Source: a virus
Lineage: Duplodnaviria; Caudoviricetes
Virus record (IMG/VR): IMGVR_UViG_3300028888_000047
Coordinates: 1-64,000 of that record
DNA: 64,000 bases
Direction: 5' to 3' (one strand)
The position numbers were made by a program, and so were the translations under genes. Numbering within the stretch: the first letter of the stretch is position 1; the number at the start of each line of letters is the position of its first letter. The notes below the pieces were generated by a model, which was not told where the DNA came from, searched no databases, and saw nothing but the letters and a program-made list of their open reading frames with translations. Positions 1 to 64,000 of the stretch are shown here, piece after piece.

Positions 1-2
1 AA

Positions 3-188
3 AAACATTACACTTTGAAAGACAGACTTAATCTTAAAAAATCAAAGGAAATGTTTGTACTCTATCAAAAACGCTATAATCCAACAAACGATGTTGAAAA
101 AGCCATAAGGTTATGGAACGGTGGATGTGGATATAGCATAGCTAAAACTGAAAAATATTATAGAAAGGTTTTAGCTTACTTAAAATGA
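3..188 (+). CDS. C-terminal fragment of a lysozyme/transglycosylase-like protein (5'-truncated by window)
   Basis: Open frame ...KAIRLWNGGCG...YYRKVLAYLK*; the RxWNGG motif is typical of lysozyme-fold enzymes. Confidence 0.55.
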   Translation, partial: KHYTLKDRLNLKKSKEMFVLYQKRYNPTNDVEKAIRLWNGGCGYSIAKTEKYYRKVLAYLK

Positions 189-337
189 AAAAAGTTTTGA
201 AAAATAATTAATACAGAAAAGGTTGTAGTTTCTTTCTACAACCTTTATTTTTGGCAATTATATAGGGTTTGACCCCAATAAATGATTAATGCGGTCAAAA
301 ATGGCTGCATTTTTTATAAACAAGTATGTTGTTCCCA

Positions 338-901
338 TTAATATTCATCTTTTACAGCAATGAATCTCTTTTTAATATATGGTATTTCGCTGTTATAAAG
401 TGTTTCAAACCAATAATTTCCTTCTTCATCAGTTCCACTACCACAATATGGTTTAACTTCTAATTCCATTGCAGTTACATCATCAAACGTTGCATCACAT
501 TCAATCATACGCCAAGGTCTATGTTCTTCTGGGTGTCTCTCATCGATACATACCTCATAAATAGTATACAATTGCATGCCCCTATTTCTTCTTTGTGGCC
601 TCTCAATTGGATTTTCCATGAAGTCATTTTCTTCATCTGCATAAGCAGCATCCATTTCTTCTGGAGATAACCTCATCATAGTAGCAGTATTATTTGACTT
701 TAATGGTCCATTATATTTTTCTTTACCTTTATCAATTGCCGTTGCAGTGTCCATCCACTTTCCATCATATTTACCATATCCTTTGCGTCTATCAAAATTT
801 GGTATTTTATCAATAACATTTATTTCATTTATTATTCTATTCACAGACTCTTTCACGATTTTATGTAAGTCTGATTCTGTTAATCTAATCACTTGTTTCA
901 T
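338..901 (-). CDS. Hypothetical protein with N-terminal IRLTESDLHxIVKESV motif
   Basis: 187-aa ORF; motif shared with other ORFs in the window. Confidence 0.8.
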   Translation of the reverse strand: MKQVIRLTESDLHKIVKESVNRIINEINVIDKIPNFDRRKGYGKYDGKWMDTATAIDKGKEKYNGPLKSNNTATMMRLSPEEMDAAYADEENDFMENPIERPQRRNRGMQLYTIYEVCIDERHPEEHRPWRMIECDATFDDVTAMELEVKPYCGSGTDEEGNYWFETLYNSEIPYIKKRFIAVKDEY

Positions 902-913
902 ATATGTACTTAT

Positions 914-1264
914 TTAATCTTCATCATTTATATCAACACCATACTTTTTCTTATAGTCTTGCTTAAATCTTTCTTCACCACCGGAAGCTTTCCATTTCTT
1001 CTCAAATTCTTTAGAAGCACTTGAATCCTTACTCTTAGTGTGTTTATTAAATTCACTTCTTCTATCTTTTTTATCAGGATGCTCTGCTTTAAGTTCACTA
1101 TTCCATTTTCTATTGAGTTTTTCACCATCATCATCATTTTCATATTTGCCTGATGACCATTTATCATAGCTATCTTTCCATCCTTCTTTCAATATTCTAT
1201 CTACAGATTCTCTTATCATTCTGTGTAAATCTGACTCTGTTAATCTTATTATTTGTTTTGCCAT
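914..1264 (-). CDS. Hypothetical protein with LTESDL motif (start moved to MAKQIIRLTESDL)
   Basis: Motif alignment with paralogues places the ATG at 1264. Confidence 0.8.
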   Translation of the reverse strand: MAKQIIRLTESDLHRMIRESVDRILKEGWKDSYDKWSSGKYENDDDGEKLNRKWNSELKAEHPDKKDRRSEFNKHTKSKDSSASKEFEKKWKASGGEERFKQDYKKKYGVDINDED

Positions 1265-1282
1265 AATTATTTTATTTTTTAA

Positions 1283-1294
1283 ATAAATATTTAT
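1283..1294. promoter_or_regulatory. Overlapping ATATTTAT boxes on both strands between divergent genes (putative late promoter)
   Basis: ATAAATATTTAT; the same box precedes other LTESDL genes (14611-14618 reverse, ~41217). Confidence 0.4.
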
Positions 1295-1313
1295 ATTTAA
1301 ATAAAAAGTTATT

Positions 1314-2051
1314 ATGAAAAAATATATTCTTGATTTTATTTGCAAGCTTGAAGGTTTTAAAACTGCGATAAAACAGTTACATTGGGATAGTTCTTCATTG
1401 CCACAGCATCAATTATGTGATGATATTGCAACAACAATATCAGATTACCAAGACAAAGTGGCTGAGGTTGAACAATCAATTTCAGGCAAATTACCTGTCA
1501 ACAATCTTAAAGGAACACCGTATAAAGTAACAAATCTTAAAAAGTTTGTTGAAGATGTAATTAGTGCCACAAACTCATTTTATTCTAAGCTAAAAAAGGA
1601 AGGGAATAACTACATAGGTATGAGAAGCGATACAGAGGCTGTTTTAAGCGATTTACAGCGCGAATTATACCTTGTTGACTTCACTATTAAGGAAGAACTA
1701 AAAAAACGCCTCAGAGACAAAATAAACGAGAATAGGGTGAAGGTATCAAACGGTAAAGAAACTTATTCATTAACTGAAAATGAACTTAGAGAATTTGTGT
1801 CTGAAGCCATAAATAATGTTAAAAATAAACTCAATGAACATAATCTTAACAAGGATATGGCAAGACACGAATTGGATTTATATCTTGAATCGTTAAAGGA
1901 TTTTGGAACAAAAACACATCATTTGTGTAGCCTTATGATGGAAACTGGATATAAAAGGGCGTCATACTTCCTTGCTGCAATATTAAAAGAAGTCAATGCA
2001 ACAATTAACTATATTGAAAATGAAGAAGTGATAAATATAAATGAACAATGA
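1314..2051 (+). CDS. Ferritin/Dps-like four-helix protein with internal LTENEL repeat
   Basis: LHW...HQLCDD...DKVAE resembles the Dps ferroxidase spacing. Confidence 0.5.
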   Translation: MKKYILDFICKLEGFKTAIKQLHWDSSSLPQHQLCDDIATTISDYQDKVAEVEQSISGKLPVNNLKGTPYKVTNLKKFVEDVISATNSFYSKLKKEGNNYIGMRSDTEAVLSDLQRELYLVDFTIKEELKKRLRDKINENRVKVSNGKETYSLTENELREFVSEAINNVKNKLNEHNLNKDMARHELDLYLESLKDFGTKTHHLCSLMMETGYKRASYFLAAILKEVNATINYIENEEVININEQ

Positions 2052-3001
2052 AAGCAGAAATAAAAATTGCCACTTATAATATAGATGGTCTTCCTGATTA
2101 TTTGGATTTAAATGACCTTCCTTGGATATTAAAACCAATTTCTTGGATTTACAAGTTAATTAAGAAAACCACAATTATTAAAATTAATGACGATTCAGAT
2201 ACTCCAGAAAAAATAAAAAAAATAGGAAAAGTATTATTGGATTCTGATTCAGATATTATTGGCGTTCAAGAAGACTTCAATTACCATAGTGAACTTATGG
2301 AATCTTTATCAGAAAACTATAATTGTGGAACATATTCAGGCGGATTTGATTTAAAAAATCTTTTCAAAAGTACTGAATGGAAAACAATGTTTCCACTTCC
2401 AAGATTTAAAGCTGATGGCATTAATATAATCAATAAGAAAAGCAGAATAAATGTAATTAAAGAAGAAATAATAAGTTGGAATGATGGATATGGTTATTTC
2501 AACCATGCAAACGATTTATTGACACACAAGGGCTTTAGATATTATTCATTGATTATAGATGGAGAATATAAATTAGACGTATACGTATTACATATGGATG
2601 CTGATTTTTATAATGAAACAACTTGTCCGGACGTGTCTGGAGATATTGAAGCAAGAAAATTGGAACTAAAACAATTAACAAATTTCATATTAGATAAAGC
2701 TGACAATGGAGCAAATACGCCTTCAATAATTATCGGCGACACTAATAGTTCAAATGATTATTATTGGGATGTAAATAATATTAATTATAATTTATTATAT
2801 CCGATAAACGCTTCAGCACATTTATCAATTAAAGAAGCTGTTCCTGATAATTATATGAATGTAGATAGAATTTTTTATATTAACAACTCACATTCAAACT
2901 ATGATGTTCAACTAATAGAATGCTATTTTGATTTAGACATTGAACGTTTATCAGACCATAAGCCTTTATACGCAAAATTTGAAATAACAAAAAAGAGCTG
3001 A
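2048..3001 (+). CDS. Endonuclease/exonuclease/phosphatase (EEP) family hydrolase
   Basis: ATYNI, DIIGVQE, GDTN, DRIF and SDH motifs. Confidence 0.85.
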   Translation: MKAEIKIATYNIDGLPDYLDLNDLPWILKPISWIYKLIKKTTIIKINDDSDTPEKIKKIGKVLLDSDSDIIGVQEDFNYHSELMESLSENYNCGTYSGGFDLKNLFKSTEWKTMFPLPRFKADGINIINKKSRINVIKEEIISWNDGYGYFNHANDLLTHKGFRYYSLIIDGEYKLDVYVLHMDADFYNETTCPDVSGDIEARKLELKQLTNFILDKADNGANTPSIIIGDTNSSNDYYWDVNNINYNLLYPINASAHLSIKEAVPDNYMNVDRIFYINNSHSNYDVQLIECYFDLDIERLSDHKPLYAKFEITKKS

Positions 3002-3173
3002 GTTCATTTCTCAGCTCTTTCTTTTTATCTTTCCTATTGTATTTACTCTTGTTTTTGAACACACGATTTACAGCAACCCATTTTCCTTGATTGCGTTCCA
3101 ATTCTTCATCACGGCTTATCATTCTCAGAATCTTGTATTGTTCCGTGCTTTTCGTCGGTTTTGACTTTTTCAT
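2880..3173 (-). CDS. Small basic protein, candidate ArfA/BrfA-like ribosome-rescue factor
   Basis: KNKSKYNRK motif; intrinsic terminator inside the ORF before the stop. Confidence 0.45.
   Translation of the reverse strand: MKKSKPTKSTEQYKILRMISRDEELERNQGKWVAVNRVFKNKSKYNRKDKKKELRNELSSFLLFQILRIKAYGLINVQCLNQNSILLVEHHSLNVSC
2989..3026. terminator. Bidirectional intrinsic terminator
   Basis: GAGCTGAG-7nt-CTCAGCTC stem flanked by an A tract and a T tract. Confidence 0.8.
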
Positions 3174-3909
3174 TTTTTATCCTCCTCAATTTGTTTTTAT
3201 CATTTAGAATAAACGCAGTTCTACTATCAATACAAGCAAAATCTTTCATAGAAACTATTGACCCATGCTTCAACCTTGAATGACCAAATATTTGAAACAC
3301 ATTATCAACGCCAAGCCCTCCTTGTGAAATAAATTCTCTTAAATCGCACCACACAGGACTACCAGTTTTTTCGCCAAACCATGTTCTCTCTCTGCCTATT
3401 GCGCAAAGTTTACCAACACCTTTCGCTGTCTCTTCAAGATTATTTATTGTCTCTTCTATATTATCATCAAATGTTACATCATGATTTTCTAACCAAAATT
3501 TAGTTATTCCTGCGTGAGTAAATATTATTCTTTTACCATTATTTTCAATACAATAACACGTCTGAAACAATTTGTAATTATCACCATTGAATAGTTCTGT
3601 TAAATGATTATGATGTAATTTATCATATCTGGTTGACCTTGCATAATCATCAAATTGTTTATTACGATAGTGGTAATCGTGATTGCCAAGTAATAAAACT
3701 ATTTTATCTGGATTTTGCTTTTTTAATTCAATAATCTCAATAAAATTGTTTAACGTTTGTTCCCACTCTATTGGCTCTGTGGTTTCATCATTATATGGGT
3801 CGCAATAATCGCCTAGAAATACTATTTTATCAACTTTATTAAAATATTTCTCTGATGGTGCTTTCCAAAATATGCGGCCATGTATGTCTGGAATTACTAA
3901 TATTTTCAT
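3109..3909 (-). CDS. Calcineurin-like metallophosphoesterase
   Basis: DIHG, GDYxD, GNHD, HAG and GHS motifs. Confidence 0.9.
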   Translation of the reverse strand: MKILVIPDIHGRIFWKAPSEKYFNKVDKIVFLGDYCDPYNDETTEPIEWEQTLNNFIEIIELKKQNPDKIVLLLGNHDYHYRNKQFDDYARSTRYDKLHHNHLTELFNGDNYKLFQTCYCIENNGKRIIFTHAGITKFWLENHDVTFDDNIEETINNLEETAKGVGKLCAIGRERTWFGEKTGSPVWCDLREFISQGGLGVDNVFQIFGHSRLKHGSIVSMKDFACIDSRTAFILNDKNKLRRIKNEKVKTDEKHGTIQDSENDKP

Positions 3910-4247
3910 AATAACCTTGTTTTACTATATATCTTATCTTCTTCAAATGCCCATTCAGTCCATAAAGAATAAATATCATCCCATAATTCCCCATCAGGAA
4001 ACATCAATCTTGAAAGTGCTTTATAATTTCTCCTAATGAATTTTTTAAACGTTAGTTCTTTTTCCTCAGGAAATGGTAAATCATCAACATAATATTCTTC
4101 AACCATATATGGCTTAATGCCGTTGATATAGGCAGAATAATAGCCAAATTCCTTCAAAAATCTGAATAAGCATCTTCTAAGCTGGTCATATCCTATGAAT
4201 TCTTTATAATCTTTGGTATAATTAAACCTACTATTTCTAAGTTTCAT
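3906..4247 (-). CDS. Hypothetical protein
   Basis: 113-aa ORF overlapping neighbours in an operon. Confidence 0.65.
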   Translation of the reverse strand: MKLRNSRFNYTKDYKEFIGYDQLRRCLFRFLKEFGYYSAYINGIKPYMVEEYYVDDLPFPEEKELTFKKFIRRNYKALSRLMFPDGELWDDIYSLWTEWAFEEDKIYSKTRLL

Positions 4248-4902
4248 TGTCTTTATTTGCTATTATAACGTCATAACAATTGACGTTATTTTTAACCTGA
4301 TACTCTATTTTTTCTTTTACTTCTTTCCATGAAATTGGAGTAAAATTATTCATATCAACGCCAACATCATATTGTGTTGGATAAAGATATTTCATTCTTG
4401 GAATATCTTTTCCTCCCAGTGAACTTGGTCCAAGATGGATATGTCCATGCAACGCCCATACTTGGTCTTCAGGCTCTCTATAAATACCAGAATAGCACAA
4501 AAATGGATAATGATTTAAATAAACAGGTCTACCTTCTATTCTAAGATACATCTGCTGAGTTACAAAATCAAATAACTCCTTTTCTGCTGTTGGCGTGAGA
4601 TTTTTCCGGTCATGATTACCCATTATTAACACAATGCGGCCATTTAATCTGTCACGAACTTCTTTCCATTTATTAAACCCTCCCCATGCAAAATCACCAA
4701 GATGAAAAACAACTGAATCTTTATTAACAACTGAATTCCAATTATTTATCATCACTTCATTCATTTCATTTTCATCTTTAAATGGTCTATTACAAGAACC
4801 AATTATATTAAAATGGAAAAAATGAGAATCACTAGTCAGATATACATTTGATGCATCATCTATTTTAAAATCGTATTTTTTACTATCGTTTCCCATATAC
4901 AA
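4237..4902 (-). CDS. Calcineurin-like metallophosphoesterase
   Basis: SDSHF, HLGD, GNHD, HYP, HGHIH and DVGVD motifs. Confidence 0.9.
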   Translation of the reverse strand: MYMGNDSKKYDFKIDDASNVYLTSDSHFFHFNIIGSCNRPFKDENEMNEVMINNWNSVVNKDSVVFHLGDFAWGGFNKWKEVRDRLNGRIVLIMGNHDRKNLTPTAEKELFDFVTQQMYLRIEGRPVYLNHYPFLCYSGIYREPEDQVWALHGHIHLGPSSLGGKDIPRMKYLYPTQYDVGVDMNNFTPISWKEVKEKIEYQVKNNVNCYDVIIANKDNET

Positions 4903-4954
4903 TCACTTTACTATAAAGATACAAAAAATATTTGTAAAACACAAATATTTTAAG

Positions 4955-5827
4955 TTAAATATTGTTAATACACATCTTTAAATCTTCTACAACTATTGGA
5001 TTCTTAACCAACTCATGCGTACCATCTTTATATTCAATATCAATACTGTTATCATCAAATTGTTTAATATCTGATATTAGGGAACAAACAAATTCTCTTT
5101 CCTCATAACTAAACAAATACGGTGATATTTCTAATAATTCTAAAACGCATAATGGCTCAGATAATTCTCCATAAAGATTAATTACACTCTTATCGCCAAT
5201 GCATTTATTTCTAGTTGCTAACGATTTCTCATAATTATTGAAAAACGTTTCCCACCTGAAAGTAAATAACTCAAGACTAGAATCATTTATTATTAGTCTA
5301 TTTCCAAAGTCTTTCCAAGTAAGACTTGTTTCAGACTCATGATTTGATACATTATCAATTCTTGGTCTAATAACAAACCAACAATCACCTCCCAACTCCT
5401 TTACCAAATCAAGTTCATTTGGAAACCTAACATCATCTATCACATAGTTTTTAGATGGGCTAATCATTTCACGTATTCTATTAACGTGCCAATTGGTATT
5501 GTATTTCCTTATTAAATCAGTTCCAATAAATTGCAGCATGTGCCTGGCATCTTTGATAACAACACCATCACATGTTTTATTGACAATATCTAACGGTATT
5601 TCCGTTTTTTCAGAAATTAATTTACATAAATCATTTCCAACAACAATGCCAATTTCAGTTTTATCTGCTTTTAACTTATTTAACTCATCTATGGAAATAT
5701 CTAATAAATCAGCACATAGTTGTTTTAATGGTAGAGCAAAATATAATTTCTCATACCCATATTTTTCACATATGTTGGCCAACTCCGTTTTACCACTTCT
5801 CATTCGGCCTGAAAATCCCAATATCAT
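4955..5827 (-). CDS. Deoxynucleoside monophosphate kinase-like
   Basis: P-loop GRMRSGKT, FALPLK, LQFIGTD, DDVRFPNE, HESE. Confidence 0.85.
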   Translation of the reverse strand: MILGFSGRMRSGKTELANICEKYGYEKLYFALPLKQLCADLLDISIDELNKLKADKTEIGIVVGNDLCKLISEKTEIPLDIVNKTCDGVVIKDARHMLQFIGTDLIRKYNTNWHVNRIREMISPSKNYVIDDVRFPNELDLVKELGGDCWFVIRPRIDNVSNHESETSLTWKDFGNRLIINDSSLELFTFRWETFFNNYEKSLATRNKCIGDKSVINLYGELSEPLCVLELLEISPYLFSYEEREFVCSLISDIKQFDDNSIDIEYKDGTHELVKNPIVVEDLKMCINNI

Positions 5828-7605
5828 CTTTTAATAAAACGTCTTTTAAAAATGTCATTAAACCCAACACCTGAACTATTATTATTCATCATTGGTATTA
5901 CCTTATATTCCTCCTTTGGCTTGTCTATTTTAGTTGCATGTCTAATTATATCATTGGCAATGAATTCGTTGTTTATTTCAATCTTTCTTTTATCTTTCTT
6001 AAGAACATAATTAACTTGACTTTCTATCTTCTTTAAACTACTAACTGTTTCAGAAACTTTTTTGTTGAACGCATCGAATTCCTTTTCATCAATAAAACCA
6101 AGTACATTTTTTGCCCTTGTATAAGCGACATACATCAAATTATATTCCTGTCTTATTTCCCAATCTTTTTTAGCCTTACTACTTGGCATTAAGCTCTTAC
6201 AAGCAATATAAACATTATCAGCCTCTAAACCCTTTGCCTTATGAATTGTGGAAAGAGAAATACCACCCTTCTTTCTATCAGAAAATATATTGCTTATTTT
6301 CTCTATTAATTCAGTTGCTGTGTTAATATCATCAGAAAGAATTTCCAAAGCCTTAATCATATCAAGCCTATTTGATATTGCAGCAGAATCAACAGCATCA
6401 GCATATGTTACATTGTACTTACATACTATTTCATTTATCATATCAAATAATGTGTCATACAATCTAACGAATACACCATCTTCTTGCAAACTTTTATTAA
6501 GCACTTCAATACCAGTTCTCTTAACCATATTTTTAAGGTTTAATCCAATATCTTTTCCCCTTATAAAACATTTTTTGCCTTGCTTAATAAAATCAACATA
6601 TACTTGCATTAATGGGGCATTATTTCTGCATAATACCATATCACCATCTTGTATTACATCAAGACCAACATCATATTTAATTTCACCTTCTCTACCATCA
6701 TTATTTGGCTCAATGGTAGGAACAATCTTCTGAGCAAAAACAACAATGTTCTTTGCGCATCTATAAGATATTGATAATGGTAAAGATGTTGTGTTTGGTA
6801 GTTCTTTTAGCATCTTAAACGATTCCGGGTCACTGCTTGCAAAACTATATAGCGCTTGCTCAGAATCGCCAAAGAAAAGCATTCTTGTGTTAATTTTCCT
6901 ACACTTCAATATAATTTCACGCTGACACACTGAAAGGTCTTGAGCCTCATCCAATATAATCCAATCATACAACATTCCATATGGCTTGCAATAAAGGACG
7001 TTTGGAAGCCATATCATATCAGTATAATCAATCTGTGAAAGGTTTTTCTTACCATAGTCAAGAATATCTAAGGCAACTTCCTTTTCATCAGCTATAGATA
7101 CTATATCATACCTATCCTCGATAAACTCCAAATCTTTTACTGTTTCACAAAGATAACACCTACCAAAATTAATAAATGCTTCAATATTTGACATATACCT
7201 AGCAAAATCCCTTTTACTTAGCTCATATGTGTTAATTGAAGATAAAGATTTTATATTTGTGTTAAGATATGATTTGTACTTAAATTCATCAAGAATCAAT
7301 TCTTCTTTTGGGAAATTACGTTGAAGCATTTGTAATCCTAATCCATGAAGTGTTGAAATGGTTACATTTGGTCTATCTTTTGCTTTTTTCTTTAACTCTG
7401 TAACTATATCACGATTAAACGCTGTAAGTAATATGCTTTTATCTTCAGGTATTTCTTCTATACACTTCATTATGGTATAACTTTTACCTGTGCCTGCATT
7501 TGCTTCAACAACTAAATTGCCATTTCCATTCTTTACAAAATCAATAATTGCCAATTGATAATTGCTTAAAACATAATCATCATACTTGTTCTTTTTCTTA
7601 GCCAT
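5824..7605 (-). CDS. UvrD/Rep-like superfamily 1 helicase
   Basis: ANAGTGKS, DEAQD, GDSEQ, SYRC, STIHKAKGLE, YVAYTRAK. Confidence 0.92.
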   Translation of the reverse strand: MAKKKNKYDDYVLSNYQLAIIDFVKNGNGNLVVEANAGTGKSYTIMKCIEEIPEDKSILLTAFNRDIVTELKKKAKDRPNVTISTLHGLGLQMLQRNFPKEELILDEFKYKSYLNTNIKSLSSINTYELSKRDFARYMSNIEAFINFGRCYLCETVKDLEFIEDRYDIVSIADEKEVALDILDYGKKNLSQIDYTDMIWLPNVLYCKPYGMLYDWIILDEAQDLSVCQREIILKCRKINTRMLFFGDSEQALYSFASSDPESFKMLKELPNTTSLPLSISYRCAKNIVVFAQKIVPTIEPNNDGREGEIKYDVGLDVIQDGDMVLCRNNAPLMQVYVDFIKQGKKCFIRGKDIGLNLKNMVKRTGIEVLNKSLQEDGVFVRLYDTLFDMINEIVCKYNVTYADAVDSAAISNRLDMIKALEILSDDINTATELIEKISNIFSDRKKGGISLSTIHKAKGLEADNVYIACKSLMPSSKAKKDWEIRQEYNLMYVAYTRAKNVLGFIDEKEFDAFNKKVSETVSSLKKIESQVNYVLKKDKRKIEINNEFIANDIIRHATKIDKPKEEYKVIPMMNNNSSGVGFNDIFKRRFIKR

Positions 7606-7982
7606 TATCCTACATAATATTCTTGGACTTCATAACCGTCCTTATTTATTTGTTCAGCAATACCTAAAAAATAATCCCCATGCTCTCCATCAATGTCATA
7701 ATTCATATAATAACCATAATAATGAATCATTTCATGAAGCATAATATCATCCAATATCTTACTATTCTTTATAAGACGCTTGGAAAAATAAATCTTGAGA
7801 TTCACTAACTCTGTTGCATACTCCTTTCCATCTTCATAATCGGTATAATACCTACATTTGAATTCGCCTGCCGTCCATTTACTGCCACCAATTACAAACT
7901 TAGGTTCTACCAAATAACCATTAAAATACTTCTCGTTAAACTTCTTAAAACGCTTTTTAAGTACCTTTTTAGATAATCTCAT
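7605..7982 (-). CDS. SprT-like zinc metalloprotease domain protein
   Basis: FNxxYF...HEMIH...HG..F. Confidence 0.75.
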   Translation of the reverse strand: MRLSKKVLKKRFKKFNEKYFNGYLVEPKFVIGGSKWTAGEFKCRYYTDYEDGKEYATELVNLKIYFSKRLIKNSKILDDIMLHEMIHYYGYYMNYDIDGEHGDYFLGIAEQINKDGYEVQEYYVG

Positions 7983-8144
7983 TATTTTTTATATATTTTA
8001 GTTAAACATAACTTTCTACAAATATACAAAAAAAATGTTAAAAAAAGAAGCCAAAAAGCAAAAAAATAAGCACACCTTTGCAGATGTGCTTATCAATTAG
8101 ATAAGTAAATACTTGTTTACTATTTCATTATTATGAATAGCCAA

Positions 8145-9020
8145 TTAACGACGAGGCATAAAACGCTCGATGGCATCCCTAAGAGCAGGATTATGCTCTG
8201 CCTCACGTGCTACGTTACCAAGCATTTCGAGGAACTGATTAAGGGTGTTACCACCACCATTCACGTTAGCCTCTTGCTGCTGTGGCTGCGCTTGAGGCGA
8301 AGCCTCTGCTGCTTCAGTGCGCTCACGCATAATGCGCTCCTTATTTGCTACAAATGCAGCCAACTGCTCATGTGTTGAAGCATTTACGTCGATTTCGCCA
8401 TCCCAAATGTTGGTGCGAATAATGTTAATCAACTGGTCAACACTAAGCTTTGAATAAGGATTATCTTCCTCAGCCTGTGGGCGCTGTGTTGCAGGTCTGC
8501 GATGTGCAACAGTAGCCTTCTTTACGAAACGACCACGTGAATCACGAACTGGGCCATTTGTTTCCATAGGAACTTCCTGCATATTGTCTGCTGCGCGTTC
8601 CTCACGCTGACGAGGACGTGGAGTTGGGCCAAAACCAGGCATCATACCAGGATGCCAACCAGGAGGAGGTGGCAACGGACGGCCATTCTCATCTACTGGA
8701 ATGCCACCAGGACCGGGGTATCCACCGCTGCGAGGCATACCCTTACCATATCCACCAAGAGGTGTGTTACGTACAGGCTTAATCTCTACAGCCATATCAG
8801 TTGCAACAAGCAACTTACTAAGAGCATCTACGGTAATATTACCATTACCCTCAAGAATCTGACGCATTTCAGCATCCGTAATTCCCAATACATAAGCGAG
8901 GTCAGTTGGAGAAACATTCTGAGCCTTAAGAAACTCGTTAACAGCTCTACGAAGGTGAGACTTCAACTGAGCTGAATTGCTCTGTGCTACTTGAAGCAGC
9001 TCTTCTCTGTTTTTTACCAT
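8145..9020 (-). CDS. XRE-type HTH protein with Pro/Gly-rich linker
   Basis: N-terminal HTH pattern (LAYVLGIT...ILEGNGNITVDAL); RDSRGRF motif; higher-GC codons. Confidence 0.6.
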   Translation of the reverse strand: MVKNREELLQVAQSNSAQLKSHLRRAVNEFLKAQNVSPTDLAYVLGITDAEMRQILEGNGNITVDALSKLLVATDMAVEIKPVRNTPLGGYGKGMPRSGGYPGPGGIPVDENGRPLPPPPGWHPGMMPGFGPTPRPRQREERAADNMQEVPMETNGPVRDSRGRFVKKATVAHRRPATQRPQAEEDNPYSKLSVDQLINIIRTNIWDGEIDVNASTHEQLAAFVANKERIMRERTEAAEASPQAQPQQQEANVNGGGNTLNQFLEMLGNVAREAEHNPALRDAIERFMPRR

Positions 9021-9123
9021 TTTTTTTCTAAGTATTAAAATTAATAACTATTTTTCTAAATCACAATGCAAATATACACAAAAAATAATCCATAAAGAAA
9101 TTTTTTTAGTTAAAAAAAGTTAA

Positions 9124-10401
9124 TTAAGCAAATCCATAATATTTTTTCCTTATTTCAACCAATAAATCATTTACAAGATTGACATCAATCTCATCAGGAA
9201 TTTTAGAATTGGCAATTGCCTCATTGAGTTCGTTTTCCTCTTTGCTCACCAATTCCATAATTTCATCATATTCAAATTTATGATGCCTAATATCCATGAT
9301 AAGGTCTCTGTCACCGGCAATCCTTCTGTCAAGAATAATACCATCACCTTTTGCAATTTCCTTACCCATACGCATAAGTCTAACACAATGGTACATATTC
9401 TTTGAGTCGTAATTCTTATTCAAATTACTTTCATACCTTCTAGGATTTCTCTCTTTCTCCCAATCCTTATATTCCTTGTATAATCTACAATGAGCCTTAA
9501 ATCCACTCTCATTGTATGTCATCCAACAAAGTGGCTTTTCTCCCTTAGAAACAGAAGAGCCTCGCATATCAGTAGAGTTTTCAAGACACATTCCACGATA
9601 ATGCTTTACCTCCTTGTTATCATCGAACCACTTGTTAAAAGTCTCCCAGTTGGTTAATTCATACTTGAATACAATAAAGTGAGACAAACGTCCAAGTTCA
9701 TCGCCACTAACAGTCTCACTTGAGTACCCATTAAACAGCATTTCAGCAGTAATACCCTTAGCCTCGAAATGAGCACCCCAGTCATAATATACACCATATA
9801 CATCATGCATATTAGGAATATGAACAAGCCCACAGAAATCCTTTTCAAGTCCACGATTCCACAGCCAATCCTTTATCTTAGTGCTACCCTGGTTATAGAA
9901 AGTGTATGCAAAATCAAACGGAGTCAGCCTTTCATAAATAGGGTTAACAATTTTCTTATTTAATCCCCTAGCCTTTTTAATCTGTTCAATAGCATATTGA
10001 ATGAAAGGTCTGAAACACGCTTTTGTTACGAACTTATCTCTATTTGCAAATAAACCATCAAGACACTTATGAGGCTTAATAATCATCATGTCTTCAGGAA
10101 CAAATAAAGACTCAAGCACATTTGCATTCGATGACAATAACATACTCATGTACTTTCCAACTTCGTAAATCACATTGTCTGCCTTATCATCACCGATTTG
10201 TGACGAATAAAGGTCTATTACCCCTTTGTATCTATCACGGAATTGCTTATCGAACCCTAACCCAAACATTTCATCTGGCGTGGCAATGAATAAACCCTTA
10301 GTATCTACATCAGAGCCTTCTTCATTACAATGGTATAATGTACTGCCAGCGACATACTGATACAGTAGTCTATTTTCGCTTTTGATATTTTCTATTGTCA
10401 T
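9124..10401 (-). CDS. Pol-beta superfamily nucleotidyltransferase (RlaP/YcgL-like)
   Basis: GSTLY...SDVDTKG motif; C-terminal KNMYHCVRL. Confidence 0.8.
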   Translation of the reverse strand: MTIENIKSENRLLYQYVAGSTLYHCNEEGSDVDTKGLFIATPDEMFGLGFDKQFRDRYKGVIDLYSSQIGDDKADNVIYEVGKYMSMLLSSNANVLESLFVPEDMMIIKPHKCLDGLFANRDKFVTKACFRPFIQYAIEQIKKARGLNKKIVNPIYERLTPFDFAYTFYNQGSTKIKDWLWNRGLEKDFCGLVHIPNMHDVYGVYYDWGAHFEAKGITAEMLFNGYSSETVSGDELGRLSHFIVFKYELTNWETFNKWFDDNKEVKHYRGMCLENSTDMRGSSVSKGEKPLCWMTYNESGFKAHCRLYKEYKDWEKERNPRRYESNLNKNYDSKNMYHCVRLMRMGKEIAKGDGIILDRRIAGDRDLIMDIRHHKFEYDEIMELVSKEENELNEAIANSKIPDEIDVNLVNDLLVEIRKKYYGFA

Positions 10402-10594
10402 ATTTTCCTAATTTTTTTATACCATATTCTTTTGGTGATTGAACGAACATATTCCTTTCTATCGATTTAATGCCAGCAATGACCTTATCCTTTGCTTTTA
10501 GTGCTTTAACAATGTCATCGTTATATTCAGGTTTCAACACCTGTGACACGTTGGCAGCAATACAAAGCATAATTATTCTTCTACTTCTCTTCAT
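10370..10594 (-). CDS. Hypothetical protein
   Basis: ORF in tight operon. Confidence 0.55.
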   Translation of the reverse strand: MKRSRRIIMLCIAANVSQVLKPEYNDDIVKALKAKDKVIAGIKSIERNMFVQSPKEYGIKKLGKYDNRKYQKRK

Positions 10595-10596
10595 AT

Positions 10597-10779
10597 TTAT
10601 TCAGCACTAGGTCTGTTATTAATATCAATCATTTCAGCCCTTGCCATTCTTTCGCTATATCTGCCATCTTTAGCGCCTTCCTCATATCCTAATCTATAAG
10701 CTCGATGTATAGCATCATATACCTTTGAAAAATTCTTCCACTTTTCAAGAAGTTCTAAATATTCTTTATGTTCATCCAT
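10597..10779 (-). CDS. Hypothetical protein
   Basis: ORF in tight operon. Confidence 0.6.
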   Translation of the reverse strand: MDEHKEYLELLEKWKNFSKVYDAIHRAYRLGYEEGAKDGRYSERMARAEMIDINNRPSAE

Positions 10780-10786
10780 TTTTCTT

Positions 10787-11074
10787 TTATTTCTTAATTT
10801 CTTCCAATATTTCTTCAGTTAATTTAATCATATTATCTAGCGTTTTCAAATGCTCATGTAATTCAAGACACTTAGGCTGAGTACAATCTTCCCTTTTCTT
10901 TGGACCATTTTCAGCCCACCACTTTTTAAAATAACGTGGGTGCTTGTCACAATGATGAGGAACTTCACCATATACAGGCACTGAAATCATACCGCCACAT
11001 TCCAATTTTCTACCTGCAACCTTTGTTTCCTGTGGCTTGTAGTTAATACAATCTAAACACGTATATTTACACAT
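10787..11074 (-). CDS. Cys-rich hypothetical protein
   Basis: CxxC motif; operonic. Confidence 0.6.
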   Translation of the reverse strand: MCKYTCLDCINYKPQETKVAGRKLECGGMISVPVYGEVPHHCDKHPRYFKKWWAENGPKKREDCTQPKCLELHEHLKTLDNMIKLTEEILEEIKK

Positions 11075-11076
11075 AT

Positions 11077-11298
11077 CTAATATGTAATTAAGTTTTCAAC
11101 GTATAGTTCTCTAGTAGCCAACTTTTTAATTGATTGAAAATCATCAGTGTCTACTATGTAACCAGTATCAGGAGCACTACACCCAAAAAAATGCTGTTTA
11201 TAATCAGGGTCTCTTCTATAAGTTATTCCAAGTTTTTTACATATAATATTAAAACTTATAGAACTATCAAATGTACTTTTAAATTCTACTTTAATCAT
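11077..11298 (-). CDS. Hypothetical protein
   Basis: Operonic ORF. Confidence 0.6.
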   Translation of the reverse strand: MIKVEFKSTFDSSISFNIICKKLGITYRRDPDYKQHFFGCSAPDTGYIVDTDDFQSIKKLATRELYVENLITY

Positions 11299-11322
11299 AC
11301 AATAATTTCTTTATATCCGTGT

Positions 11323-11730
11323 TTAATACTTTTTTAAACCGTTATTTTTCAACGCATCTTCATATGCGGCCTTTTCTTTTTCTGTTGATGGTCTGAATTC
11401 GCAGCAATCATCAATATTAATGACCTCTTTAAAGCAAAACAATACTGTTATATATTTATTACGCATCGAAGTCCTTACAGTATGCCCATTTGCCACAAAA
11501 CCACCATTTTTTGTAATATTATAAAACTCAAAAATATTTTTTACATAATGATTGCCTATTTTTTCAATGCATGTGACTAAATCCCCTCTTTTTAAACACA
11601 TTCCAAGCACAACAAAGTTTTCTCCTTTATGCCTTATTCGAGATTGCATAATTTTTAACTTTTTTGTTTCTAACTTTTCCAACTCTTTTTTTGCTTTAGA
11701 AATTTTTCCGTTTACTTCTTTTAAATCCAT
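11323..11730 (-). CDS. Hypothetical protein (start moved to MDLKE)
   Basis: TATCTTTG promoter box lies inside the longer ORF's 5' extension. Confidence 0.65.
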   Translation of the reverse strand: MDLKEVNGKISKAKKELEKLETKKLKIMQSRIRHKGENFVVLGMCLKRGDLVTCIEKIGNHYVKNIFEFYNITKNGGFVANGHTVRTSMRNKYITVLFCFKEVINIDDCCEFRPSTEKEKAAYEDALKNNGLKKY

Positions 11731-11800
11731 ATTTAAACTTATTTTCAGCCAAAGATAATAAAAAAACACGGAAAAAACAAATTTTCCGTGTTAAACTTTG

Positions 11801-12625
11801 TTAAAAGAACTCATCTAACCCATTTTCCTCACAAAACCCTTCCAAATCAGCATATGATTTAATGCAAACGTCCTTAATTTCAAAGCCATGTTCACCTTGG
11901 ACTATTAATGTTCCTCCCTTTTCAAAATTGGATAAATCATTCCAATTTATCTTGAATTTTTCCATTAACATATCTTGAACCTCAGAAGTGTTCTTATTTT
12001 GTAACTCCTTGTGGGAAAAATGAGCCTGTCCTAAAGAATTAATACTATTCCTGTTGCAATCCTTAATTCTCCATAATACACAATTCAATACTTCTTCCAT
12101 AGGTATATTAAAACACCTAGCATCAAACTCTGCTCCATTTTTTAATCCTCTTTCATAAGCATTAACAACCTTCTTAACATCATCAATAAGATATTCATAC
12201 TTCTTCTTATTTGGAAGGAAATCATCATAATATCTTTTAATTAATCCGGCTGCTTTCTCAGCAAATATCTTATTAAACAACTTGGTTGCCTTAGATGCAG
12301 CAACAGAACATAACTTCTGAACGCCATAATCATACCAAGCCTGACTATCCAATTCCTTGTAGTCAACCAATACAAGAGTTATCTCATCAGACTGCGTATA
12401 TCCCAATACAACTCCCTGTATCTCCCTACATAAACCCAATGTAACCTCTTGCATTGTTTCCATCAATCTCTTATCAAATGGCTTCACAAAACCACGTGTA
12501 AAAGTGTGAAATGCAACTCCATCCAATCTAATAATAACAGGAGTTCTCCTTGTTAAATAAGTCTTAGAACGATTTTCATAATTAAATTTCATTCTATCGC
12601 CCAAAATATCTTTTCTATTAGCCAT
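11801..12625 (-). CDS. tRNA(His) guanylyltransferase Thg1-like 3'-5' polymerase
   Basis: RLDGVAFHTFT, KPFD, YTQSDEI and FDAR motifs. Confidence 0.92.
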   Translation of the reverse strand: MANRKDILGDRMKFNYENRSKTYLTRRTPVIIRLDGVAFHTFTRGFVKPFDKRLMETMQEVTLGLCREIQGVVLGYTQSDEITLVLVDYKELDSQAWYDYGVQKLCSVAASKATKLFNKIFAEKAAGLIKRYYDDFLPNKKKYEYLIDDVKKVVNAYERGLKNGAEFDARCFNIPMEEVLNCVLWRIKDCNRNSINSLGQAHFSHKELQNKNTSEVQDMLMEKFKINWNDLSNFEKGGTLIVQGEHGFEIKDVCIKSYADLEGFCEENGLDEFF

Positions 12626-12700
12626 AATATATTTCTAAAAAATAAAAAAACGTGCGACCCATCACGAGCCACACGTGTAATCTTTTTTGTTAGCTCAAAA

Positions 12701-13189
12701 TTAATCGAACCAACGGCTCTCGCCACATAAATTGATACCTGCGACAGGACCATCAATTATCCTACGGCGAATAGCATTCACCTTGTGAAGAGGAGCGGTG
12801 TTGCTCTTGTTCTGCCAATCGACAGCCTCAGCAGCGTCAACCAAACGGTCGAACTTTGCATGAGCACGCTCAAAAGCCCACTGACTATTGAAATCGCTTC
12901 TCACGGGTTCATCCACGCGAATATTGATTCCAAACCTCTTATTTCTGTCCTCACGAGGTTCGCACTCGCATACACCCCAACGAGGTGCGGGAGCTGGAGG
13001 AGGACATACGGGACGTGCTACACGTGGAGCAAAACGTCCAAACTCGTCACGAAGTGGCTGGCCACAACCACAAGGCTTTACTCGACTTGTCGGCTTCTTA
13101 CCAACGCAAACGTCATCGCCATTTGCCATTGCTGCCAACATTCCTGCAACTGCAAGCAGTGCTTTAGGGTCTACAAAACATTTTCCCAT
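12701..13189 (-). CDS. Hypothetical protein with RDEFGRF motif
   Basis: Own promoter (~13270) and terminator (12644-12676); higher-GC codons. Confidence 0.7.
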   Translation of the reverse strand: MGKCFVDPKALLAVAGMLAAMANGDDVCVGKKPTSRVKPCGCGQPLRDEFGRFAPRVARPVCPPPAPAPRWGVCECEPREDRNKRFGINIRVDEPVRSDFNSQWAFERAHAKFDRLVDAAEAVDWQNKSNTAPLHKVNAIRRRIIDGPVAGINLCGESRWFD

Positions 13190-13382
13190 AATTCAGAATT
13201 CTTTTTTTGGTTAGTAAATAAAATTATTTTTTCTCGTTATAACGTCGCTCTTTCGATTTCGTTACGATGCAAATATACATAAAAAAATCGAAGAAACAAA
13301 ATTTTCTCCGACTTTTTTCTATTTTTAACTAAAATTTAACATTTTTATCCCATATATACACGCATACGTGCGTACATTTATA

Positions 13383-13910
13383 TTATCTTCTGCCGCCAAA
13401 ACCCCTTCCACCACTGCTATGATGTTGACCACTTCCAATATTACTTGAAGGGCGGCCGCCACCAAACGATGAATTATGTGGCCTATGATTAACTCCACCA
13501 CTTGGTCTTGAACCAACATTTGGCCTATGTGTATTGCCATTTGGTCTTACATTACCGTGATGAACAGGCGGTCTATTGGGCCTTACATTGTTTGGGTGAT
13601 GATGAACCGGAGGTCTATGACGATAAAAATCTCTATTAACCGGCCTATAATGTCTTATTGGCCTATTATAGCCCCTGAAATACCACCTGTTTCCAACATA
13701 ATAAGGATAATAATATAAATCCCTATATATGTAATATGTTAGCAAACCCTCAGCATCATAAATGGGAGTGCCATAAGAAATTATAACATCAAAATCAATA
13801 CCATTTGATGCATATACACCATCAGACTGAGCCTCAACAGCAGTTGCGCAAGAACCCATTGAAAATAAAATTCCAATACCAAAAATAATACTTAAAATGA
13901 ACTTTTTCAT
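13383..13910 (-). CDS. Putative lipoprotein with Pro/His/Gly-rich tail
   Basis: Signal peptide MKKFILSIIFGIGILFSMGS-C with lipobox. Confidence 0.7.
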   Translation of the reverse strand: MKKFILSIIFGIGILFSMGSCATAVEAQSDGVYASNGIDFDVIISYGTPIYDAEGLLTYYIYRDLYYYPYYVGNRWYFRGYNRPIRHYRPVNRDFYRHRPPVHHHPNNVRPNRPPVHHGNVRPNGNTHRPNVGSRPSGGVNHRPHNSSFGGGRPSSNIGSGQHHSSGGRGFGGRR

Positions 13911-14192
13911 AATTAATATATATTTAAAATAATTAATAATATTATATATTATAATACAGTTATTATATACTGTAATATATTTTTTTCTTTTGCTTCTTTT
14001 CTTTTTGTATCAATAACTATCGCAAATATACACGAAAAAATCCATAAAACCAAATCCAACTACCACATTTAGGGAAATTCTGAATAAAAATAGGAAAAAC
14101 TATATCGGCTGTAGGTAAATCCCATAATTTCTTTATGAGCAATAAAGTAAGTACATAAAGAAAGGCAACCATTACTGATTGCCTTATACCAT

Positions 14193-14573
14193 TTATCTTG
14201 GAATGTCATTATTTGGACTGTTCTTCTTGTATAGAGGACGTGAATCCGCTGCTTTCATCCAACGTCTATCTGCTGCTGCTTGTTTATTACGCTCTCGTCT
14301 ATTAAACTCGACATTATCTCTATACATTTGGTCACTGTCTCTATATGGTGCGGCATAATAGTCACCGATATTTTTAGAATATGGAGCAATATCATCATAT
14401 TCAGGATTTGGCATATTAGCAGAATCATTCGCAAATCCATTAGCTGCAAATCTATAATCTTTAGCAAAGCCATTACTATTAATAGGATAGTATTCTTCCA
14501 TTATCCTATTCACAGACTCCTTCACAATTCTATGAAGGTCTGACTCAGTTAATCTAACTAATCTCTTTTTTAT
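14193..14573 (-). CDS. LTESDL-motif protein with ATA at the expected start position
   Basis: In-frame IKKRLVRLTESDLHRIVKESV upstream of the annotated GTG; no in-frame ATG before the upstream stop. Confidence 0.65.
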   Translation of the reverse strand: MKKRLVRLTESDLHRIVKESVNRIMEEYYPINSNGFAKDYRFAANGFANDSANMPNPEYDDIAPYSKNIGDYYAAPYRDSDQMYRDNVEFNRRERNKQAAADRRWMKAADSRPLYKKNSPNNDIPR

Positions 14574-14617
14574 ATTTATTATATATGCTTATTTATATCT
14601 TATTTTTTTAATAAATA

Positions 14618-14962
14618 TCATGGGTCTTCCATTTCTTCCTCAGTTTCACCCTCTTCATTGAATTTTCCTTCCATACAACTACGCCCAACCTCATAACGCT
14701 TAAACCTTGAATACTCCCTGTCACCAAATATCTTAGGAACACCAGATGCTGCAACACAACTTCCAATACATATCATAAATATACCAGCATCCTCAAGGTC
14801 AGTGTCTATAACACCATCCTTGAAACCATCATAACCAATAACACTACATATAACCAAACCCGCAATAAAAGATAATACAGTAGAAGATACTAAAGCAAAA
14901 CTCTTGCTCGAATTACCCGTATCATTCTTAATCAATGAACCCAAATATTTAATAACTCCCAT
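14618..14962 (-). CDS. Two-TM membrane protein, holin-like
   Basis: Two hydrophobic helices after SSKSF; charged C-terminus. Confidence 0.5.
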   Translation of the reverse strand: MGVIKYLGSLIKNDTGNSSKSFALVSSTVLSFIAGLVICSVIGYDGFKDGVIDTDLEDAGIFMICIGSCVAASGVPKIFGDREYSRFKRYEVGRSCMEGKFNEEGETEEEMEDP

Positions 14963-15099
14963 AATCTAATTAATATTTTTTAACTTATTATAAATAAATA
15001 GATTGTTAACAAATATTAACATTAATCATAGTAAAACTTAAATAAACTTTTTGTATATTTGCACAAAATATATTAATAAACAAATAATATATACGTAAT

Positions 15100-15642
15100 A
15101 TGAAATTCAATAACTCAATAGCAAAACTAATTGTCAGATATACAAAAGAAACAGGACAATATAAAGATTTCAAAATATATTTAAGAAAATATATAACGAG
15201 ATTAAATATAAAAAAAGAAAAAGAATTATATACACAATTAGCATTCCGCTCACCAATATTTATGCTAACTAGAATAGGAATGCCATACGAAACAGAATAT
15301 AACTCAGATTCACAAATGTATGTATTCAAAAATAAAGAACAAGAAATAATAACACTGTTCGAAAACTTCCTAAAAAAACGTAAAATATACGGAAAATTTT
15401 TTAAAAATATTGACCCAAAATTCGTTAAAAAATACGATTCACGCACCAAATATATACAAGAATTTAATGAAAAAAATAAAAAAATATCAAAGAAAAAAAT
15501 ACTATATAACCATATAATACCAAATGCGTTCATTATGAACGCATTCTACTGGGAAAAAACACCAGAAAGAAGAAATTTCTGGACGAAAATAAACTATGAA
15601 TGGGAAAACATATTTATCAATTACATAAACTCAATTAAATGA
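15100..15642 (+). CDS. Hypothetical protein
   Basis: 180 aa with upstream TATATTTG promoter; AFxW..T...FW motif. Confidence 0.7.
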   Translation: MKFNNSIAKLIVRYTKETGQYKDFKIYLRKYITRLNIKKEKELYTQLAFRSPIFMLTRIGMPYETEYNSDSQMYVFKNKEQEIITLFENFLKKRKIYGKFFKNIDPKFVKKYDSRTKYIQEFNEKNKKISKKKILYNHIIPNAFIMNAFYWEKTPERRNFWTKINYEWENIFINYINSIK

Positions 15643-15911
15643 CAGAAAAAACATTCGAAAAAGGATATAAACTCCTAAAAAGATATTTTAAAGAAATTAA
15701 CCGCTATCCAGAATTCATAAGAATAACAACACAAAATAATCCATCATATAAAAAAATACTTAAAAGAAATTTTAATGTACATAGAAGAACATGGTACGAA
15801 TTCTTTACCTATACATGGTTCGTGGGAGATAACTATCAACTATATAACGACCATTGCCTAAATAAACTTAGAGAAGGATGGCATAAATTCTTACAAGAAC
15901 ATGAAATATAA
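15639..15911 (+). CDS. Hypothetical protein
   Basis: 4-bp overlap with previous ORF. Confidence 0.65.
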   Translation: MTEKTFEKGYKLLKRYFKEINRYPEFIRITTQNNPSYKKILKRNFNVHRRTWYEFFTYTWFVGDNYQLYNDHCLNKLREGWHKFLQEHEI

Positions 15912-16060
15912 AGACAAGTATATATTTTTTGACACCAAATAACCACTTATACATATAAAAGTCCAGCAAAAGCTGGACTTTTTTCGTATCTTTGCTGTAG
16001 TTTAGCGTAAACAGGTATATAGTTATCAAAAATAAAACAAATATATAAATAATAAAAATT

Positions 16061-16221
16061 TTTCCGGAAAATTTTTTTGTTTATACCGCGAAAAAAATAA
16101 TAACCCCTAAAAAAAAATTGAAAAATCCCGGACCGGATTATTTACAGAACTGTTGCCGCTTTAAATCACTAAAAAAGGGGGTAGGAAGGTAGGGTTATAT
16201 AGGGGTACTCCCCTATACCCC
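16061..16221. other. Left junction of the early module: CCGG motifs in A/T tracts, G-run and TATAGGGG-TACT-CCCCTATA hairpin
   Basis: Perfect 8-bp inverted repeat 16198-16217; strand composition changes here. Confidence 0.45.
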
Positions 16222-16572
16222 TTCATATTGCTTATTTTAAGCCTTATATGGCGCGTTTTATTATCTTTCCTTATATGTTTATCATTTAATATATAAAAAC
16301 GTCTTATAATGGCTGAAAATGACTAATTTTATTTTTAAAAATTAGTTTTCAATTTTAAGATTTATTAGCATTAATTTTTTGGCAATATGGATAATAATGA
16401 TTATCTTTGATGTGGGCTTACAGACTCAGCTGGTGAGGAGGCGTATGAATTACATCCAAATTTAATTTCAAATTTTAAGTTTTATTAAGATTAAAAATTT
16501 GGAGGTATCAGGATTAATTATTATCTTTCAGCACAATAATAAAATTAATGTTTAATTTAAATCGTATCAGTT

Positions 16573-17127
16573 ATGAATAAGATGAATTTTTTCGATGTTG
16601 AAAATGTTGTGAATAACTACGCTGCAAATGCTTCTCGCACGCGCTTTGGTCACAATTTTGTGTGCGTTGTATCTTTGAAGAAGGATAGAGTATATGCCGC
16701 AGGCGCACACCTTATTGGCCACGTTGCAAAACTGACGATGGTTCATAATGCAACCTTTCCAAAGTACGATTCAAAGGTTGCAGCCATCACGGGTATGCCT
16801 TGCACCCCAAGACCCTTGAATGGTATGACGTGGCTGATTTACCCTTACATCAAGCAAGCCAACAAGAGTCGCTATCGTTACCTTAACATCTACTATGCTA
16901 TGAGTGATGAAAGAATTGAAACAAAAACCAAATGGCTATGGGATGGTCATCCTGCCACACCACAACAAGTGACAGAGATTGAAAGGTATTTAAAGCCAAA
17001 GGATGCAAGCAGAGAAGTCACAGCAGCGATGTATCAGATAGACCCTGTGAATAGTTGGGATGGGTTCTACTACTTTGGAGAAAGCAAAGAAGAAGCAGTG
17101 AAGGTTTTCGAGGAACTGCAAGCATAA
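16573..17127 (+). CDS. Hypothetical early protein
   Basis: Own promoter and terminator; YLxxY motif similar to 24698..25369. Confidence 0.8.
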   Translation: MNKMNFFDVENVVNNYAANASRTRFGHNFVCVVSLKKDRVYAAGAHLIGHVAKLTMVHNATFPKYDSKVAAITGMPCTPRPLNGMTWLIYPYIKQANKSRYRYLNIYYAMSDERIETKTKWLWDGHPATPQQVTEIERYLKPKDASREVTAAMYQIDPVNSWDGFYYFGESKEEAVKVFEELQA

Positions 17128-17432
17128 AAGGGATGGGGCGAAAGCCCTATCTTTTTTATATATATGAGTACTTAATTAAGTACATATATAATAAGAGGCG
17201 GCTCAGTTGTAGTCGCCTTTTTTTATTGATTATCAACGGATGTGAAACCTTGGTATCCTGAGCTTTCCTACCTCAAAGATAATTATTTTAATTGATAGTG
17301 CCAAATTATTTTATTTAAAAAGTGTTAATAGAATTAATTTTTTTCTTTTTTGAAATTATACGTATAATTACACTATATTATTAAATATAATTTTGTATAT
17401 TTGCAAATAGAAACATTTAAAAGTTAATTATT

Positions 17433-17759
17433 ATGGTTGAAACAAAGCATTTTATTGAGGAACGCAAGAGTAGAGAGTATTTGATTGAAAACGTTATCAA
17501 GGACACTAATAATGTTATTTGTGTTAATGTTATTGATAGAGGACACCCAAATGGCGCAGAAAGATTCGAACTTACTGACAAGGCAATTATTAAAACTTAT
17601 AACAATATAACTGATAGGCATATAACTGATTTAATAGCAAGACCCGCTCAAATATATGATAGACTTGGGGATAGTTTCAGAGCGTTGCCAAAGGGTGTAA
17701 GAGATAGCATACTATCATTGGCGAGGAAGCATCAATCATTAGGTTATAACAATATGTAA
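17433..17759 (+). CDS. Hypothetical early protein
   Basis: Promoter ~17396 and terminator ~17770-17802. Confidence 0.8.
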   Translation: MVETKHFIEERKSREYLIENVIKDTNNVICVNVIDRGHPNGAERFELTDKAIIKTYNNITDRHITDLIARPAQIYDRLGDSFRALPKGVRDSILSLARKHQSLGYNNM

Positions 17760-18014
17760 AACAAAGAAGGAACGTGTCATCATTATTGGTGGTACGTTTT
17801 TTATTGTGTTAATAAAATGTTAAAGCTGCCAAAATATTTGGTTATTTCAGTTTTTATTGTTATCTTTGAAATGGGCAAACAGAAAGAGCTTATGAAGAGG
17901 CGTATGAATACAGTAAACATTCAAATGTTAATAGAATGTTAAAGTTGAAATAATATTTTGTTATTTAAGATATTATTATTATCTTTCGTCATATAAATAA
18001 ATAAGGTATATATT

Positions 18015-18611
18015 ATGAGTTTAAAGAGATTTACCCCTGAAAAGATTGAAAAGTTGGAGCAAAACGAGGTATTCGTATTTGGTTCAAATATACAAGGCGA
18101 ACACGTTGGTGGAGCAGCAACCTTTGCAAATAAAGTGCTTGGTGCTGAAATGGGTTGTGGAGTTGGCTTTTGTGACTTTGCTTGCAAGACCTATGCTATT
18201 CCTACTTGCATCAGAGTATGGGCTGGTACATTAAAGCCTTTTAGGGCAACGAGACCCTTTGAAAACGTTAATCAAATCAAGCCGTTTGTTGACGCTTTCA
18301 TTAGTGATGCGAAGCATTATGCTGACAAGACGTTTTATGTAACGAAGATTGGCTGTGGCATTGCAGGTTTCAAGGTAAGCGAGATTGCAGAGTTGTTCCG
18401 CCCTTGCTTGGATATGGATAACGTAATTCTTCCCGAAGAGTTCGTGAAGTGGTTACTATATCCTGTTGTGATTGCAAACGTCAGCGAAAGACATTGGGTT
18501 AGCGGCGAAGACTATGACGATGATACGTTGATGAAGTTTGTAATGGAGCGTATCGAGCGAAAGAGTGTTGATGATATTTTAGACGAGTTTTACAAAACAT
18601 ATCCATATTAA
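18015..18611 (+). CDS. A1S_2505-like / macro-domain-like phage non-structural protein
   Basis: EVFVFGSN.QGEH.GGAA, TYAIPT and FYVTKIGCGIAGF motifs. Confidence 0.75.
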   Translation: MSLKRFTPEKIEKLEQNEVFVFGSNIQGEHVGGAATFANKVLGAEMGCGVGFCDFACKTYAIPTCIRVWAGTLKPFRATRPFENVNQIKPFVDAFISDAKHYADKTFYVTKIGCGIAGFKVSEIAELFRPCLDMDNVILPEEFVKWLLYPVVIANVSERHWVSGEDYDDDTLMKFVMERIERKSVDDILDEFYKTYPY

Positions 18612-18613
18612 TT

Positions 18614-18808
18614 ATGTGTACGACAATAACATTAGAAGAAAAAAGCGTTGATATTGTTCTTGACGCTTTAAGAGCGTTGAAGAATGAAATGTTAGATAAT
18701 ATGAACTTTAGTGATGAATATCACAATGAGATTGAAAAAGTTGAAAATTTGTTTATAAAGGCAAAGGATTCGTTCAGTGCCGCAAAGGTGATGGCGATGG
18801 AGAAATAG
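18614..18808 (+). CDS. Hypothetical protein
   Basis: Operonic 64-aa ORF. Confidence 0.65.
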   Translation: MCTTITLEEKSVDIVLDALRALKNEMLDNMNFSDEYHNEIEKVENLFIKAKDSFSAAKVMAMEK

Positions 18809-18884
18809 GTTGATATATTGGTTAGACATTATATTTATTATTGGTTTTTAAAACGTGGTGGCTTGTGATAAGTCGCCACTTTTT
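18809..18884 (+). ncRNA. Candidate antisense-to-start-codon segment plus terminator hairpin
   Basis: Reverse complement reads AAAAACCAATAATAAATATA-ATGTCTAACC; followed by GTGATA-loop hairpin and T run. Confidence 0.45.
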
Positions 18885-19102
18885 CTTTTACCATACTTAT
18901 CAACGGATATGAAACCTTGGTATTCTGAGTTTTCCCACCTCAAAGATAATCATTTTCATCCAATCTTGCAAATTTTTTTAGTTAATAACGGTTAATAAAA
19001 TAATTTTTTTTCTTTAACATTTTTTATAATTAAAAATTCGTTTTTTAAAAAATAAATGATTATCTTTCAAGCGTTAAGTTAAGCAATTAAAGAATAAGAG
19101 TT

Positions 19103-19402
19103 ATGACACATTTTTATGAGTTGTATAAGAGAGTTCCAAGAGCAAGACGCAAAACGCTTGCTAAATTCATTCACGAATTGAAGTGCTTATGCGGTCGCAA
19201 GTATCACGCTTGCGTTGTTGAAATGCTCGAAGATTGTGATGAAGATTACGTCTTTATTGAAGCACAAAAAATAATGGGTGATGAATACACAAAGTTTGTT
19301 GATGATGTGACTGAATTGTGTGATTCATATTCTATTCCTCGCAATAATATTTGTGATATGGATTTTCAATTAGAAATTAGTTTATACACTGATATGTATT
19401 GA
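19103..19402 (+). CDS. Hypothetical early protein
   Basis: Promoter at 19061. Confidence 0.75.
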   Translation: MTHFYELYKRVPRARRKTLAKFIHELKCLCGRKYHACVVEMLEDCDEDYVFIEAQKIMGDEYTKFVDDVTELCDSYSIPRNNICDMDFQLEISLYTDMY

Positions 19403-19794
19403 TTATAAGGTTAGTTGGATTTTGTTCTGTTTCTGTCATCTGAAACGTGTGGCTTGAGAAAGTCGCACGTTTTTTATTTTATTAACATTTAAAATTTGGT
19501 GGTTTCAATTTTTATTGTTATCTTTGAAGTGGGCAGCCAGGAAGAGCACGTGAGGAGACGTATGAATACAGTAAACATTCAAATGTTAATTAATTGTTAA
19601 AGTTAAAATAAAATTTTGATATTTCAATTTTTATTATTATCTTTCAGTAGTTAAACAATTAAAAAAGAAAGAAATTATGTTTTTATCATTTATCATTATA
19701 GTAGTTATTGCGGCTTTAATTCACGAAGGAATAAAGAGCCACGGTGATATGAAGTCGTGGGTTGAAAATCTTAAAAATACTGAGGAATAAAATT

Positions 19795-20028
19795 ATGGCA
19801 GTTAAATATATGAATACTATCAAGTTTTCAAAGGAGTTAACGCCAAAAGCTTTTCAAGCAAAGGTTAAAGAAGTTTTGGAAGAAAAAGTGTGCGAAACTC
19901 AAGAAGAAGCCGAGGAATTGGTGGAATCTATGGAGTTTGAATTGGAGTTATATTACGAGAATGGAACTGGCTTGTTGATGTCTATAAGGATTGGAAGACA
20001 AATGACGAGAATGGAACTGGCTTGTTGA
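19795..20028 (+). CDS. Hypothetical protein whose C-terminus is altered by a tandem duplication
   Basis: Start MAVKY; 50-bp duplication near the 3' end. Confidence 0.65.
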   Translation: MAVKYMNTIKFSKELTPKAFQAKVKEVLEEKVCETQEEAEELVESMEFELELYYENGTGLLMSIRIGRQMTRMELAC

Positions 20029-20054
20029 TGTCTATAAGGATTGGAAGACAAATG
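19955..20054 (+). repeat. Perfect 50-bp tandem duplication
   Basis: ACGAGAATGGAAC...GACAAATG twice. Confidence 0.95.
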
Positions 20055-20399
20055 AATCGTAAATAGGTACTTAATTAAGTATAAATATGGATGCTTTAAG
20101 GAGTATAATAGGTATTTTGGAGACCCCAATTGCAAAACGTAAGGGTGTAACAATTTCGGCTGAAGATTGTGCCATTTGGGTTGAGGAACTAAAGAAAGTG
20201 TTAAAAAAATGTTAAAGTAAAGAAAATATTTGGTAGTTCAAAAATAAATTATTATCTTTCAAGTGCTTAAATAAACAAATGATAAACAAAATATGTTTGG
20301 AGATATTCGTGACAGTAGTTAAACAAGAAGGTTGTAACCACCTTTATCTACGGCTGTGATAGGGTAATCAGTATATCAAAAGAATATAATTAATAAGTT

Positions 20400-20669
20400 A
20401 TGTTAGATAGCAAGTTAAAGTTAGACGAAAAAAGGGTTCGCCCTTTATACGAAATAGCAAAAGAGATTCGTTCTGATTGGAAGAACATCTATTTTGGCGC
20501 GAAACATTATCTTGGGGCAATGCTGACGATGAAGTCGATTGACGAGAAATATATGTGTGACGATGGTCGTACAATTGTAAACTATTTCCTCGCAAACGCA
20601 AGCAGTTGGAGGGGTGAAGTTGCTCGAAGAGTTAAGAAAGAACTCAATCAAATGTTAAAGGAAAAGTAA
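20400..20669 (+). CDS. Conserved-looking small phage hypothetical protein
   Basis: RPLYEIA..I..DW...YFLANA..WRG..A...K.EL pattern. Confidence 0.75.
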   Translation: MLDSKLKLDEKRVRPLYEIAKEIRSDWKNIYFGAKHYLGAMLTMKSIDEKYMCDDGRTIVNYFLANASSWRGEVARRVKKELNQMLKEK

Positions 20670-20807
20670 CTCTGTTGTTCTCATAATTCATAATTCGATT
20701 TAAGTTAGACTTTGGTTAAGCGTGTTGCTTGTGATAAGTAGCACGCTTTTTTGTTAAACAAAGTTAAGGAATTTGGTTATTTGGATTTTGTTTTGTATAT
20801 TTGCAAT

Positions 20808-20990
20808 ATATCATTCATACTTGTATTTTTTAGTTAGCATAACTTGGGTGGGTTGGTTCGCGATGAATAGATTCACTATTTTTTAAAAGACAATACTATT
20901 AGTTTCATAAACCATAAATTTGTTTTAAATATTTAATTTTAGGAAATTTGAATAATGAAAGTGGTGGCTTGTGATAAGTCGCCGCTTTTT
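20808..20990 (+). ncRNA. Promoter-driven non-coding unit with two antisense-start/hairpin modules
   Basis: TATATTTG at 20796; no ORF; hairpins plus T tracts ending ~20884 and ~20990. Confidence 0.55.
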
Positions 20991-21419
20991 CTTTTTGTGT
21001 GCATATAGAACAAGGATGGATGTGGAACTTTGGTATCCTAAGCTTTCCCACCTCAAAGATAACAGTATTTTTTCAAATAACCAAATTATTTTTGGCTTTT
21101 AACATTAAATTAACACAGTTGTTAAAATTGGGTTAAAACCTTATTTTTATTTGGAATTTTCAATTTTTATTATTATCTTTCAGCAGTTAAACAATTAAAA
21201 AGAGATTATGAAGAAGTTTAAGATTATTAATGGAAAGAAGCACAAGGCAATAGGTTACGCCTATGATGGAAAACCAATCGGTTGGATTGCTTGTGGTGAG
21301 AACGATTAAAAATAATTTAAAAATAAAGTAGATTATGCTTACAATTCAAATTCAGTTATTATGCATTATAGTAATGTTAAGTCTTATTCATTCCAAAATG
21401 AAATAAAGAATAGAAGATT

Positions 21420-21818
21420 ATGGCAGACGTTAAGGCATTTATCAGCAAGTGGCATGGTCGTACATTACAAGACGATGGCTGTGTAGTATCAAAGGAATTT
21501 AAGTCATTCCAAACAGCATTTGGCAATGCAATGAAGAAGATTGCCGAGAGTCTTGGTGGCGAGGTTGTGAACTACTCAAAGGGTCACTATGACATGAGTG
21601 GTTTCATTAAGAGGGGTGATAAGTATGTATATTTCTCTTATGACAATGCTCTTGGCAATGGTGGAAGGTCACACATTAACTTAAAGTTTTGTGATGGTTG
21701 GCGTTCTCCATTATTGATTAGGACAGCAAAGCATGAGAAGGACTACACTGGTGGTCACAATAACTTTGAGCGTTTTGAACGTTGCGAGACATTGATTGAC
21801 AAATTGTTGAATGAATAA
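21420..21818 (+). CDS. Hypothetical early protein
   Basis: 132 aa; RTA...DYTGGHN. Confidence 0.8.
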   Translation: MADVKAFISKWHGRTLQDDGCVVSKEFKSFQTAFGNAMKKIAESLGGEVVNYSKGHYDMSGFIKRGDKYVYFSYDNALGNGGRSHINLKFCDGWRSPLLIRTAKHEKDYTGGHNNFERFERCETLIDKLLNE

Positions 21819-21973
21819 GAATATATAACAAGGGTGTGTTGAAATGTGGGGATTGCCTTCGAAAGAAAAATCAAACCTTCCATACCCTTGTTTATATTTT
21901 TTCCACAAAATAATTTTGTCAATTGAAAATAATTTCGTATCTTTGCAACAGAAATCAAAAAGGAGATTAGTAT

Positions 21974-22420
21974 ATGGCAAAAGAAAAAAAAGTATTTAAG
22001 AGCAAGTTTTTCCTCGACCTTTTCTATGAGGTTATGGATGAATATTGGCTTGACAAAGACACCTATGTGATTATCTTCCAAGACATGACGGATTCGAATG
22101 GTGACACATATCATCTTGAAGTGGAATATCACAAGGATGAAGAAGAAATCACTTACACTCGTGTCTATGAGTTTGAGAATGTCCATGACATGTTTCCCTC
22201 GCATGTGTTCAAAAAGCAGATTGATGAATACATCTTGAAGAAGGTTGGTGTCATCAATGAAAATGATACCATTACCGAGGCCACCATTGAGGTGAAGTTG
22301 AAGTTGGCAGTTCCCTTGAACATGAGCGTTGGGGAATATGAGAGTTGGCTTGATTGCCTTTCAATCGATGTAACCAATGATGAGAAGGATATAAAGATAC
22401 TTGAAATTAATAAGAAATAA
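21974..22420 (+). CDS. Acidic hypothetical protein
   Basis: Promoter TATCTTTG at ~21938. Confidence 0.75.
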   Translation: MAKEKKVFKSKFFLDLFYEVMDEYWLDKDTYVIIFQDMTDSNGDTYHLEVEYHKDEEEITYTRVYEFENVHDMFPSHVFKKQIDEYILKKVGVINENDTITEATIEVKLKLAVPLNMSVGEYESWLDCLSIDVTNDEKDIKILEINKK

Positions 22421-22631
22421 AGGTTATGGCAAATGAATTGAAGAAGATGCGAGAGATTCGCATTGCGCAAGTTCAAGTTGGACTTGAAGGAGATAAATCG
22501 TGAGTATGACATCGCAAAAGGGAAGTAAGTGTTAAATAGAGTTAATTGCAAGAAAAAGTTGGGTTGATTTTTGGCTAATCCAATTTTTTTTCGTATCTTT
22601 GCACCATCAAACAATTAAACAATAGAAGATT

Positions 22632-23345
22632 ATGAGAAAGTTATCAGCAATTTACAGAAACGCAAAAGAAGAAGCAAGGATATTCTTCGCCCCAAATTCT
22701 TTTATTTGTGAGGTCAAAAATATGGCGACAAAAGAAATAACCGGAAAATTTGTTGTTGATTCAAACAGCAATGTATCTGATGCAGAAGATTTGTTGCCAA
22801 TTGACTTTGGCAATTATTACAAAGTTCCCTTTGAGCGCAAGAATGGAAAGATTGTATTATATCCTATCAATAAACAAAGGAGAGTTATCTGGTCAAACAA
22901 TGACTATGACGAATGGGAAGAAGCAATGGCTGACGAAGTAACTGACGAGGAAATAACACCCGAATATTACGCATTTTGTCGTGAGAATGACCTTGATGAC
23001 GAGAGAGTAAATCTCGATGTTGAAGTGGATGGCTATATTGTAGCCTTTGCAAGTCTTGGTTTGTGGAATGGCAGAAGGAATGGAGCAAAGCTTGTGGGAA
23101 CAAATGTTCGTGATATTCTTTATAGTAATGATGATTATGTTACGTGGTATTGCGACCCCCACAATGTTAAAGCTGAAATGATTCATCACGATGGAACTAA
23201 TTACGTTCTCTATCGCGTGGCAAGGAATAAAGAGTTGGCTGAACGCTTGGCAAATAAAATTGCCTATGATGGAATGAGTGAAGAACAATTTAGAAAAGCT
23301 ACGCGCTCACTGCGTGAATACGTTGCGCGAGTCTATGGTTGGTAG
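22632..23345 (+). CDS. Hypothetical protein
   Basis: 237 aa; LGLWNG and HHDGTN motifs; own promoter. Confidence 0.8.
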   Translation: MRKLSAIYRNAKEEARIFFAPNSFICEVKNMATKEITGKFVVDSNSNVSDAEDLLPIDFGNYYKVPFERKNGKIVLYPINKQRRVIWSNNDYDEWEEAMADEVTDEEITPEYYAFCRENDLDDERVNLDVEVDGYIVAFASLGLWNGRRNGAKLVGTNVRDILYSNDDYVTWYCDPHNVKAEMIHHDGTNYVLYRVARNKELAERLANKIAYDGMSEEQFRKATRSLREYVARVYGW

Positions 23346-23637
23346 ATAGATTGATGTTTGGTTTGTCATAAATGATGTTGTTTTTCAAAACGTGTTGTCT
23401 GCGAAGATGGCACGTTTTTTATATGTTAATTAAATGTTAAATCCACCAAAATATTTGGTGGTTTCAATTTTTATTGTTATCTTTGAAGTGGGCAGCCAGG
23501 AAGAGCACGTGAGGAGGCGTTGGTGAACTGTAAATGATTCGAATGTTAATTAAATGTTAATAATACAATATTATTTGGCTATATCATTTTTTATTATTAT
23601 CTTTAAGCATCAATTAAAAATAAAAGAGATTAGAATT

Positions 23638-23850
23638 ATGAAAAAGTATTGGTTATTAAACGTGGCTGGTGTCGGTGGTTATTCCATCATGGTACACTGC
23701 GAAGCAAACACAATTGAAGAAGCAGTTTGCAAAGCAGCAGAAGCAGACCTCTTTGATGATGAAGATGATGCTGAAAGAGCGTGGGGTGAAGAAGCAGATG
23801 ATGATACAATCAAGCATTTCAATAAATATGGTTTAACTCACGAACTTTAA
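23638..23850 (+). CDS. Acidic hypothetical protein (start MKKYW)
   Basis: Promoter at 23598 precedes ATG at 23638. Confidence 0.7.
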   Translation: MKKYWLLNVAGVGGYSIMVHCEANTIEEAVCKAAEADLFDDEDDAERAWGEEADDDTIKHFNKYGLTHEL

Positions 23851-24332
23851 GATATGGAAAAGGTTAAATGCGTTAGTTGCGGCTCCGATGTTGAGATTAA
23901 TATCTCAAAAGCCGTAGATGAACATGGTGAGGTGTTCCTTTGTCCAAATTGTGGTAAAAAGTTCAGATACACCAATAAATAAATTCTTGTGTTAAAAATG
24001 TTAATTCACTTGCATATATAAGAATTTATTCATATCTTTGCATCGTCAAAATAAAATTAATGTATAACAATTAAAAAACAAATAGTAAAATGAAGAAGTT
24101 GATTTAATAGTAGCAATTAATTAGCCAGTAGGTGCAATAAAAGTAATAAGACCTCGCACAGGCAACCCACAATGGTGTGGAAGTAATGTGTAAATAGAGT
24201 ATCTTATAATCCTACCTATCCTCAAAGTGCGGAGATAGTATCTAATTAATAGAGGGCAGCACCAAGCGAAGCCAAAAAGGAGTTGAAACCACTCTATCAA
24301 AGGTCGTGATTGCGGTAATCGACATATAAAAA

Positions 24333-24405
24333 GACTCGTTAGCTCAGTTGGTAGAGCACAACACTTTTAATGTTGGGGTCTTGGGTTCGAACCCCAAACG
24401 AGTCA
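24333..24405 (+). tRNA. tRNA-Lys(TTT)
   Basis: Full cloverleaf, GACTCGT/ACGAGTC acceptor, anticodon loop CTTTTAA, TTCGAAC T loop; no encoded CCA. Confidence 0.95.
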
Positions 24406-24697
24406 CGAAGAATTTATTATAAGATTTTTGTTTTGTATTTGAAGCGTGTTGCCTGCGAAGGCAACACGTTTTTCTTTTTATACATATTCATTTCAATTGC
24501 CTCACCTTGGTGAACAACCCTTTCACCTGTTTTCCCACCTCAAAGATAATAAATTTAATCCAATCTTGCAAATTTTTATTGTTAATTGATGTTAAAGAAA
24601 AAAGTTTTTTTATTAACATTTTTTACATATATTTTTTTGGAAATTAGAAATAAAATGATTATCTTTCCAACGTTAAACATTTAAATTTATATTAATT

Positions 24698-25369
24698 ATG
24701 TACAGCAATCAAATTTCAGACATCAAGGACTTCGCAAGAGGAATCAAGCGTGGTACATTTGGTTTGTATTGCGCAACGTTCACCGAAAAGAAGATGAACA
24801 AGTACCCAAATGGCACAATGCCTGCTGAGCGCAAGACAACCCCCGAAAACCCTTATTTGGGTAAGGTGTTCACCCTATCAGTATATCAGAACGCATGCAC
24901 GGGCGTAAACTATTATAATGTAGTAAAAAGTGAGTGCAAGCGTGAAGGAATCAGTTTTACTGATGAAGAGTTTGCAATAGCATTCCCAAAAGAGGGAACG
25001 TATTGCGAAGCAACCGAAGATGCGCTTGCAAACATCATCTTAAAGCACAACGACAAAGACCAAGAGTATCTTCGTCTTTACAAAGGCCGCAAACCCACAA
25101 AGGTGGTGTATTTCACAATCTACAATTATTCAATAGTTCCCGAAGACAGCGAACTGATGGCTGACATCAAGCGTTACGTTCCGGCCAAGAAGGAAAGCGC
25201 AAAACAAGAAGCTTTGGGAATCACCAATATTGTGGAAGTGAAACAGCCAAAGATTGAAAACGTGGTGTTCCTTGCGCAAGGTGATGACATCTATATCAAC
25301 CCTCGATTTGGAGTGCAAGCAATGTTCAATCTTGACAGCATTAACAAGATGTTCGCGCCCAAGAAGTAA
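24698..25369 (+). CDS. Hypothetical early protein
   Basis: 223 aa, own promoter; YLRLY motif. Confidence 0.8.
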   Translation: MYSNQISDIKDFARGIKRGTFGLYCATFTEKKMNKYPNGTMPAERKTTPENPYLGKVFTLSVYQNACTGVNYYNVVKSECKREGISFTDEEFAIAFPKEGTYCEATEDALANIILKHNDKDQEYLRLYKGRKPTKVVYFTIYNYSIVPEDSELMADIKRYVPAKKESAKQEALGITNIVEVKQPKIENVVFLAQGDDIYINPRFGVQAMFNLDSINKMFAPKK

Positions 25370-25672
25370 TGGGTACTTAATTAAGTACGTAGTTGGATTT
25401 TGTAGCATAGGCATTTTAATTTTTTGATTGAAGCACGCTGCTCATGAGAGTGGCGTGTTTTTTTTATATTTATTAACATTAAAAATTTGGCTATTTCAGT
25501 TTTTATTGTTATCTTTGAAATGGGCAAACAGAAGACGCTCGTGAAGAGGCGTATGAATACAGTAAACATTCAAATGTTAATAAAATGTTAAAGTGGGAAA
25601 AATATTTGGTAATATCAAATTTAATTATTATCTTTCAAGCGTTAAGTTAAACAATTAAATAAATAAGGTATT

Positions 25673-25864
25673 ATGAAGATTAAAGGCTTAAAGAAGTGTG
25701 GAATGGTTGCCGAGAAAGTCAAGGGCAAGAACGGCAAGGTGTATGAGACCGGTGAGCAGATTCAGCAGTATGTGGCTCCTGATGGCTTCAAAGGAACGTA
25801 CAATAGATTCATTAGAGAAGCTGAACGCGGCAATCTTCACGGCTGCATAATTGCTTCAAGTTAA
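25673..25864 (+). CDS. Hypothetical protein
   Basis: Promoter at 25629. Confidence 0.7.
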   Translation: MKIKGLKKCGMVAEKVKGKNGKVYETGEQIQQYVAPDGFKGTYNRFIREAERGNLHGCIIASS

Positions 25865-26009
25865 CATATAGAAGTTGTTGGGTACTGAAAGCATTTAAGA
25901 TTAATCCCCAACGCTTCAAGTGTTAAAAAAGTGTTAAAGTCACGAAAAAATTTGGATATATCAAAAAAAATGATTATCTTTGCAACGTAAACAATAAAAA
26001 ACAAATAAT

Positions 26010-26135
26010 ATGAGCAAGAAAAGTTTTAAGAAATCAACGAAATTAAAGCGAGTGATAGCAATCCCCGGACGTGTCATTAAGAACTCCAAGGGAGAGGTAG
26101 TTAAACAGCTTTACAATATCCTCAAAGTAGGATAA
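26010..26135 (+). CDS. Small basic ORF (41 aa, MSKKSFKKSTK...)
   Basis: Promoter at ~25975 and A-rich leader. Confidence 0.5.
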   Translation: MSKKSFKKSTKLKRVIAIPGRVIKNSKGEVVKQLYNILKVG

Positions 26136-26224
26136 AGTTCCAACAAAGGTTAACGGCAAACTAAATGTAGCTAATTAATGCGGAATGTCGGTTAAAGCCG
26201 TTACGGTAGGATAAAACAAACCAC

Positions 26225-26342
26225 AGCGAATGGAACATCGGCCACTCGGCCAATTCTCTAAGTCCCGAGCCGCCACTATCCAAAGCGAATGGAACATCGG
26301 CCACTCGGCCAATTCTCTAAGTCCCGAGCCGCCACTATCCAA
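26225..26342 (+). repeat. Perfect 59-bp tandem duplication
   Basis: AGCGAATGGAAC...ACTATCCAA twice. Confidence 0.95.
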
Positions 26343-26499
26343 GAATGGGGAAACCTACCTTTACCTTTTTTAACTAATTAAAACGTAACAGTGAGCGTAT
26401 GAAGAGAAATAAACCTCCGCCCTAAAGGGATTATATGATATTTAATTAGATTTTTTATGAATACTATGATAGTGAATACAATGAGACGAATAATGATTA

Positions 26500-27007
26500 G
26501 AGGCCGACCCTAAAGGTCTCTCCCAAGCTATCTGAGCAATGAATGAGTTTAGGCTGATAATAGTGCGAGAAAGGCAAACCTCATTGGCAAGGATTGGCTT
26601 ATCAGCGTAATCGATAGCACCGCCCCCATATAAATAATCCGGAGTATTGAAAGAGGGTAGGTGAGTGCAACAAGGTGAATCTCGGCCGGACTGATGGGCG
26701 GAGTACGAGGTTGCACAAATTAATAGGGCGCGTTGGTCTGCCATTTGGCTCTGTTGCGTTGACAACGATGCCATAGATAGGCCGCTCGTTTGCGCCCATA
26801 TTCAAAGGGGTTTAGGGCCGCCACCCATTCGCGCTTTACAAAGCGGTAATTTTTAGGCACGCCCGTTGCACCGCCGTTGCGGCGCATCACCCCACACTTT
26901 TTAACAGGGCATAGTGCCGATATTATTCGGCTCGCGTAATTAATGATGCCCAACAAAAGGGGAATTGCCCCGCCCAACGGTAATATCACACCGCAGGGTT
27001 AGGTCTC
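26500..27007 (+). ncRNA. Large (~510 nt) structured ncRNA, unclassified
   Basis: GC-rich island; the two ends pair (GAGGCCGACCCT with AGGGTTAGGTCTC); many internal helices; abuts a tRNA-like gene. Confidence 0.7.
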
Positions 27008-27023
27008 CCCTTTTACTTTTTCT

Positions 27024-27207
27024 CTTTCTTTAGCTCAGTTGGTAGAGCATCACGGCAGAGTGCTATAGGAAACAAATGCCTCAAGTTCATAGGAAACAAA
27101 CGCCTCCAAAGTGAGGAAGCCGTACGAATAAAGAGTTCCTGGTAAGTTCTCCGTTTGTTTAACTATGATAAACGTGAAGGTCGTTGGTTCGAGTCCAACA
27201 AGTTAGA
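27024..27207 (+). tRNA. tRNA-like gene with 118-nt insertion replacing the anticodon loop
   Basis: Canonical D arm and T arm; TCACG/CGTGA anticodon stem; acceptor stem with two U-U mismatches. Confidence 0.75.
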
Positions 27208-27517
27208 GCAAATACTTTGCTTTCATAATTTGTTAGTTTTTGATTGTTTGACACGAAGGTGTAGCTTAATTGCTACGCCTTTTGTCGTATATATGCTTTT
27301 CGACGACAGAACCTTGGTGATACAACCCTTTTATTTGTTTCCCCACTTCAAAGATAATCATTTTTATTGAATCTTGCAAATTTTTATTGTTAATTGATGT
27401 TAATAACAGTAAGAAAAAATATTTCAAATTTTAAGTTTTTTTAATAATAAAAATTTTGAAATTTGAAATTAAAATATTATCTTTCAGGCGTTAAACAATT
27501 AAATAATATAATAATGT

Positions 27518-27736
27518 ATGGCAACAAAGAAACATATATGTGGCATATACAAAGGTTATAAGATTATTCAAGAATATGAACAAATTGGTAACGGCATATA
27601 TGGAATATTCTATCCTTGCGTTAAAAAGCGTAACAGGTGGTATAAAAGAAAAAACTTTGGTTCAACAAAGTTAGAAAGTTTAAAAAAATGTATTGATATT
27701 TGGGAAAAAGAGAAAGAACAAACAACAATTAAATAA
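27518..27736 (+). CDS. Hypothetical protein
   Basis: Promoter at 27478. Confidence 0.7.
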   Translation: MATKKHICGIYKGYKIIQEYEQIGNGIYGIFYPCVKKRNRWYKRKNFGSTKLESLKKCIDIWEKEKEQTTIK

Positions 27737-27744
27737 CTAAAGTT

Positions 27745-28020
27745 ATGGAAACAATTAAAGGAAAAACGGTTCAAGTTCTTACTATTGATTGGATTGATGA
27801 TTGTTCAACAATTCGTCAAAGTGTAGATACATTTGAAGATGTTGAAGATGCTCGCAAGGCATTATCACAGTTTGATGCGGAAGTAAATGATTGGGTTAAA
27901 TCAACACGTCCCGATTGGAAACGTGAAGGTGATGGAATTAATTTCGTTGAATATGGAAAAGAAGGATATTACTTTGATTCTCACGCTGTTGCAAAAATAA
28001 CAATGAGTGTTGTTAAGTAA
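27745..28020 (+). CDS. Hypothetical protein
   Basis: Operonic ORF. Confidence 0.7.
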   Translation: METIKGKTVQVLTIDWIDDCSTIRQSVDTFEDVEDARKALSQFDAEVNDWVKSTRPDWKREGDGINFVEYGKEGYYFDSHAVAKITMSVVK

Positions 28021-28334
28021 GGTACTTAATTAAGTGCATATATAATATAAATAATGTACGCGCGAAGGTCAAATGTTAATTAAATGTTAAACCTGAAAAA
28101 AAATTTGGAGAATTGAAAATTAATTATTATCTTTCGCTCAGAAATTAAAAATGAGAATTAAAAAATAGAAAATTAAAACTTAAAAATTAAAATTTGAAAT
28201 GAAACGTTAAAGAAAAGTTAAAATCGAAAAAAAATTTGGAGATTAAAAAATAAATGATTATCTTTCAAGCACAAAATTAAAAACGAATAAAAAATCAATT
28301 AAGTTAAACAATTAAATTATAGGAGATTAAAACT

Positions 28335-29066
28335 ATGGCAAAAAACGTTTGTACTAACAAGAGTTTGATTAAGGCAGAGATTAACCACTATCTGGAACTG
28401 CTTCGTAACGCAATCGCATTCAATGGTCGTTCTCACGTTCCCGTGTACTTCGCAGGCGTTCACAAGGAGGCCATCGAAGCCATCAAGGAAATGGGCATCA
28501 AGGTCGAGGAAAAGGCCGGTCGCTGGACTACCAAGTTCTATGCACCTAAGAAGGGTACTAAGGCGTGGAACACCCTTTTCAACGGCTCAAAGGTTTTGGA
28601 AGAGGCCAAGGCTCACAACGAGGCCAAGGTAGCTGCTGCTAAGGCAGAGAAGGAGGCCAAGGCTGCTAAGGCTAAGGCTAAGGCTGAAAAGAAGGCTGCT
28701 AAGGAGAAGGAGGCCAAGGCTAAGGCTGCTGCTAAGGCAGAGAAGGAGGCCAAGGCTGCTAAGGAGAAGGAGGCCAAGGCTAAGGCTGCTGCTAAGGCTG
28801 CTAAGGCTGAAAAGAAGACTGCTGCTGCTAAGGCTGCAAAGCCCAAGAAGGATGCAACCGTGAAGGCCGCAAAGCCCAAGACCGAGAAGAAGGCTGCTGC
28901 TAAGGCTGCAAAGCCCAAGAAGGAGACCAAGCCAAAGGCTGAAAAGAAGGCTGCTGCTAAGGCTGCTAAGGAGACCAAGCCAAAGGCTGATGCTGCTCCA
29001 AAGGCTGCTCCTGCTCCAACAGCCGAGCCTGCTCCAACAGCCGAGCCTGCTAAGACTGAGGCTTAA
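28335..29066 (+). CDS. Histone H1-like Ala/Lys/Pro-rich protein
   Basis: ~90-aa globular N-terminus, then AKAAK/KPK repeats; strongly biased GCT/AAG codons. Confidence 0.8.
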   Translation: MAKNVCTNKSLIKAEINHYLELLRNAIAFNGRSHVPVYFAGVHKEAIEAIKEMGIKVEEKAGRWTTKFYAPKKGTKAWNTLFNGSKVLEEAKAHNEAKVAAAKAEKEAKAAKAKAKAEKKAAKEKEAKAKAAAKAEKEAKAAKEKEAKAKAAAKAAKAEKKTAAAKAAKPKKDATVKAAKPKTEKKAAAKAAKPKKETKPKAEKKAAAKAAKETKPKADAAPKAAPAPTAEPAPTAEPAKTEA

Positions 29067-29122
29067 ACCAAACAAATGCAAGGGTGGGAAACTACCTGCC
29101 CTTGCTTTATTAAAAAATTAAA

Positions 29123-29437
29123 ATGAATGTTTTTTTAAAAGAAAATAATATGATTGATAAAGATAACGCAAAAACCATTTCAATATTGGTATGTTTCGAG
29201 GGCAAAAATCGTCGTATCGAAATCAACCCAAAGAAGTGTGTAACCAACGCAAACAAGGACTTTTCGTACAGCGCGCAATATAAGGCTGACAATGGTAAGA
29301 CCTATTTGGTTAAGGTGGTGTCCATCAATGGAACCGAGGGCGCAAAGGCTGATGTTACTATCACAAATCGTAGCGGTAAGCAAATGATTGCCGAGCGTCA
29401 CGGGGTAGATGTAAGATTCCACCGCTACATTTTCTAA
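29123..29437 (+). CDS. Hypothetical protein
   Basis: 104-aa ORF. Confidence 0.7.
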   Translation: MNVFLKENNMIDKDNAKTISILVCFEGKNRRIEINPKKCVTNANKDFSYSAQYKADNGKTYLVKVVSINGTEGAKADVTITNRSGKQMIAERHGVDVRFHRYIF

Positions 29438-29563
29438 GACTATGTTGCTGCGCTATACAATGGGGCAAATTGCCCCTTATTTTGCCTTGTTTAAGGAAGG
29501 CTTATTTCGTGCGTATGGCCCTCAATATAGGCCAAAACGAACAAAATTAAAAGGGTATCAAAA

Positions 29564-29959
29564 ATGCAAGAAAAAAAGACGTTAGCTGACGGCATTCACA
29601 ACAAAATACGCAATCTTTTCTTATGGTCTGCTGTAAATAAGCCAGACTATATCGTAGGGAAAATTTCAGAATATCTTGAAATACCTATTGATTCAATCAA
29701 GCTAAGAGAGGAAAGAAGCGTAAAAGGCGATGACGGCGAAATAGCATATTCAATGTACACCTTGCTTGTGTGTGATTCAGAGTTTATACTGCGCTTTACA
29801 CGCAAGGTAGAAGAGCCAAAAGAAATTGAAGTGCCAAAGGTCGTTAATAAGCCTAAGAAATGGTATCAATTTGGAGAGCCTGAAACTGAGGTTATAATAG
29901 AAAAACAGCCTTCAAAAGAAAAGCCACGTGTGTATTGGTTATTGTCTTCGGTAGAATAA
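29564..29959 (+). CDS. Hypothetical protein
   Basis: 131-aa ORF followed by hairpin. Confidence 0.7.
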   Translation: MQEKKTLADGIHNKIRNLFLWSAVNKPDYIVGKISEYLEIPIDSIKLREERSVKGDDGEIAYSMYTLLVCDSEFILRFTRKVEEPKEIEVPKVVNKPKKWYQFGEPETEVIIEKQPSKEKPRVYWLLSSVE

Positions 29960-30150
29960 ATAAAATGCTGCTCAAAAAAGAGTAGCATTTTTTACATTTA
30001 TTAACACCAAAAATTTGGCGCTTTAATTTTAAATGATTATCTTTGATGTGGGAAAATAAATGAAGGCGTTGTAACACCAAGATGAAAAAATAAGAGAATA
30101 ATTTGGTTTTCTCAATATTTATTTGTATATTTGTAAGAGTTAAACAATAT

Positions 30151-30234
30151 GGCCGCATGGCGGAATTGGTAGACGCGAGGGACTTAAAATCCCTTGGGCA
30201 TTTGCCCGTCCGGGTTCGAGTCCCGGTGTGGCCA
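30151..30234 (+). tRNA. tRNA-Leu(TAA)
   Basis: Cloverleaf with long variable arm, anticodon loop CTTAAAA; own promoter at 30126. Confidence 0.95.
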
Positions 30235-30508
30235 CATTTATTTTTTCATGTTGTAGTTTTAAATGGCTTTCGCTCATCACGAGCGGGAGCCATTTTTCCT
30301 TTCATGCCACTCCCTGTGGAGGAACTCATTAGTATCCTATTGTTCCTACCTCAAAGATAACAGTATTTTTTCAAATATCCAAATATTTTCTTGTGTTTAA
30401 CACTATTTTAACACTTATGTTAATTAAATGTTAAAATTGAAATTTTATTTTGTTTTTAAAAAATAAATGCTTATCTTTCCCACGTTAAACAATTAAATTA
30501 ATATTAAT

Positions 30509-30700
30509 ATGAATAATTGGGTAAAGAAAACGAAGCCAAAGAAAAAAAGGTTGAATAAGATTCAGTTTATTAGGAAATATAAACGTTTTAACATCTTTAC
30601 AAAGGGTGGCGAAAATAGAACCGTAACCGCTCCTTATCCAATGACTTTGGATTATGCAATGTATTATTTTAACGCATTATCAATTGGTTCAGCAGAATGA
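30509..30700 (+). CDS. Basic hypothetical protein
   Basis: Promoter at 30472. Confidence 0.65.
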   Translation: MNNWVKKTKPKKKRLNKIQFIRKYKRFNIFTKGGENRTVTAPYPMTLDYAMYYFNALSIGSAE

Positions 30701-30975
30701 GTAGAAACGCTATTAGGGCTTATAACGAAGCCATTGAAAAGGAAACGAGACAGAAGATTCAAGAGCTTTTGTCAGCAAATAAAATGTCGTATGACTTCAC
30801 CGTTGATTCACAGGGATATATTGAGATAACTGTTGAAAACGGTGATTGGAAACATGACCATATTGCATTAAAGCATATAATGAGAGAGGCGGGATATGTT
30901 CCATTTGGCCGCCATATAATTGAAGATGATGATTGTGGCGATGATTCATTCTCGGCAATTTATCTTTATAGATAA
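30697..30975 (+). CDS. Hypothetical protein
   Basis: GDWKHDH motif; 4-bp overlap. Confidence 0.7.
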   Translation: MSRNAIRAYNEAIEKETRQKIQELLSANKMSYDFTVDSQGYIEITVENGDWKHDHIALKHIMREAGYVPFGRHIIEDDDCGDDSFSAIYLYR

Positions 30976-31026
30976 TGTTCCACGTGAAACAATAATAAAG
31001 CAATAGGTACTTAATTAAGTATAATT

Positions 31027-31872
31027 ATGCAAGGATTAAAAGATTTTAAATATTCAAACGATAAACACATTGATTTGTTTTTTGTCAATTGTGAGGAAAC
31101 TCCGTATAGCCGTAGGCAATTGCTTTCGGAAATGCCAGCGTTTATAAGTTTCATGGAGCGTTTCAATTGTTCATTGGACGAACTGTGTGAGATTCTTGAT
31201 ATGTATGGCATTAGAGATTCAGATTTGTTTGAATATACCATAATTGCAGGAAATTATCCTATTGCCAAAAAATATATTTACACAGTAAAATATGTGCAAA
31301 ATGGATGGCAAGGCCAAAAAAGAGTTGAAACGTATCATGATGTATATTTGACTTGTAATCAATATGTAACTTTATCGCTTGATACTGTTGCAAATGAATT
31401 GATTAAAAGGCATTTTCCTTATCTTGCAGTAACACCATTTACAAAGGTTGAAAAAAGGTTTAAGGATAGTATTAAAAATCTTCCAAAAACATTACTAGCA
31501 AAGGTATCTAATTTAAACACCTTTATGCTATTTGAAAACGATTTAACAATTGGTGATTTAATTAAACTGTATACTGAAGGAAACTATGCTGATATAGAGA
31601 TTGAAAAACCCTTATATTCTGTATATTCAGAACATGGCGATATTTACATCACTTTGGATGAAAATAAAGGTGGTTGGACATTAAATTTATCTTACAGCAT
31701 ATTAGCAAATAAAGATTGGAAAGCCATTGAAGATAAGCACGTGTTTTCTATCTGCTTATATGATGAAAATGGCGAACGAATAAAAGGCAAATGGTTTGAT
31801 GGAAAGCAAAAAGATGCACCATATTTCAATCATCCATTGGTTAAGGAACTAAAGAAAATACTTACAACTTAA
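31027..31872 (+). CDS. Hypothetical protein flanked on both sides by GTACTTAA palindromes
   Basis: 281-aa ORF; palindromes at 31007 and 31877. Confidence 0.8.
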   Translation: MQGLKDFKYSNDKHIDLFFVNCEETPYSRRQLLSEMPAFISFMERFNCSLDELCEILDMYGIRDSDLFEYTIIAGNYPIAKKYIYTVKYVQNGWQGQKRVETYHDVYLTCNQYVTLSLDTVANELIKRHFPYLAVTPFTKVEKRFKDSIKNLPKTLLAKVSNLNTFMLFENDLTIGDLIKLYTEGNYADIEIEKPLYSVYSEHGDIYITLDENKGGWTLNLSYSILANKDWKAIEDKHVFSICLYDENGERIKGKWFDGKQKDAPYFNHPLVKELKKILTT

Positions 31873-32006
31873 TAGGGTACTTAAATAAGTATATTGCGTT
31901 AAATAAATGTTAAAGTTATAATTTTATTTGATTATTTAAAAAAATATTATTATCTTTCAAGCGTAAACAATAAAACAATATTAATAATTAAGGAGAAATA
32001 AATCCT

Positions 32007-32300
32007 ATGGGAAAGAAAAAAGATACAACGGAGATTCTTAACGAACTCAAAGAATATATTGGCAAAGATGGCCAAGTGGCATTTGAACATGGATTCAGGA
32101 AACCAACGTTCAAACTTGAAGGATATAAGTACAAGTGTACAATGGTTTCTTATAAGGTAATGTTCGGATATAAATACTATCCGGTTACCAACGAAAAGAG
32201 AACATGTAATTACCCTTTATCGTTCCTTAGCTATTCAGTGCTGAACACTCTTTTAAAAGCAATTAAAAATTACGAAGAATACTGTAAAAAAGAAGCTTAA
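32007..32300 (+). CDS. Hypothetical protein
   Basis: Promoter at 31951. Confidence 0.7.
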   Translation: MGKKKDTTEILNELKEYIGKDGQVAFEHGFRKPTFKLEGYKYKCTMVSYKVMFGYKYYPVTNEKRTCNYPLSFLSYSVLNTLLKAIKNYEEYCKKEA

Positions 32301-32306
32301 TAAATT

Positions 32307-32522
32307 ATGATAGTAAGCAAAATTAAATGGGAAACTGACGGAAACACTGTAGATTTGCCAAATGAAGTTGAAGTTTCTGATGGGTTAAACGATGACCAAA
32401 TATCAGATTATCTTTCAGATACTTACGGATGGTTGGTTGAGTCATTTTCAGTACCAATGACCAATGATGATATTGACGGTTTCGGCTGTTATGTTAATAA
32501 AGTTGAGGGAATGGTCAGTTAA
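32307..32522 (+). CDS. Small acidic protein
   Basis: IKWETD...LP...ISDYLSD.YGWLV.SF pattern. Confidence 0.7.
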   Translation: MIVSKIKWETDGNTVDLPNEVEVSDGLNDDQISDYLSDTYGWLVESFSVPMTNDDIDGFGCYVNKVEGMVS

Positions 32523-32670
32523 TTAATAAAATTTAACCTAAAAAATTTCTTTTTCTCAATAATTATTTGTATCTTTACAACACGAAATAAAAGGGAGTGG
32601 TTGATGAAATAAACAAACCTCAGTAGGTTTTGATGTTCACCTATTCCGAGCACGAATTAGACGTGCTCAA

Positions 32671-32744
32671 GGGCTCGTAGCTCAGTTGGTTAGAGCAACA
32701 GACTCATAATCTGGAGGTCGTAGGTTCAAGCCCTACCGGGCCCA
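32671..32744 (+). tRNA. tRNA with CAT anticodon (Ile2 or elongator Met)
   Basis: Cloverleaf GGGCTCG/CGGGCCC, loop CTCATAA; lacks initiator features. Confidence 0.9.
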
Positions 32745-33221
32745 CAATTTAGCAAACGCATATAGGTAGTAGCGACTATCTATGTTTGCTATTTCAAGGA
32801 CAAAACCTTTTTTAAATGGGCGTTGCAAACGTAAGGGGAAGAGCGTTTGCAACGTTTTTTATTAACCCATTCAATTAACATTTATTAACTAAAATAATTT
32901 TGATATGTCATTTTTTATTATTATCTTTGAAGTGGGCAACCAGGAAAAGCTCGTGAGGAGGCGTTGGTGAACTGTAAATAGTTCGAATGTTAATTAAATG
33001 TTAAAGTGGTAATTTTATTTGTTTTTTAAAAAATAAATTATTATCTTTCAATCAAAGAAAATAAATAAGGAGATATTAATTATGGCATATAGAGATAAAA
33101 TAACGTTGCATATCTATTGGGATGATGGTGTCACTGTTGAATGCCGTTATTTTCCATCAAAGAAAGCTGCAAAGAAATATGCAAAAGACAATGGTTGCGT
33201 TGGTTATAAAATTGATTAAAT

Positions 33222-33617
33222 ATGGCAAAGGAGTTAGTAAAAAACAAAAACATTGAGAGCAGTATTAACTATGCTGATTCTTTAATGATTGCTATTGGCG
33301 AACTTGAAGCAAAGGCTTTAAGTGAGTGTATGAACTTCTTAAAGGGGCTATTATCTCTTAATGGCGGAAAGATTGAGTTTCACGAATACGATGTAGATGG
33401 CATCCAAACTGATGACAACTGTTTCTACGTTAAATACAACGGTGGGGCGCATCCTGAATATGCTTCAAATTGTTTCTCTGATGTTAAATCGGTAGTCATT
33501 TATGGCGAAAAAATCTATCTCAATATCGAAGATTGTGAGGAATATCCAATAGAAGAACTGGATGACAGGGAAGTTATTGATATGTGCTTATACATTTATT
33601 CTAATTTAATGGATTAA
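33222..33617 (+). CDS. Hypothetical protein
   Basis: YNGGAHPEYASN motif; operonic. Confidence 0.75.
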   Translation: MAKELVKNKNIESSINYADSLMIAIGELEAKALSECMNFLKGLLSLNGGKIEFHEYDVDGIQTDDNCFYVKYNGGAHPEYASNCFSDVKSVVIYGEKIYLNIEDCEEYPIEELDDREVIDMCLYIYSNLMD

Positions 33618-33619
33618 AT

Positions 33620-33841
33620 ATGGCAAAGGAATTAACAAGAACAGGAGTTGTTGGTTTAGAACTGACAAGGGAAGAAGTAAACGATGTCTTGGGAGCAGTT
33701 AAGTCATTAATTCGCAAGGCTCAGTGCCGTGAAGTAAACGAAATTGTGTTAGACCAACTTTCTCACATTGAGGATGAACTTGATGCTGTGGATAGCACTC
33801 TCACTGGTATTTTGGAGTTAGACGAAGATGAAGAGATTTAA
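33620..33841 (+). CDS. Acidic hypothetical protein
   Basis: Operonic ORF. Confidence 0.7.
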   Translation: MAKELTRTGVVGLELTREEVNDVLGAVKSLIRKAQCREVNEIVLDQLSHIEDELDAVDSTLTGILELDEDEEI

Positions 33842-33999
33842 AATATGAATGATAGAAGATATTATGACCCAATTGATGGGCATAGAATTTCCCCCCATTC
33901 AGCCGCAAAAACACGTAGTATGAGGGAGATTAAGAGTGATTTTAACAAGCACTTGCAAAATCATTGCAAATCAAAAGTTAAACGTTAAAGCATATTAAT

Positions 34000-34308
34000 A
34001 TGAGTAAGGAAACAATTAAAATGAATCAAATCCGTATAACGCGGATAGGTCTTAAAGAAGTGCTCAATATGGCTGAGCAAGTGTCAAATTCGCATCGTCA
34101 CACCATTCGAGAGAATTGGAATAAGGAGGATGACAAGGATTGCCGTAAGGCGTTGTATAAGGCTCATAGAGGGCTTGCAAAGAGTCGCGCCATCGTTCGT
34201 GAATGCCAAGCTCAATTGCGTGCCACAAAACGCGAAATAAGAAGGCTTAATTACCTACACGATTTCCGCTTAAATGCCATCGCTGAGCATAGAAGCATTT
34301 TTGAATAA
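34000..34308 (+). CDS. Basic coiled-coil hypothetical protein
   Basis: 102-aa ORF. Confidence 0.7.
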   Translation: MSKETIKMNQIRITRIGLKEVLNMAEQVSNSHRHTIRENWNKEDDKDCRKALYKAHRGLAKSRAIVRECQAQLRATKREIRRLNYLHDFRLNAIAEHRSIFE

Positions 34309-34450
34309 AGTGTTAAAGAAATGTTAAAAATTGGATTTCATTTCTTTATCCAATTTTTTTCTTGTATATTTGCAATGTTGAAAGACAAAAAGATAACGAA
34401 TTAAGTCGCCAAGCGTCTGACCGCGTAAGTCTATATGCTTTCAACATCAT

Positions 34451-34529
34451 CGCTGAGAAGCTGAATATTGGCAAAAGCGCAAGGTGGTAAAACATCTTGA
34501 AACAATAGGTTCAAATCCTATCACAGCGG
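34451..34529 (+). ncRNA. tRNA-like RNA 1 (extended anticodon arm, TGGTAAA tip)
   Basis: CGCTGAG/CACAGCG acceptor, GCT/AGC D stem, ATAGG-TTCAAAT-CCTAT T arm. Confidence 0.6.
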
Positions 34530-34535
34530 CTTATT

Positions 34536-34638
34536 TGTGCTTTACCAAAGAAACGGAGGTAACTCTAGGACAAATGGGGCTTATGGTAAATAAGCTGATT
34601 CTACGGAATCTTCACAGGTTCGAATCCTGTAGGCACAA
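34536..34638 (+). ncRNA. tRNA-like RNA 2 (Tyr-GTA-like, expanded D loop, G33)
   Basis: TGTGCTT/AGGCACA; GCTTA-TGGTAAA-TAAGC; GATTC-TACG-GAATC variable arm; ACAGG/CCTGT T stem. Confidence 0.8.
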
Positions 34639-34644
34639 CTTATT

Positions 34645-34747
34645 TAGAGGATACCAAAGAAGTTGACGCAAGTCTAGGACAAATGGACCTCATGGTAAAT
34701 GAGGTGATTCTACGGAATCTTCAAGGGTTCGAATCCCTTTCCTCTAA
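34645..34747 (+). ncRNA. tRNA-like RNA 3 (paralogue of RNA 2)
   Basis: TAGAGGA/TCCTCTA; CCTCA-TGGTAAA-TGAGG; AAGGG/CCCTT; stems covary with RNA 2. Confidence 0.8.
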
Positions 34748-35128
34748 CAAAAAAACCATATTTAAAACCTCCTTTCTTGAGCGGTTGGCAACGGGTTCAC
34801 CCCCAATGCTGACCGCTTTTCTTGTATATATACATTTGCTGGCTTGCACCGTACAACGGTCTTCTGTGGCCTGGTTTTCCCACCACAAAGATAATCATTA
34901 TATTTTAAATTTCAAAATATATTTTGTTAAAAAAAATTAATTAAAAAAGATTTTTATTTTAAACTTTATTAACTAAAATAATTTGGTAGTGTGTAGTAAT
35001 ATTACTATCTTTGATGTGGGATTTCCAGGCATTCTATATACCACGAGCTGTTGTGCATACAAAAAAAAAAGAGTCAATAGCATTAAGCCATCAACCCTTT
35101 TTGAGTATAATATGAAAGAAGATTTTCT

Positions 35129-35305
35129 TTATTTTATTTCAAGAATTTGTGATACTTGCTCGTCGCCAATAACAAATTCGTTTGCATCAGCATCTTCCGC
35201 TTGCGCCCTTGCAGCATCAAGAGCGTCGCCCTCATTTCTAAACTCTCCTTCTACCACTGTTGTATAGGTGGCATTATAATTAAGTCTAATTGTATATTTT
35301 GCCAT
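35129..35305 (-). CDS. Small acidic protein (58 aa, MAKYTIRLNY...)
   Basis: Manual translation; last gene of the minus operon. Confidence 0.65.
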   Translation of the reverse strand: MAKYTIRLNYNATYTTVVEGEFRNEGDALDAARAQAEDADANEFVIGDEQVSQILEIK

Positions 35306-35329
35306 AATTCGATTTAGTTTTTTTTCTAG

Positions 35330-35683
35330 TTATTTCCAAACTGCTTTTTCCTTATAATGCTTTGTTTTGGTATCATATTCAATACGAACACCATCACGCG
35401 CCATTTCATTGAAAGTCTGCATTATCTCATATATGGTAATGTCATCCTTTTCTTCAAGGCCCATGTAATCTCGGATTTCATCCTGCATTTCGCTTGATTT
35501 ATTAACAAATTCCACCTTTGGGAATTTCATGCAATACTCGCTGCCACGATAATTTGGGCAATAAGCGAAGCCATCATAAATCTCAAATTTAAGTTTGTTC
35601 TTAAACCCAAGAATTGTAAGCTCCTTTTCTGCAATCATTTTGCCGTGTAGCAACTCTAAATCTTCTTTACTAATTCTTTCCAT
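35330..35683 (-). CDS. Hypothetical protein
   Basis: 117 aa; promoter at ~35722 (reverse). Confidence 0.7.
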   Translation of the reverse strand: MERISKEDLELLHGKMIAEKELTILGFKNKLKFEIYDGFAYCPNYRGSEYCMKFPKVEFVNKSSEMQDEIRDYMGLEEKDDITIYEIMQTFNEMARDGVRIEYDTKTKHYKEKAVWK

Positions 35684-35784
35684 TATATATTTAATTGATT
35701 AAAATTATTAATGTATGTAGCAAATATACAAAAAAAACGCGATAGAAACAAATCTACCACGTTAAATAATGTTAATCAACTAAA

Positions 35785-36438
35785 TTAAAATTCCAATACT
35801 ATATTACTTAATAACTCATTATATTGTTCTTTGGTTATATATCCAATGCCACAAGCAGTTCTAAGATGCCTTAACTTGTATGTTTGATTCCAAGGCGCTT
35901 TAACCACTTTATAATCCTCAACAGCTTTCCAATTACTAAATCTAGGGTTTAATTTGTATATATTCTTACTGGGAGCAACAGCAGCACCATAGCGCTCGTA
36001 TTTCATTTTGCATACAAATACATACTCATATTTGGCAACCTTTTTTTCAGCCATTTTCTCCAATACAGCGTTTGATATTCCACCACCGACAGGATTTGTA
36101 CGTGTAATTGTTAAGTTAAATTTTCTACTTAATTCAGCAGCCATTTCCTTCCATTTTCTGCCATGCGAAGATGTATCTTTAATACCTTTATACTTGATAT
36201 AATAATGCAACATTTCATGCACAATTGTATCAATATAAGATGCAATAGGACGGTCATAAAATGTGCTAATACGTATGGTATAACCCATTGATGTATAACC
36301 CAATCTCTGCCATTTAAATTGGCCCAACATACGTCTTGTCTGCATCAATTCAAATGAAGGAACAGGCAATTCATTATTAAATGCCTTTTCGTTCCATTCA
36401 TTGAATAACTCTTTTATTTGTGGAATTGTTATTGACAT
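35785..36438 (-). CDS. SprT-like zinc metalloprotease
   Basis: WN..AF...HEMLH...SHG..WK. Confidence 0.8.
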   Translation of the reverse strand: MSITIPQIKELFNEWNEKAFNNELPVPSFELMQTRRMLGQFKWQRLGYTSMGYTIRISTFYDRPIASYIDTIVHEMLHYYIKYKGIKDTSSHGRKWKEMAAELSRKFNLTITRTNPVGGGISNAVLEKMAEKKVAKYEYVFVCKMKYERYGAAVAPSKNIYKLNPRFSNWKAVEDYKVVKAPWNQTYKLRHLRTACGIGYITKEQYNELLSNIVLEF

Positions 36439-36647
36439 GATGGGTTCGCTAATAATAACTTGTGAAAACTTTCCTTTAATGTTTTTTTATTTCCATTTGC
36501 AGGAACCGTAATCTCCATGATGGTTTTTTCATCATCATCAATTATTTCACTACTCCCATTGAAATGAATCATAGTGTCTTGTGGAAGGCTCTCAGCCATT
36601 TTAAGCCCTTCCAACAGCATTTTCTTTGTTAACCATACATTTGCCAT
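36429..36647 (-). CDS. Hypothetical protein
   Basis: Promoter TATCTTTC at ~36681-36688 (reverse). Confidence 0.65.
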   Translation of the reverse strand: MANVWLTKKMLLEGLKMAESLPQDTMIHFNGSSEIIDDDEKTIMEITVPANGNKKTLKESFHKLLLANPSCQ

Positions 36648-37033
36648 AATATAAAACCTTCTTTAATTATTTAACTGCGTGAAAGATAATAATAAAATAT
36701 GTAATAACCAAATTTTATTTCAACTTTAACATATTATTAACATTTAATGTATACCATATTATATTACATAATAAAATGAAGTTAAATATATTCTCCTCCA
36801 TATCAAGCTCAATTGAAAATCAATAAGTTACAACGCCGGATGTGAAATATCTGTTTTGCCCACTCCAAAGATAATAATAATTTACCAAATAACCAAATTA
36901 TTTTTTCACTTTAACATTTATTTAACACTTTATATACTATATGTTAAAGTTATGTTAAATGCTGATATTTATTTGTTTTTTTTAAAATAAAATGTTATCT
37001 TTGCAAACGAAATAAATAATAATGTATTTAAAT

Positions 37034-37855
37034 ATGGTTCAAAAACTTAATTACACGAAAACGTTAAAAAACCTAGGTATAGCTTACTTAGGTAAGCATT
37101 CTCAATCTATGAAGATGCGTTTGTCGGAGGCAAACGGTACTGTTACTTATTGTTTGTATTTAGCGCCTTGGAATTTGTCAGGCTATCAAGTTTGTCCCGG
37201 TGGTTTGCATTGCCACAAATTTTGCCTTAATGGTAGTGGCTACAATAAAGCTGATGTATTAGCACGCGGCATTAAAGGTAGTAAAATTAATCAAGGTCGT
37301 ATTAAGCGTACAAGATTATTCTACGAAAATAAGCCGTTGTTTATGCAATTGCTTATTCACGAAATAAACAAAACACGTAACTATGCCAAAAAGCATGGAA
37401 TGGAGTTTTCAGTTCGTCTTAATGGCACAAGTGATTTATCGCCAGAAGCTTTTGTATATGAAGGAAAGAACATTCTTGAAATATTTCCTGATGTACAATT
37501 CTATGATTATACAAAGGTATATAATAGAATAAAACTGTTATCAAAATATAATAACTACTATCTTACTTTTAGTTATGACGGCTATAATATTGATGAATGT
37601 AAGAACTTCTTAATAGGTGGTGGAAACGTTGCTGTTGTGTTCGCAAATCAAGAAATGCTTCCAATGAAGTTTATGGGCTATCCTGTTTGCGACGGTAACC
37701 TATTCGATATGCGCTATTTGGACCCCAAACAACACGTCGTAGGGCTGCACTATCACACCACAGCTGCAAATTACGATAAACAAGGTAATTATATTGCTCC
37801 TGATGATGATTTTGTAATATCAGACGAAAATGATTTAATTGAATGGTATGCATAA
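37034..37855 (+). CDS. GP88-family (radical-SAM-like Cys-motif) phage protein
   Basis: VCP....C...CL, VRLNGTSD, QFYDYTK, LTFS, NVAVVF. Confidence 0.75.
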   Translation: MVQKLNYTKTLKNLGIAYLGKHSQSMKMRLSEANGTVTYCLYLAPWNLSGYQVCPGGLHCHKFCLNGSGYNKADVLARGIKGSKINQGRIKRTRLFYENKPLFMQLLIHEINKTRNYAKKHGMEFSVRLNGTSDLSPEAFVYEGKNILEIFPDVQFYDYTKVYNRIKLLSKYNNYYLTFSYDGYNIDECKNFLIGGGNVAVVFANQEMLPMKFMGYPVCDGNLFDMRYLDPKQHVVGLHYHTTAANYDKQGNYIAPDDDFVISDENDLIEWYA

Positions 37856-38021
37856 ATAACAGGAAAAGGGTACTTAATTAAGTACCTTTTTTTCTTATAA
37901 TATAATTTCAAGTTTAACACTATTTCACATATTTTTAGAAAAAATATAAAAGTGTTAATTTACTTGCATATATCAATTTTATTTATTATCTTTGGGATGT
38001 AATTCAATAAATAATTAATAT

Positions 38022-38387
38022 ATGGAAAAATTAAAGACAATTGATTTAAACCCTGTTCAATTATCAATTGAGCCAAAAACAAGGCTTTTGGTCGTTAAGC
38101 AAGGCGACAATATGGTGAAGATTACACGAGACAGCGTAATCAACATGAAAAAGCTCCGTGAAGGGGGTTTTGAATCAAATGTGTTCACTTCTACCTTATC
38201 ACCAAGAAATCGCTTCACAATGGCTGAAAATGGCTCTATCACCATTGTCTGTAAGGATGACTACGAGGATAATATTGTGCTCATCGCCAACCATAAGAAG
38301 TTGGATGACTTAAAGCGAATTCAAGACTTCGTGGATAAAAATAAGGCAAGAATTGCGTGGGAAAGAGAATTTAAAGGGAGGTATTAA
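38022..38387 (+). CDS. Hypothetical protein
   Basis: Own promoter at ~37987. Confidence 0.75.
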   Translation: MEKLKTIDLNPVQLSIEPKTRLLVVKQGDNMVKITRDSVINMKKLREGGFESNVFTSTLSPRNRFTMAENGSITIVCKDDYEDNIVLIANHKKLDDLKRIQDFVDKNKARIAWEREFKGRY

Positions 38388-38627
38388 AAAAACCTCCATC
38401 TTTCCTTCTTTTTTACAGATTTTTTGTGTATATTTGTACACAAGAGAAAGAAGTTTTGGGGCAATAAAAGCCATATGCTTCAGCAGTATACCTAATTGTA
38501 ATTTGGTATCGTCTGTTTCTGTAGGTACTTAATTAAGTACCCCTATAGTATACTGCACAAATCTTGCGTCAAAGTATATACAAATTGTTGCCCCTTTATA
38601 TGTATACTGTTTAATAAAGGAGTAACA

Positions 38628-38867
38628 ATGAGCAATAAAATTAATAGATATAGGGAAGTTCAATCCACATCGTTTGAAGAATTCTTCAATGCAGTAACAG
38701 ATACAGGAGTATGTGAGTGCTGCGATAATTATGAAGAGTGCGTCCAATACATAGGACAGGATAATATTGTAACAGTGTCAGGTAATGGATGCTCAGGATT
38801 CGACTCTTCAATAGAAAACATCAAAAAGCATTTCTTACTTGAGAAATGTGTCCCCATAGGTACTTAA
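38628..38867 (+). CDS. Cys-containing hypothetical protein
   Basis: 79 aa; stop lies inside a palindrome copy. Confidence 0.6.
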   Translation: MSNKINRYREVQSTSFEEFFNAVTDTGVCECCDNYEECVQYIGQDNIVTVSGNGCSGFDSSIENIKKHFLLEKCVPIGT

Positions 38868-38884
38868 TTAAGTATATATGTACT

Positions 38885-39244
38885 ATGAAAGTAACAGTAC
38901 ATTTCTTTGATAAAAAAGGAAAAGAATTCGTGTATCCTTGTTTTCACACAGCGATTAGAATGTTTGGAGGGTACAAGACACCATATGAATACATTTCTTT
39001 TCATAGTATTGAAGTGTTAGATGATAATTCCCCTGTAATACAAGAGTTAAAACAAAGAGCAGCGGAAGAGGGATTAACAACAGAAGTCATACCAATAGAA
39101 GAGGAAATAGGTACTTATTTAAGTACATATGAACATATAATAAGTAGAGAAGCAAGAAGAATAATAAAAATTATTATTGAAACTCTTTTAGTAATGTTTA
39201 CATTATATCTTATATTATATACTGCAATAAAGATATGTTATTAA
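38885..39244 (+). CDS. Hypothetical protein with C-terminal TM helix
   Basis: Start MKVTV; hydrophobic C-terminus. Confidence 0.6.
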   Translation: MKVTVHFFDKKGKEFVYPCFHTAIRMFGGYKTPYEYISFHSIEVLDDNSPVIQELKQRAAEEGLTTEVIPIEEEIGTYLSTYEHIISREARRIIKIIIETLLVMFTLYLILYTAIKICY

Positions 39245-39339
39245 AAAAACATATCTTTTTTTTATATATGCATGAATAAAAAATACCTATAGCCAAATCA
39301 GCTATAGGTACTTAATTAAGTACATATTAATAATATCTT

Positions 39340-39903
39340 TTAAGCGTACATTTCAGGGCTTTCGTAAGTCTTACAAGCCAATACCTTTACAGGAGTTCTA
39401 TCATTATTGGTAACTTCAGGAACTGAAGCTAATATCTTCCCAAGATTGGCAGCAGCGTTGAATTGACTCCTCATACTTTCATAACTATCACCAACAATTA
39501 ATTCACTGCAACCGGGCTTACAAATAATATGACAACCTGATTTGGCCTTGAACTTATTGACATTCTCATCCGTCGGCATTATCTTACATTTATCAAGAAA
39601 CTTGAAAAACTCAACAGTATAAGGAAAACGACGTGGCTCGCTATTTACATTGCTCCATTCATAAAAGAATATGTTGCAATAATCACCCGGCCAACTATAA
39701 GTCTCATAATTGTAATGAGATATATAAGTATACTTGTCCAATACAGGATGCTCCTTCTTCCAAGCCTCAGCCTTGGCCTCACGCTCCTTACGCTCAGCCT
39801 CTAATTTAGCCTCACGCTCAGCTTTCTCACGTTCCTCACGTTCTTTAGCTAATAAAGCAATCTTCTCCATCATAGGAGTTATATTACCTCTAATAACTAT
39901 CAT
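39340..39903 (-). CDS. Hypothetical protein with N-terminal coiled coil
   Basis: 187-aa ORF. Confidence 0.75.
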   Translation of the reverse strand: MIVIRGNITPMMEKIALLAKEREEREKAEREAKLEAERKEREAKAEAWKKEHPVLDKYTYISHYNYETYSWPGDYCNIFFYEWSNVNSEPRRFPYTVEFFKFLDKCKIMPTDENVNKFKAKSGCHIICKPGCSELIVGDSYESMRSQFNAAANLGKILASVPEVTNNDRTPVKVLACKTYESPEMYA

Positions 39904-39921
39904 ATATAATATCTATTAATG

Positions 39922-40743
39922 TTAATCAGTAAATGTGCGAGCATCAGCAGGACTCTCACTGCCACTCTGCTTAGTTATGTCTTCAGTAACAGTCCAATAT
40001 AAAGCACCATAACTATTGTCAGTTATTATGTCATGCTCATCATATTCCAAACTAATCGGGTCCAAACAACAATGAATAACACTCCAATTCAATAAGTTGT
40101 TATAATCAGTTATGCTAACATTATAACCCTTCTCTTCACAGAATTTGCTGAACTCACTTAAAGAATAAAACTCCTGAACACCCATTTCATTCTCAATATC
40201 ACTATAAAACTTTATAACCTTGTAAGGCTCATCATAATTGTTCTCATCATCCAAATCATCATCAGACCATTCACCATTCCTAAACATACTATGACGATTT
40301 GACCAATAATCATTAATATCCTCACTGCCACGATGCTTGCCACGCTTCTTATCACCCCTCTTAGACTTCTTGAATAACTTCTTATTCAAAGCCTTTAACT
40401 TACGAGAACCTTTGGCATATAAAGATTCATCTATCTCCTCATAAGGAGAATAATTATCATCATCACAACCGGGATAATCTTCGCCAAAACAATCATATAA
40501 CATCGCATCAGAAGGCCAACCATATTGCTTACTCCAACGCTTAGCTGCCTCAAGCAACTCAAGCCTATGCTCTTCCTCTAAACGAGGAATCATACGATAT
40601 ACAGCATCATTTATAGTGGGCTTTATATCTTTAACACCAAGTAAATTCAAAGTCCTATTCAACTGCTCTTCATTACGTATCTTCAATTGAACAGCAAATA
40701 CAGACTTAGAACCACTACCACGTTTACCACGATTCTTAGACAT
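39922..40743 (-). CDS. Hypothetical protein
   Basis: 273 aa; promoter at ~40784 (reverse). Confidence 0.75.
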   Translation of the reverse strand: MSKNRGKRGSGSKSVFAVQLKIRNEEQLNRTLNLLGVKDIKPTINDAVYRMIPRLEEEHRLELLEAAKRWSKQYGWPSDAMLYDCFGEDYPGCDDDNYSPYEEIDESLYAKGSRKLKALNKKLFKKSKRGDKKRGKHRGSEDINDYWSNRHSMFRNGEWSDDDLDDENNYDEPYKVIKFYSDIENEMGVQEFYSLSEFSKFCEEKGYNVSITDYNNLLNWSVIHCCLDPISLEYDEHDIITDNSYGALYWTVTEDITKQSGSESPADARTFTD

Positions 40744-40841
40744 TATTCTATATAATATAAACTAATCTACAATATTTAGTGATACAAATATACAAAAATT
40801 ATATATAAAAAACAAATAAATAATGTTAAAAATAATTAAAA

Positions 40842-40981
40842 TGCTGATAATCAGATAGTTACAAAATTATACATTTTTAGATAATATTATGAAAAATCTT
40901 TACAATCTAAAAACAAAATAAAAAAAATTCCTTATAGAAGGGAACTTAGTTAAAGTGCTGATAATCAGATAGTTACAAAAT
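40842..40981 (+). repeat. 26-bp direct repeat containing an IHF-type consensus
   Basis: TGCTGATAATCAGATAGTTACAAAAT at 40842 and 40956; matches WATCARNNNNTTR. Confidence 0.75.
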
Positions 40982-41243
40982 AAGATGGTAAATTATTGTT
41001 TTATGAATTTTTTTTACAAAATTATATATTTTTATTATTTCCGGTTAAAATTTTAATTTTTTTTAGTTTTATCCGGAATTTTGAAAAATTTTAGATAATT
41101 TAAACGTAAAACTGTTTTCCAGCTTATTTTATTAGGGAACGATATACCTGTTGACTCTAAATAATTAATAGTGTATAGATATACAGATATTATTTGATAA
41201 AAACAAATTCTATCAGATATTTATTTAGAAAATATGTACTTAT

Positions 41244-41699
41244 ATGAAGAAATTGATTAGACTCACTGAAAGTGATTTACATAGCATGATTAAAGAGTCA
41301 GTAATTAGTATATTAGAAACGGTTAATACTTATACTGAAAAACTCATCGAAGAGGTTTTACTTAATGGTGGATGGTATAACTTGAATAACGATGAAGGGT
41401 ATGCGATAGGTATAGGATATGGATGTGGCACTAAAAAAGATTTTTTTCCACCTTATAGTAGTCGTTTAGAATATCGTTATTGCATTGTGACTGTTGAAGA
41501 TATTGAAAACATCAGAATAAAATTAGAGGAAAGAGGCTATGTTTTTGATGATGATAATGGTTATGTCCATATGGTAGGAAAAATACGTGATAGTGAAAAC
41601 ACAACTACCACAAAAATAAACCCAAATTCAGACCCTGTTGGTCATTATAGTGACAGATTGTTTAAGAATTCTACCGATGGAAATTTACATTTGTTTTAA
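41244..41699 (+). CDS. LTESDL-motif protein
   Basis: MKKLIRLTESDLHSMIKESV. Confidence 0.8.
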   Translation: MKKLIRLTESDLHSMIKESVISILETVNTYTEKLIEEVLLNGGWYNLNNDEGYAIGIGYGCGTKKDFFPPYSSRLEYRYCIVTVEDIENIRIKLEERGYVFDDDNGYVHMVGKIRDSENTTTTKINPNSDPVGHYSDRLFKNSTDGNLHLF

Positions 41700-41727
41700 T
41701 AATTTGCAAAATAATGAATCAAAGAAT

Positions 41728-42588
41728 ATGAATAAGAAACTGATAAAACTTACAGAACAAGACCTTCACAGAATCGTGAAAGAGTCTGTAGGCAAGATAT
41801 TGAAAGAAGGATATTATGACGATTTACATGATTATTGGGGGCAAGAAGATGAACCAAATCTAATTTGTCCATATTGTGAATCAGATAACGTGCAAGAAGT
41901 AAGAGGAAAAGATAGTTCTTGGGATGACTCTTACAGATGCTATGATTGTGGCAAAGTATTCGATATAGATAGTGCAAGAGGTAACAATTACTTTGAACCT
42001 GATTGGGATGCAATGAGGCACGAATCACTTAAGCGAAATGGCAAGATGTTGAAAGAAATGGATTTGAATCCAAGAATGAGTACTCACGATGCATACGGAC
42101 GTGGACTTTCAAGAAAATCTGAAGGTCCTAATTGGAGTAGACAAAGAAGGAGGCCAATGACTCAACAACAAGGCCTTGGTGGCGTTAATGTGGATGCGAT
42201 AAACAAAGAACTTTTTCCTGACGAAACGCCACAAATGGCAAAAGACCAATTGAAAAGAAAAGCACAATATGGTCTTATGAATCCACCATCAGTTAAAGAA
42301 TCAGATTTACATAAGATTGTGAAAGAATCAGTAAATAGAATACTCAGTGAAGACCAAAAAGGTTATAATCAAGTTATGAGCGTTCTAAATAAACCTATTT
42401 GGCAAGAGAAACTGAAAAAAGCATGGGAGAAAGAAAAATTGACGAACCCAAATCCAGATTGGGATACTTTTGAATATAACTTTGCTCTTCGTTGTTTGGA
42501 CAAAGAAAGAGAAGAAGATGCGAAACACTATTATAAAATGAGAAAGATTCAACGTCAGTTGGACAATAGCACAAGAAAAAACGTATAA
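41728..42588 (+). CDS. LTESDL-motif protein with zinc ribbon and a second internal motif copy
   Basis: MNKKLIKLTEQDLH...; CPYC/CYDC; internal VKESDLHKIVKESV. Confidence 0.8.
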   Translation: MNKKLIKLTEQDLHRIVKESVGKILKEGYYDDLHDYWGQEDEPNLICPYCESDNVQEVRGKDSSWDDSYRCYDCGKVFDIDSARGNNYFEPDWDAMRHESLKRNGKMLKEMDLNPRMSTHDAYGRGLSRKSEGPNWSRQRRRPMTQQQGLGGVNVDAINKELFPDETPQMAKDQLKRKAQYGLMNPPSVKESDLHKIVKESVNRILSEDQKGYNQVMSVLNKPIWQEKLKKAWEKEKLTNPNPDWDTFEYNFALRCLDKEREEDAKHYYKMRKIQRQLDNSTRKNV

Positions 42589-42875
42589 GAAATAGACATT
42601 ACAAGAGCAATCATAATAGTGGTTGCTCTTTTATTATGCCAAGTCATTACGTGTGTATCAAGCATAGTACAATCTGTTGTGGAATTATTGTAAAGTTGGG
42701 TCAACTTCTATATCAAGTAGTATTTTTTTCATTTTATTTAATTTTCTATAATACAGTAGTTCCTCAAGCCATTCTGCGAGTTGTTGATGGTCACATGCGC
42801 ATTCTTTATTATTGCATTGTAGTATTACTTCTTTGCAATGTTTAATTGCTTCATTTATTGTCATTTTATATATTA

Positions 42876-43394
42876 TTATTCAAAATCGCAAACGAATTTA
42901 ATATCAGTTTTTATTGGTCTAAAGTTGTTATTTATCAATTCTGTAGAGAGCATTACATCATTTACTTTAAATGTTTGTACATCGAACACTGCGTCTGCTA
43001 TATGTTCTTCGAGTGTAATAGGAGGTATAGAGTAGAGTCCTTCAATTGGGTGGTAGTTTTGTGCATTGTATAAATTTGGAAATAGTTTTTGCGAGATATA
43101 GGAAGTAAATTCTATAAGTTTTATTCCCTCGTTTTGCACTGTTGTGGTTGAATAGACGTTTTTCCAATTATATGGATTTATTATCACGGGAAAATTATCT
43201 TTATCAATAAATGGGCCTGTGTGGCCATCAATAGAAAATATAAACATTTTTTCTGTTGGAAGTTCTCCTATGTTATCACGATAGCTTACAAGGCTTTTAA
43301 TAAGTCCGTCAATGTTACCCTTATCTTGATTAATTTTTTCAAGATAGTTTTTAATGCACACTGCTTTTTTAATAATTTTGTTAATTCTTTCCAT
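42876..43394 (-). CDS. Hypothetical protein
   Basis: Operonic ORF. Confidence 0.65.
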   Translation of the reverse strand: MERINKIIKKAVCIKNYLEKINQDKGNIDGLIKSLVSYRDNIGELPTEKMFIFSIDGHTGPFIDKDNFPVIINPYNWKNVYSTTTVQNEGIKLIEFTSYISQKLFPNLYNAQNYHPIEGLYSIPPITLEEHIADAVFDVQTFKVNDVMLSTELINNNFRPIKTDIKFVCDFE

Positions 43395-43635
43395 AATCTT
43401 TATAATTTCTATTAAATGGTTTATTATTACTTTTTTCTATTGTTTCTTTTGAATCTTTAATTATTTCAACTTGGTAGGATTCTGTTGAACGTTCATTTTC
43501 TTTTTGTTCAATTGTTTCTGGATGAAACATTGCTTTATGAAGTTTTTGATAATTAACGTGTACTCCGTCATCTGACCATTGGTCAAAGAATTGGCATATG
43601 CCTCCTTCTCTAATATATTTTTTTTTCTTTTTCAT
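43381..43635 (-). CDS. Hypothetical protein
   Basis: Operonic ORF. Confidence 0.6.
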   Translation of the reverse strand: MKKKKKYIREGGICQFFDQWSDDGVHVNYQKLHKAMFHPETIEQKENERSTESYQVEIIKDSKETIEKSNNKPFNRNYKDYGKN

Positions 43636-43958
43636 TTGTTTAAAAGTTTTTCTAATTTTTTGATTATATTTTCATTGTATTTAATTTCACATTTATGCAT
43701 TTCAATAAGTTCCTCCAAGCTATCTTCGCAATATTTAATAATATCTTCTTCATTTTTAAAACTGGTTAAATATTTTTGTCTGTCAGCACTACATTTTCCA
43801 TTGAAGTTAATATCAATGTTTAACCACCAATTACCTCCCCAGCAATCTGCATATAATTCTTTCACTCCTTTATAACAAAGTGTAACTGAAGCAAATCTAT
43901 CCTTCAGGTGTGCATCAATAAAACCAATGCTCTCTAATACTTCTTTATTAATTTTCAT
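43632..43958 (-). CDS. Hypothetical protein
   Basis: Operonic ORF. Confidence 0.65.
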   Translation of the reverse strand: MKINKEVLESIGFIDAHLKDRFASVTLCYKGVKELYADCWGGNWWLNIDINFNGKCSADRQKYLTSFKNEEDIIKYCEDSLEELIEMHKCEIKYNENIIKKLEKLLNK

Positions 43959-43995
43959 AACATTTTTAAAATTTAATTAGTTAATTATATTACGC

Positions 43996-44120
43996 AAAAA
44001 AAAATATGGCACACCTTCCTGTTATTACAGGAGGGTATGCCTTACTGTTACAGAGGTCATGTATTATTAATACGATGGCATGTTGGCTTTCAATAAGATA
44101 TGATTAATTATTTAATCACG
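43996..44120 (-). ncRNA. Promoter-driven sRNA or terminating leader
   Basis: TATCTTTG at 44124-44131 (reverse); long GC hairpin plus U tract; no ORF. Confidence 0.5.
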
Positions 44121-44284
44121 TTGCAAAGATACAAATTTATTTTATTATATCCAAATTATTTTTGTTAAATAAAGTTAATGCAATAAATAGTTACCATTAT
44201 TTTTGTTGTTTTCCACTCTCTTCAATCATTTTGCCTACTAGTATATGTGTGCCACACTTTGGGCATTTAACAATTTCAGCCGTA

Positions 44285-44683
44285 TTAATACATTGCTATT
44301 AAACGATTGATTTTTTCATCTAGTTTCTTTTTTTTCTCAGAGAGTATGTTTACAGAATAATGTATGGCATCATTCTTTTTAAGGAAGAGTTCATAATTAC
44401 CAGTATAGAATTTGCCCCAAATGATATTAACCAAGTAAGCCTTGTGTTTATCTTCGTCTCTTACTGAAAAATGGCGGAATGGCAATTTGGGAATATGGAT
44501 ACAGCAAAATTCTCCCTTAGTGCTGCCATTAAAGAAAAGTGCGTCATTGTATATACCAAGCTGACCTGATACCTTATTTACCAAATAAACTGGTACGTTA
44601 ATTACTTTAGCGTGTATTGTGCTATCAGGATGTTTTTTAAGGAAACTCTTTTTTAGTTCCTCAAATGAATAAGGCTCTAACAT
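44285..44683 (-). CDS. Hypothetical protein, paralogue of 51196..51561
   Basis: INVPVYLV.K..G and K.DA motifs shared. Confidence 0.7.
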   Translation of the reverse strand: MLEPYSFEELKKSFLKKHPDSTIHAKVINVPVYLVNKVSGQLGIYNDALFFNGSTKGEFCCIHIPKLPFRHFSVRDEDKHKAYLVNIIWGKFYTGNYELFLKKNDAIHYSVNILSEKKKKLDEKINRLIAMY

Positions 44684-44686
44684 ATT

Positions 44687-44929
44687 TTAAAATATTTTTA
44701 AGTTATACATTTTATTTAATTTATCGACCATTTGTTTAAATTGTGTGCCGTGTTGGGCATCATCTTTAATATGGTTATATGTCAAATAGAAATGAATCAT
44801 TTCGTGAATCATACAGATTTTGAATAGTTCCTTATCCAATTCACAATCTTTTAAATTCATAAATTCCTTTTCTATTAAGCCATTCATAAAAGCCCATAAA
44901 ATCTTTTTGTCCATTATTGAACGCATCAT
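44687..44929 (-). CDS. Short SprT-like (HEMIH) protein, possibly truncated
   Basis: HEMIH...HG..F only. Confidence 0.55.
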   Translation of the reverse strand: MMRSIMDKKILWAFMNGLIEKEFMNLKDCELDKELFKICMIHEMIHFYLTYNHIKDDAQHGTQFKQMVDKLNKMYNLKIF

Positions 44930-45059
44930 TCTTTTCAGAAAGATATAATTGTTTGGCTTCTTCTTTAGTCATATTTTTCATGCTGCTAATTGACGGAGGC
45001 ATCTTTTCTTGTTTTCCAATTTGTTCAAGTTCTTTTTTCATTGTTTATTTTCTTTTATT

Positions 45060-45365
45060 TTACCAACTAATAATTAATGTTGCATCATTACTGTAGCTAT
45101 ATCTAACGTATTGAACAACAAATCCTAGTTTTGTAAATCTTTCTTTAATAATTTCTTTCAGTGTTTCGTTTAAGTTGTCTGATTTAACATTTTTGAAATA
45201 TTTCTTAACGATAAAATCTAATGACAGATGTATATCAAGTTGTCCTTTTTTTGCGTTTTCCTCAATATGCTCTGTTATAGAATTCATAAATTCATTAAAG
45301 CATTCATCATATGTAGTATTTACTTTTTCGAACGCCATTTTTCTGGCGATGTTTGCTGTTATCAT
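45060..45365 (-). CDS. Hypothetical protein, paralogue of 60732..61031
   Basis: A..AR..AF..NTTY...IEE.AK.G...I.W. Confidence 0.7.
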   Translation of the reverse strand: MITANIARKMAFEKVNTTYDECFNEFMNSITEHIEENAKKGQLDIHLSLDFIVKKYFKNVKSDNLNETLKEIIKERFTKLGFVVQYVRYSYSNDATLIISW

Positions 45366-45431
45366 ATATTTACTTCCTTATTTATTGATATTGGGTAATA
45401 ATTAATAGTTATTATTTCTTGAGTATATGGC

Positions 45432-45842
45432 TCATAGTTTTATTGCCATTGTATAATACATTGAAAAGCCATTTTTAGGGCATATTTCATAAAACCCCTC
45501 AGATTCGTAGAACGCTTTCAGTTGTTGGTTTGACATTTCTCCAAGTGAACTAACCTCAAGTAACAATATGCAGTTTGTGAAGTATTTCTTGATGTATTGT
45601 AGCATTTGCCTACCATAGCCCATTCTTCTCATATTACTATTTGTACCAAAACTAGTCAAATGGAACACTGGAACTTGTGGATGCCCTAGTTCTTCACGTA
45701 TCCACTTAGGCATATCTGAAATTAACTTAGCATATATACTACATATGCGTTTGTTAGAGTCAGGGGTAAATCCCAAATCATCATCATATGTATTAAAACT
45801 CAGATAATTCAAACTGTATTCTTTTACCTTTATTATTGTCAT
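45432..45842 (-). CDS. GNAT acetyltransferase
   Basis: RRMGYG acetyl-CoA motif; FYESEGF. Confidence 0.8.
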   Translation of the reverse strand: MTIIKVKEYSLNYLSFNTYDDDLGFTPDSNKRICSIYAKLISDMPKWIREELGHPQVPVFHLTSFGTNSNMRRMGYGRQMLQYIKKYFTNCILLLEVSSLGEMSNQQLKAFYESEGFYEICPKNGFSMYYTMAIKL

Positions 45843-45844
45843 AG

Positions 45845-46285
45845 TTATTCCTCCTTTATATTATACATTCCTTCAGGTGCTTCAAGTGCTAGACCCATAG
45901 GAATTAACCCCCTGTAGTCAAAGTGGTGGGAGTTGAGCCAGTCGATAGCATCAACACTAAGTTTAACGCTAGTTATTTTTATATCACCACCAAGAACATC
46001 AATACTTTCTAATGCAGCAAACTCTTTGACTTCTTCCTCTGTCATACTTGACATTGGCCGGAGATATAGTTTAATACAACTTATGTCATAAAATTCATCG
46101 ACCCAATCAGTTTTTACTTTTTGGTCTTTTATAAGAATTTCAGTTATTTCATCATCAGTCTCTTGTTCTACATCCTCACCTTCAGTAGTTTCATTGTTGA
46201 TGATGTATTTTATTCTACATTGTATTTTATAAGGCAACCTCGCACAAAGGTCTCTCAACAATAAATCTTTATCTTCTTGTGCCAT
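45845..46285 (-). CDS. Paralogue family A (LLLRDLCARLPY...LRPMSSMTEEE...HHFDYRGL)
   Basis: Conserved motifs shared with 50730 and 52098. Confidence 0.8.
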   Translation of the reverse strand: MAQEDKDLLLRDLCARLPYKIQCRIKYIINNETTEGEDVEQETDDEITEILIKDQKVKTDWVDEFYDISCIKLYLRPMSSMTEEEVKEFAALESIDVLGGDIKITSVKLSVDAIDWLNSHHFDYRGLIPMGLALEAPEGMYNIKEE

Positions 46286-46288
46286 ATT

Positions 46289-46762
46289 CTACATTTCTAT
46301 TAAATTACCAAGCAATACTTCACATACTTTATGTTGGTACATGATATGTCCTATTTCATTTTCTCCAATTCCATCTGAGAGGCATCCTTCCATAAAATCG
46401 ATAACTGCTTCTTTCAATGTTATCTTTCTAATATCCTTTGGGTCTCTTGAATACCATCGGTGATTTGTCACGATTGTACTGAATGGTTTGTCACTAACCA
46501 GTGTAACCATGTAGTTACCTTTATCATAGACAACTTCCATCAATACATCTTTGTTATTGAACCCTGCCATTTCCTTATCATAATCCCTATCCATCCAGGC
46601 ATCTACCCAATCATACTGTCCATCCAGCTTATCTATATCGAATGGGTCTATTGAGTTGAAATCAATCTCTTCCATGTTGACTGAATATGTCTCGTATGAA
46701 TTCTTTATGATAGGTTCTGGTAATTCAACAACCAATGGTATTTTAAATTTCAGTATGTCCAT
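46289..46762 (-). CDS. Acidic hypothetical protein
   Basis: G.LSDGIGE motif. Confidence 0.7.
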   Translation of the reverse strand: MDILKFKIPLVVELPEPIIKNSYETYSVNMEEIDFNSIDPFDIDKLDGQYDWVDAWMDRDYDKEMAGFNNKDVLMEVVYDKGNYMVTLVSDKPFSTIVTNHRWYSRDPKDIRKITLKEAVIDFMEGCLSDGIGENEIGHIMYQHKVCEVLLGNLIEM

Positions 46763-46776
46763 TTTTTGTAAATGCT

Positions 46777-46974
46777 TTACTTTGTTTTATTTTTCCAAAC
46801 AACAACACTATCAATGGCTTTATTATCCTTGTAAGTAATTTCAAGAGTGGTTTTGCCTTGATAGACATCCATAGCTGTAGGCTTTATTATATAGTGACTA
46901 TACTCAAAAAAAGAAGCCCAAACACCACAAGCGAAAAAACCAATCAAAAAAGATATTATATGTCCACTTTTCAT
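46777..46974 (-). CDS. Small membrane-anchored protein
   Basis: N-terminal TM; PTAMDVYQGKTTLEITY. Confidence 0.65.
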   Translation of the reverse strand: MKSGHIISFLIGFFACGVWASFFEYSHYIIKPTAMDVYQGKTTLEITYKDNKAIDSVVVWKNKTK

Positions 46975-47175
46975 AAGTTATTTATATTCATCTTTCACTA
47001 TCAAATTTATTAATAATGAGCCTGCTGCATATACTACTGCGACTCCAATGCAGATTTGAAATAATTCTCCTGGTGTCATAGTTATTCTAAACTAAATTCT
47101 GCGAATAATTCATCTTTTCCCCTACGATAAACAGTTGGAACGCCTATTTTTTTAACAAACGCATATACTTGTATG

Positions 47176-47370
47176 TCACATGTTCATCGTTAATTTGTTT
47201 AACTCTTTATATGCGTATTCTTTACTACTATAAGAATTAATTCTTTTCCATTTATTCCACCAATGTTTTTTACCTTCCAGTACATATAAGTCAGTTCCTC
47301 CCATATTTAGAAATGAAAAAGGAGTAAAAAATAACCAACTTGTATCGACATGTCTTACTCTATATTTCAC
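47176..47370 (-). CDS. MKYR-family small protein
   Basis: Operonic ORF. Confidence 0.6.
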   Translation of the reverse strand: MKYRVRHVDTSWLFFTPFSFLNMGGTDLYVLEGKKHWWNKWKRINSYSSKEYAYKELNKLTMNM

Positions 47371-47597
47371 AATTTATTCATTAGTCCCTTAAGACATTTT
47401 TCTGCATCTTTACTATTACTAAAAACACAATTAACAATACAGCATCCAGGTATAGCCAAATCAGGGTGAGGTGCTTCGGGTCCCCAATAAGTAACAGTTG
47501 TCCAAAATAAAGGAAATCCAAATAAAGGGTTTTCTTGAACTTTATAAGTAAGTTTGTTATTTTTATATTTACCTACAATTCTATATTTCATAATCAC
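47367..47597 (-). CDS. MKYR-family small protein
   Basis: Operonic ORF. Confidence 0.6.
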   Translation of the reverse strand: MIMKYRIVGKYKNNKLTYKVQENPLFGFPLFWTTVTYWGPEAPHPDLAIPGCCIVNCVFSNSKDAEKCLKGLMNKL

Positions 47598-47971
47598 AAC
47601 AAATTTAATTCATTTAAACGTATAATCATTTTCACGCAAGCATCAACAGGATTGTTTGCAAATGTGGATATAATATCATCCTTAATTCCTACAGTACACA
47701 TATATTTTTCATTTTCTGTATCTGATTTGTCTTTTATTATATCAGTACCATCAGGTAAAACATTAAGCAATGCTGCAAAACTCCAACAAGGAGTTATAGG
47801 AGAGGCATCTTCATAATCTGGTTTTTCAGCATATACGTGTTCTCTGCCACAATCAATTTTATAATAACCATGAGTGTAATAGACTTTCCTCTGATACCAC
47901 ATATCCGCACTTTCAAGTGGCAGTATCTCTGCCAACTTCTTTGATTGACCTATATCAGTGTAACTTTTCAT
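47594..47971 (-). CDS. Paralogue family B (KSYTD..QSKKLAEILP.ESADM...PCWS.AALL)
   Basis: Motifs shared by four copies. Confidence 0.8.
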   Translation of the reverse strand: MKSYTDIGQSKKLAEILPLESADMWYQRKVYYTHGYYKIDCGREHVYAEKPDYEDASPITPCWSFAALLNVLPDGTDIIKDKSDTENEKYMCTVGIKDDIISTFANNPVDACVKMIIRLNELNLL

Positions 47972-48360
47972 AACAAATTCCTTTCTCCCAACCCAACAAT
48001 CATATCCACACAAGCATCAACTTCATTTGTGTTTTTGCAATATAGATATGAAGCGCCATCTTCATTATAGTATCTATATACCCAAGAATTGTCAAAGGTA
48101 TTATGTGATTCAAATAAATATGAGTCCTTATTGGGTTTAATTGCTGGTGGTAATAGATTCCTTAATGCTGCAAGACTCCAACAAGGCAAAGATTTACTTT
48201 TGTTCATTGGCATATGAAATATTGGATATTCTTCATAATAGCTTGCCCCACTAATAGGATTATGATAATATGCATAATACATATCCGCACTTTCAATCGG
48301 AAGTATCTCTGCTAACTTCTTGGACTGTTCTAAGTCTGTGCATGATTTAATTGTTGCCAT
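47968..48360 (-). CDS. Paralogue family B
   Basis: Same motifs. Confidence 0.8.
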   Translation of the reverse strand: MATIKSCTDLEQSKKLAEILPIESADMYYAYYHNPISGASYYEEYPIFHMPMNKSKSLPCWSLAALRNLLPPAIKPNKDSYLFESHNTFDNSWVYRYYNEDGASYLYCKNTNEVDACVDMIVGLGERNLL

Positions 48361-48510
48361 AATTATCTATTATCTAAATTTATTCTACTTGGGCATTCAC
48401 CTACATTAAAAGGGAAAAGAGAGCATCCTAAACAATGATTATCATAAAGCTCAACTTCCTTTTCGTATCTACTACAATAGTATTTTGTAGTCATAGTTAT
48501 TCGAATTAAA

Positions 48511-48864
48511 TTACCAACAAATGCTTTCTTGATATGGATGAGGCATTAATATTGAGTTGTCAAATTCAAATCTATAATATCCCCCACAAGCACATCTGCT
48601 CATTTGTTCTTTTTTATAGTCTATGGCATATATAATCATCCCGTAAATGGGTATATTATTTTCATCAACATATAGACGTATTTTATCAGGCCTTAATGTA
48701 TTTCTGTCATAAAACTCGTCAAAATTATCTTTATGAGAGGTTTCTGCTTCTTGTAGAATCATTTTTATGTCACGTTTAATTGCATAGTGACAATCATAAT
48801 GTTTGCCAAAGTGTTCAAATTCATTATCTTTTATTGGATATTCTTTTTTCTTAATTGTTGCCAT
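48511..48864 (-). CDS. Hypothetical protein (MATI start)
   Basis: 117-aa ORF. Confidence 0.65.
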   Translation of the reverse strand: MATIKKKEYPIKDNEFEHFGKHYDCHYAIKRDIKMILQEAETSHKDNFDEFYDRNTLRPDKIRLYVDENNIPIYGMIIYAIDYKKEQMSRCACGGYYRFEFDNSILMPHPYQESICW

Positions 48865-48999
48865 AGTTACTCATTTTAATTACAGGTTCAATATCATACT
48901 TGTTGCTTACTAACATTTCAGCACTATATTCCAAACGTCTACATTGCATTTTAAAGAACTCTATTTTTTCTTCTTTTGTTAAATTAGTTGTTGCCATAG

Positions 49000-49287
49000 T
49001 TATTTCTCCTTTAATTTATCAATTAACGCATCAGCCTGCTCAACAGCTAACTCAGCAATAGTCTCCTTGTAATTGTCAGTAGAGCCAATAGAGTTCATTA
49101 TCCCTTGCATAGCTGCTATGGCTGCTTGTGTTCTATAATATGTCCAATCAGGAACATCAAGTTCTTCCTTTATCATTCGGCAATAAGACTTAATAGTTCC
49201 AATAATATGAGCCACATTACCACTTGTTGCCCTGTCACAAAGTCTTTCAATACCTTCTATATCAAGTTCTATTTGCAATCTATTCAT
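49000..49287 (-). CDS. Hypothetical protein with AAMQG...AV..ADALI motif
   Basis: Common phage small-protein motif. Confidence 0.7.
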   Translation of the reverse strand: MNRLQIELDIEGIERLCDRATSGNVAHIIGTIKSYCRMIKEELDVPDWTYYRTQAAIAAMQGIMNSIGSTDNYKETIAELAVEQADALIDKLKEK

Positions 49288-49293
49288 ACTTAT

Positions 49294-49647
49294 TTAAATT
49301 ATATGTTCAAGACAATACTTTATTGCTGCTTCACATGCTTCTTCATGTTTTCTACATGGTATAGCATCATGTGAAATAGTATCGCTTTCTATTCTTGGTA
49401 AATATTCTTTATGAGAACGAAGTGGAATAATAGATATATCAATATTATGTACTTTCCTTAACCACTTCATTGCCATTTGGAGTGTAATACGTGGAGCAAT
49501 ATTAATATCTTGAGTCCTGTCTTTAAAATATATAACTACGCCACCAAGAGTATAATATGACTCATATTCTGCATTAAAATCAAATCCTTTTTTAATTAAT
49601 AGTTTTGCTGTTTCAAATGAAACATAATCTTCAGTAATTGTTGTCAT
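49294..49647 (-). CDS. Paralogue family C (ITEDYVSFE.AKLL..KGF...T.QMAMKWLR)
   Basis: Motifs shared by four copies. Confidence 0.8.
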   Translation of the reverse strand: MTTITEDYVSFETAKLLIKKGFDFNAEYESYYTLGGVVIYFKDRTQDINIAPRITLQMAMKWLRKVHNIDISIIPLRSHKEYLPRIESDTISHDAIPCRKHEEACEAAIKYCLEHII

Positions 49648-49792
49648 GAAATAGTTTTTTAAAATACAAAGCAAAGATAGTAAATTTACTCCAACCCGCC
49701 AAATTATTTTGGTTAAAAAATGTTAAAAGGTGGAAGATTATATCCCCCACACAATATTTAATAACTTTAAGCCATATGCATACAATAGTCAC

Positions 49793-50155
49793 TCAAATTA
49801 AATTTTCCAAACAATATTTAATTGCTGCTTCTGCTGCTTCTTCGTAACCAAGATATAATTTGTCATCTATATAGCAATGTTTGGCATTTTCAGGAGTAAC
49901 AACAAAAACTTGATATTCAAATCGTTTCTGATTCCATATTGGTACAATATCAATATTTATATTATGCACTTCTCTCAACCACTTCATTGCCATTTGAAGT
50001 GTTGGTGCAGAACATTCATAAGGGTCTAAATTGTCACTCCACTTAAATACTCCTTTTGAGTTATAAGAGTGTTGGCATTTATATTGTTCAAACCCTTTTT
50101 CTTTTAACAGCTTTGCTATTTCAAAAGAGACATAATCTTCAGTAATTGTTGCCAT
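49793..50155 (-). CDS. Paralogue family C
   Basis: Same motifs. Confidence 0.8.
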   Translation of the reverse strand: MATITEDYVSFEIAKLLKEKGFEQYKCQHSYNSKGVFKWSDNLDPYECSAPTLQMAMKWLREVHNINIDIVPIWNQKRFEYQVFVVTPENAKHCYIDDKLYLGYEEAAEAAIKYCLENLI

Positions 50156-50162
50156 AGTTATT

Positions 50163-50567
50163 TCAAATTAAATTCTCTAAACAATACTTTATTGCATCAT
50201 CTAATGCAATTTCAGGGGATTCATATAAATTTCCCGAATCAAATAGCACTTTAAGTTTCATCAAAATAGTATATTTCCACAAGCATCCACCTTCACCATC
50301 GTCATCAGTTACTAACGGTAATGAAACAATACATAAGTTATGTTTTTTTCTTAACCACTTCATTGCCATTTGATGAGTTGGCATAGTATAATAAAATTCT
50401 TTAAGTTTAGGGTCATCTGAACTATATGTTAAATGCTTTTCTTTCAGTTCTTTAATATAGGCATCTGCTGCATTTTTATCATATGTAGTAATGATGCTAT
50501 GTCCTTTAAACCCCTTCTCTTTCAATAGTTTTGCTGTTTCAAAAGAAACGTAATCTTCTGTAATCAT
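50163..50567 (-). CDS. Paralogue family C
   Basis: Same motifs. Confidence 0.8.
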   Translation of the reverse strand: MITEDYVSFETAKLLKEKGFKGHSIITTYDKNAADAYIKELKEKHLTYSSDDPKLKEFYYTMPTHQMAMKWLRKKHNLCIVSLPLVTDDDGEGGCLWKYTILMKLKVLFDSGNLYESPEIALDDAIKYCLENLI

Positions 50568-50729
50568 ATTCTAATCTATTTCTATTTATAAGTTTCCAGT
50601 GTATCTTGCAAAATCTTCACATATATCACAATAGCCTATGTAAGTATAGTTACCACATTTTCTTTTGTCATTTTTATAATACCAATATGATGGAATTTCC
50701 TTTCCACACTTAATACATTTCATAAATTT

Positions 50730-51194
50730 CTATTTTGTTATATTATACATTCCTTCAGGTGCTTCTAATGCAAGGCCTTTCTCAATCAAGCCACGGTAAT
50801 CAAAATGATGAGCATTAAGCCAATCAATAGAAAAAGCAGAGTCCGATGCATCTGGAATATCCATTTCATCAGATATTTTTTTCTTAAAAATATCAAGCGT
50901 CAGTTTTGCAGAACCTGAAGCCCATTCGTTTCTCTCTTCCTCAGTCATAGAAGACATTGGACGGAGATATGGTTTTACATGTTCAACAGGGAAAACCCCA
51001 AAATCATATCCAATTGCATTATGAAAAGTACAACTTCCTTTTTTGGGGTCAATTGTTTCCAATATATCATCCGTATATTTATCCTTTTCGTTAAGTGCTG
51101 GAGATTTAGGGCCATACCATACATTACATTTAACATTATAAGGCGACCTTGCACAAAGGTCTCTCAACAGTAGTTTTTTATCTTCTTGTTTCAT
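50730..51194 (-). CDS. Paralogue family A
   Basis: Same motifs. Confidence 0.8.
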   Translation of the reverse strand: MKQEDKKLLLRDLCARSPYNVKCNVWYGPKSPALNEKDKYTDDILETIDPKKGSCTFHNAIGYDFGVFPVEHVKPYLRPMSSMTEEERNEWASGSAKLTLDIFKKKISDEMDIPDASDSAFSIDWLNAHHFDYRGLIEKGLALEAPEGMYNITK

Positions 51195-51195
51195 A

Positions 51196-51561
51196 TTACA
51201 ATTCTGTTACTTTCAGTATTAAGTCAAAAATTTTCCTTCTTTTTTTATTGAGGATTTCCATTGCTTTTTGTTTTGCGTCTTCTTTATTGATATACAGGTA
51301 GTCTGTGACCATTTTTTGGCTTCCATAGAATCCTGTATATACTATTCTTTCTAATACAGTTGTATCTGTATTTTTTTCAATTCTGAATTCTTTTCCACCT
51401 GCGCAATAAATTATCACATCATCATTGGTAAACTGTATGATATGTGATTTTGTTATTACAGTTATTTTTCCCGTATTTTTTGTCACCATATACAGTGGTA
51501 CATTTATATCCTTATATGGTGCTTTTTTAGCATCATCGATTAAGTTTTTAAATGTATTCAT
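51196..51561 (-). CDS. Hypothetical protein, paralogue of 44285..44683
   Basis: INVPLYMV.K..G. Confidence 0.7.
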   Translation of the reverse strand: MNTFKNLIDDAKKAPYKDINVPLYMVTKNTGKITVITKSHIIQFTNDDVIIYCAGGKEFRIEKNTDTTVLERIVYTGFYGSQKMVTDYLYINKEDAKQKAMEILNKKRRKIFDLILKVTEL

Positions 51562-51563
51562 AC

Positions 51564-51935
51564 TTATTTAATTATATGTTCCAAACAATATATAATAGCT
51601 ACTTCACAAGCATCTTCAAATTTTCTATATGATATACAATCATGTGAAATAGTATCGCTTTCTATTCTTGGTAAATATTCTTTATGAGAACGAAGTGGAA
51701 TAATAGATATATCAATATTATGTACTTTCCTTAACCACTTCATTGCCATTTGAAGAGTTGGAGCAGAATAGCATCGTCTTTGTCTAAAGCATTTATAATT
51801 ATTCCAATCAATTTCACAAATATCACAAAACCCAAATCCACCTTGGCCATCATAGTGACTTCTTGTTGGAACATGAAACTTCTTGCTTTTCAACAGTTTC
51901 GCCACCTCAAATGAAACATAATCTTCTGTAATCAT
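51564..51935 (-). CDS. Paralogue family C
   Basis: Same motifs. Confidence 0.8.
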   Translation of the reverse strand: MITEDYVSFEVAKLLKSKKFHVPTRSHYDGQGGFGFCDICEIDWNNYKCFRQRRCYSAPTLQMAMKWLRKVHNIDISIIPLRSHKEYLPRIESDTISHDCISYRKFEDACEVAIIYCLEHIIK

Positions 51936-52097
51936 ACTAATTTATTAAATTAATGTTATATAATTTATAAACTTCTTGTATCTCAGAATATTTAACTTGA
52001 TGATTTAATCGTTTAACAACATCATCAATCTCTGGATTTACTATATATTTTTTACAATAAATTATTGCAGTATAGATTCTATCTCTTCGTTCTTTTG

Positions 52098-52574
52098 TTA
52101 GCATAATTTATTTTTATACATTCCTTCAGGTGCTTCTAACGCAAGACCTTTTTCAATCAAGCCACGATAGTCAAAATGATGAGAATTGAGCCAATGAATA
52201 AATTCAAGAATTAAATCCATATTAACCTCTCTTATTTCTCTATATGTGGTAAGAGGTTCATAATTTCCGTCTCTATCATACGTTCCACCAGTTTCAAATA
52301 TATGAACATTATCTAAAACACCATCACTATAAGAGAAATGAAATTTAAGTTCCATATGCAGTTTCTCTTCCTCAGTCATACTTGACATTGGTCGAAGATA
52401 GGGTTTACAATCTGTCCACCAACCACTGCCAAGTTCAGCTATATATCCAATATTGCCATAGCCTAATTCAACACGGCCCTCCTTATTTTCTCGATTCTTA
52501 TATGCTACTATTACTCCATATGGCAACCTTGCACTGAGGTCTTTTAACAATAGTTCTTTATCTTCTTGTGTCAT
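52098..52574 (-). CDS. Paralogue family A
   Basis: Same motifs. Confidence 0.8.
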   Translation of the reverse strand: MTQEDKELLLKDLSARLPYGVIVAYKNRENKEGRVELGYGNIGYIAELGSGWWTDCKPYLRPMSSMTEEEKLHMELKFHFSYSDGVLDNVHIFETGGTYDRDGNYEPLTTYREIREVNMDLILEFIHWLNSHHFDYRGLIEKGLALEAPEGMYKNKLC

Positions 52575-52766
52575 AACTTTACTATTACCTAAGTTGATAC
52601 CACTTTACTAAGAAAATCACGAAAGCAACAAGTTCTAAGGCTGTTGCAGTAAGCCACATATACGTCATACTCTTACAAATTAAAAATGTCTTTATACATA
52701 CTTTTGATACTCCCCATATCTTGCTAGTACTGGCGTGAATGATTTCATTTTTTAGAAATCATATTT

Positions 52767-53108
52767 CTATACTATTGGTGTGTTATTGTGCTTTTTATGT
52801 ATGTAGAAGTATCTATGTGCAGTAAAGAATGGTATAACTTCTCCGTCTGGCGCGACATAGTTATCATCTATGATGCTATCAATTCTGAAAATTGTTTTTC
52901 CGTCTGAGATAATATCACCTACTTCAAACACATTTTGTTTTTGCTGATATTTGTTACCTTTTTCTTTCACGAATCGTTTTAGTGCATCTTCATAGATTTT
53001 TTGCTGTCCTTCAATTGTATTGAGTGAACTTATTCTATAATAATTCATTGCGTCTTTGATGCATCTATGTATGAGCATCATATCTTCCCATTTCAAATCT
53101 TCAATCAT
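52767..53108 (-). CDS. Hypothetical protein with FEVGD domain
   Basis: Operonic ORF. Confidence 0.65.
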   Translation of the reverse strand: MIEDLKWEDMMLIHRCIKDAMNYYRISSLNTIEGQQKIYEDALKRFVKEKGNKYQQKQNVFEVGDIISDGKTIFRIDSIIDDNYVAPDGEVIPFFTAHRYFYIHKKHNNTPIV

Positions 53109-53120
53109 ACGGGTTTATTT

Positions 53121-53459
53121 TTATGCTTTTTCTATTGGAAATCCATTGCTATCTTTTTCTATTCTTGCTGTATATATTTTCGATATAGTGTTAATCATTT
53201 TTCGAACTACCTTAATATCATCAGCAGTTTTCAGCATATCTAGAAACGCAAGCATTGTTTCAATCATGTCGCCGCGACCATATCTTTTGCCAATGTCAAA
53301 TGATTCTGTCTGGCCCCAAGTAAAACAATTTCTTCCGAAGCTTTCGAATGCTTGCGGTATATTATCTTTCGTGAATTCATACGTTTCAGATATGCATCTA
53401 TATGAATCTGTTTCTAATATCCCGGAGTTATTCCAAAAATCTTTAAAATCTTTAAACAT
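53121..53459 (-). CDS. Hypothetical protein
   Basis: Operonic ORF. Confidence 0.65.
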   Translation of the reverse strand: MFKDFKDFWNNSGILETDSYRCISETYEFTKDNIPQAFESFGRNCFTWGQTESFDIGKRYGRGDMIETMLAFLDMLKTADDIKVVRKMINTISKIYTARIEKDSNGFPIEKA

Positions 53460-53467
53460 AATCTCAG

Positions 53468-53656
53468 TTATAATTTTTTATTTTTCCATATTTCTCTATA
53501 TTTCTCAATGCGGTCATCCATTGATAATGTATTGCTTTTTATTTCAATCCATTCATCACGTGTGATTCTATATTTGATTATTTCATATACCTCTTTTTCA
53601 GGTATATTATCAGTAATATCTTTGAATATTTTTGGTATTCCACTTAATTTTTCCAT
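53468..53656 (-). CDS. Hypothetical protein
   Basis: Operonic ORF. Confidence 0.6.
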   Translation of the reverse strand: MEKLSGIPKIFKDITDNIPEKEVYEIIKYRITRDEWIEIKSNTLSMDDRIEKYREIWKNKKL

Positions 53657-53659
53657 TTT

Positions 53660-54406
53660 TTAAATTACCGTATTAAATGATGAACCTTTAAATGGTGTTA
53701 TAATTGTTTTCCCATCTTTTTTCTCCATTATATCATGCGTATTCCCAAAGAATATTTTTTCGCAGATGAATCCTTCTTTATATCCGGTAGTTGGAAATTT
53801 GAAGTTTTTATCTGTTAACATTTCAAGTGGTGTTTTATATTTGAAGTCTATAACACGTCTTTCTTGAATCCAATAATCTGATTGGGGTCTTTTTCCAAGT
53901 TCAATTATTTCAACGTGTTTATAGCACTGCCATTTATATTGTGTGCGTCCATTGATGAATGATTTATATCCATGTTTTAATTCATTAAATACATCTTCTA
54001 TATTTACTTCTTGTTCATTATTTGTATAATGTATAATTGGTGTTCCTCCAAAGCAGAATCCAAGTCTTGCTCTTATTTCTGCCACAGTAAATGATGTATC
54101 AATTCTTGAAGTAATTTCATCTGCTAGCTCTTCGTTTGATGAATGTTCAAGTCTTCTCTCATACATCATTCTATAGTCCTCATGTGATGGAATATAGAAT
54201 GTGAATGTTCCTTCTTCAACTATTTCTGGCTTAAGGAACTTAAACAGGTTTGTTTTATATTCCATTGCGTCATTAAGTTCCAGTTTTATAGCTCTATCCT
54301 CATGTATTGTTGTTTCTATGTCATCCACTTCACCTCTTTCATTTTTTGTGAATGCTTTGAGGTATCTATGGCTATAGCCGAATCTTATAAGATATTTTTT
54401 ATCCAT
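53660..54406 (-). CDS. Hypothetical protein
   Basis: 248-aa ORF. Confidence 0.75.
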   Translation of the reverse strand: MDKKYLIRFGYSHRYLKAFTKNERGEVDDIETTIHEDRAIKLELNDAMEYKTNLFKFLKPEIVEEGTFTFYIPSHEDYRMMYERRLEHSSNEELADEITSRIDTSFTVAEIRARLGFCFGGTPIIHYTNNEQEVNIEDVFNELKHGYKSFINGRTQYKWQCYKHVEIIELGKRPQSDYWIQERRVIDFKYKTPLEMLTDKNFKFPTTGYKEGFICEKIFFGNTHDIMEKKDGKTIITPFKGSSFNTVI

Positions 54407-54522
54407 ATTTACGTTATATTTGTGTTTTATTATTTACTGACATACCAAGTTCAAATAAATGCTTGGCAATATTCACAAATTGCTCAATACTAATATTTGC
54501 AAATTCACAGCCAATTCCTTCA

Positions 54523-54735
54523 TCAACGGGGGGTACAATCTTTCCATTGAGAGTCTATTTCTTTCTCCAAATCCACCTCTTTCACTTCAAGGGTGTCAAG
54601 TTTACTTTTCAGCGCATATAAAGCACAGTTATTACCGTCACGATAAGCACAATCATACTCTTCGTGATACTTGCCTTTATCTATAAGTTTCTCTATCTCC
54701 GCTACTAAAGCAGATTTTAAAATGTACTGTGCCAT
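54523..54735 (-). CDS. Paralogue family D (QYI.KS.LVA.IEK...EVKEVDL), possibly frameshift-truncated
   Basis: Shared with 55002..55307. Confidence 0.6.
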   Translation of the reverse strand: MAQYILKSALVAEIEKLIDKGKYHEEYDCAYRDGNNCALYALKSKLDTLEVKEVDLEKEIDSQWKDCTPR

Positions 54736-55001
54736 TATTATTTACCTTTCACTTTGTATTTTGTTTTACCTTTCAAATAGCGATAATCTCTATAGTCTCC
54801 TTTTATAAGCCTATGTTCAAATAGTGCGCGTATATAATCTATCGTTGCCATAACTTATTTACATCTTTTATGCTTACTCTTTTGAAGTTTCTCGTTCTTT
54901 CCAAACAAATCTCCAAAACCACTTACAATTTTGTTATCAACATCAAATTGTTTATCTTTTCTTATTCTTTCTTGTGTTTTATGGTGAATATTTTTCATAT
55001 C

Positions 55002-55307
55002 TTACTCTCCTTTCTGTGCTTTTAGTCCAAGTTCAAAGAAATGTGTTGCTATGTTGTATAGAGTTCCCCAGCCAAAATCTCCATCGGGCTTATAAATTTT
55101 AACGACTCTATCAAGCTCATCCTTAATGTAATCCAAGTCCACCTCTTTCACTTCAATGGTGTCGATTATATCTTTAGCCATTTGAAGCCCATAAACCCTA
55201 TTCTTTTCATCTAAAGGAATTCCAACATATTCTCTACCTGCGTAGATACGTTTAATTTCTTTTTCTATCTTCGCTACTAAAGAGGATTTTGGTATATACT
55301 GTTCCAT
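55002..55307 (-). CDS. Paralogue family D
   Basis: Same motifs. Confidence 0.7.
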   Translation of the reverse strand: MEQYIPKSSLVAKIEKEIKRIYAGREYVGIPLDEKNRVYGLQMAKDIIDTIEVKEVDLDYIKDELDRVVKIYKPDGDFGWGTLYNIATHFFELGLKAQKGE

Positions 55308-55310
55308 AGT

Positions 55311-55523
55311 TTAATATCCAAAATAAAAATCATCGTTCAATTGAATTTTCTCATTACATTCTGGGCAGTCTATATATTCATGGTGGATAAGGCATTCATC
55401 TTCATCTTTATAAACATCCTCTTTCCCAAAATTTAACACAGTGCCGCAGCAAGGGCATTTCACTGTATAGTTGACATAATCCTTAATGTCTCCACTATGC
55501 CTTTTTGATAATTTATTAATCAT
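55311..55523 (-). CDS. Zinc-ribbon small protein
   Basis: CPCC and CPEC. Confidence 0.7.
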   Translation of the reverse strand: MINKLSKRHSGDIKDYVNYTVKCPCCGTVLNFGKEDVYKDEDECLIHHEYIDCPECNEKIQLNDDFYFGY

Positions 55524-55527
55524 ACCA

Positions 55528-55776
55528 TTACTCTCCTTTCATATATTTTTTAAATGTATCAATGAATCTTTCTTGTAATGATAAATGTTCTATACCGCCT
55601 TTATGTGTTACATCTATGTAGTCAGTAACATTTAAAGAAATGAACCCACAAGCCTTCTTAATAAAGTCATCAGTACGAGCGTACTCAATTTCTTCATCAG
55701 AGTCTTTACGTGCATAGGTTTTCAATGAATCATCAATCGGTAAATAAATTTTCTCTGGTGCTTCTTTTGCTTTCAT
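55528..55776 (-). CDS. Hypothetical protein (APEKIY...IEY.RTD.FI.KAC)
   Basis: Operonic ORF. Confidence 0.7.
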   Translation of the reverse strand: MKAKEAPEKIYLPIDDSLKTYARKDSDEEIEYARTDDFIKKACGFISLNVTDYIDVTHKGGIEHLSLQERFIDTFKKYMKGE

Positions 55777-55779
55777 AAC

Positions 55780-57081
55780 TTATTCATCCCTTAGTTTCAT
55801 TAAATCATCCAGAAGTTCTTGTAGTTTGGACGCAGGATAGCCCAATGAATTATAATGTTTAATCGCATCAGAAAGGCATTCTAATTGTATATCACTCGGC
55901 TTCCATTGTGACTGAGGTCTGAGTGATTTGAGCTTATTATAAAGCCAATTTCTTGCTTTATTTAAATCTTCTTGACCATTTGTATTGTTTCTTTCTTCAC
56001 GAAGTCTGTAATAACATTCAAGAGCCGCACAAATATATGAAGCATTTCTTTCATCCTCATCACTCCACTCTTGCTGTGGAAGTACTCTGTCTTTTAGGGA
56101 TTTGAGCCAATTTATTTTATCATTTCCTATACCCTCAGCCACATTACCATGTAGTACCTCCATCCAAACATCATTAATTATACTTTTTGTAAATATTTCA
56201 TCCTCTTCACTCCAAGCAGCAGTCTTCTGCTCAAACATTCTACGAAAACTGTTATCTTGAAGATTCTTTTTTATTTGTCTTTTATCTACAATCTCCTTTA
56301 ACTTTTTCTTTTCAAAGTCAAAGGTATATCCTGCATCAGACATTGCTTTCATCAGAGCATCATACTGTTCTTTTGTAGCTGGTTTACAGTTTGTTGCACT
56401 ACCAATGAAATGATGTTTACCTTCTCTGAAACCGTCTTCTGAATCATATGCAAAATAGCATTCTACATTACCTCTTTCATCTATATTTTTGAATATAAAA
56501 GTTTCATGACTTGCTGTAGATGAAGTAAAAAGCACATCACCATCCTTTGCATCTTGGATGGTCCAAAGATGATAAAAATGTTCAACCTCACGGAAAGAAA
56601 ATGCCATATCATTCCCATAAATAGAAATTACATCATATTTCTCATTAGATATACCAGTTATTAAGAACGGAGTTTTAACGTTATTATCTATAATCCAATC
56701 ACCAACCTTAAACTTTGGTTCAATCTTATCGGTGGGCTTCTGCTTAAATATCTCAAACTTATCTTGATTACAGACAAGGATTGTATTCTCACCATCCCAA
56801 TAGCAGTCATCCTCAATCATGTCGATATGGAATGGCTCTTTTTCAATGTAAGTTCCATCCTTTGCTATTATTGTATCACCAATTCTGAATATCGGTGTAA
56901 GCTTCTGCTCACCTTGCTTTTCAAGCCAAGTTATCCAACTTGCTCTTTCTTCATCATCATCGTGAACATCATAAAGATAATTAAGTAGTTCTATCCTTAT
57001 CCTCTCATCCTCGCTCTCTTTGAGTTCGGGGAAGATTTCATCAGCAACATTAGAACCAAATCTAATTGATAATTCTTTCAT
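55780..57081 (-). CDS. Multi-repeat hypothetical protein (F.VGD and WS.EDE modules)
   Basis: 433 aa with internal repeated modules. Confidence 0.8.
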   Translation of the reverse strand: MKELSIRFGSNVADEIFPELKESEDERIRIELLNYLYDVHDDDEERASWITWLEKQGEQKLTPIFRIGDTIIAKDGTYIEKEPFHIDMIEDDCYWDGENTILVCNQDKFEIFKQKPTDKIEPKFKVGDWIIDNNVKTPFLITGISNEKYDVISIYGNDMAFSFREVEHFYHLWTIQDAKDGDVLFTSSTASHETFIFKNIDERGNVECYFAYDSEDGFREGKHHFIGSATNCKPATKEQYDALMKAMSDAGYTFDFEKKKLKEIVDKRQIKKNLQDNSFRRMFEQKTAAWSEEDEIFTKSIINDVWMEVLHGNVAEGIGNDKINWLKSLKDRVLPQQEWSDEDERNASYICAALECYYRLREERNNTNGQEDLNKARNWLYNKLKSLRPQSQWKPSDIQLECLSDAIKHYNSLGYPASKLQELLDDLMKLRDE

Positions 57082-57305
57082 AGTTTCTCTATTTGTTTAT
57101 TTATATTTTCAAGTCTTTCTTTGGCTATGTTTTTAACTATTTCTTTAAATTTTTCATCTTTAATTTTATGATAAGTAAAATCATGCCAACATGTAGAATA
57201 GTGTACAATAGCAATGTCACCGTCTCCTTTAATAAAATCTTCGTATTCGTCTTTTAATTTAGACAACTTTTCGTATTCCTCAATCTGATTTTTTGTCATA
57301 ATCAC
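57078..57305 (-). CDS. Hypothetical protein
   Basis: Operonic ORF. Confidence 0.65.
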   Translation of the reverse strand: MIMTKNQIEEYEKLSKLKDEYEDFIKGDGDIAIVHYSTCWHDFTYHKIKDEKFKEIVKNIAKERLENINKQIEKL

Positions 57306-57655
57306 AACAAATTTAATTCATTTAAACGTATAATCATTTTCACGCAAGCATCAACAGGATTGTTTGCTGTTACATCAATATAACCAGTATAAATAATAGA
57401 ATTTTCTTCTAAATCTAATAATGGTTTTAAATTATATATCTTAGGTAGAGCTTTAAGCAATGCTGCAAGACTCCAACAAGGCAAATCATTTTCTCGAATT
57501 ACATTTTTTCCTGTGATAAAGGATTTTGCCAAAACGCAATCCCCATAACCGGTTATCATGCCCCCACTATAATATCTATAACACATATCCGCACTTTCAA
57601 GCGGAAGAATCTTACTAAGGACTTTTGACTGTTTTATATCAGTATAACTTTTCAT
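57302..57655 (-). CDS. Paralogue family B
   Basis: Same motifs. Confidence 0.8.
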   Translation of the reverse strand: MKSYTDIKQSKVLSKILPLESADMCYRYYSGGMITGYGDCVLAKSFITGKNVIRENDLPCWSLAALLKALPKIYNLKPLLDLEENSIIYTGYIDVTANNPVDACVKMIIRLNELNLL

Positions 57656-58032
57656 AACAAGTCTTTTTCATGTAACTTAATAATCAAATTGTAGCAGGCA
57701 TCAACAGGGTTATCATAATTATCTGTTGCTTCAATGGGACAATCAAACATATTAACGCTCCATTGCCCCATAAAAGATGATAAATTTGCACTTCCATCAT
57801 CATCAATTTCACTTGCTATTTTTGCTAATATGTTAAGCAATGCTGACAAGCTCCAACAAGGAATTGCGTCAATATGTAACAAATTTTTAGAAATAGACAT
57901 GTCTGCATAATTACCAAAGTCAATTCGATAATTATCGCCAATTCCTTTTTCATAATACATATCCGCACTTTCAATCGGCAGTATTTCTGCCAACTTTTTA
58001 CTTTGTTCTAAGTCTGTATAACTTTTAATCAT
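57652..58032 (-). CDS. Paralogue family B
   Basis: Same motifs. Confidence 0.8.
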   Translation of the reverse strand: MIKSYTDLEQSKKLAEILPIESADMYYEKGIGDNYRIDFGNYADMSISKNLLHIDAIPCWSLSALLNILAKIASEIDDDGSANLSSFMGQWSVNMFDCPIEATDNYDNPVDACYNLIIKLHEKDLL

Positions 58033-58359
58033 ATAACTTAATAGTTATTTGTTTAACACCTAGTTTCATTAAAAACTCCATGTAATTATAGTTAATATAA
58101 ATTGTTGCCATAGTTATATCTCCTTTATTTGTTATGCTCCAAAGATACGAATAAAAAATGACAAAACCAAATATTTTGCGTTAAATAAAGTTAAAGGGTA
58201 GAAGAATTTTCCTCTATCCTTTTATTGTTATTAGTGGTCAATTTGAGAATTGTATGAACTTCTATAGATACCTTGTTCTCGTTCTTTTCTATATTGTTCT
58301 TCTAGCCATTTATCTTGTTCAGACTCATAGGCGTGATTTCCGTATTGGCTTGCCATAGT

Positions 58360-58563
58360 TTATTTTTCTTGTTTTCCAATTTGTTCCAGTTCTTTTGCGC
58401 ATTGTTTCATATCTTTCAATTCTTTTTCTAGATATGTTGCAACGTCATTGCATAAATCAGAGACACGAATACATCCTGTATCAGTGTTTTTGTTTTCATT
58501 TTCTTTTGCGCACTGTCGTAATGCCCCAATAGCTTGAGATAAATTATTCTTTGTAATTTCCAT
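58360..58563 (-). CDS. Hypothetical protein
   Basis: Ends KELEQIGKQEK, shared at DNA level with the start of 44841..45041. Confidence 0.6.
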   Translation of the reverse strand: MEITKNNLSQAIGALRQCAKENENKNTDTGCIRVSDLCNDVATYLEKELKDMKQCAKELEQIGKQEK

Positions 58564-58585
58564 AATTTTTTTATCTTCCTTATTA

Positions 58586-58834
58586 TTAGTTATTTTTTCT
58601 CATTTTGCAGTATTTACAGTTTCCCTTATGTGTAACTCCTACTCCCACTCCTTCAAGGAGAGCGTTTTCGTCTGTTGCCACCACATACTCACAGCTATCA
58701 TATTCTATTGTGCATAGTTGTACGCTACGGTTTGTGGCGTTTTTATGTTCTACAGATGCTTCATCACAGCCAATGAAGCACATTATTGTCATTAAGACAA
58801 CATTACAAATTGAAAACCAAAATAGTTTTTTCAT
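58586..58834 (-). CDS. Putative small lipoprotein
   Basis: Signal peptide with FIGC; YDSCEY...HKGNC.YC motif. Confidence 0.7.
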   Translation of the reverse strand: MKKLFWFSICNVVLMTIMCFIGCDEASVEHKNATNRSVQLCTIEYDSCEYVVATDENALLEGVGVGVTHKGNCKYCKMRKNN

Positions 58835-58864
58835 ATCATCTATATTCTACTTTATTGCTATTGG

Positions 58865-59269
58865 TTATAATTCTATGAACATTCTTTGTTTTGACCCTTC
58901 AGGTTTATTCTTTTCTTCCTCGTTAGTGAATTTAAATCCTTCTGATGCGTAGAAGTTGATTAAATCCTCTTGCAGTAGTGTGCCGAAACTCTGTGCATCT
59001 AGTACCAATACCTTTCCTTTATAATCTTCTTTAATTCTTTTTATAAGTTGCCTACCATATCCTTTCCTTCTATGTTCACCATATACTAAAAATGAACCTA
59101 GGTAGTAAATGTCTTTTTCCTCTTTCTTTGTAAATGGATGTTCTTTAACTGCTGATGAAAAGACTGCTATTTCGCCAATTTTATTACCATCATCAAGCAT
59201 TTCGTAGAAGGTTGATTCTATTCTTCTACCTGGTACTGCTGGGTACCACCTTTTTTCGATTGTAATCAT
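58865..59269 (-). CDS. GNAT acetyltransferase
   Basis: RRKGYG motif; FYASEGF; paralogue of 45432..45842. Confidence 0.8.
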   Translation of the reverse strand: MITIEKRWYPAVPGRRIESTFYEMLDDGNKIGEIAVFSSAVKEHPFTKKEEKDIYYLGSFLVYGEHRRKGYGRQLIKRIKEDYKGKVLVLDAQSFGTLLQEDLINFYASEGFKFTNEEEKNKPEGSKQRMFIEL

Positions 59270-59482
59270 CTATATTCTTCAATTAAACAATCTCCTGGAA
59301 TTACTTCTCTTGCTCCGCTATGTGGGCCATTTTGGTATTCGCATAAGATACCTTTATTACCATGAGGGTCTGTACCTATGCCAAAGCATTTTACAAAGAT
59401 GTTTGTACCTTTGATTCTAACGTCACAGTTTTGTACTCAGTATTTATATTCTTCTGGTTTCATAACACTTGTTTTATTCATA

Positions 59483-60073
59483 TTACTCTATACTTTTGAG
59501 TTCTTCTTCTAGTTTTTTAATTTTATTTCTTGTTGTTTCTAGTCCTTTTGCTGCTTTCTTTTCGTAGTTTTTTAGATTTTTAAGTTCCTTAGTGAGTCTA
59601 TCACTTTTTTCCTTATTTATCTTTTTTAGAATGTCCTCAACTGAGTTTATTTCATTTATTGTTTTTGGAGATTGGTATATATCTCCGTTTTGTGTAAGTT
59701 CGAAATATCCGACTCTACCTTCTTTAACGTCCAGTGTAACTCTTTGATTATCGTGCATCCACGCTGAGAATGTGATGGGTTTCTTTGATGTTTTTATGTC
59801 CACATTATATTCAACATTATGTTTCCAGCACAAATGTCCTTTTTCCTTCTTTGTTTTTATTTTTGCCTTAGCTTTTTCTTTTGTGATGCCTAGGATTAAA
59901 GCCACTGTGTTGGTGAATGCTTCATCGAATTCTTTTTTTGCTTTTTTGATTTCTTGTTCAGTCATCATAAAGCCGCCATCATCGAATGGTACGCCAAAGT
60001 AGGCGTGTATGCTTGAGATACGTGGTCTAACCTCTTCAAGAGTAATATTAGATTTTACAAATGTTTTATCCAT
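59483..60073 (-). CDS. Hypothetical protein with C-terminal coiled coil
   Basis: 196-aa ORF. Confidence 0.7.
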   Translation of the reverse strand: MDKTFVKSNITLEEVRPRISSIHAYFGVPFDDGGFMMTEQEIKKAKKEFDEAFTNTVALILGITKEKAKAKIKTKKEKGHLCWKHNVEYNVDIKTSKKPITFSAWMHDNQRVTLDVKEGRVGYFELTQNGDIYQSPKTINEINSVEDILKKINKEKSDRLTKELKNLKNYEKKAAKGLETTRNKIKKLEEELKSIE

Positions 60074-60086
60074 AATTTTTAACTAA

Positions 60087-60596
60087 CTAATCGTTATTCC
60101 ACTTTTTAAGTTCTTCATTCAATGTGTCTATTGTATTTTTGGTGAATACCAGGAACTTATCCATCTTAATGGATTCGGACACATATTCTCCATTTTCGTT
60201 AACATAATAGGTAGTTCCCTTTGGGATTGAGCAAAGAGCTAATATTATATTTAATTTTGTATTATAATGCGCTATTACTCCTTTTGGGCTAAGTGGGGTT
60301 ACAAGTACCAAATTCACACCATTTGTAATTGCTCCTTGCATAAGTTGGCATTTGCATGAATATGAATGCATGCCGTGATATATTTCATAGATGTAGTGGT
60401 CACTGTACAATGGAATCAATGGGCGTGGTTTGTCAAAGTGGTCAGCATCATATGTTTTACCTTCCTCATAAAACTCCCTTGCTTTCTGGAAGTATGGCAA
60501 TGCGCCATAATTATAATATCTCAAGCAGATTTTATAGACGTGTAAATCCTTATCTGCTATATGTGGCTTAATACATTTTTTAGTTTCCCAACACAT
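60087..60596 (-). CDS. Paralogue family E (MCW...G.HSY...C.IPKG..Y..N..GE.VS)
   Basis: Three copies in window. Confidence 0.8.
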   Translation of the reverse strand: MCWETKKCIKPHIADKDLHVYKICLRYYNYGALPYFQKAREFYEEGKTYDADHFDKPRPLIPLYSDHYIYEIYHGMHSYSCKCQLMQGAITNGVNLVLVTPLSPKGVIAHYNTKLNIILALCSIPKGTTYYVNENGEYVSESIKMDKFLVFTKNTIDTLNEELKKWNND

Positions 60597-60731
60597 AGTT
60601 AATATCTCCTTTATTTTGTTATGGCTGAAAGATAGTAATATTCTGTGAGAAAAACAAATATATTTGGTTAAATAAAGTTAAAAGGTGAAAGATTGCTATC
60701 CTTCACCATTTTTTGCCCATATTAGTTTTTA

Positions 60732-61031
60732 CTACCAATCTATTGTTATAGTTTTTTCTGGAGAGATATTAGTTCTTGTGATATACACCTTATAGAATTT
60801 CTTTTCGTACTGAGTTTTAATATACTCTTCTACGGTAGACTTAACTGTATTGTTTGAAATCTTTATAAAGGTATTAATAAGGCTGCTTAAATCAAATGAT
60901 ATACTAAGCATACCACTTTTTGCTGTTTCTTCAATACGCCTATCTACGTATTCAATTAATTCATTAAGGCTTTCTTCATACGTTGTATTTATTGTACTAA
61001 AAGCCAGTTCTCTTGCTTTTTGTGCTACCAT
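60732..61031 (-). CDS. Hypothetical protein, paralogue of 45060..45365
   Basis: Start moved to MVAQKAR. Confidence 0.7.
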   Translation of the reverse strand: MVAQKARELAFSTINTTYEESLNELIEYVDRRIEETAKSGMLSISFDLSSLINTFIKISNNTVKSTVEEYIKTQYEKKFYKVYITRTNISPEKTITIDW

Positions 61032-61035
61032 ATTA

Positions 61036-61368
61036 TTATTTCTTTTTTCTTTTAAAGAAAGCCTTTTTTTCGTCCTCGAAAAATATATCTTCAACTGTGA
61101 TTAAGCCATCGCAATCTTGCAAGGTATTTTCATCTTTCCAGGCTTTTATTTTAAACGCTGTCATTGTATTTCCTGAGCAGTTGACTATATCTTCTGGTTT
61201 AATGTTCAGTGTTTTATCTTGTTCATTAACCCATTTGGTAATCATATCCATTATATCAGTCATTTTTGCTTTTGCTTTATCCAATGAATGATAGTAGAAT
61301 GGCCCCCAGGTAAGCATAGTTTTATCGGGGTAGATGATATTACCTTCAGCTTTAAAATATCTATTCAT
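61036..61368 (-). CDS. Hypothetical protein
   Basis: Operonic ORF. Confidence 0.65.
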   Translation of the reverse strand: MNRYFKAEGNIIYPDKTMLTWGPFYYHSLDKAKAKMTDIMDMITKWVNEQDKTLNIKPEDIVNCSGNTMTAFKIKAWKDENTLQDCDGLITVEDIFFEDEKKAFFKRKKK

Positions 61369-61918
61369 TTATATAATATTTTAGAATATCTTCAAAATTC
61401 TTTTTTGTCTTATGTCCAAAATCATCTTCATTAATTACGCTATCTCCTGACCACATTGATTTTACCGAAACCATACGTTTTTTACCAGAATTATAAGTAA
61501 TGAATTTTCCAATTTCAAACATAATTAAATTTGGTCTGAAATCTTGTGGTGTTTCTTGATTAGATACGTATAATGAAATATTATTTCTTTTATAATATGC
61601 GTGTATTAAAGCACCTTTATGTCCTTCTTTCTTATATCTAATAAAGCCACAACTGATTAAGAAATCATGCACCTTTTCAAAGTAATCATCAAGATATACA
61701 GGTAGATATTGTATGGTTGTGCGTAATTTTGTTAGTTCTTCATCAGTTAAGCCATAATAATGGTCTTGTCTAAATAGCCTTTCATACACAATCTCTGGAC
61801 GTTCCCCATATCTACAATTAAATGGAGATTCATATATATAGCCATTATTGTCTAATGGTTTACCATAAGGCAAACTATTTACGTAATCATTAACATTATT
61901 AAAATAAGGTACGTTCAT
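61361..61918 (-). CDS. Hypothetical protein
   Basis: Operonic ORF. Confidence 0.7.
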   Translation of the reverse strand: MNVPYFNNVNDYVNSLPYGKPLDNNGYIYESPFNCRYGERPEIVYERLFRQDHYYGLTDEELTKLRTTIQYLPVYLDDYFEKVHDFLISCGFIRYKKEGHKGALIHAYYKRNNISLYVSNQETPQDFRPNLIMFEIGKFITYNSGKKRMVSVKSMWSGDSVINEDDFGHKTKKNFEDILKYYINE

Positions 61919-61919
61919 A

Positions 61920-62120
61920 TTATGTATCTTTTATTTCCTCATATGTTTCTTCATCATAGCCAAAGAATCCAAGTGGGTCTTCCATTGGTTCTCCAGCGAT
62001 ATTCTCATATGCTTCTTTGGCAGCGTTTATTGAATCTTCAATTGTTGCTCCCATATCGAAGAACTTATGATATTCATAATCTGCTGCTTTTTCTGCTGCA
62101 ATTTTTGTTGACTTATCCAT
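61920..62120 (-). CDS. Acidic hypothetical protein
   Basis: Operonic ORF. Confidence 0.6.
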   Translation of the reverse strand: MDKSTKIAAEKAADYEYHKFFDMGATIEDSINAAKEAYENIAGEPMEDPLGFFGYDEETYEEIKDT

Positions 62121-62146
62121 TGTTATTGATGATTTTCGTTAATGTA

Positions 62147-62434
62147 TTACAAATATTCTGGTAATAATTTGGTTACGTTATATCTATCTACTGACATTCT
62201 TATTGGTTTTTTAAAGAATTTAATTTGTTCTTTTTTCTTTAGTTTGTAGTGTGGCAGATTACAATAGTAGTGGTCGTTATATTCAACTTGAACCTTTATA
62301 TGTCCTGTCCATTTTTCAGTAAACCCAGTTACAGTTCCTTTTCTATAACTTGAATTACCTGATGATAATACTACCACTTCATCGCCAATTGACAGTTCAT
62401 TGCCAACGCAATCTTCTACTTTTATGTTATTCAT
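62147..62434 (-). CDS. SH3/KOW-like small protein
   Basis: D..GNEL.IGD.V...G.V.GFT. Confidence 0.65.
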   Translation of the reverse strand: MNNIKVEDCVGNELSIGDEVVVLSSGNSSYRKGTVTGFTEKWTGHIKVQVEYNDHYYCNLPHYKLKKKEQIKFFKKPIRMSVDRYNVTKLLPEYL

Positions 62435-62437
62435 TGC

Positions 62438-62674
62438 TTATTTTATATAATGTATGTATTCAGGGTCAATTTCATAACAGTTATTCGCTAAGGCTGTATA
62501 GTCATCAAGATACTGAAATTCAATTGCATCTTTATCTATTAGATGTATGAATCTAAGAATATCACCGTCTAGGTCTATTGCATCGCCATTATTTAAATTA
62601 ACCAATCTTGCTTCTTCATTTTGCAGCGCCTCATCTTGTGAAAGGATAAATTCTGCCAGTTCTTTAAACGTCAT
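62438..62674 (-). CDS. Hypothetical protein
   Basis: Operonic ORF. Confidence 0.6.
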   Translation of the reverse strand: MTFKELAEFILSQDEALQNEEARLVNLNNGDAIDLDGDILRFIHLIDKDAIEFQYLDDYTALANNCYEIDPEYIHYIK

Positions 62675-63149
62675 GTAATTTAAAACTTATTATTTTGTCA
62701 TTGATTTCTTTTATATTATCGTATGCGACTCTTGATTTAATAACTTTGTTTATTACTATACAATTTGAAACTATTTCGCCTTCATCATTTATATAGTATT
62801 TAGAGCCTTTTGGAATTGTGCATAGAACGATACGTGCATTTACTCCTTCATATGTAGATAATGATTTAAGTACCACGAATGAATCGCATCCACAATAAGT
62901 ATCTTCATCTATTGACTCATTATATATTTTATATGAGTGCAACCCTGAATCTATTTTAATATAGTCAGAGCCTGTATATGTGACTCCAAATGGGCTATAA
63001 TATGTTTCTCCTTCCTTATATATTTTTATATCGCCATTAATTTTATAATATGGCTTAATTTTTTTATCAGGAGTTATTCGGCAAACTTTAAACGTTTTAA
63101 TATCATTTTTCGCCGTGTGTTTATTTTCTATTTTTCCTCTCCAACACAT
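62664..63149 (-). CDS. Paralogue family E
   Basis: Same motifs. Confidence 0.8.
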   Translation of the reverse strand: MCWRGKIENKHTAKNDIKTFKVCRITPDKKIKPYYKINGDIKIYKEGETYYSPFGVTYTGSDYIKIDSGLHSYKIYNESIDEDTYCGCDSFVVLKSLSTYEGVNARIVLCTIPKGSKYYINDEGEIVSNCIVINKVIKSRVAYDNIKEINDKIISFKLHDV

Positions 63150-63705
63150 AAGTCAATTTTCCTATTTCCCAGTTATCTAAAACCTTATTTACTCTTTCAA
63201 CACTTCTTTTGCTTACAGAACAATCCTTATTGTAGGTGAATGGTCTTATATATATTTTCACCACCTTAATAGAATCAGACACAATTTCTCCAACTGAGTT
63301 TACAGCATATCTTGTTCCTTTTGGAATTACGCATAACATAATAGCAGTGTTTTCTGTTCTGTAGTATTGCGGACGTGCTATTACGTCATGTGACAGTGTG
63401 GTTGTTTTATATGTGCCAACATAAATTGATGTAATGTCATCAGGAAATAATCTGAGATTTGCTGGCGAATATGAGTGCATTCCTCTGTCAACCATAAAGC
63501 CATCGGGCATTCCATAACTTATATTATTCTTAAAGGCAAAGCCACGACGGGAACACTCATATTCCTCATTTTCCTTATATTCAATTCGTTGAGTTTGGAA
63601 ATAAGGATGTACCTTATCAGTATTTTTCTCTACATTACAAATCTTAAATACAGGAACATCTTTGTTTGCAATAATTACGGATTTTTCTTTATTTCTCCAG
63701 CACAT
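63121..63705 (-). CDS. Paralogue family E (start MCWRN)
   Basis: Same motifs. Confidence 0.8.
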   Translation of the reverse strand: MCWRNKEKSVIIANKDVPVFKICNVEKNTDKVHPYFQTQRIEYKENEEYECSRRGFAFKNNISYGMPDGFMVDRGMHSYSPANLRLFPDDITSIYVGTYKTTTLSHDVIARPQYYRTENTAIMLCVIPKGTRYAVNSVGEIVSDSIKVVKIYIRPFTYNKDCSVSKRSVERVNKVLDNWEIGKLTYVLERKNRK

Positions 63706-63709
63706 ATTT

Positions 63710-64000
63710 TTAACATTTAGATATGAATATATAATCTTCAAGTAAAAGAGTAGTAAGCCTCAATCTGGTATCATCTATCTTCTTTGTATATTTTTCAATT
63801 AATCTTTCTTTAAGCTTTTTTACAGCCCATTTAATTCCGTCCTCATCCATGACGAAATAACTGCCATCGTCTCTTTTGTGAGAGGTATCTGTTGAATTTA
63901 ATGATAGTTTCCAGTGTGACCCACAGTAGTCAAGACATACTCGTGTAATCTTGCCATTTTTATAATGGCACACCTCAAGTATTTTATATGCTTCTACAGT
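63710..64000 (-). CDS. Hypothetical protein (probably 5'-truncated by window)
   Basis: Frame remains open to the window edge. Confidence 0.55.
   Translation of the reverse strand, partial: TVEAYKILEVCHYKNGKITRVCLDYCGSHWKLSLNSTDTSHKRDDGSYFVMDEDGIKWAVKKLKERLIEKYTKKIDDTRLRLTTLLLEDYIFISKC

Follow-up and report, generated by a model that had tools for sequence, protein, structure and literature searches.

The region between 16.4 and 36.9 kb of this sheep-gut jumbo phage is divided by a series of inverted repeats that alternate in direction, and the question it raises is what these elements are and why they should stand between small cassettes of genes and tRNAs. An exact pattern search of the 64-kb window (the whole stretch of DNA analysed here) found 16 copies, eight per strand, at the coordinates already recorded for them, against a chance expectation of 0.01 from shuffles. 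Extension of the search to the whole 317,464-bp virus record returned the same 16 copies only, all of them confined to 16.4-36.9 kb, which bears out the first-pass annotation in its count of sixteen elements, eight plus and eight minus, in perfect alternation; the chance probability of strict alternation for eight plus eight copies is 1.6e-4. When the pattern was relaxed to TAnnTTT[G/C], with one mismatch tolerated in GTGGG, only five extra matches appeared elsewhere, four of them without a -33 box and none with upstream TTAAC boxes. A promoterless remnant with one mismatch lies at 15987 on the plus strand, immediately after a terminator. The bare 8-mer TAnnTTTG is frequent, with 30 occurrences in the window, because it is common to the ordinary promoters of the phage.

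To judge by their sequence, the sixteen elements are probably copies of a promoter module of ~120 bp. In 16 of 16 copies the invariant 8-mer is the -7 element of promoters for the Bacteroidota primary sigma factor; all 16 also have, 19-20 nt before it and across an AT-rich spacer, a TTTG -33 box, and a double TTAAC box stands further upstream in most, so that the upstream promoter boxes described previously are confirmed. The full grammar, including the TTAAC double box, has 61 matches in the genome and 0 in the reversed control, and some 45 ordinary gene promoters of the phage share it. This grammar agrees with the sigma-ABfr consensus, published with centres at -7 and -33 (PMC7366714); the TTTG -33 box, AT-rich spacer, TAnnTTTG -7 box and purine start of that consensus are common to all 16 copies. 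In contrast to sigma-ABfr promoters, the phage has in addition the double TTAAC box, between about -65 and -40, and the special class considered here has an invariant transcribed GUGGG, which does not follow promoters among the bacterial-genome matches listed. That the invariant core is the host -7 promoter box had been missed in the earlier description. From promoter grammar and habitat only, we infer a host in the Bacteroidota.

In a set of 59 modules drawn from at least 8 contigs, TAnnTTTG carries 2.0 bits per position, and the position three bases past the -7 box is a purine in 59 of 59. The RTRGG part of the repeat is the predicted transcript start, reading GUGGG and then N-AAAC (two copies begin GUAGG rather than GUGGG), with an information content of 1.8-2.0 bits from +1 to +5, 0.7-1.2 bits from +6 to +10 and ~0.1-0.6 bits past +12. 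It is only downstream of this predicted +1 that the special class is set apart from ordinary promoters. The predicted tails are ~55 nt long (45-60 nt), 62% purine and made up of reused short sequence modules, in agreement with the 40-60-nt purine-rich non-coding tail of shuffled modules that had been reported, and their GC content is 50% versus 21% in ordinary leaders. Neither a conserved fold (mean fold z-score -0.33, only 3 of 59 tails below -2) nor a conserved reading frame was found among the 59 copies. The short sequence modules are found in each of the three reading frames, a sign that the constraint acts at the nucleotide rather than the peptide level, and one-base indels leave the downstream nucleotides unaltered. 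The tails match no Rfam family, no near-perfect complement of the 12-mer start occurs elsewhere in the phage, and no use of the leader in host genomes appears among the matches listed.

The placement of the modules is as regular as their composition. One module follows almost every terminator of the plus-strand small-gene and tRNA region, and terminator-like hairpins directly adjoin most modules, in line with the earlier proposal that the elements bound cassettes of genes, tRNA and terminator. The tail was said to be present instead of a gene; the tail is indeed there, but in 6 of the 7 gene-sense plus copies a gene lies beyond the ordinary promoter of the next cassette, 119-120 bp downstream. 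This distance is 120 bp for module 1 (16337..16466, -7 box from 16402, predicted +1 at 16412), module 7 (23413..23542, after the terminator at 23387-23418) and module 13 (32857..32986, downstream of tRNA-Met), and 119 bp for module 3 (17796..17925, just after the terminator at 17767-17802), module 5 (19454..19583, after the terminator at 19442-19473) and module 9 (25445..25574, after the terminator at 25430-25461). Module 11, also a plus-strand sense copy (29973..30102, -7 box at 30038, after the terminator at 29962-29991), has the ordinary promoter of tRNA-Leu 88 bp downstream. The antisense copies on the minus strand stand back-to-back with the promoter of the next cassette at similar spacing and are aimed at the previous terminator hairpin. 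Module 2 (17217..17346, -7 box 17281-17274) would fire at the plus-strand terminator at 17193-17221, and module 4 (18884..19013) faces that at 18855-18879. Modules 6 (20997..21126), 8 (24484..24613) and 12 (30295..30424), each back-to-back with an ordinary promoter, face respectively the terminator at 20957-20989, the post-tRNA-Lys terminator at 24441-24472 and the post-tRNA-Leu terminator at 30261-30295; module 10 (27292..27421), placed likewise, lies at the 3' end of a cassette ending in non-coding RNA genes. Module 14 (34829..34958) faces the hairpin after a tRNA-like array and is back-to-back with module 15, the sole pair of two special promoters so arranged in this phage. Module 15 (34941..35070, plus strand) faces the minus-strand terminator at 35102-35066 of a mirrored eighth cassette and thus acts as the antisense copy of that cassette, and module 16 (36809..36938, minus strand), being upstream of its minus-strand genes at 36647-35330, acts as its sense copy. 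In all, 8 of 16 copies point against genes, and the 119-120 bp spacing recurs in most modules with a detected partner promoter, tandem and divergent alike.

With moderate confidence, and on the same sequence evidence, the modules can be described as a variant on PeSL-like promoter-terminator cassettes, with added convergent transcription units resembling the oop RNA of lambda. Each module should fire a short non-coding RNA, either toward the next cassette or back at the previous terminator. A sense module would be the upstream member of a tandem promoter pair, from which the next cassette would gain a second, long-leader mRNA; no hairpin was found in the sense copies ahead of the next promoter. 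An antisense module would transcribe ~55 nt and then enter the terminator hairpin of the previous cassette from the wrong side, where, for the hairpins that the scan found, an A tract comes before the stem and 0-5 (mostly 0-2) U are present in the next 8 nt. Antisense copies would in this way yield short convergent RNAs that overlap the upstream mRNA in its 3' hairpin and in whatever part reads through, and RNA pairing and head-on polymerase traffic may insulate and tune neighbouring cassettes, as lambda oop does for cII. The shared start motif may let the phage handle the special class apart from its ordinary promoters. Roles for the modules in insulation, RNA pairing and recombination are suggested by layout and by analogy. 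In two sheep-gut metatranscriptome runs from one sample, the depth over the region, as given by assembled contigs that are strandless and break at repeats, varies between cassettes from 7 to 3,400; in the DNA run it is level at ~100 across the region, except in bins over the three tRNA genes.

Comparison with relatives indicates which features of this arrangement are retained. Modules of this type number 24 in a 401-kb relative, and more are present on several metagenome contigs, all with the same start motif; it is kept although the gene sequences of the relatives are no more than 67-79% identical at the nucleotide level. Strict alternation as a rule fails there, and what remains is a strong tendency, with neighbouring copies opposed in 19 of 23 cases in the 401-kb relative (p about 9e-4). 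Alternation, strict in this phage only, is a consequence of the sense and antisense layout around cassettes. Between this phage and the 401-kb relative, some genes differ in the cassette slot or position where they are found; at 67-79% identity, exact crossover points are not placeable. One apparent gene replacement relative to the 401-kb phage was rejected, as it proved to be a 31%-identical orthologue. The near-identical modules are also likely to offer stretches of homology through which cassettes are reshuffled in the course of evolution, by analogy with PeSLs in T4-like phages. The mirrored eighth cassette (35006-36873) is arranged alike in this phage, the 401-kb relative and contig L261, and is therefore ancient and fixed.

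Other readings of these data differ in what they take the conserved start to be. It could be the loading or recognition site of a phage regulator, read on DNA or on nascent RNA in the manner of nut, put, ops or Q-type sites, so that polymerase from these promoters is made to pass the cassette terminators or the class is shut off. Leader elements such as nut, put and ops serve processive antitermination, and those of lambda are found on both arms of a divergent promoter pair; the modules are alike in having a conserved element just downstream of early promoters in a region dense with intrinsic terminators. Only +1 to about +12 is kept between diverged phages while the remaining tail turns over, and with an upstream part no different from that of ordinary promoters, control specific to this class could act only through the start region. 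A regulator of this kind is nonetheless unlikely given the fold scores above, which reveal no conserved boxB- or put-type hairpin, and a genome in which no NusG-family gene was found; moreover, half of the copies point away from genes, and if transcripts of the antisense copies were antiterminated, long antisense RNAs of no obvious purpose would result. The products might instead be trans-acting small RNAs or decoy RNAs that present a common single-stranded 5' handle to a host or phage target. Consistent with this are the strong promoter belonging to each copy, an unstructured 5' region (followed by a hairpin in antisense copies) with its first dozen nucleotides conserved in 59 copies, and the nucleotide-level constraint implied by recurrence in three frames. 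The prospect is a slim one, however: examined as terminator-ended small RNA genes, the modules have the promoter but not a same-strand hairpin with a U tract, the antisense-direction hairpins lack a U tract, and the sense copies are without any terminator and continue into the next promoter and gene. The null results with Rfam, with the 12-mer complement elsewhere in the phage and with the leader among the host-genome matches listed also speak against it. A reading of the modules as leaderless micro-genes, whose transcripts would open on a GUG or AUG start codon and encode peptides of 3-40 residues with Met-Gly-Lys/Asn-Gln at the N-terminus, is very improbable, even though GUG or AUG occupies the predicted +1 to +3 in 57 of 59 copies, third codon positions account for 16 of 28 variable sites among close paralogues (a hand tally) and several paralogues keep identical peptides via synonymous changes. 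Frame 1 has no advantage in open length over frames 2 and 3 (medians of 16, 17 and 19 codons), a stop falls within 8 codons in 13 of 59 copies, two copies start with GUA, and conserved nucleotide modules in all three frames and tolerance of one-base indels downstream are at odds with coding. In addition, 5' UTRs of less than 10 nt are rare in Bacteroides, at about 3.7% (PMC7366714), which weighs against transcripts of this form.

Two further proposals, both made in the first-pass annotation, concern the DNA itself. In one of them, R-loops formed by the short transcripts would serve to prime replication, or would stimulate recombination where cassettes meet. R-loop origins of T4 consist of a promoter plus a short transcribed stretch, a layout that the promoter and ~55 bp of each module resemble, and the predicted transcripts have a GGG cluster right at their beginning, followed by purine-rich tails. 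Past the first five bases, however, GGG clusters are depleted relative to shuffles (z = -2.9), and in antisense tails from this phage there is no excess of G over C (0.20 versus 0.19). Sixteen to twenty-four origins would be needed within 20 kb, for which we know of no precedent, and the R-loop or primer RNA claim accordingly seems highly doubtful. The other proposal, that the copies are sites of site-specific inversion or exchange, or invertible promoters, with cassettes or promoters flipping between opposed copies, draws on the inverted copies that flank each cassette, on the one cassette (35006-36873) mirrored with respect to the others, and on invertible promoters, which are reported to be common in Bacteroidales. 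The modules are like Bacteroidales invertons in their Bacteroidota setting and in having a promoter in either orientation relative to neighbouring genes, but the analysis found neither recombination repeats at their flanks nor a recombinase gene, nor evidence of both orientations at any one site. The lack of a visible recombinase in the window extends to the 317-kb genome, estimated to be 95% complete, in which no serine or tyrosine recombinase (Resolvase, Phage_integrase) was matched. Contigs from the source-sample DNA at ~100x, searched for inversions at the cores, gave only repeat-induced joints with sides of <=25 nt and one multi-mapping artefact, none of them a credible inversion joint; the mirrored cassette is fixed in three phages, and the conserved core is simply a promoter. 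Inversion is thus exceedingly unlikely, and modules that are a variant of the promoter-terminator cassette would not be a DNA-flipping switch.

Among known systems, the PeSL cassettes of T4-like phages, in which a strong early promoter of host type and a stem-loop terminator form a small unit that recurs (PMC2839356, PMC4122927), had been named as the nearest analogue, and the difference in cassette slot of some genes relative to the 401-kb phage is in keeping with this. In both, such units cluster within a hyperplastic region populated by small genes of unknown function, bound transcriptionally isolated cassettes and, apparently in the present phage too, lie at sites of difference between related phages in the content or order of their cassettes. 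Of the 20 proteins in or just beside the region studied here, 18 have no Pfam family. Short antisense transcripts are also familiar from lambda, where oop RNA arises from its own promoter just past a gene and overlaps the 3' end of the mRNA; the antisense modules are similar in their short predicted transcript, in a promoter just downstream of a gene and running toward it, and in a predicted 3' overlap. They differ from oop in that there are 8-10 units per genome with a common 5' sequence, and in that the first ~50 nt lie beyond the terminator of the mRNA; overlap and any effect of RNase III would follow by analogy with oop. Relative to PeSLs, the promoter grammar is of Bacteroidota type and not sigma-70, the modules sit on a 119-120-bp lattice with ordinary promoters, and nearly half of them point back at a terminator, with 8 of the 16 copies here running against the genes, whereas PeSL promoters are co-oriented with the genes they serve; each also has its own ~55-nt non-coding transcribed stretch with an invariant start. 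What would be new here with respect to known phage promoter-terminator cassettes is the presence of convergent, oop-like units together with a conserved start.

An exact search with the 15-nt pattern, in which the 8-mer core TAnnTTTG is followed by RTRGG, bears out the 16 elements that the first-pass annotation had reported between 16402 and 36873, eight on the plus strand (16402, 17861, 19519, 23478, 25510, 30038, 32922 and 35006) and eight on the minus strand (17281, 18948, 21061, 24548, 27356, 30359, 34893 and 36873), strictly alternating, where shuffled sequences lead one to expect 0.01 matches. The chance probability of a strict alternation of eight and eight is 1.6e-4. The virus record, of which the window forms the first 64 kb, is 317,464 bp long and estimated to be 95% complete, and no 17th copy of the pattern occurs anywhere in it. 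A relaxed scan of the whole genome, admitting any TAnnTTT[G/C] box followed by GTGGG with one mismatch permitted, adds five matches, the -33 box being missing in four of them and the upstream TTAAC boxes in all five. The bare 8-mer is more frequent (30 copies in the window) because it is common to ordinary promoters. At 15960-16010 a motif remnant with one mismatch and the start GTAGT, but without a promoter, directly adjoins a terminator T tract, and may be a decayed module.

Every special copy carries TTTG 19-20 nt upstream of the 8-mer, and in most a pair of TTAAC-type boxes, spaced by about 11 bp, lies further upstream. Promoters of the primary sigma factor in Bacteroidota consist of TTTG centred at -33, TAnnTTTG centred at -7 and a purine start (PMC7366714). 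Judged by sequence, the 8-mer core is thus the -7 box of a class of promoters general to the phage, since the boxes fit this published grammar and the full architecture recurs genome-wide. A regular expression for the whole architecture (double TTAAC, -33 and -7 boxes) matches 61 sites of the phage genome and no site of a reversed-sequence control; the majority lie at 10-40 kb, and the remainder are spread over the minus strand to 230 kb, plus one at 316 kb. Together they make up a genome-wide class of predicted promoters. In the ordinary members, which share the boxes and lack the RTRGG start, an A-rich leader of about 25-30 nt leads to a start codon, whereas after the 16 special promoters come RTRGG and a gene-free stretch. 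With the -7 box taken as centred at -7, the predicted +1 is the RTRGG purine, and the special RNA is predicted to begin GUGGG. Ordinary promoters of the region have a conserved leader of their own in both large phages, roughly R-C-G-U-U-A-A-A-C-A-A-U-U-A-A-A before the start codon, for example at 17987, 19645, 21181, 25636, 30479 and 31958 in the window and at 10865 and 19398 in a 401-kb relative; in this phage the -7 box of most of them ends in C, where the consensus has G. The promoter grammar, the sheep-gut origin of the sequence-bearing runs and the phage tRNA-Met, which is close to that of crAss-like phages, lead us to infer a Bacteroidota host. The genome encodes two sigma-70-family proteins, with a third match under the family cut-off (the three sites being at 187, 210 and 245 kb), and a search of the genome found no NusG-family gene.

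The copies occupy a regular position relative to the genes. From 16.5 to 34.8 kb the genes are on the plus strand, each small operon is closed by a plus-strand intrinsic terminator, and a special module lies directly behind almost every terminator of the region. Downstream of six of the seven gene-sense copies, at 119-120 bp, stands an ordinary promoter and then a gene; the -7 box of these partner promoters ends in C or A. Ahead of tRNA-Leu the ordinary promoter follows its sense copy at 88 bp. The antisense copies point at the terminator hairpin that closes the operon before them, at a distance of about 45-65 nt, and stand back-to-back with the promoter of the next operon; this fixed spacing measures 119-120 bp for most of them and 129-130 bp for two. 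The cassette at 35006-36873 is mirrored, its genes and terminator lying on the minus strand and its two modules having swapped roles. The terminator hairpins, whose stems and loops are nearly identical (window 18855-18879, 20957-20989 and 19442-19473, and many in the 401-kb relative), also form a repeated family, so that the repeated unit at cassette borders is terminator plus module.

Scans of sequence collections with short patterns returned mostly single chance matches, the true relatives being only the 401-kb IMG/VR phage, reached through a protein from the module region, and a handful of metagenome contigs. The 401-kb phage has 24 modules, all within one stretch of about 20 kb, with a slightly different -7 box and the identical start GUGGG followed by N-AAAC-AG, and the metagenome contigs add 19. 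Over the pooled 59 modules the information content is 1.8-2.0 bits at +1 to +5 and 0.7-1.2 bits at +6 to +10, and past +12 the tails vary almost freely, while genes of the two large phages are only 67-79% identical in nucleotides. The relative's common arrangement is a back-to-back special pair with an ordinary promoter about 120 bp later; in this phage the sense partner is usually missing, and the sole pair left is 34893 (minus) and 35006 (plus). Alternation persists there as a tendency, 19 of 23 neighbouring modules being opposite (p about 9e-4). Four neighbour pairs of the relative are both sense, two sense copies are adjacent on one metagenome contig (L261) and two antisense copies on another (L191), and these same-strand neighbours refute strict alternation as a principle, by the test that the first-pass annotation itself had set. 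The architecture behind the tendency is conserved.

The tails, the stretches that follow the start, are 45-60 nt long, extend to the upstream boxes of the next promoter or to the A tract and hairpin belonging to the terminator before them, and are 62% purine and 50% GC, compared with 21% GC for ordinary leaders and 33% for the genome. A conserved RNA fold was not found, tail folding not exceeding that of shuffles (mean z-score -0.33, with 3 of 59 below -2), and the tails overlap no Rfam family, whether at gathering score or with E allowed up to 5. Translation from the predicted +1 GUG would give peptides that start Met-Gly, but frame 1 is open no further than the other two, 13 of 59 copies meet a stop codon within 8 codons, and the conserved nucleotide modules of the tails are found in all three reading frames, so the micro-ORF reading was rejected; the only hint of coding is that changes between close paralogues fall in weak excess at third positions (16 of 28 variable sites, by hand tally). 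A Shine-Dalgarno decoy was likewise set aside, since GGAG or GAGG occurs in 29% of tails and 33% of shuffles; pairing energy with an anti-SD tail is only slightly better than for shuffles. The suggestion that the tails give rise to R-loop or primer RNAs fares poorly, for GGG clusters are depleted in the tails and the antisense tails of this phage have no excess of G over C. Read in the antisense direction, the hairpins have an A tract before them and few U after, and are not canonical terminators for antisense RNAs. Use of the leader by hosts finds no support among the matches listed from bacterial genomes, which are scattered and at chance level, the six with a -7-like box all lying in non-promoter sequence. 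On the minus strand at 147-174 kb of this phage, an 'ACAGCAA' RNA family begins AGG-G/A-AAC, followed after 2-3 more bases by ACAGCAA; its start loosely resembles some tail starts of the 401-kb relative (GGGGAAC-AGCAA/AGCGAA), a likeness that could be due to chance.

The modules had also been proposed as sites of inversion or exchange, and here movement on two time scales has to be distinguished. Active flipping of cassettes is unlikely, because the genome has no gene of the Resolvase or Phage_integrase families, because DNA contigs from the probable source sample contain no credible inversion joint, only repeat-induced joints with sides of at most 25 nt, and because the mirrored cassette has an identical arrangement in three phages. 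The single joint between opposite strands is a contig overrunning the end of a stretch into another promoter copy. Over evolutionary time, as gene order in the two large phages indicates, the cassettes do move. The relative's homologue of 19103-19402 sits in the slot held here by the unrelated gene 17433-17759, that of 31027-31872 forms a separate bounded cassette elsewhere in its region, and a 117-aa protein, 77% identical (window 48514-48864, minus; 14011-14364 in the relative), is encoded within the relative's module region and here 12 kb outside it on the other strand. Several cassette genes are found in one phage only; an apparent replacement of the first cassette was withdrawn when direct search gave a 31%-identical orthologue. 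Cassette movement of this kind is produced by the promoter-early stem-loop (PeSL) elements of T4-like phages (PMC2839356, PMC4122927), and the analogy drawn with them on first reading holds, cassette genes here also shifting slots between related phages, though the two are too diverged for the crossover points to be placed. Because tails group into few near-identical families within one genome and differ at corresponding positions of the two phages, they suggest exchange among copies.

Expression data come from assembled contigs of two metatranscriptome runs on one sheep-gut sample; these contigs break at the repeats and resolve neither strand nor transcription starts nor small-RNA ends. Of the sequence words sampled from 16.3-26.2 kb, 76% are present in one run and 60% in the other. 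RNA contig depth on the window ranges between cassettes from 7 to about 3,400, against a DNA run of the probable source sample that is flat near 100 except in the bins over three tRNA genes, where sequence of other organisms collects, and the region is therefore transcribed, with very different levels among cassettes. Depth is about 1,800-3,400 at 25638-26971, which has no credible ORF, and at 28306-28972, which overlaps a 243-aa ORF, compared with 7-90 elsewhere in the region. RNA contigs end in adaptor sequence at 23676, 24315, 24708, 25410, 28363 and 29950, in a single orientation throughout, which suggests that the library is stranded and that plus-strand fragments with fixed ends are abundant in it. 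Apart from families of unknown function, Pfam and PHROGs searches with about 27 proteins named only a SprT-like protein and the helicase and tRNA-repair genes on the flank. The SprT-like protein, encoded in the mirrored cassette (35785-36438, minus), scores above the Pfam family cut-off; of 20 proteins from the region or its immediate borders, no other has a clear Pfam match. On the left flank, minus-strand genes at 5824-7605, 9124-10401 and 11801-12625 match PHROG families for DNA helicase, nucleotidyltransferase and tRNA-His guanylyltransferase (Thg1-like); taken together with the numerous tRNA and tRNA-like genes, they suggest an investment by the phage in supplying or repairing tRNAs.

The modules thus show, at the level of sequence, a complete host-type promoter grammar, a conserved predicted start and a fixed lattice beside terminators. 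The likeliest reading is that sense copies would give the next cassette a second, long-leader transcript, and that antisense copies would make convergent RNAs overlapping the upstream mRNA's hairpin and any read-through from it, acting like the lambda oop RNA on cII. Antisense transcription would also cause head-on encounters of polymerases, and together these effects could insulate and tune neighbouring cassettes. The common start might allow the class to be handled separately from ordinary promoters, and the repeated modules may serve as homology patches for cassette exchange. A bolder reading, which we consider improbable, takes the modules for a novel class of non-coding transcription unit in phages, with dozens of short RNAs per genome produced in both directions at cassette borders and a 5' handle common to them all, GUGGG-N-AAAC, that would be read by a factor. 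That factor, of phage or host, would control decay, read-through or silencing of the neighbouring early cassettes, and the 119-120-bp lattice with ordinary promoters would belong to the mechanism. The finding is real yet less exotic than was at first proposed, and the modules are best filed with phage promoter-terminator cassettes, as a variant from a Bacteroidota setting, distinguished by the added non-coding transcription unit, the two orientations, the 119-120-bp lattice and the invariant start.

To our knowledge, almost nothing is known of the transcription programmes of Bacteroidota jumbo phages. The region offers a clean and testable promoter grammar, with an upstream double box, -33 and -7 boxes and a class-specific start, together with a regular 119-120-bp promoter lattice and 8-10 predicted convergent transcription units per genome. 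Consensus modules may serve Bacteroidota genetics as compact, strong and insulated promoters. Should the shared 5' handle prove functional, it would imply a regulator by which early transcripts are assigned to classes; failing that, the modules would still provide, from a different phage group and host phylum, a second and independent example of the promoter-terminator cassettes that organise and reshuffle accessory genes.

Follow-up and report, generated by a model that had tools for sequence, protein, structure and literature searches.

The early region of a 317-kb jumbo phage of Bacteroidota repeatedly carries a short CAT-containing segment between the end of a gene or tRNA and a terminator hairpin, which raises the question of whether these segments act as RNAs on translation-initiation regions. 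We analyzed the window, the 64,000-nucleotide opening stretch of this genome, in which an earlier note had listed twelve such segments and proposed a battery of small RNAs, each with a variable guide and a conserved hairpin handle. With slightly less than even confidence, we favor a narrower reading, in which a subset of the segments would be base-pairing RNA elements that occlude phage start regions. To our knowledge, RNA-based regulation in Bacteroidota phages is essentially uncharted, and we know of few small RNAs of lytic phages with defined targets.

Cassette layout of the early region

The early region (positions 16–37 kb) is made up of small cassettes. Each has a promoter of the host type (−33 TTTG, −7 TAnnTTTG) and a stereotyped leader (GTTAAACAATTAAA..ATTATG); there follow one to a few small genes, or a tRNA, then a trailer of 20–70 nt and an intrinsic, plus-strand-specific terminator. 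Within 20 kb, approximately 40 promoter motifs and 17 terminators border small ORFs in this plastic region, and a scan found 31 terminator-like sites compared with 12.6 in shuffled sequences. The promoter/terminator cassettes resemble the PeSL (promoter-early stem-loop) type, and inverted promoters face their terminators, a context that the earlier note had missed. Insertions and deletions between close relatives are bounded by promoter/stem-loop motifs, as in PeSL-type cassettes. In the relative L022, the stretch 21209–24475 is replaced and the ORF 19103–19402 is missing exactly, leaving an "empty cassette" whose leader is joined directly to the trailer 19403–19473 at a microhomology junction (AGTTA).

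All twelve segments were present at the positions given in the note, and each sits between the 3' end of a coding sequence, tRNA or tRNA-like gene and a hairpin with a T-run. They are cassette trailers, plus one gene-less promoter-to-terminator unit. These segments and the associated elements are as follows.

8065–8144, minus strand: trailer with CAT, terminator 8065–8094, outside the early region.
18809–18854, plus strand: trailer (CAT 18827) after the 64-aa gene 18614–18808, terminator hairpin 18855–18879; no specific partner was found for 18809–18879, and its counterpart in relative G001 has no CAT.
19403 onward, plus strand: trailer (CAT 19437) following the gene 19103–19402, terminator 19442–19473.
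20670–20717, plus strand: S1, 3' UTR of the phrog_13953 gene, seed ATTCATAATTCGATTT..GTTAGACTTTG, terminator 20718–20748.
20772–20890, plus strand: stand-alone unit with promoter 20772–20803, seed 20808–20832, hairpin and U-run 20848–20890.
20885–20989, plus strand: trailer with two CATs, terminator 20957–20989 faced by the inverted promoter 21054–21085; no target was found.
23346 onward, plus strand: trailer (CAT 23367) following the gene 22632–23345, terminator 23387–23418; 23346–23418 has only CATAAAT in common with G001, and no conserved target was found.
25370 onward, plus strand: trailer with the palindrome GTACTTAATTAAGTAC and CATs at 25406 and 25412, terminator 25430–25461; no conserved target was found for 25370–25461.
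27211–27254, plus strand: S2, trailer of a tRNA-like gene with the "anti-leader" TTTCATAATTTGTTAGTTTTTGATTGTTTGAC, terminator 27255–27283.
30236 onward, plus strand: tRNA-Leu trailer (CAT 30247), terminator 30261–30295; 30236–30295 has only TTTTTCAT in common with G001, and no target was found.
34749 onward, plus strand: trailer (CAT 34757) after two tRNA-like genes, hairpin 34779–34820; no target was found for 34749–34820.
35103–35128, minus strand: S8, 3' UTR of the 58-aa gene 35129–35305, conserved AATCTTCTTTCATATTATACT, terminator 35066–35102.
35291–35325, minus strand: start region of the 58-aa gene (..CTAAATCGAATTATGGC), predicted target of S1.
18941–18972, minus strand: inverted class-2 promoter (TTTG-N19-TATCTTTGAGGTGGGAAAAC) facing a terminator.
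17274–17305, 21054–21085, 24541–24572, 27349–27380, 30352–30383 and 34886–34916, minus strand: further inverted class-2 promoters (motif).
34982–35013, plus strand: further inverted class-2 promoter (motif).

A motif search showed no promoter motif inside the genes upstream of the trailers. In an Rfam covariance-model search, only three tRNAs reached the gathering score, and nothing relevant appeared at E ≤ 1.

The hairpins form a related, covarying family with GNRA-like loops (GTGA, GAGA, GCGA). Their proposed role as a conserved handle was not supported; they behave as diverging, compensating, plus-strand-specific ordinary terminators. The hairpin of S1 (20718–20748) has three compensatory pairs, and segment 20885–20989 shows a compensatory T-A to C-G change in the relative L023. 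In the minus orientation, C-A replaces G-U and the U-run is absent.

CAT enrichment and conservation islands in the trailers

We counted CAT in spacers of at least 20 nt between a stop codon or tRNA end and a terminator hairpin within 16–36 kb. The 14 spacers were two more than the earlier note had used, and their limits were drawn after reading its claim. CAT was present in 13 of the 14 (18 CATs in total), which bears out the enrichment. Mononucleotide shuffling gave 5.7 spacers with CAT and 7.5 CATs, with none of 5,000 shuffles reaching 13 spacers (P = 4e-4 for the total); dinucleotide shuffling gave 7.9 spacers (P = 0.002) and 9.9 CATs (P = 3e-4). The observed-to-expected ratio of CAT was 2.44 in the spacers and 0.61 in the remaining non-coding DNA of the region, and CAT was the top outlier among the 64 trinucleotides (z = 4.2; runner-up, 2.2). 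A weaker echo was detected in the spacers of G001, a relative with a 401-kb genome and 64% mean protein identity to this phage (15 CATs versus 8.2 expected; z = 2.6, P = 0.013, rank 2 of 64). Among 10 related sequences flanking the phrog_13953 gene on its 3' side, 9 contained CAT. The implied −3 base had been reported as usually A; it was A for 10 of 18 CATs, which adds little, as real starts have A in 58% of cases. Some of the spacer CATs belong to other motifs, namely the promoter-upstream TTAACAT or the repeated palindrome GTACTTAATTAAGTAC with AT after it.

Comparison with relatives revealed four conservation islands: 20670–20717, 20808–20890, 27211–27254 and, on the minus strand, 35103–35128. 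They fall exactly on the CAT-containing stretch, and flanks and hairpins diverge at 64% mean protein identity. In S1, S2 and S8, the seed between the stop and the terminator of the parent gene is better conserved than its flanks. S1 contains a 16-nt block invariant across six sequences from four phages, S2 is conserved at 35 of 37 positions in G001 with diverged flanks, and S8 is identical at 21 of 21 positions in G001 and L135, although the hairpins differ.

Predicted pairing with phage start regions

At least three trailers are conserved and show complementarity to start regions of phage genes other than their own; they are therefore probably small antisense regulators, which we present as candidates. 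The candidate set would comprise a stand-alone small RNA (20808–20890), 3' UTR seeds (20670–20717 and 35103–35128) and the trailer of a tRNA-like gene (27211–27254). If such RNAs accumulate, a G/U-rich, CAU-bearing single-stranded stretch immediately upstream of the terminator would anneal in vivo to particular phage mRNAs, covering the AUG and the A-rich leader. Predicted to pair in this way are class-1 early leaders generally, the AAA+ ATPase gene, and a further four genes, one of them the 58-aa gene at 35305. Annealing would repress translation by blocking ribosome loading, as with GibS of Bacteroides (Ryan et al. 2020, PMC7366714).

The stand-alone unit 20772–20890 has a match to the Bacteroidota-type promoter motif (TTTG-N20-TATATTTG), followed by approximately 75 nt and a hairpin with U6. 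The 5' 24 nt of its seed were predicted to be unpaired in both the minimum-free-energy and centroid folds. Nucleotides 20814–20832 are identical (19/19) to the plus strand at genome positions 190985–191003 and are thereby antisense, at all 19 positions, to −15 to +4 of the start of an AAA+ ATPase gene. The sequence ATACAAGTATG occurs at only two places in the genome, in 20808–20890 and at the ATPase start, and the chance expectation for an anchored run of at least 19 was 0.05 times in 18. The ATPase start in relative L130 keeps the same 19 nt, and all 29 nt of the seed are shared with L064. Pairing of the unit with its own operon showed no enrichment. We propose, from the sequence, that 20808–20890 is a stand-alone small RNA predicted to target the ATPase start region.

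For the S1 seed CATAATTCGATTT, largely unpaired in the predicted fold, the predicted partners are the 35305 start of the 58-aa gene and the starts of three other genes. Four orthologous start regions ranked in the top 10 of approximately 450 in both genomes, and nine same-permutation controls gave no orthologous target pairs. The target motif AATCGAATTATG of the 35305 start is kept in L135. At the counterpart start in G001 (AACGAATTATG), the distal part is altered and matches the S1 of G001 itself; S1 and the 35305 start region changed together in G001, a single two-sided change.

The predicted partner of S2 is the 5' leader and AUG that early mRNAs have in common, with G-U wobbles in the duplex. 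Its duplexes with 17 class-1 leaders had a mean energy of −18.9 kcal/mol, compared with −11.8 kcal/mol for late starts (p = 2e-7). With a leader of G001, S2 forms a 31-bp duplex in which all four non-Watson–Crick positions are G-U. The real strands outpaired the opposite strands in 17 of 17 leaders, an asymmetry that rests on only 3–5 sites because the leaders share one motif. A rank-based conserved-target test gave a weak signal (two orthologous pairs versus 0–1 in controls). The same search for S8 found no conserved phage target (0 orthologous pairs).

The excess of start-centered complementarity over shuffled controls appeared in this phage and not in G001. Exact 11-mers between all spacers and start regions numbered 71 here versus 28.3 in shuffles, and no such excess appeared when internal coding windows took the place of start regions. 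In G001, there were 29 versus 27, and the anchored test was at expectation. The best start-region duplex exceeded shuffles in only 2 of 14 spacers, and no specific or conserved partner was found for 8 of the 12 segments. The guide-RNA proposal retains sequence support for the 20808 unit, S1 and S2, and a uniform battery is not supported. In the remaining eight segments, the CAT and T-run may reflect a similar role with host targets or a by-product of the cassettes. Part of the k-mer excess in the window comes from a self-complementary palindrome.

In Bacteroides, small RNAs act as repressors by seed pairing with start regions that have no Shine–Dalgarno sequence (PMC7366714). The 20808–20890 unit resembles GibS in its host-type promoter, conserved single-stranded 5' seed, intrinsic terminator and extensive complementarity to a start region of this type. 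It differs in being phage-encoded, with phage genes as predicted targets; it has no sequence or Rfam relation to GibS and is known here from its sequence. Small RNAs are also derived from 3' UTRs in enterobacteria (CpxQ, SroC and DapZ) and from a tRNA 3' external spacer (3'ETS-leuZ). As in those RNAs, the seeds of S1, S8 and S2 lie between a stop codon or tRNA end and a shared terminator and are more conserved than their surroundings. Unlike in the enterobacterial cases, several trailers lie within one phage early region, and one of them complements a leader common to a whole promoter class. We know of no Hfq or ProQ in Bacteroidota.

If this reading is true, early transcripts in this phage group carry at their 3' ends the means to occlude start codons, and one RNA aims at the leader common to a promoter class, giving a compact device for timing or shut-off. 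Organisms without Shine–Dalgarno sequences would then offer a natural case of start-codon-directed antisense control. Three pairs could be tested with reporters: S1 with the 35305 start, 20814–20832 with the ATPase start, and S2 with class-1 leaders.

Alternative readings of the segments

It is unlikely, in our view, that the other strand is the functional one, with inverted class-2 promoters producing minus-strand RNAs that run through the hairpins and carry leader-like sequence and an AUG. Such RNAs would be cis-antisense to early mRNA 3' ends, leader mimics or sponges, or ribosome-loading sites. At eight terminators an inverted promoter sits opposite at a distance of 60–90 nt, a layout kept in G001, and read-through is expected because the hairpins lose G-U pairs in the minus orientation and have no U-run. 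The antisense ATG contexts score far closer to real starts than do other antisense ATGs (mean 0.27 versus −4.4) and resemble the class-1 leader, and the reverse complement of a trailer looks like a genuine leader with ATG. However, six terminators without an inverted promoter carry CAT equally, and the stretch from inverted promoter to hairpin is the least conserved part. The antisense micro-ORFs (3–20 codons) lack conservation (7 vs 27 aa; 15 vs 8 aa), the 20808 unit is bounded by a promoter and terminator of its own on the plus strand, and the wobble pattern of S2 favors plus-strand pairing.

Lambda OOP RNA is a short antisense RNA whose promoter lies downstream of cII. The likeness is a promoter downstream of a gene that points back to the 3' end of that gene; OOP, however, overlaps the 3' end of the coding sequence and stops at a terminator of its own, whereas here the hairpins have no U-runs in the minus orientation and conservation is lacking in the transcribed stretch. 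The hairpins, weakened in that orientation, do not fit an OOP-like cis-antisense RNA with its own terminator.

A similarly doubtful explanation is that the segments are by-products of cassette shuffling, either PeSL-like linkers or inverted leader-plus-start remnants, and have no RNA function. In T4-type phages, PeSLs have been described as linkers for recombination that carry sigma-70 promoters (PMC2839356, PMC4122927). Here too, composite terminator/promoter modules repeatedly flank small, non-essential ORFan genes, and entire cassettes are present or absent between close relatives, as in the precise loss of 19103–19402 at AGTTA in L022. Spacers also share words, such as TAGTTGGATTTTGT at 19412 and 25390, and the lack of whole-set start-region complementarity in G001 fits this explanation. 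Neutral remnants, however, are not expected to be identical over 21–35 nt at 64% protein identity beside diverging hairpins, and decay does not predict the two-sided change of S1 and its target or the wobble-only differences of S2. The published descriptions of PeSLs differ from this region in lacking terminator-facing inverted promoters and conserved anti-start trailers.

A network combining both strands appears somewhat less probable still. S2 would pair by wobbles with the leader and AUG common to all class-1 early mRNAs and shut early translation, the other trailers and the stand-alone small RNA would tune genes, and class-2 read-through RNAs, as exact leader mimics, would act as sponges and so set the timing.

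It is very improbable that a phage or host protein, such as a regulator that also binds class-1 leader DNA, recognizes the islands as DNA sites that act as roadblocks or operators near terminators: S2 does hold the leader core GTYAAACAATYAAA in inverted orientation and other repeated DNA motifs are plentiful, but the islands differ from one another and therefore offer no common site, they reach through CAT past the leader core, and the leader differences are wobble-compatible transitions, which matter to RNA and not to DNA recognition. The repeated motifs of the region include TTAACA pairs upstream of promoters and a 16-bp palindrome.

Promoters and terminators of the early region

The virus record is a single sequence of 317,464 bp with 32% G+C, and the window is its first 64 kb. 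The phage uses the standard genetic code, and its genes include tape-measure, tail-lysin and SbcC-like ones. The minus strand carries most of the genes, and at 16–35 kb small genes, mostly without a known function, form an island on the plus strand. By motif matching, this island contained about 40 matches in 20 kb to the sigma-A consensus of Bacteroidota (−33 TTTG, −7 TAnnTTTG, as cited in PMC7366714), and the early promoter matches fell into two classes. Terminator-like sites numbered 31, against 12.6 in shuffled sequences, and the terminators are real.

Early promoter classes and conserved segments
Class 1 promoter: TATCTTTC, then a stereotyped leader GTTAAACAATTAAA..ATTATG
Class 2 promoter: TATCTTTG-NN-GTGGGAAAAC, confined to 16.4–36.9 kb in the whole genome
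20670–20717: S1, trailer of a phrog_13953 gene
20772–20890, plus strand: 20808 unit, a stand-alone promoter-to-terminator unit
27211–27254: S2, trailer of a tRNA-like gene
35103–35128, minus strand: S8, trailer of a 58-aa gene (35129–35305)

An IMG/VR search with the class 2 motif gave single chance matches only, no viral relative of one early protein was found, and Rfam returned nothing apart from tRNAs. For comparison, two ENA contigs (L022 and L023) were 85–95% identical to the phage at the DNA level, and G001, a 401-kb IMG/VR record, had 275 reciprocal-best proteins in common with it (mean identity 64%); L047, L064 and L135 are fragments from further relatives. The architecture of G001 is the same but with another −7 box (TACCTTTG-CAGTGGGGAAACAG). 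Its 24 class 2 copies are limited to the early region, and an inverted class 2 promoter lies 60–90 nt after each of seven terminators.

Two further features of the early region were a SprT-like protein encoded at 35785–36438 (minus strand) and a perfect tandem duplication of ~48 bp (gagaatggaactggcttgttgatgtctataaggattggaagacaaatga) at 19960–20055, at the end of gene 19795–20028.

CAT and start-region complementarity before terminators

The earlier note had described CAT in the segments before terminators. Taking as spacers the segments of 20 nt or more that separate a stop codon or tRNA end from a hairpin, we obtained 14, and the observation held: 13 contained CAT, with 18 CATs altogether. 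Mononucleotide shuffles gave 5.7 spacers with CAT and 7.5 CATs, and dinucleotide shuffles gave 7.9 and 9.9 (P between 2e-3 and 3e-4). The observed/expected ratio of CAT was 2.44 in the spacers versus 0.61 in other non-coding DNA of the region, and CAT was the top outlier among the 64 trinucleotides (z = 4.2; next 2.2). It ranked second of 64 in the spacers of G001 (15 versus 8.2, P = 0.013).

The mean context score of the antisense ATGs in the spacers was 0.27, compared with −4.4 to −6.0 for other antisense ATGs and 3.2 for real starts. Exact runs anchored on these ATGs and matching the 426 gene starts of the phage were longer than those at composition-matched non-start ATGs: 7 of 18 reached at least 12 nt (2.4 expected), three at least 14 nt (0.46 expected) and one 19 nt (0.05 expected). 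Exact 11-mer complementarity between all spacers and start regions amounted to 71 matches versus 28.3 ± 7.7 in shuffles, and internal coding windows gave no excess. Complementarity was thus enriched over composition-matched controls in this genome, which is the opposite of the result that would count against start-codon pairing. The same whole-set tests in G001 gave no excess (29 versus 27 11-mers, anchored runs at expectation), an ungapped best-duplex test against shuffles was significant for only 2 of the 14 spacers, and eight segments had no specific partner. The uniform battery of 12 guides proposed in the earlier note was therefore not borne out, and the proposed start-codon silencing is supported for S1, the 20808 unit and S2, which are conserved and complementary to phage starts or leaders.

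Conserved segments and their predicted partners

S1, the 20808 unit, S2 and S8 formed identity islands within otherwise diverged non-coding DNA. At S1, six sequences, drawn from four phages, all carried an unchanged block, ATTCATAATTCGATTT + GGTTA(G/A)ACTTT, and the sequence separating it from the stop codon varied. The S1 terminator showed three compensatory pairs as well as fixed U-G/G-U pairs, which make it specific for the plus strand. The sequence TCGAATTATG has three copies in the genome, one within S1 and the others where the genes at 75913 and 35305 begin. For S1, comparative prediction placed four orthologous genes (16573, 13189, 35305 and 133066) in the top 10 of ~450 start regions in both phages, and nine controls (same-permutation or reversed) yielded no orthologous targets. 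In the distal part of the duplex between S1 and the 35305 gene, each partner has a different sequence in the two phages: CATAATTCGATTTA(A)GTT pairs with ..AACTAAATCGAATTATG in the window, and CATAATTCGATTTTTTGG with CCAAAGAAACGAATTATG in G001. At the start of the 35305 gene, AATCGAATTATG was kept in L135.

The 20808 unit consists of a promoter, a 29-nt seed, and a hairpin with a U-run. The seed, which is unpaired in the predicted fold, is identical in L064. Positions 20814–20832 equal the plus strand of genome 190985–191003 and are thus antisense to the start of a gene for an AAA+ ATPase (PF00004), from −15 to +4. The sequence ATACAAGTATG occurs at two genome sites only, this unit and the ATPase start, and the same 19 nt are present at the ATPase start of another relative (L130). 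No association between the ATPase start motif AAAAAATACAAGTATGAA and presence of the small RNA was obtainable among the relatives, in which the two loci fall on different short contigs. In relatives, the ATPase directly follows a DnaJ homologue (genome 189865–190989 and upstream).

S2 was identical to G001 at 35 of 37 positions, with the gene body, hairpin and downstream DNA barely alignable. Its duplexes with 17 class 1 leaders averaged −18.9 kcal/mol versus −11.8 for late starts (p = 2e-7). In G001, S2 forms 31 pairs over the whole leader and AUG, in which all departures from Watson-Crick pairing are G-U wobbles. The opposite strands paired far worse (−9.3) and the real strands were better in 17 of 17 comparisons, although the leaders have one motif in common and so provide few independent sites. 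The wobble-only differences and the poorer pairing of the opposite strands favor pairing of a plus-strand S2 RNA with mRNA. In IMG/VR, the S2 seed was found in G001 only, and the other two seeds scanned matched unrelated, apparently coding contexts (L127–L129). The tRNA-like genes of the window (27000–27210 and 34536–34747) have canonical T arms and were called by neither ARAGORN nor Rfam; for the equivalent position of G001, ARAGORN predicts a tRNA whose anticodon has four bases (aatt).

S8 was identical at 21 of 21 positions in G001 and L135, with differing hairpins. No conserved phage partner was found by comparative prediction in this phage and G001, and a single genome scan with its complement for host targets returned only another phage contig, L135 (JAILCK010000321.1, 13.8 kb). 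L135, which contains the class 2 promoter, the terminator, S8 and the 58-aa gene of this phage group, is assigned to a Lachnospiraceae MAG and is probably a mis-binned phage contig.

A conserved hairpin handle, also proposed in the earlier note, was not seen: the hairpins differ or are barely alignable at S2 and S8, and S1 shows compensatory changes. These comparisons make at least three of the elements, and probably all four, good candidates for base-pairing RNAs that are encoded by the phage and directed at start regions. They are closest to small RNAs derived from 3′ UTRs or tRNA trailers. In anatomy and proposed mode of action, they are also closest to GibS, a Bacteroides small RNA (PMC7366714).

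Cassette history, inverted promoters and repeated modules

Close relatives differ by entire cassettes. L022 lacks gene 19103–19402 exactly and has other genes in place of 21209–24475. Comparison of L022 5100–5180 with window 19060–19445 revealed a class 1 promoter and leader fused to a trailer and terminator at the microhomology AGTTA, an "empty cassette" of ~90 nt without a gene. This gain and loss resembles that of PeSLs in T4-type phages, composite early-promoter/stem-loop linkers that mediate modular shuffling (PMC2839356, PMC4122927). Cassette history can be the source of words common to several spacers, and seeds may have originated through it as inverted copies of start regions, but it does not account for seed conservation.

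We also considered minus-strand RNAs from inverted promoters as the cause of the CAT signal. The 16 class 2 elements (TATCTTTG-NN-GTGGG) at 16401–36874, absent elsewhere in the 317-kb genome, alternate strictly between plus and minus, so that alternate cassettes end in an inverted promoter that faces their terminator; in G001 (362–382.5 kb) they are arranged in divergent back-to-back pairs, 113 bp apart. Since in minus orientation the G-U pairs of the hairpins are lost and U-runs are missing, minus-strand transcription should continue through the hairpin into the trailer, and such RNAs would carry leader-like sequence and an AUG. However, CAT is as frequent at terminators without an inverted promoter, the minus-strand micro-ORFs are short and not conserved, and the 20808 unit clearly belongs to the plus strand. 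Moreover, conservation is lowest in the transcribed stretch adjoining the inverted promoter: the initial GTGGGRAAAC is conserved and the remainder of the transcript is not. These points argue against a minus-strand origin of the signal. As predicted perfect complements of the trailers, the minus RNAs may have a sponge or RNase III role.

Antisense micro-proteins were rejected as the ORFs are short and unconserved, as was mRNA circularization by pairing of trailers with start regions of their own operon, for which ranks were scattered without enrichment.

Two other modules recur. A 16-bp perfect palindrome, GTACTTAATTAAGTAC, has at least 10 intergenic copies directly after stops or just before starts, is also found in G001 and other relatives, and might act as a protein site or as an RNA hairpin. 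The late-gene module TTAACATTATTT-AACGTGGAATATTTGGTTATTCCACGTT-TTTTTTGTATATTTG is a terminator-promoter fusion, as the −33 TTTG lies in the terminator loop and the T-tail runs into the −7 box.

Copies of the two repeated modules
Palindrome: window 17168, 20066, 25373, 28021, 31006, 37870, 38525, 38860, 39111, 39308
Late module: genome 74010, 81968, 94927, 110472, 113407, 116915, 130825, 182692; window 35721–35784

Follow-up and report, generated by a model that had tools for sequence, protein, structure and literature searches.

What is made from a promoter that is followed by no gene? The question is raised by a locus in a huge uncultured phage whose host group is Bacteroidota. The phage record has 317,464 bp and was judged 95% complete. 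The window in this work is the first 64 kb of that record (64,000 nucleotides, G+C about 31%). A preliminary description of the window had claimed that a stand-alone promoter at this locus drives only two tandem modules, each with a "guide" segment, a hairpin, and a T tract. Bacteria and temperate phages are well known to make small RNAs. To our knowledge, no sRNA has been described for phages of Bacteroidota.

The locus lies in a dense array of short cassettes on the + strand, from about 16 to 35 kb of the window. The cassettes are ordered as a pair of GTTAA boxes, a promoter of the Bacteroidota type, a small ORF or a tRNA, and a hairpin with a T tract. The promoter boxes TTTG and TAnnTTTG make up the consensus for sigma-ABfr, the Bacteroidota primary sigma factor (PMC7366714). 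The pattern TTTG-N20-TAnnTTTG has 26 sites in the window where 1.10 are expected, and that count was reached in none of 100 shuffles. The pattern GTTAA-N6-GTTAA has 21 sites in the window where 0.53 are expected (e.g. 20200-20215, 21121-21136, and 34312-34327). These pairs stand at a fixed distance of about 13 nt ahead of the -33 box and are oriented like the promoter they precede; a transcription factor of the phage or of the host likely binds them. The terminator scan found 15 terminator-like sites compared to 5.4 expected, nearly all of them on the + strand. None of the six neighbouring array proteins that were scanned has a Pfam family.

Other elements were also observed around the array. 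A conserved element of about 62 nt has six + strand copies (16410-16469, 17870-17929, 19527-19588, 23486-23548, 25519-25579, and 32930-32992; nhmmer E 1e-14 to 1e-18). It begins directly after a perfect consensus promoter, and a second promoter follows 119-120 nt on. It consists of a strong Shine-Dalgarno-like GAGGAGG, a mini-ORF of 4-12 codons, and a small hairpin whose arms vary among the copies with the pairing retained. This element may be a leader peptide or an RNA element in a phylum that rarely uses sites of the Shine-Dalgarno type. The stretch 24041-24332 is about 290 nt long, richer in G+C, and without an ORF, and it lies between a consensus-like promoter (24010-24040) and tRNA-Lys. 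It matches no Rfam family at gathering score and is possibly another structured RNA that is co-transcribed with tRNA-Lys. The 16-base palindrome GTACTTAATTAAGTAC has 10 copies with at most one mismatch where 0.01 are expected (17168, 20067, 25373, 28022, 31007, 37870, 38525, 38860, 39111, and 39308). The copies that were inspected are intergenic and stand shortly past a stop codon (e.g. 20067). Within the small ORF 19795-20028, a stretch of 50 nt is perfectly duplicated in tandem (19955-20055, 2.0 copies). The duplication shifts the frame because 50 is not a multiple of three; the matching ORF has 95-103 aa in close haplotypes compared to 77 aa in the window.

The features of the candidate unit and its flanks are given below with their coordinates in the window and their strand.

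20718..20754, + strand: intrinsic terminator of the upstream 89-aa gene (20400-20669), with its hairpin at 20718-20748; found by the terminator scan.
20753..20767, + strand: two GTTAA boxes just 5' of the -33 box; read from the sequence.
20772..20803, + strand: Bacteroidota sigma-A-type promoter, with the -33 box TTTG at 20772-20775 and the -7 box TATATTTG at 20796-20803.
20814..20832, + strand: proposed seed, complementary at 19 of 19 positions to the start region of an AAA+ ATPase gene.
20847..20885, + strand: hairpin 1 (20847-20877) and T6, proposed weak primary terminator.
20886..20956, + strand: variable A+T-rich spacer, known from haplotype comparison; the second "guide" of the preliminary description.
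20957..20995, + strand: hairpin 2 (20957-20989) and T-rich tail, proposed strong back-up terminator.
20991..21085, - strand: hypervariable stretch and an inverted consensus promoter (21054-21085, strict promoter match) that faces the unit; flank, outside the RNA.

The upstream 89-aa gene is set apart from the unit because it is closed by a strong terminator, the hairpin of which has -17.8 kcal/mol and z -5.4 on the + strand and -9.2 kcal/mol on the - strand. The two GTTAA boxes ahead of the unit are atypical, with a spacing of 5 bases and a position about 8 bases nearer the promoter than usual. The promoter itself is an exact consensus, with the same 20-base gap as the 25 other strict sites in the window, and is found where the preliminary description had placed it. 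Among seven sequences, both boxes are invariant and the three variable positions all fall in the spacer between them. The genome has 40 promoters that share this -7 box, and behind 33 of them there is an ORF within 150 nt. The seven exceptions include the promoter of tRNA-Leu, where an ORF call does no more than overlap with the tRNA gene, and another promoter ahead of a tRNA-like array at 34341.

The promoter belongs to the repeat families D7/D11 and its best paralogue is the tRNA-Leu promoter at 30102-30133. The flank at 21045-21215 is 73% identical to the flank behind tRNA-Leu. Since promoter and flank are both paralogous to the tRNA-Leu cassette, the unit stands in a cassette type that elsewhere carries an RNA gene. 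The unit and the tRNA-Leu cassette (30102-30515) are alike in their promoters (76%), the position of the terminator, the element past the terminator, and the next promoter (73%), and differ in the payload slot, which in the candidate unit holds no tRNA. ARAGORN and Rfam gave no tRNA match in 20761-20990. A decayed tRNA was rejected, as the alignment to tRNA-Leu is no better than noise and no tRNA model matches. Membership in the two repeated promoter-proximal families of the array was also rejected; their nhmmer profiles find every one of their own copies and not the unit.

The stretch behind the promoter shows no coding signal. No ATG ORF of at least 30 aa was found on the + strand after the promoter and before 21208, and the ORF at 21208 has its own promoter (21150-21181). 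The sole + strand frame is a hydrophobic 37-aa TTG frame (20773-20886) that starts within the -33 box. Its codon 4 is changed from TGG to TGA in L109 and L110 by an A at window position 20784, which is also present in L123-L126. A 17-aa frame from 20955 runs over hairpin 2. In the haplotypes it loses its stop, and its residues are altered exactly at the covarying sites of the hairpin, so the constraint on hairpin 2 is on RNA pairing. Codes 4 and TAG=Q, read besides code 11, opened no credible ORF, and the gene callers of three independent assemblies made no + strand call in the 539-nt gap. The lack of an ORF behind the promoter, as claimed in the preliminary description, is thus confirmed under all three codes. 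That description had also named a decayed CDS in relatives as an outcome that would count against it. A decayed CDS was rejected because neither tblastx nor protein comparison gave a match, whether in 106 related loci that sum to 464 kb or in five related genomes. On the minus strand, a frame of 48 aa in the window is called as a 59-aa gene in L109. This gene call was rejected as a singleton with no homologue among 5.8 billion clusters or in the related genomes, and the frame changes by indels and many replacements between haplotypes.

The two hairpins with T tracts that had been reported behind the promoter were both recovered. Hairpin 1 has -10.3 kcal/mol (z -2.3; equalled by 4 of 200 shuffles) compared to -1.6 on the minus strand. 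Hairpin 2 has -18.4 kcal/mol (z -5.8; equalled by none of 200 shuffles) compared to -5.3 on the minus strand. Since both stems rely on G.U pairs, the folds form on the + strand alone and collapse on the other, and the hairpins are therefore signals for a + strand RNA. Each has the form of an intrinsic terminator, a stable stem-loop with a U tract directly after it on the strand that would be transcribed, with hairpin 1 being weak and missed by the terminator scan. The 5' part of the RNA, including the seed at 20814-20832, is predicted to be unpaired in both the MFE and the centroid structures of a 78-nt RNA. Taken as a whole, the RNA does not fold more stably than its shuffles (z -1.2 at 192 nt, z -0.5 at 78 nt).

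A loop-proximal sequence of 12-13 nt is common to three terminators (18860-18877, 20726-20740, and 20966-20983). It is also found in the first hairpin of the Bacteroides sRNA GibS, probably by chance. The GibS family of Rfam (RF04182) gives 22.6 and 21.6 bits (E about 1) where the gathering score is 115, which places the unit outside the family; these sub-threshold matches arise because 13 bases of the hairpin loop are held in common. An Rfam identity was rejected, as nothing reaches gathering score and the weak matches to GibS and Ref1C are generic similarities of hairpin or loop.

The haplotypes were defined as contigs that carry variants of the 89-aa protein with at least 90% identity. There are five: the window, L109, L110, L123/L124, and L125/L126. 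Identical copies are also present in other samples. A block that consists of the upstream terminator, the promoter, the first segment, hairpin 1, and its T tract is kept in all five haplotypes. The 42-nt first segment, which includes the seed, is invariant; this invariance is not significant alone because local divergence is 2-3%, for which about two changes are expected. Two of the changes in hairpin 1 fall in the stem and keep it paired (G.U to A-U and U.G to C-G), and a third falls in the loop. The spacer has 2-6 changes in L109/L110. In L123/L124 it is wholly replaced by unrelated sequence that starts right past the first T tract, and the replacing segment has no match in the genome of the window phage. 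Hairpin 2 has one compensatory pair (U-A to C-G), two one-sided wobble changes, and no broken pair, and L125/L126 have a further change from G.U to A-U. The preliminary description had called for conserved hairpins with variable guides in relatives. Among the five haplotypes the hairpins are indeed kept and the second segment varies, but the first segment does not.

The surroundings of the unit are more changeable. The gene behind the promoter at 21150 differs in every haplotype (33, 90, 98, or 243 aa) and the promoter region is kept, so cassettes are exchanged by recombination at the promoters and boxes that they have in common. With 0-2 changes in 42 bases across haplotypes, the inverted promoter (21054-21085) is kept as well, and the 53 bases at 20991-21043 have 7-12 substitutions and 11-16 indel columns. 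The cassette style is also that of relatives at 57-77% protein identity, which have dozens of promoters of the Bacteroidota type without this payload. The search for homologues of the RNA in five related genomes returned matches to the promoter part alone, and exact-word scans of viral contigs found none.

The transcribed part of the unit was searched against the phage genome and gave one exact identity of 19 nt, between window 20814-20832 and genome 190985-191003. The RNA would be antisense to the mRNA of the gene at that site because the gene lies on the other strand. The 19 bases are fully complementary to positions -14 to +5 of that gene (genome 189865-190989, minus strand), which stands outside the window at about 170 kb from the unit. 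Its product is a 374-aa AAA+ ATPase (Pfam AAA, E 2e-10), and the gene comes second in its operon, with 24 nt between it and the DnaJ-like gene that precedes it. The 19-mer occurs only in the unit and at the AAA+ start region and has no near copy elsewhere. A match of this length was obtained in 3 of 400 dinucleotide shuffles of the whole 157-nt core, in 1 of 1000 shuffles of the first segment against the genome outside the array, and in none of 60 shuffles against 599 start regions. The duplex energy is -27.4 kcal/mol compared to -21.8 +/- 1.9 for shuffles, 1 of 100 of which reaches it; the next best start regions are not far behind at -24.0 and -23.1 kcal/mol. The statistics of the 19-nt match are to be read with a discount for multiple tests because about 18 segments were screened. 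Subject to that discount, the predicted accessible seed is complementary to its proposed target beyond chance, as would be expected of an sRNA, and the unit has the sequence anatomy of an sRNA gene, non-coding and with its own promoter and putative terminators.

The AAA+ leader was also compared among relatives. In L118, which carries a relative of the AAA+ gene with at least 90% identity, the leader agrees with the first segment in 21 of 23 positions, some of them outside the 19-mer, and in L117 in 19 of 22 (a hand count on the alignment). These matches point to an inverted copy as the link between segment and leader. The AAA+ leaders of relatives at 57-77% protein identity are unrelated, and no antisense copy of the AAA+ leader was found in two related jumbo phages. 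None of the haplotype contigs joins the cassette to the proposed AAA+ target locus.

The preliminary description had regarded both modules as guides and as products in their own right rather than 3' UTRs. The first segment, with its 19/19 antisense match, agrees with a guide. The second segment (20886-20956) does not, having no target above shuffles (886/1000 and 46/60) and being replaced in L123/L124, and the second unit looks like a spacer with a back-up terminator rather than a second guide. For the unit as a whole, the upstream terminator, the exact promoter, whose closest paralogue drives tRNA-Leu, and the intact block favour a separate transcription unit over a 3' UTR. The description had further noted more than one CAT in each segment. 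The counts (3 and 2) are right but deserve little weight, as the enrichment is mild: 5 were seen compared to 1.36 expected at the rate of the array + strand (P=0.013), and at the whole-window rate the difference is not significant.

The same screens were applied to other segments of the array, with targets sought in the phage genome. Of 11 trailers tested, nine scored within shuffles and only the first segment of the unit and, weakly, a neighbour exceeded them. All five minus-strand variable segments that were scored also fell within shuffles. Two apparent matches were rejected as copies of the repeated palindrome GTACTTAATTAAGTAC. The 3' UTR of the 89-aa gene (20670-20717) has a 15-nt motif and a second block that are both kept in L008, where the protein is 77% identical. 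In the genome of the window phage, a 158-aa gene (genome 75913, minus strand) has a start region to which this motif is antisense. This gene was rejected as the target because its homologue in L008 is not complementary although the motif is kept.

The transcription unit is probably real. Its main rival is an empty cassette, in which a payload (tRNA or small ORF) has been lost, the promoter fires into junk, and the AAA+ match is a chance event or a neutral micro-duplication. The AAA+ identity could indeed be a small inverted duplication without function. The paralogy to the tRNA-Leu cassette on both flanks, the rampant shuffling seen behind the next promoter, the absence of the unit from more distant relatives, the lack of a structure signal in the whole RNA, and the clearly unconstrained second segment all fit it. 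However, the first segment and hairpin 1 resemble neither a tRNA nor the other families of the array, five haplotypes keep the block whole as far as the first T tract with the sequence directly behind it replaced, the changes in the hairpins preserve pairing, and an antisense match of 19/19 on a start codon is rare in shuffles. We consider the empty cassette unlikely, though it deserves to be taken seriously. The same anatomy would equally suit a real sRNA with another job, acting on host mRNAs, binding or sponging a host RNA-binding protein, or acting through its hairpins, with the AAA+ match being incidental. The restriction of the screens to the phage genome leaves room for this reading, as do the 13 bases that the terminator loops hold in common with the first hairpin of GibS (weak Rfam matches), and the 15-nt motif, which is kept in the 77% relative without its predicted phage target and may therefore, like other such motifs, serve other partners. 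Yet the GibS matches stay at 22 bits against a gathering score of 115 (E about 1), a host target has no positive evidence, and the phage-gene match is the only one above shuffles, so that another job seems quite improbable.

The remaining two readings place the product elsewhere. The inverted promoter at 21054-21085 may drive a product that runs back over hairpin 2 and the spacer, either an antisense RNA or a protein of 48-59 aa; the promoter matches the consensus exactly and has its own correctly oriented upstream GTTAA boxes, the open frame exists and is even called as a gene in L109, and six such inverted modules stand behind terminators. We regard a minus-strand product as very unlikely, since its frame is without homologues and is altered by indels and many replacements between haplotypes, the hairpins fail to fold on that strand, the minus-strand variable parts have no targets, and the + strand promoter and the conserved first segment would be left unexplained. 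Least credible of all is a very small + strand protein from the 37-aa or the 17-aa frame. Both frames exist and the longer one is hydrophobic, but hydrophobic frames are the default of T-rich DNA, the longer frame begins in the -33 box and meets TGA at codon 4 in the variants, the shorter one loses its stop and alters its residues where hairpin 2 covaries, and no homologues were found for either.

The inverted promoters were also observed as a group. Six exact minus-strand consensus promoters are present (17274-17305, 18941-18972, 21054-21085, 24541-24572, 27349-27380, and 30352-30383). Each stands just behind a + strand terminator and is followed by a conserved start of the GGTGGGAAA type. 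At 21054-21085, the only one of these loci that was compared across haplotypes, the roughly 50 nt that it would transcribe are the most variable part of the block. The six may be antisense RNAs or transcriptional insulators.

The reading that we prefer is a stand-alone sRNA gene, with a 5' seed in the RNA that would cover the start region of the AAA+ ATPase gene of the phage. We give this reading an even chance; the assignment of the AAA+ start region as the target of the RNA, taken by itself, stands slightly short of even. Transcription, the RNA ends, and repression of the target are what we infer from the sequence, as follows. The host-type RNA polymerase would start a few bases past the -7 box, at about 20809. 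Most transcripts would end after about 76 nt, at the T6 of the weak hairpin 1, and the remaining transcripts would read through the dispensable spacer to the strong hairpin 2, giving about 185 nt. The first 25 nt or so of the RNA would be unpaired, and the 19-nt seed would pair with the AAA+ mRNA from -14 to +5. Translation initiation in Bacteroidota needs an open A-rich leader and not a Shine-Dalgarno site, and the seed duplex should therefore block ribosome loading, on the AAA+ gene alone.

A wider proposal is that the phage makes regulatory RNAs by inverted copying of its own gene leaders behind spare promoter-terminator cassettes. The array would then be a shuffling workshop for programmable translational repressors, in which the segments between fixed hairpins are swapped among strains and some are aimed at host mRNAs. 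We put this forward as a long shot.

Few sRNAs have been predicted in virulent or giant phages and almost none of them has a target (PMC8244752). The candidate brings a precise target site in its own phage genome, in an operon with a DnaJ-like gene, and natural haplotypes define the borders of the unit. If the preferred reading is true, the unit would be a case of post-transcriptional control within a jumbo-phage operon and a simple model of an RNA that arises from a copied leader.

Among known systems, the candidate can be compared to that of the giant lytic phage phiKZ. The dRNA-seq paper on phiKZ states that few virulent phages have predicted sRNAs, with an unclear function; Northern blots did not confirm the candidate of phiKZ, which has no target (PMC8244752). 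Both phages present an RNA candidate of about 75 nt, and they differ in that a specific target site is proposed here, from sequence alone. The high-confidence intergenic sRNAs of Bacteroides, such as GibS, have a promoter of the sigma-ABfr type (TTTG / TAnnTTTG), a Rho-independent terminator, and A+T-rich sequence, and GibS acts on start regions with a long single-stranded 5' seed (PMC7366714). The candidate shares these traits, with its predicted seed also directed at a translation-initiation region. It differs from GibS in being phage-encoded, in having a phage gene as its predicted target, in being shorter (about 76 nt), and in being a prediction from sequence.

Two classical antisense RNAs of phages, c4 of P1/P7 and sar of P22, act by masking a ribosome-binding region. 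As proposed for the candidate, each is a short phage RNA with a terminal hairpin that blocks the translation of a single phage gene by pairing with its start region. However, c4 and sar adjoin or oppose their targets in the immunity region of temperate phages, whereas the candidate lies about 170 kb from its predicted target in a jumbo phage, the host of which does not rely on Shine-Dalgarno pairing. The candidate RNA would stand outside all catalogued families and be, by kind, a base-pairing sRNA or phage antisense RNA.

Follow-up and report, generated by a model that had tools for sequence, protein, structure and literature searches.

Only a few bacterial or phage RNAs of more than 400 nt combine a conserved, intricate fold with the lack of an assigned function: OLE, GOLLD, ROOL, raiA and HEARO. 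Two of these large RNAs were recently found to form RNA-only cages. Mammals offer a precedent of another kind in MALAT1-mascRNA, where a long non-coding RNA is followed by a tRNA-shaped element and RNase P cleavage gives the 3′ end. Among phage RNAs, ROOL (RF03087) is a multi-helix non-coding RNA of ∼600 nt from phages and prophages, often found beside tRNA genes and of unknown function (PMC12286853). GOLLD (RF01998) is a large phage RNA that lies near tRNA islands, with tRNAs sometimes inside the GOLLD linker (PMC12286853).

Here we describe a locus from an IMG/VR virus record of 317 kb with an estimated completeness of 95%; the locus lies in its first 64 kb, a stretch that as a whole is termed the window. 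A sequence-only reading had proposed that the window holds a large structured non-coding RNA, possibly of a new class, directly upstream of a tRNA-like gene. Covariation in 13 homologues and the lack of an Rfam match bear this out. We assign to positions 26366-27011 a large folded non-coding RNA of ∼650 nt, absent from Rfam and from the searched literature. Judged from sequence comparison, it is very probably a real structured RNA of the + strand that belongs to an uncatalogued family.

Genomic setting of the locus

The two-part motif TTTG, 17-22 nt, TAnnTTTG, which we take to be the consensus of the main Bacteroidota sigma factor, has 33 matches in the window against 5.7 expected. Because of this enrichment, the host of the 317-kb phage is probably a member of the Bacteroidota. 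Ordinary tRNA genes for Lys, Leu and Met were found in the window by ARAGORN and Rfam, all within 6 kb of the large RNA, and the locus sits amid these phage tRNA genes and numerous short ORFs that have strong promoters. The same two scans called no gene in 26500-27210. The GC-rich island of the sequence-only reading is evident, with a GC content of 0.45 at 26001-27000 against ∼0.31 in the surroundings. The elements that flank the RNA and its tRNA-shaped neighbour are as follows:

25951-25982, + strand: Bacteroidota-type promoter-like site (TTTG, 20 nt, TAnnTTTG), from the motif scan
26010-26135, + strand: ORF encoding a basic protein of 41 aa; in every case it directly precedes the RNA locus
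26205-26359, + strand: small structured module, M1, in which conserved 5′ and 3′ ends enclose an insert that varies
27222-27249, + strand: conserved tail of 28 nt, nearly invariant in all relatives
27256-27283, + strand: terminator-like hairpin and short T run; relatives show clearer T runs, and covariation in the stem
27349-27380, - strand: convergent promoter-like site pointing into the tRNA-shaped gene and the large RNA, from the motif scan

The site at 25951-25982 is the only + strand promoter-like site upstream of the element, with none between 25982 and 27349. A consensus scan did not list the hairpin at 27256-27283. The 41-aa protein has 13 metagenome homologues of 40-46 aa at 66-95% identity; Pfam matched neither this protein, nor a 63-aa protein, nor the small proteins downstream.

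M1 looks like a separate, undescribed small RNA family. It is also present in L047, L048, L053, L045, L049, L050, L052 and L055, with one or two copies per locus and at least four kinds of insert between invariant ends, and one M1 copy of L011 has matching deletions in the two sides of the closing stem. Three ∼410-kb phages have M1 without the large RNA, and in the one inspected (L047) a terminator-like hairpin follows it. Rfam returned no hit for M1, only a weak match to the L20 leader (E 0.2-0.26). Inside the window's M1 is a 59-nt tandem duplication (26216-26274 / 26275-26333, 95% identical), which is recent and phage-specific, because it is missing from the closest relative, L010.

The 28-nt tail has no second copy in the genome. 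Its reverse complement resembles an A-rich leader plus ATG, and the - strand mini-ORF that follows has 7, 14 or 27 codons depending on the phage, so it is not conserved as a peptide. Minus-strand promoters also stand just 3′ of tRNA-Lys (24541-24572) and tRNA-Leu (30352-30383), an arrangement kept in L004, and the blocks 24514-24595 and 27322-27403 are 88% identical. Since these promoters point back into tRNA genes, convergent or antisense transcription of those genes is implied.

Behind many consensus promoters, on both strands, comes a short G-rich leader that contains a small hairpin and is similar from site to site; it may be a small RNA or a 5′ leader element common to these promoters:

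25518-25560: G-rich leader after a promoter
30046-30080: G-rich leader after a promoter
32930-32975: G-rich leader after a promoter
27300-27348, - strand: G-rich leader after a promoter
24500-24540, - strand: G-rich leader after a promoter

The window also encodes, at 28335-29066, a 243-aa protein with a long Lys/Ala-rich repeat region and a composition like that of histone H1, for which Pfam and PHROG gave no match.

A narrow family in huge phages and metagenomes

A blastn search of GenBank phages returned no match to the element. A neighbouring 223-aa gene led to one related phage of 401 kb, G001, whose locus (L004) matches the window in gene order and carries the element in diverged form. 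Exact-pattern and protein-pattern scans of IMG/VR with the core, the tail and the neighbouring genes returned G001 as the sole relative. In the metagenome contigs that carry homologues of the 41-aa ORF, a gene-free stretch of 1.0-1.5 kb lies immediately 3′ of the ORF, and a metagenome scan with a DNA pattern combining the T arm and the conserved tail gave 11 further true loci. The 13 large-RNA homologues thus come from one related huge phage and from metagenome contigs.

The family is narrow, with about 13 sequences, from phages not in culture, in four or five lineages and core identities of 51-99%. The RNA is single-copy in each of the two huge phage genomes (the window's and G001). A 22-nt core motif had no true copy among 185,579 genomes (one per prokaryote species); four matches in GC-rich prokaryote genomes were dismissed as local chance matches of 23 nt by the covariance model R1 described below. 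The loci share a common layout: a small ORF, one or two M1 copies, the GC-rich RNA and a tRNA or tRNA-shaped gene, followed by the 28-nt tail, the terminator hairpin and the convergent promoter on the opposite strand.

A core fold retained by compensatory changes

The conserved core of the RNA is made up as follows:

26616-26797, + strand: conserved core, evident on alignment; R1 scores the window at 189 bits
26618-26626 / 26654-26663, + strand: core helix that closes an internal loop, in which a single-stranded stretch is invariant
26665-26671 / 26710-26716, + strand: GTGCAAC/GTTGCAC helix, enclosing an inner hairpin at 26675-26706
26726-26732 / 26791-26797, + strand: GGGCGC/GCGCCC helix, closing a long irregular stem (26726-26797)
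26734-26737 / 26781-26784, 26746-26749 / 26770-26773 and 26753-26756 / 26763-26766, + strand: sub-helices of the long stem

RNAalifold, applied to raw MAFFT alignments of all clades, gave poor structures, with L004, L036 and L037 misaligned; a hand-set structure and model-based realignment were therefore used. The first test scored nine sequences in a plain MAFFT alignment on the hand-set structure, with the 3′ partners slid by one to three columns as the control. In this alignment 96.4% of the 392 pair cells were paired, as against 27-44% in the slid controls. Seven of the 44 pairs had changed on both sides (slid controls, 0-2) and the covariation score was 0.185 (slid controls, 0.02-0.06).

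R1, the covariance model built from this alignment, found L036 at 163 bits, L034 at 57, L004 at 36 and L037 at 33. The resulting alignment of 13 sequences had 97.3% of its cells paired. Here 20 of the 44 pairs had changed on both sides, compared with 1-4 in slid controls and 9.3 ± 1.7 in shuffles (0/500 reached 20), a count that leans towards R1 because the alignment was fitted to the model, a bias of which the MAFFT alignment is free. With double-changed pairs above the controls, the comparison of homologues supports a conserved fold. The folding energy is unremarkable (z = -1.58 on the + strand, -0.53 on the - strand).

Two helices singled out by the sequence-only reading, GTGCAAC/GTTGCAC and GGGCGC/GCGCCC, are present and retained by compensatory changes. 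The first becomes GCGCAGC/GCTGCGC in L028 and GCACGGC/GTCGTGC in both L034 and L036. A third proposed helix, GGCAC/GTGCC, did not hold up, being lost in L010.

A fixed frame with exchangeable parts

On either side of the core lie domains of very different conservation:

26366-26615, + strand: 5′ domain, with conserved hairpins and then clade-specific hairpins (26526-26606)
26419-26431, + strand: conserved 5′ hairpin, present in every relative
26506-26518, + strand: conserved local hairpin with compensatory changes between clades
26798-27011, + strand: 3′ domain specific to the window's clade; helices retained in the clade's five sequences, with little covariation
26807-26810 / 26890-26893, + strand: helix closing the three-way junction of the 3′ domain, with hairpins 26832-26845 and 26867-26886
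26907-26909 / 27008-27010, + strand: helix closing the last 3′ sub-domain

The start proposed earlier, at 26500, has to be moved: conserved sequence begins ∼130 nt before it, near 26366. L052 and L049 have a promoter ∼45 nt upstream of their equivalent of hairpin 26419-26431, and from its position the 5′ end of the large RNA in the window likely falls at ∼26366. The terminal helix 26500-26511/26995-27007 proposed with that start is complementary in the window, but in L010 and L011, its nearest relatives, the 3′ arm gives way to unrelated sequence. Similarly, GCTGATAA/TTATCAGC and AATGAG/CTCATT lie where they had been placed and do cross, but the pseudoknot suggested for them gains no support. 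Both fall in 26526-26606, a stretch confined to the window's clade and invariant within it.

One longer-range contact is a candidate: the loop of hairpin 26506-26518 is complementary to 26724-26728, and this complementarity is retained in 12 of 13 sequences, where it is invariant. A pairing between the invariant stretch 5′ of hairpin 26419-26431 and the invariant single-stranded stretch of the core was rejected, as the variant in L034 is uncompensated.

Other clades have different sequence or modules in place of 26798-27011. Seven loci (L019, L026, L030, L045, L049, L052 and L055) keep the flanks and the 5′ hairpins around another central RNA, one missed by R1. Because conservation extends over the 5′ domain and the core while peripheral and 3′ modules differ by clade, the large-RNA family is, on this sequence comparison, a fixed frame with exchangeable inner parts. 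These natural exchanges at the periphery, with the core fixed, offer ready material for tests of structure and function.

Strand and coding potential

The + strand is favoured because G-U cells exceed A-C cells by 52 to 6 among the paired cells. Pairing is 97.3% when the alignment is read as the + strand and 88.5% when it is read as the - strand, and the upstream promoter (25951-25982) and downstream terminator hairpin agree with the + strand in their orientation.

The region could instead be nonfunctional, a decaying remnant of a mobile element or protein gene, or else a coding region of the - strand. Minus-strand ORFs of 110 and 89 aa are open in the window, gene callers place - strand genes over the element in L011 and L017, and the content of the locus is mosaic. 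Against this, no frame on either strand is open across the homologues, most indels are not multiples of three, and in L013, L016 and L026 none of the six frames stays open for more than 40-70 aa. Unshared frames and indel lengths led us to reject coding on either strand, in keeping with the earlier claim that the island lacks a credible ORF. The compensatory changes in the helices and the retained place between promoter and terminator likewise speak for a functional RNA, which makes a remnant scarcely credible.

A tRNA-shaped gene with an interrupted anticodon loop

The tRNA-like gene reported by the sequence-only reading is there, directly 3′ of the large RNA. Its parts are:

27024-27207, + strand: tRNA-shaped gene, directly 3′ of the large RNA
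27024-27030 / 27200-27206, + strand: acceptor stem
27033-27048, + strand: D arm
27183-27199, + strand: T arm
27050-27054 / 27173-27177, + strand: anticodon stem
27055-27172, + strand: insert of 118 nt

The acceptor, D, anticodon and T stems are retained by compensatory changes in 10 homologues, and several homologues score 31-38 bits on the Rfam tRNA model (RF00005, cut-off 29). The window's own copy has no Rfam tRNA match, even at E up to 10, and is called by ARAGORN in intron mode only. Its acceptor stem contains two U-U mismatches, which might weaken recognition by RNase P.

In all 10 of 10 copies, 17-118 nt separate the strands of the anticodon stem instead of a seven-nucleotide loop. The insert, ∼14-118 nt long, is placed right after the 5′ strand of the stem and in most copies opens with an identical nine bases. 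The last seven bases before the 3′ strand resemble an anticodon loop: that of one clade is Thr-like (U-GGU-GA), that of L010 is Ile-like (U-GAU-AA), and those of the window and L011 contain one additional A. In the anticodon arm, the sequence pattern of a kink-turn, where a helix leads through a 3-nt bulge to tandem G-A / A-G pairs, was judged by eye; it fits L013, L016, L028, L034, L036 and L038 and misfits the window, L010 and L011, where the GA lies 3-4 nt from the stem. In the Thr-like copies the same bases fit both the anticodon loop and the kink-turn pattern. The inserts are too short for a group I intron, and no bulge-helix-bulge intron motif was seen in the tRNA insert by eye. Whether an anticodon loop interrupted by an insert other than a group I intron marks a decoy, a handle for proteins or a novel type of tRNA intron is a question in its own right.

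The large RNA and the tRNA-shaped gene always stand next to each other. L052, L055 and L004 have an uninterrupted tRNA at the equivalent place, with a large RNA still present. The one in G001 (L004 12421-12495) has an 8-nt anticodon loop, which ARAGORN reports as 'aatt'. Separately, L010 has an extra tRNA at ∼5171-5246, called Phe(gaa), whose anticodon stem barely pairs; tRNAs of the same type occur in L026, L027 and L019.

These features bear on the idea that an interrupted tRNA is the working product of the locus. The upstream RNA would then be a leader controlling its maturation, or a ribozyme or guide that removes the insert, with RtcB sealing the halves. The anticodon-like 3′ side of the loop (Thr in one clade, Ile in L010), the shared nine-base start of the insert and the constant adjacency of the two RNAs all favour this idea. 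So does a full-length RtcB RNA ligase in both huge phages (G000 103617-104807, - strand, 207 bits; G001 316545-317735, 197 bits), but RtcB is widespread in large phages, where it is common as a tRNA repair enzyme. The anticodons called by ARAGORN disagree among homologues (Ile, Tyr, Thr or Gly), and the Thr-like loops have G at position 37, which is unusual for tRNAs reading ANN codons. Rfam detected no known ribozyme motif at the window or at seven homologous loci, no homologue of the archaeal-type splicing endonuclease was found in either huge phage, and the three loci with an uninterrupted tRNA have a large RNA nonetheless. Taken together, we regard a working interrupted tRNA as improbable. 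Its strongest form, in which the large RNA excises the insert by catalysis or as a guide, RtcB joins the ends and a tRNA-Ile or tRNA-Thr arises only during infection, would be very improbable; if true, it would give a bacterial virus an RNA-based route of tRNA splicing, related neither to group I introns nor to the archaeal endonuclease.

Proposed release from a multi-part precursor

The explanation that we lean towards overall, with a little better than even confidence, is that of an uncatalogued, ornate phage RNA released by tRNA-processing enzymes from a multi-part precursor. A single precursor would extend from promoter site 25951-25982 as far as hairpin 27256-27283; some relatives have an additional promoter just before the large RNA. 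The tRNA shape would serve as a handle for the host's tRNA-processing enzymes, and a cut by RNase P at 27023/27024 would free the large RNA, leaving its 3′ end U-rich, as in MALAT1-mascRNA. By this analogy, release through the tRNA-shaped element is an evenly balanced proposition. Counted against the overall explanation is the - strand promoter (27380 to 27349), which could yield antisense transcripts.

Once freed, the RNA might persist as a stable folded particle, which might assemble with itself or use its invariant unpaired stretches to bind a partner, along the lines proposed for ROOL and GOLLD. Such a ROOL/GOLLD-like particle role, again argued from analogy, is a tentative suggestion that we hold to be rather doubtful.

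An unlikely alternative role, less so than a working interrupted tRNA, is that the large RNA, the anticodon-less tRNA shape or both act as a decoy or sponge that binds and blocks a protein of the host, for example an RNA sensor or a defence nuclease that cuts tRNA. The setting amid phage tRNA genes and strongly promoted short ORFs suits a decoy, and the phage RtcB fits pressure from RNA-cutting defences. The periphery and the tRNA insert turn over fast among close relatives while the core is stable, as an arms race would lead one to expect, yet these data fit a scaffold role equally well. Moreover, no Ro60/TROVE protein is encoded by the phages and the YrlA model misses the locus.

Comparison with known RNA families

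Rfam 15 (4227 families, gathering scores) gave no match to the large-RNA region on either strand, and none appeared in 25500-28000 (2.5 kb, both strands) at E up to 10 with permissive filters. The large RNA of seven homologous loci also went unmatched at E up to 1, and full-text literature searches turned up no description of such an RNA family. The families named for comparison by the sequence-only reading (ROOL, GOLLD, RNase P, tmRNA and group I/II introns) are among those without a match, which agrees with its view that the RNA is neither ROOL nor GOLLD.

A very diverged ROOL, GOLLD, RNase P RNA, tmRNA or group I/II intron could still have been missed by the Rfam models, and in size, phage origin and tRNA-gene neighbourhood the RNA is like ROOL and GOLLD. 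The permissive searches of the 2.5-kb region and the seven loci make this very unlikely. A tmRNA was rejected, as neither ARAGORN nor Rfam reports one and the acceptor stems lack G3-U70. Group I/II introns and RNase P RNA lack an Rfam match, and at every locus the element lies between a complete small ORF and the tRNA-shaped gene, with no interrupted host gene or exon flanking it.

A reading as a tRNA-like Y RNA was likewise rejected: the YrlA model had no match at the large-RNA locus and a search of the phages for a Ro60/TROVE protein found none. Elsewhere in the two genomes, the YrlA model gave matches below its cut-off of 69 bits at G000 157680-157790 (38 bits) and G001 268145-268255 (34 bits), and these may be further tRNA-shaped RNAs.

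The similarities that remain concern arrangement. YrlA-type tRNA-like Y RNAs (RF02553) share with this locus a non-decoding tRNA shape and the presence of RtcB in the same genomes; however, their topology is opposite, the window element having free acceptor ends and a closed anticodon arm. The likeness to MALAT1-mascRNA lies in the logic of the arrangement only, as there is no homology, the setting is a phage and the cleavage is here a proposed step.

Because it fails both models and shares no visible helices with them, the RNA is not a member of ROOL or GOLLD. Like ROOL, it is a large multi-helix phage RNA near tRNA genes (here Lys, Leu and Met within 6 kb). Unlike ROOL, whose covariance model does not match it and with which it has no recognisable common helices, it belongs to a phage with a likely Bacteroidota host and has a periphery that is swapped between close relatives. 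With GOLLD it shares one conserved and one variable half and a tRNA that can be covalently linked. In GOLLD, though, the 3′ half is conserved and the 5′ half variable, whereas here the 5′ and central parts are conserved and the 3′ part is variable; the tRNA shape is found at the 3′ end, not in a linker inside the RNA, and the GOLLD model does not match. A further, unrelated family in huge phages that probably infect Bacteroidota would widen the small set of large RNAs of this type and, beside GOLLD, would add a second kind of large RNA covalently joined to a tRNA shape.
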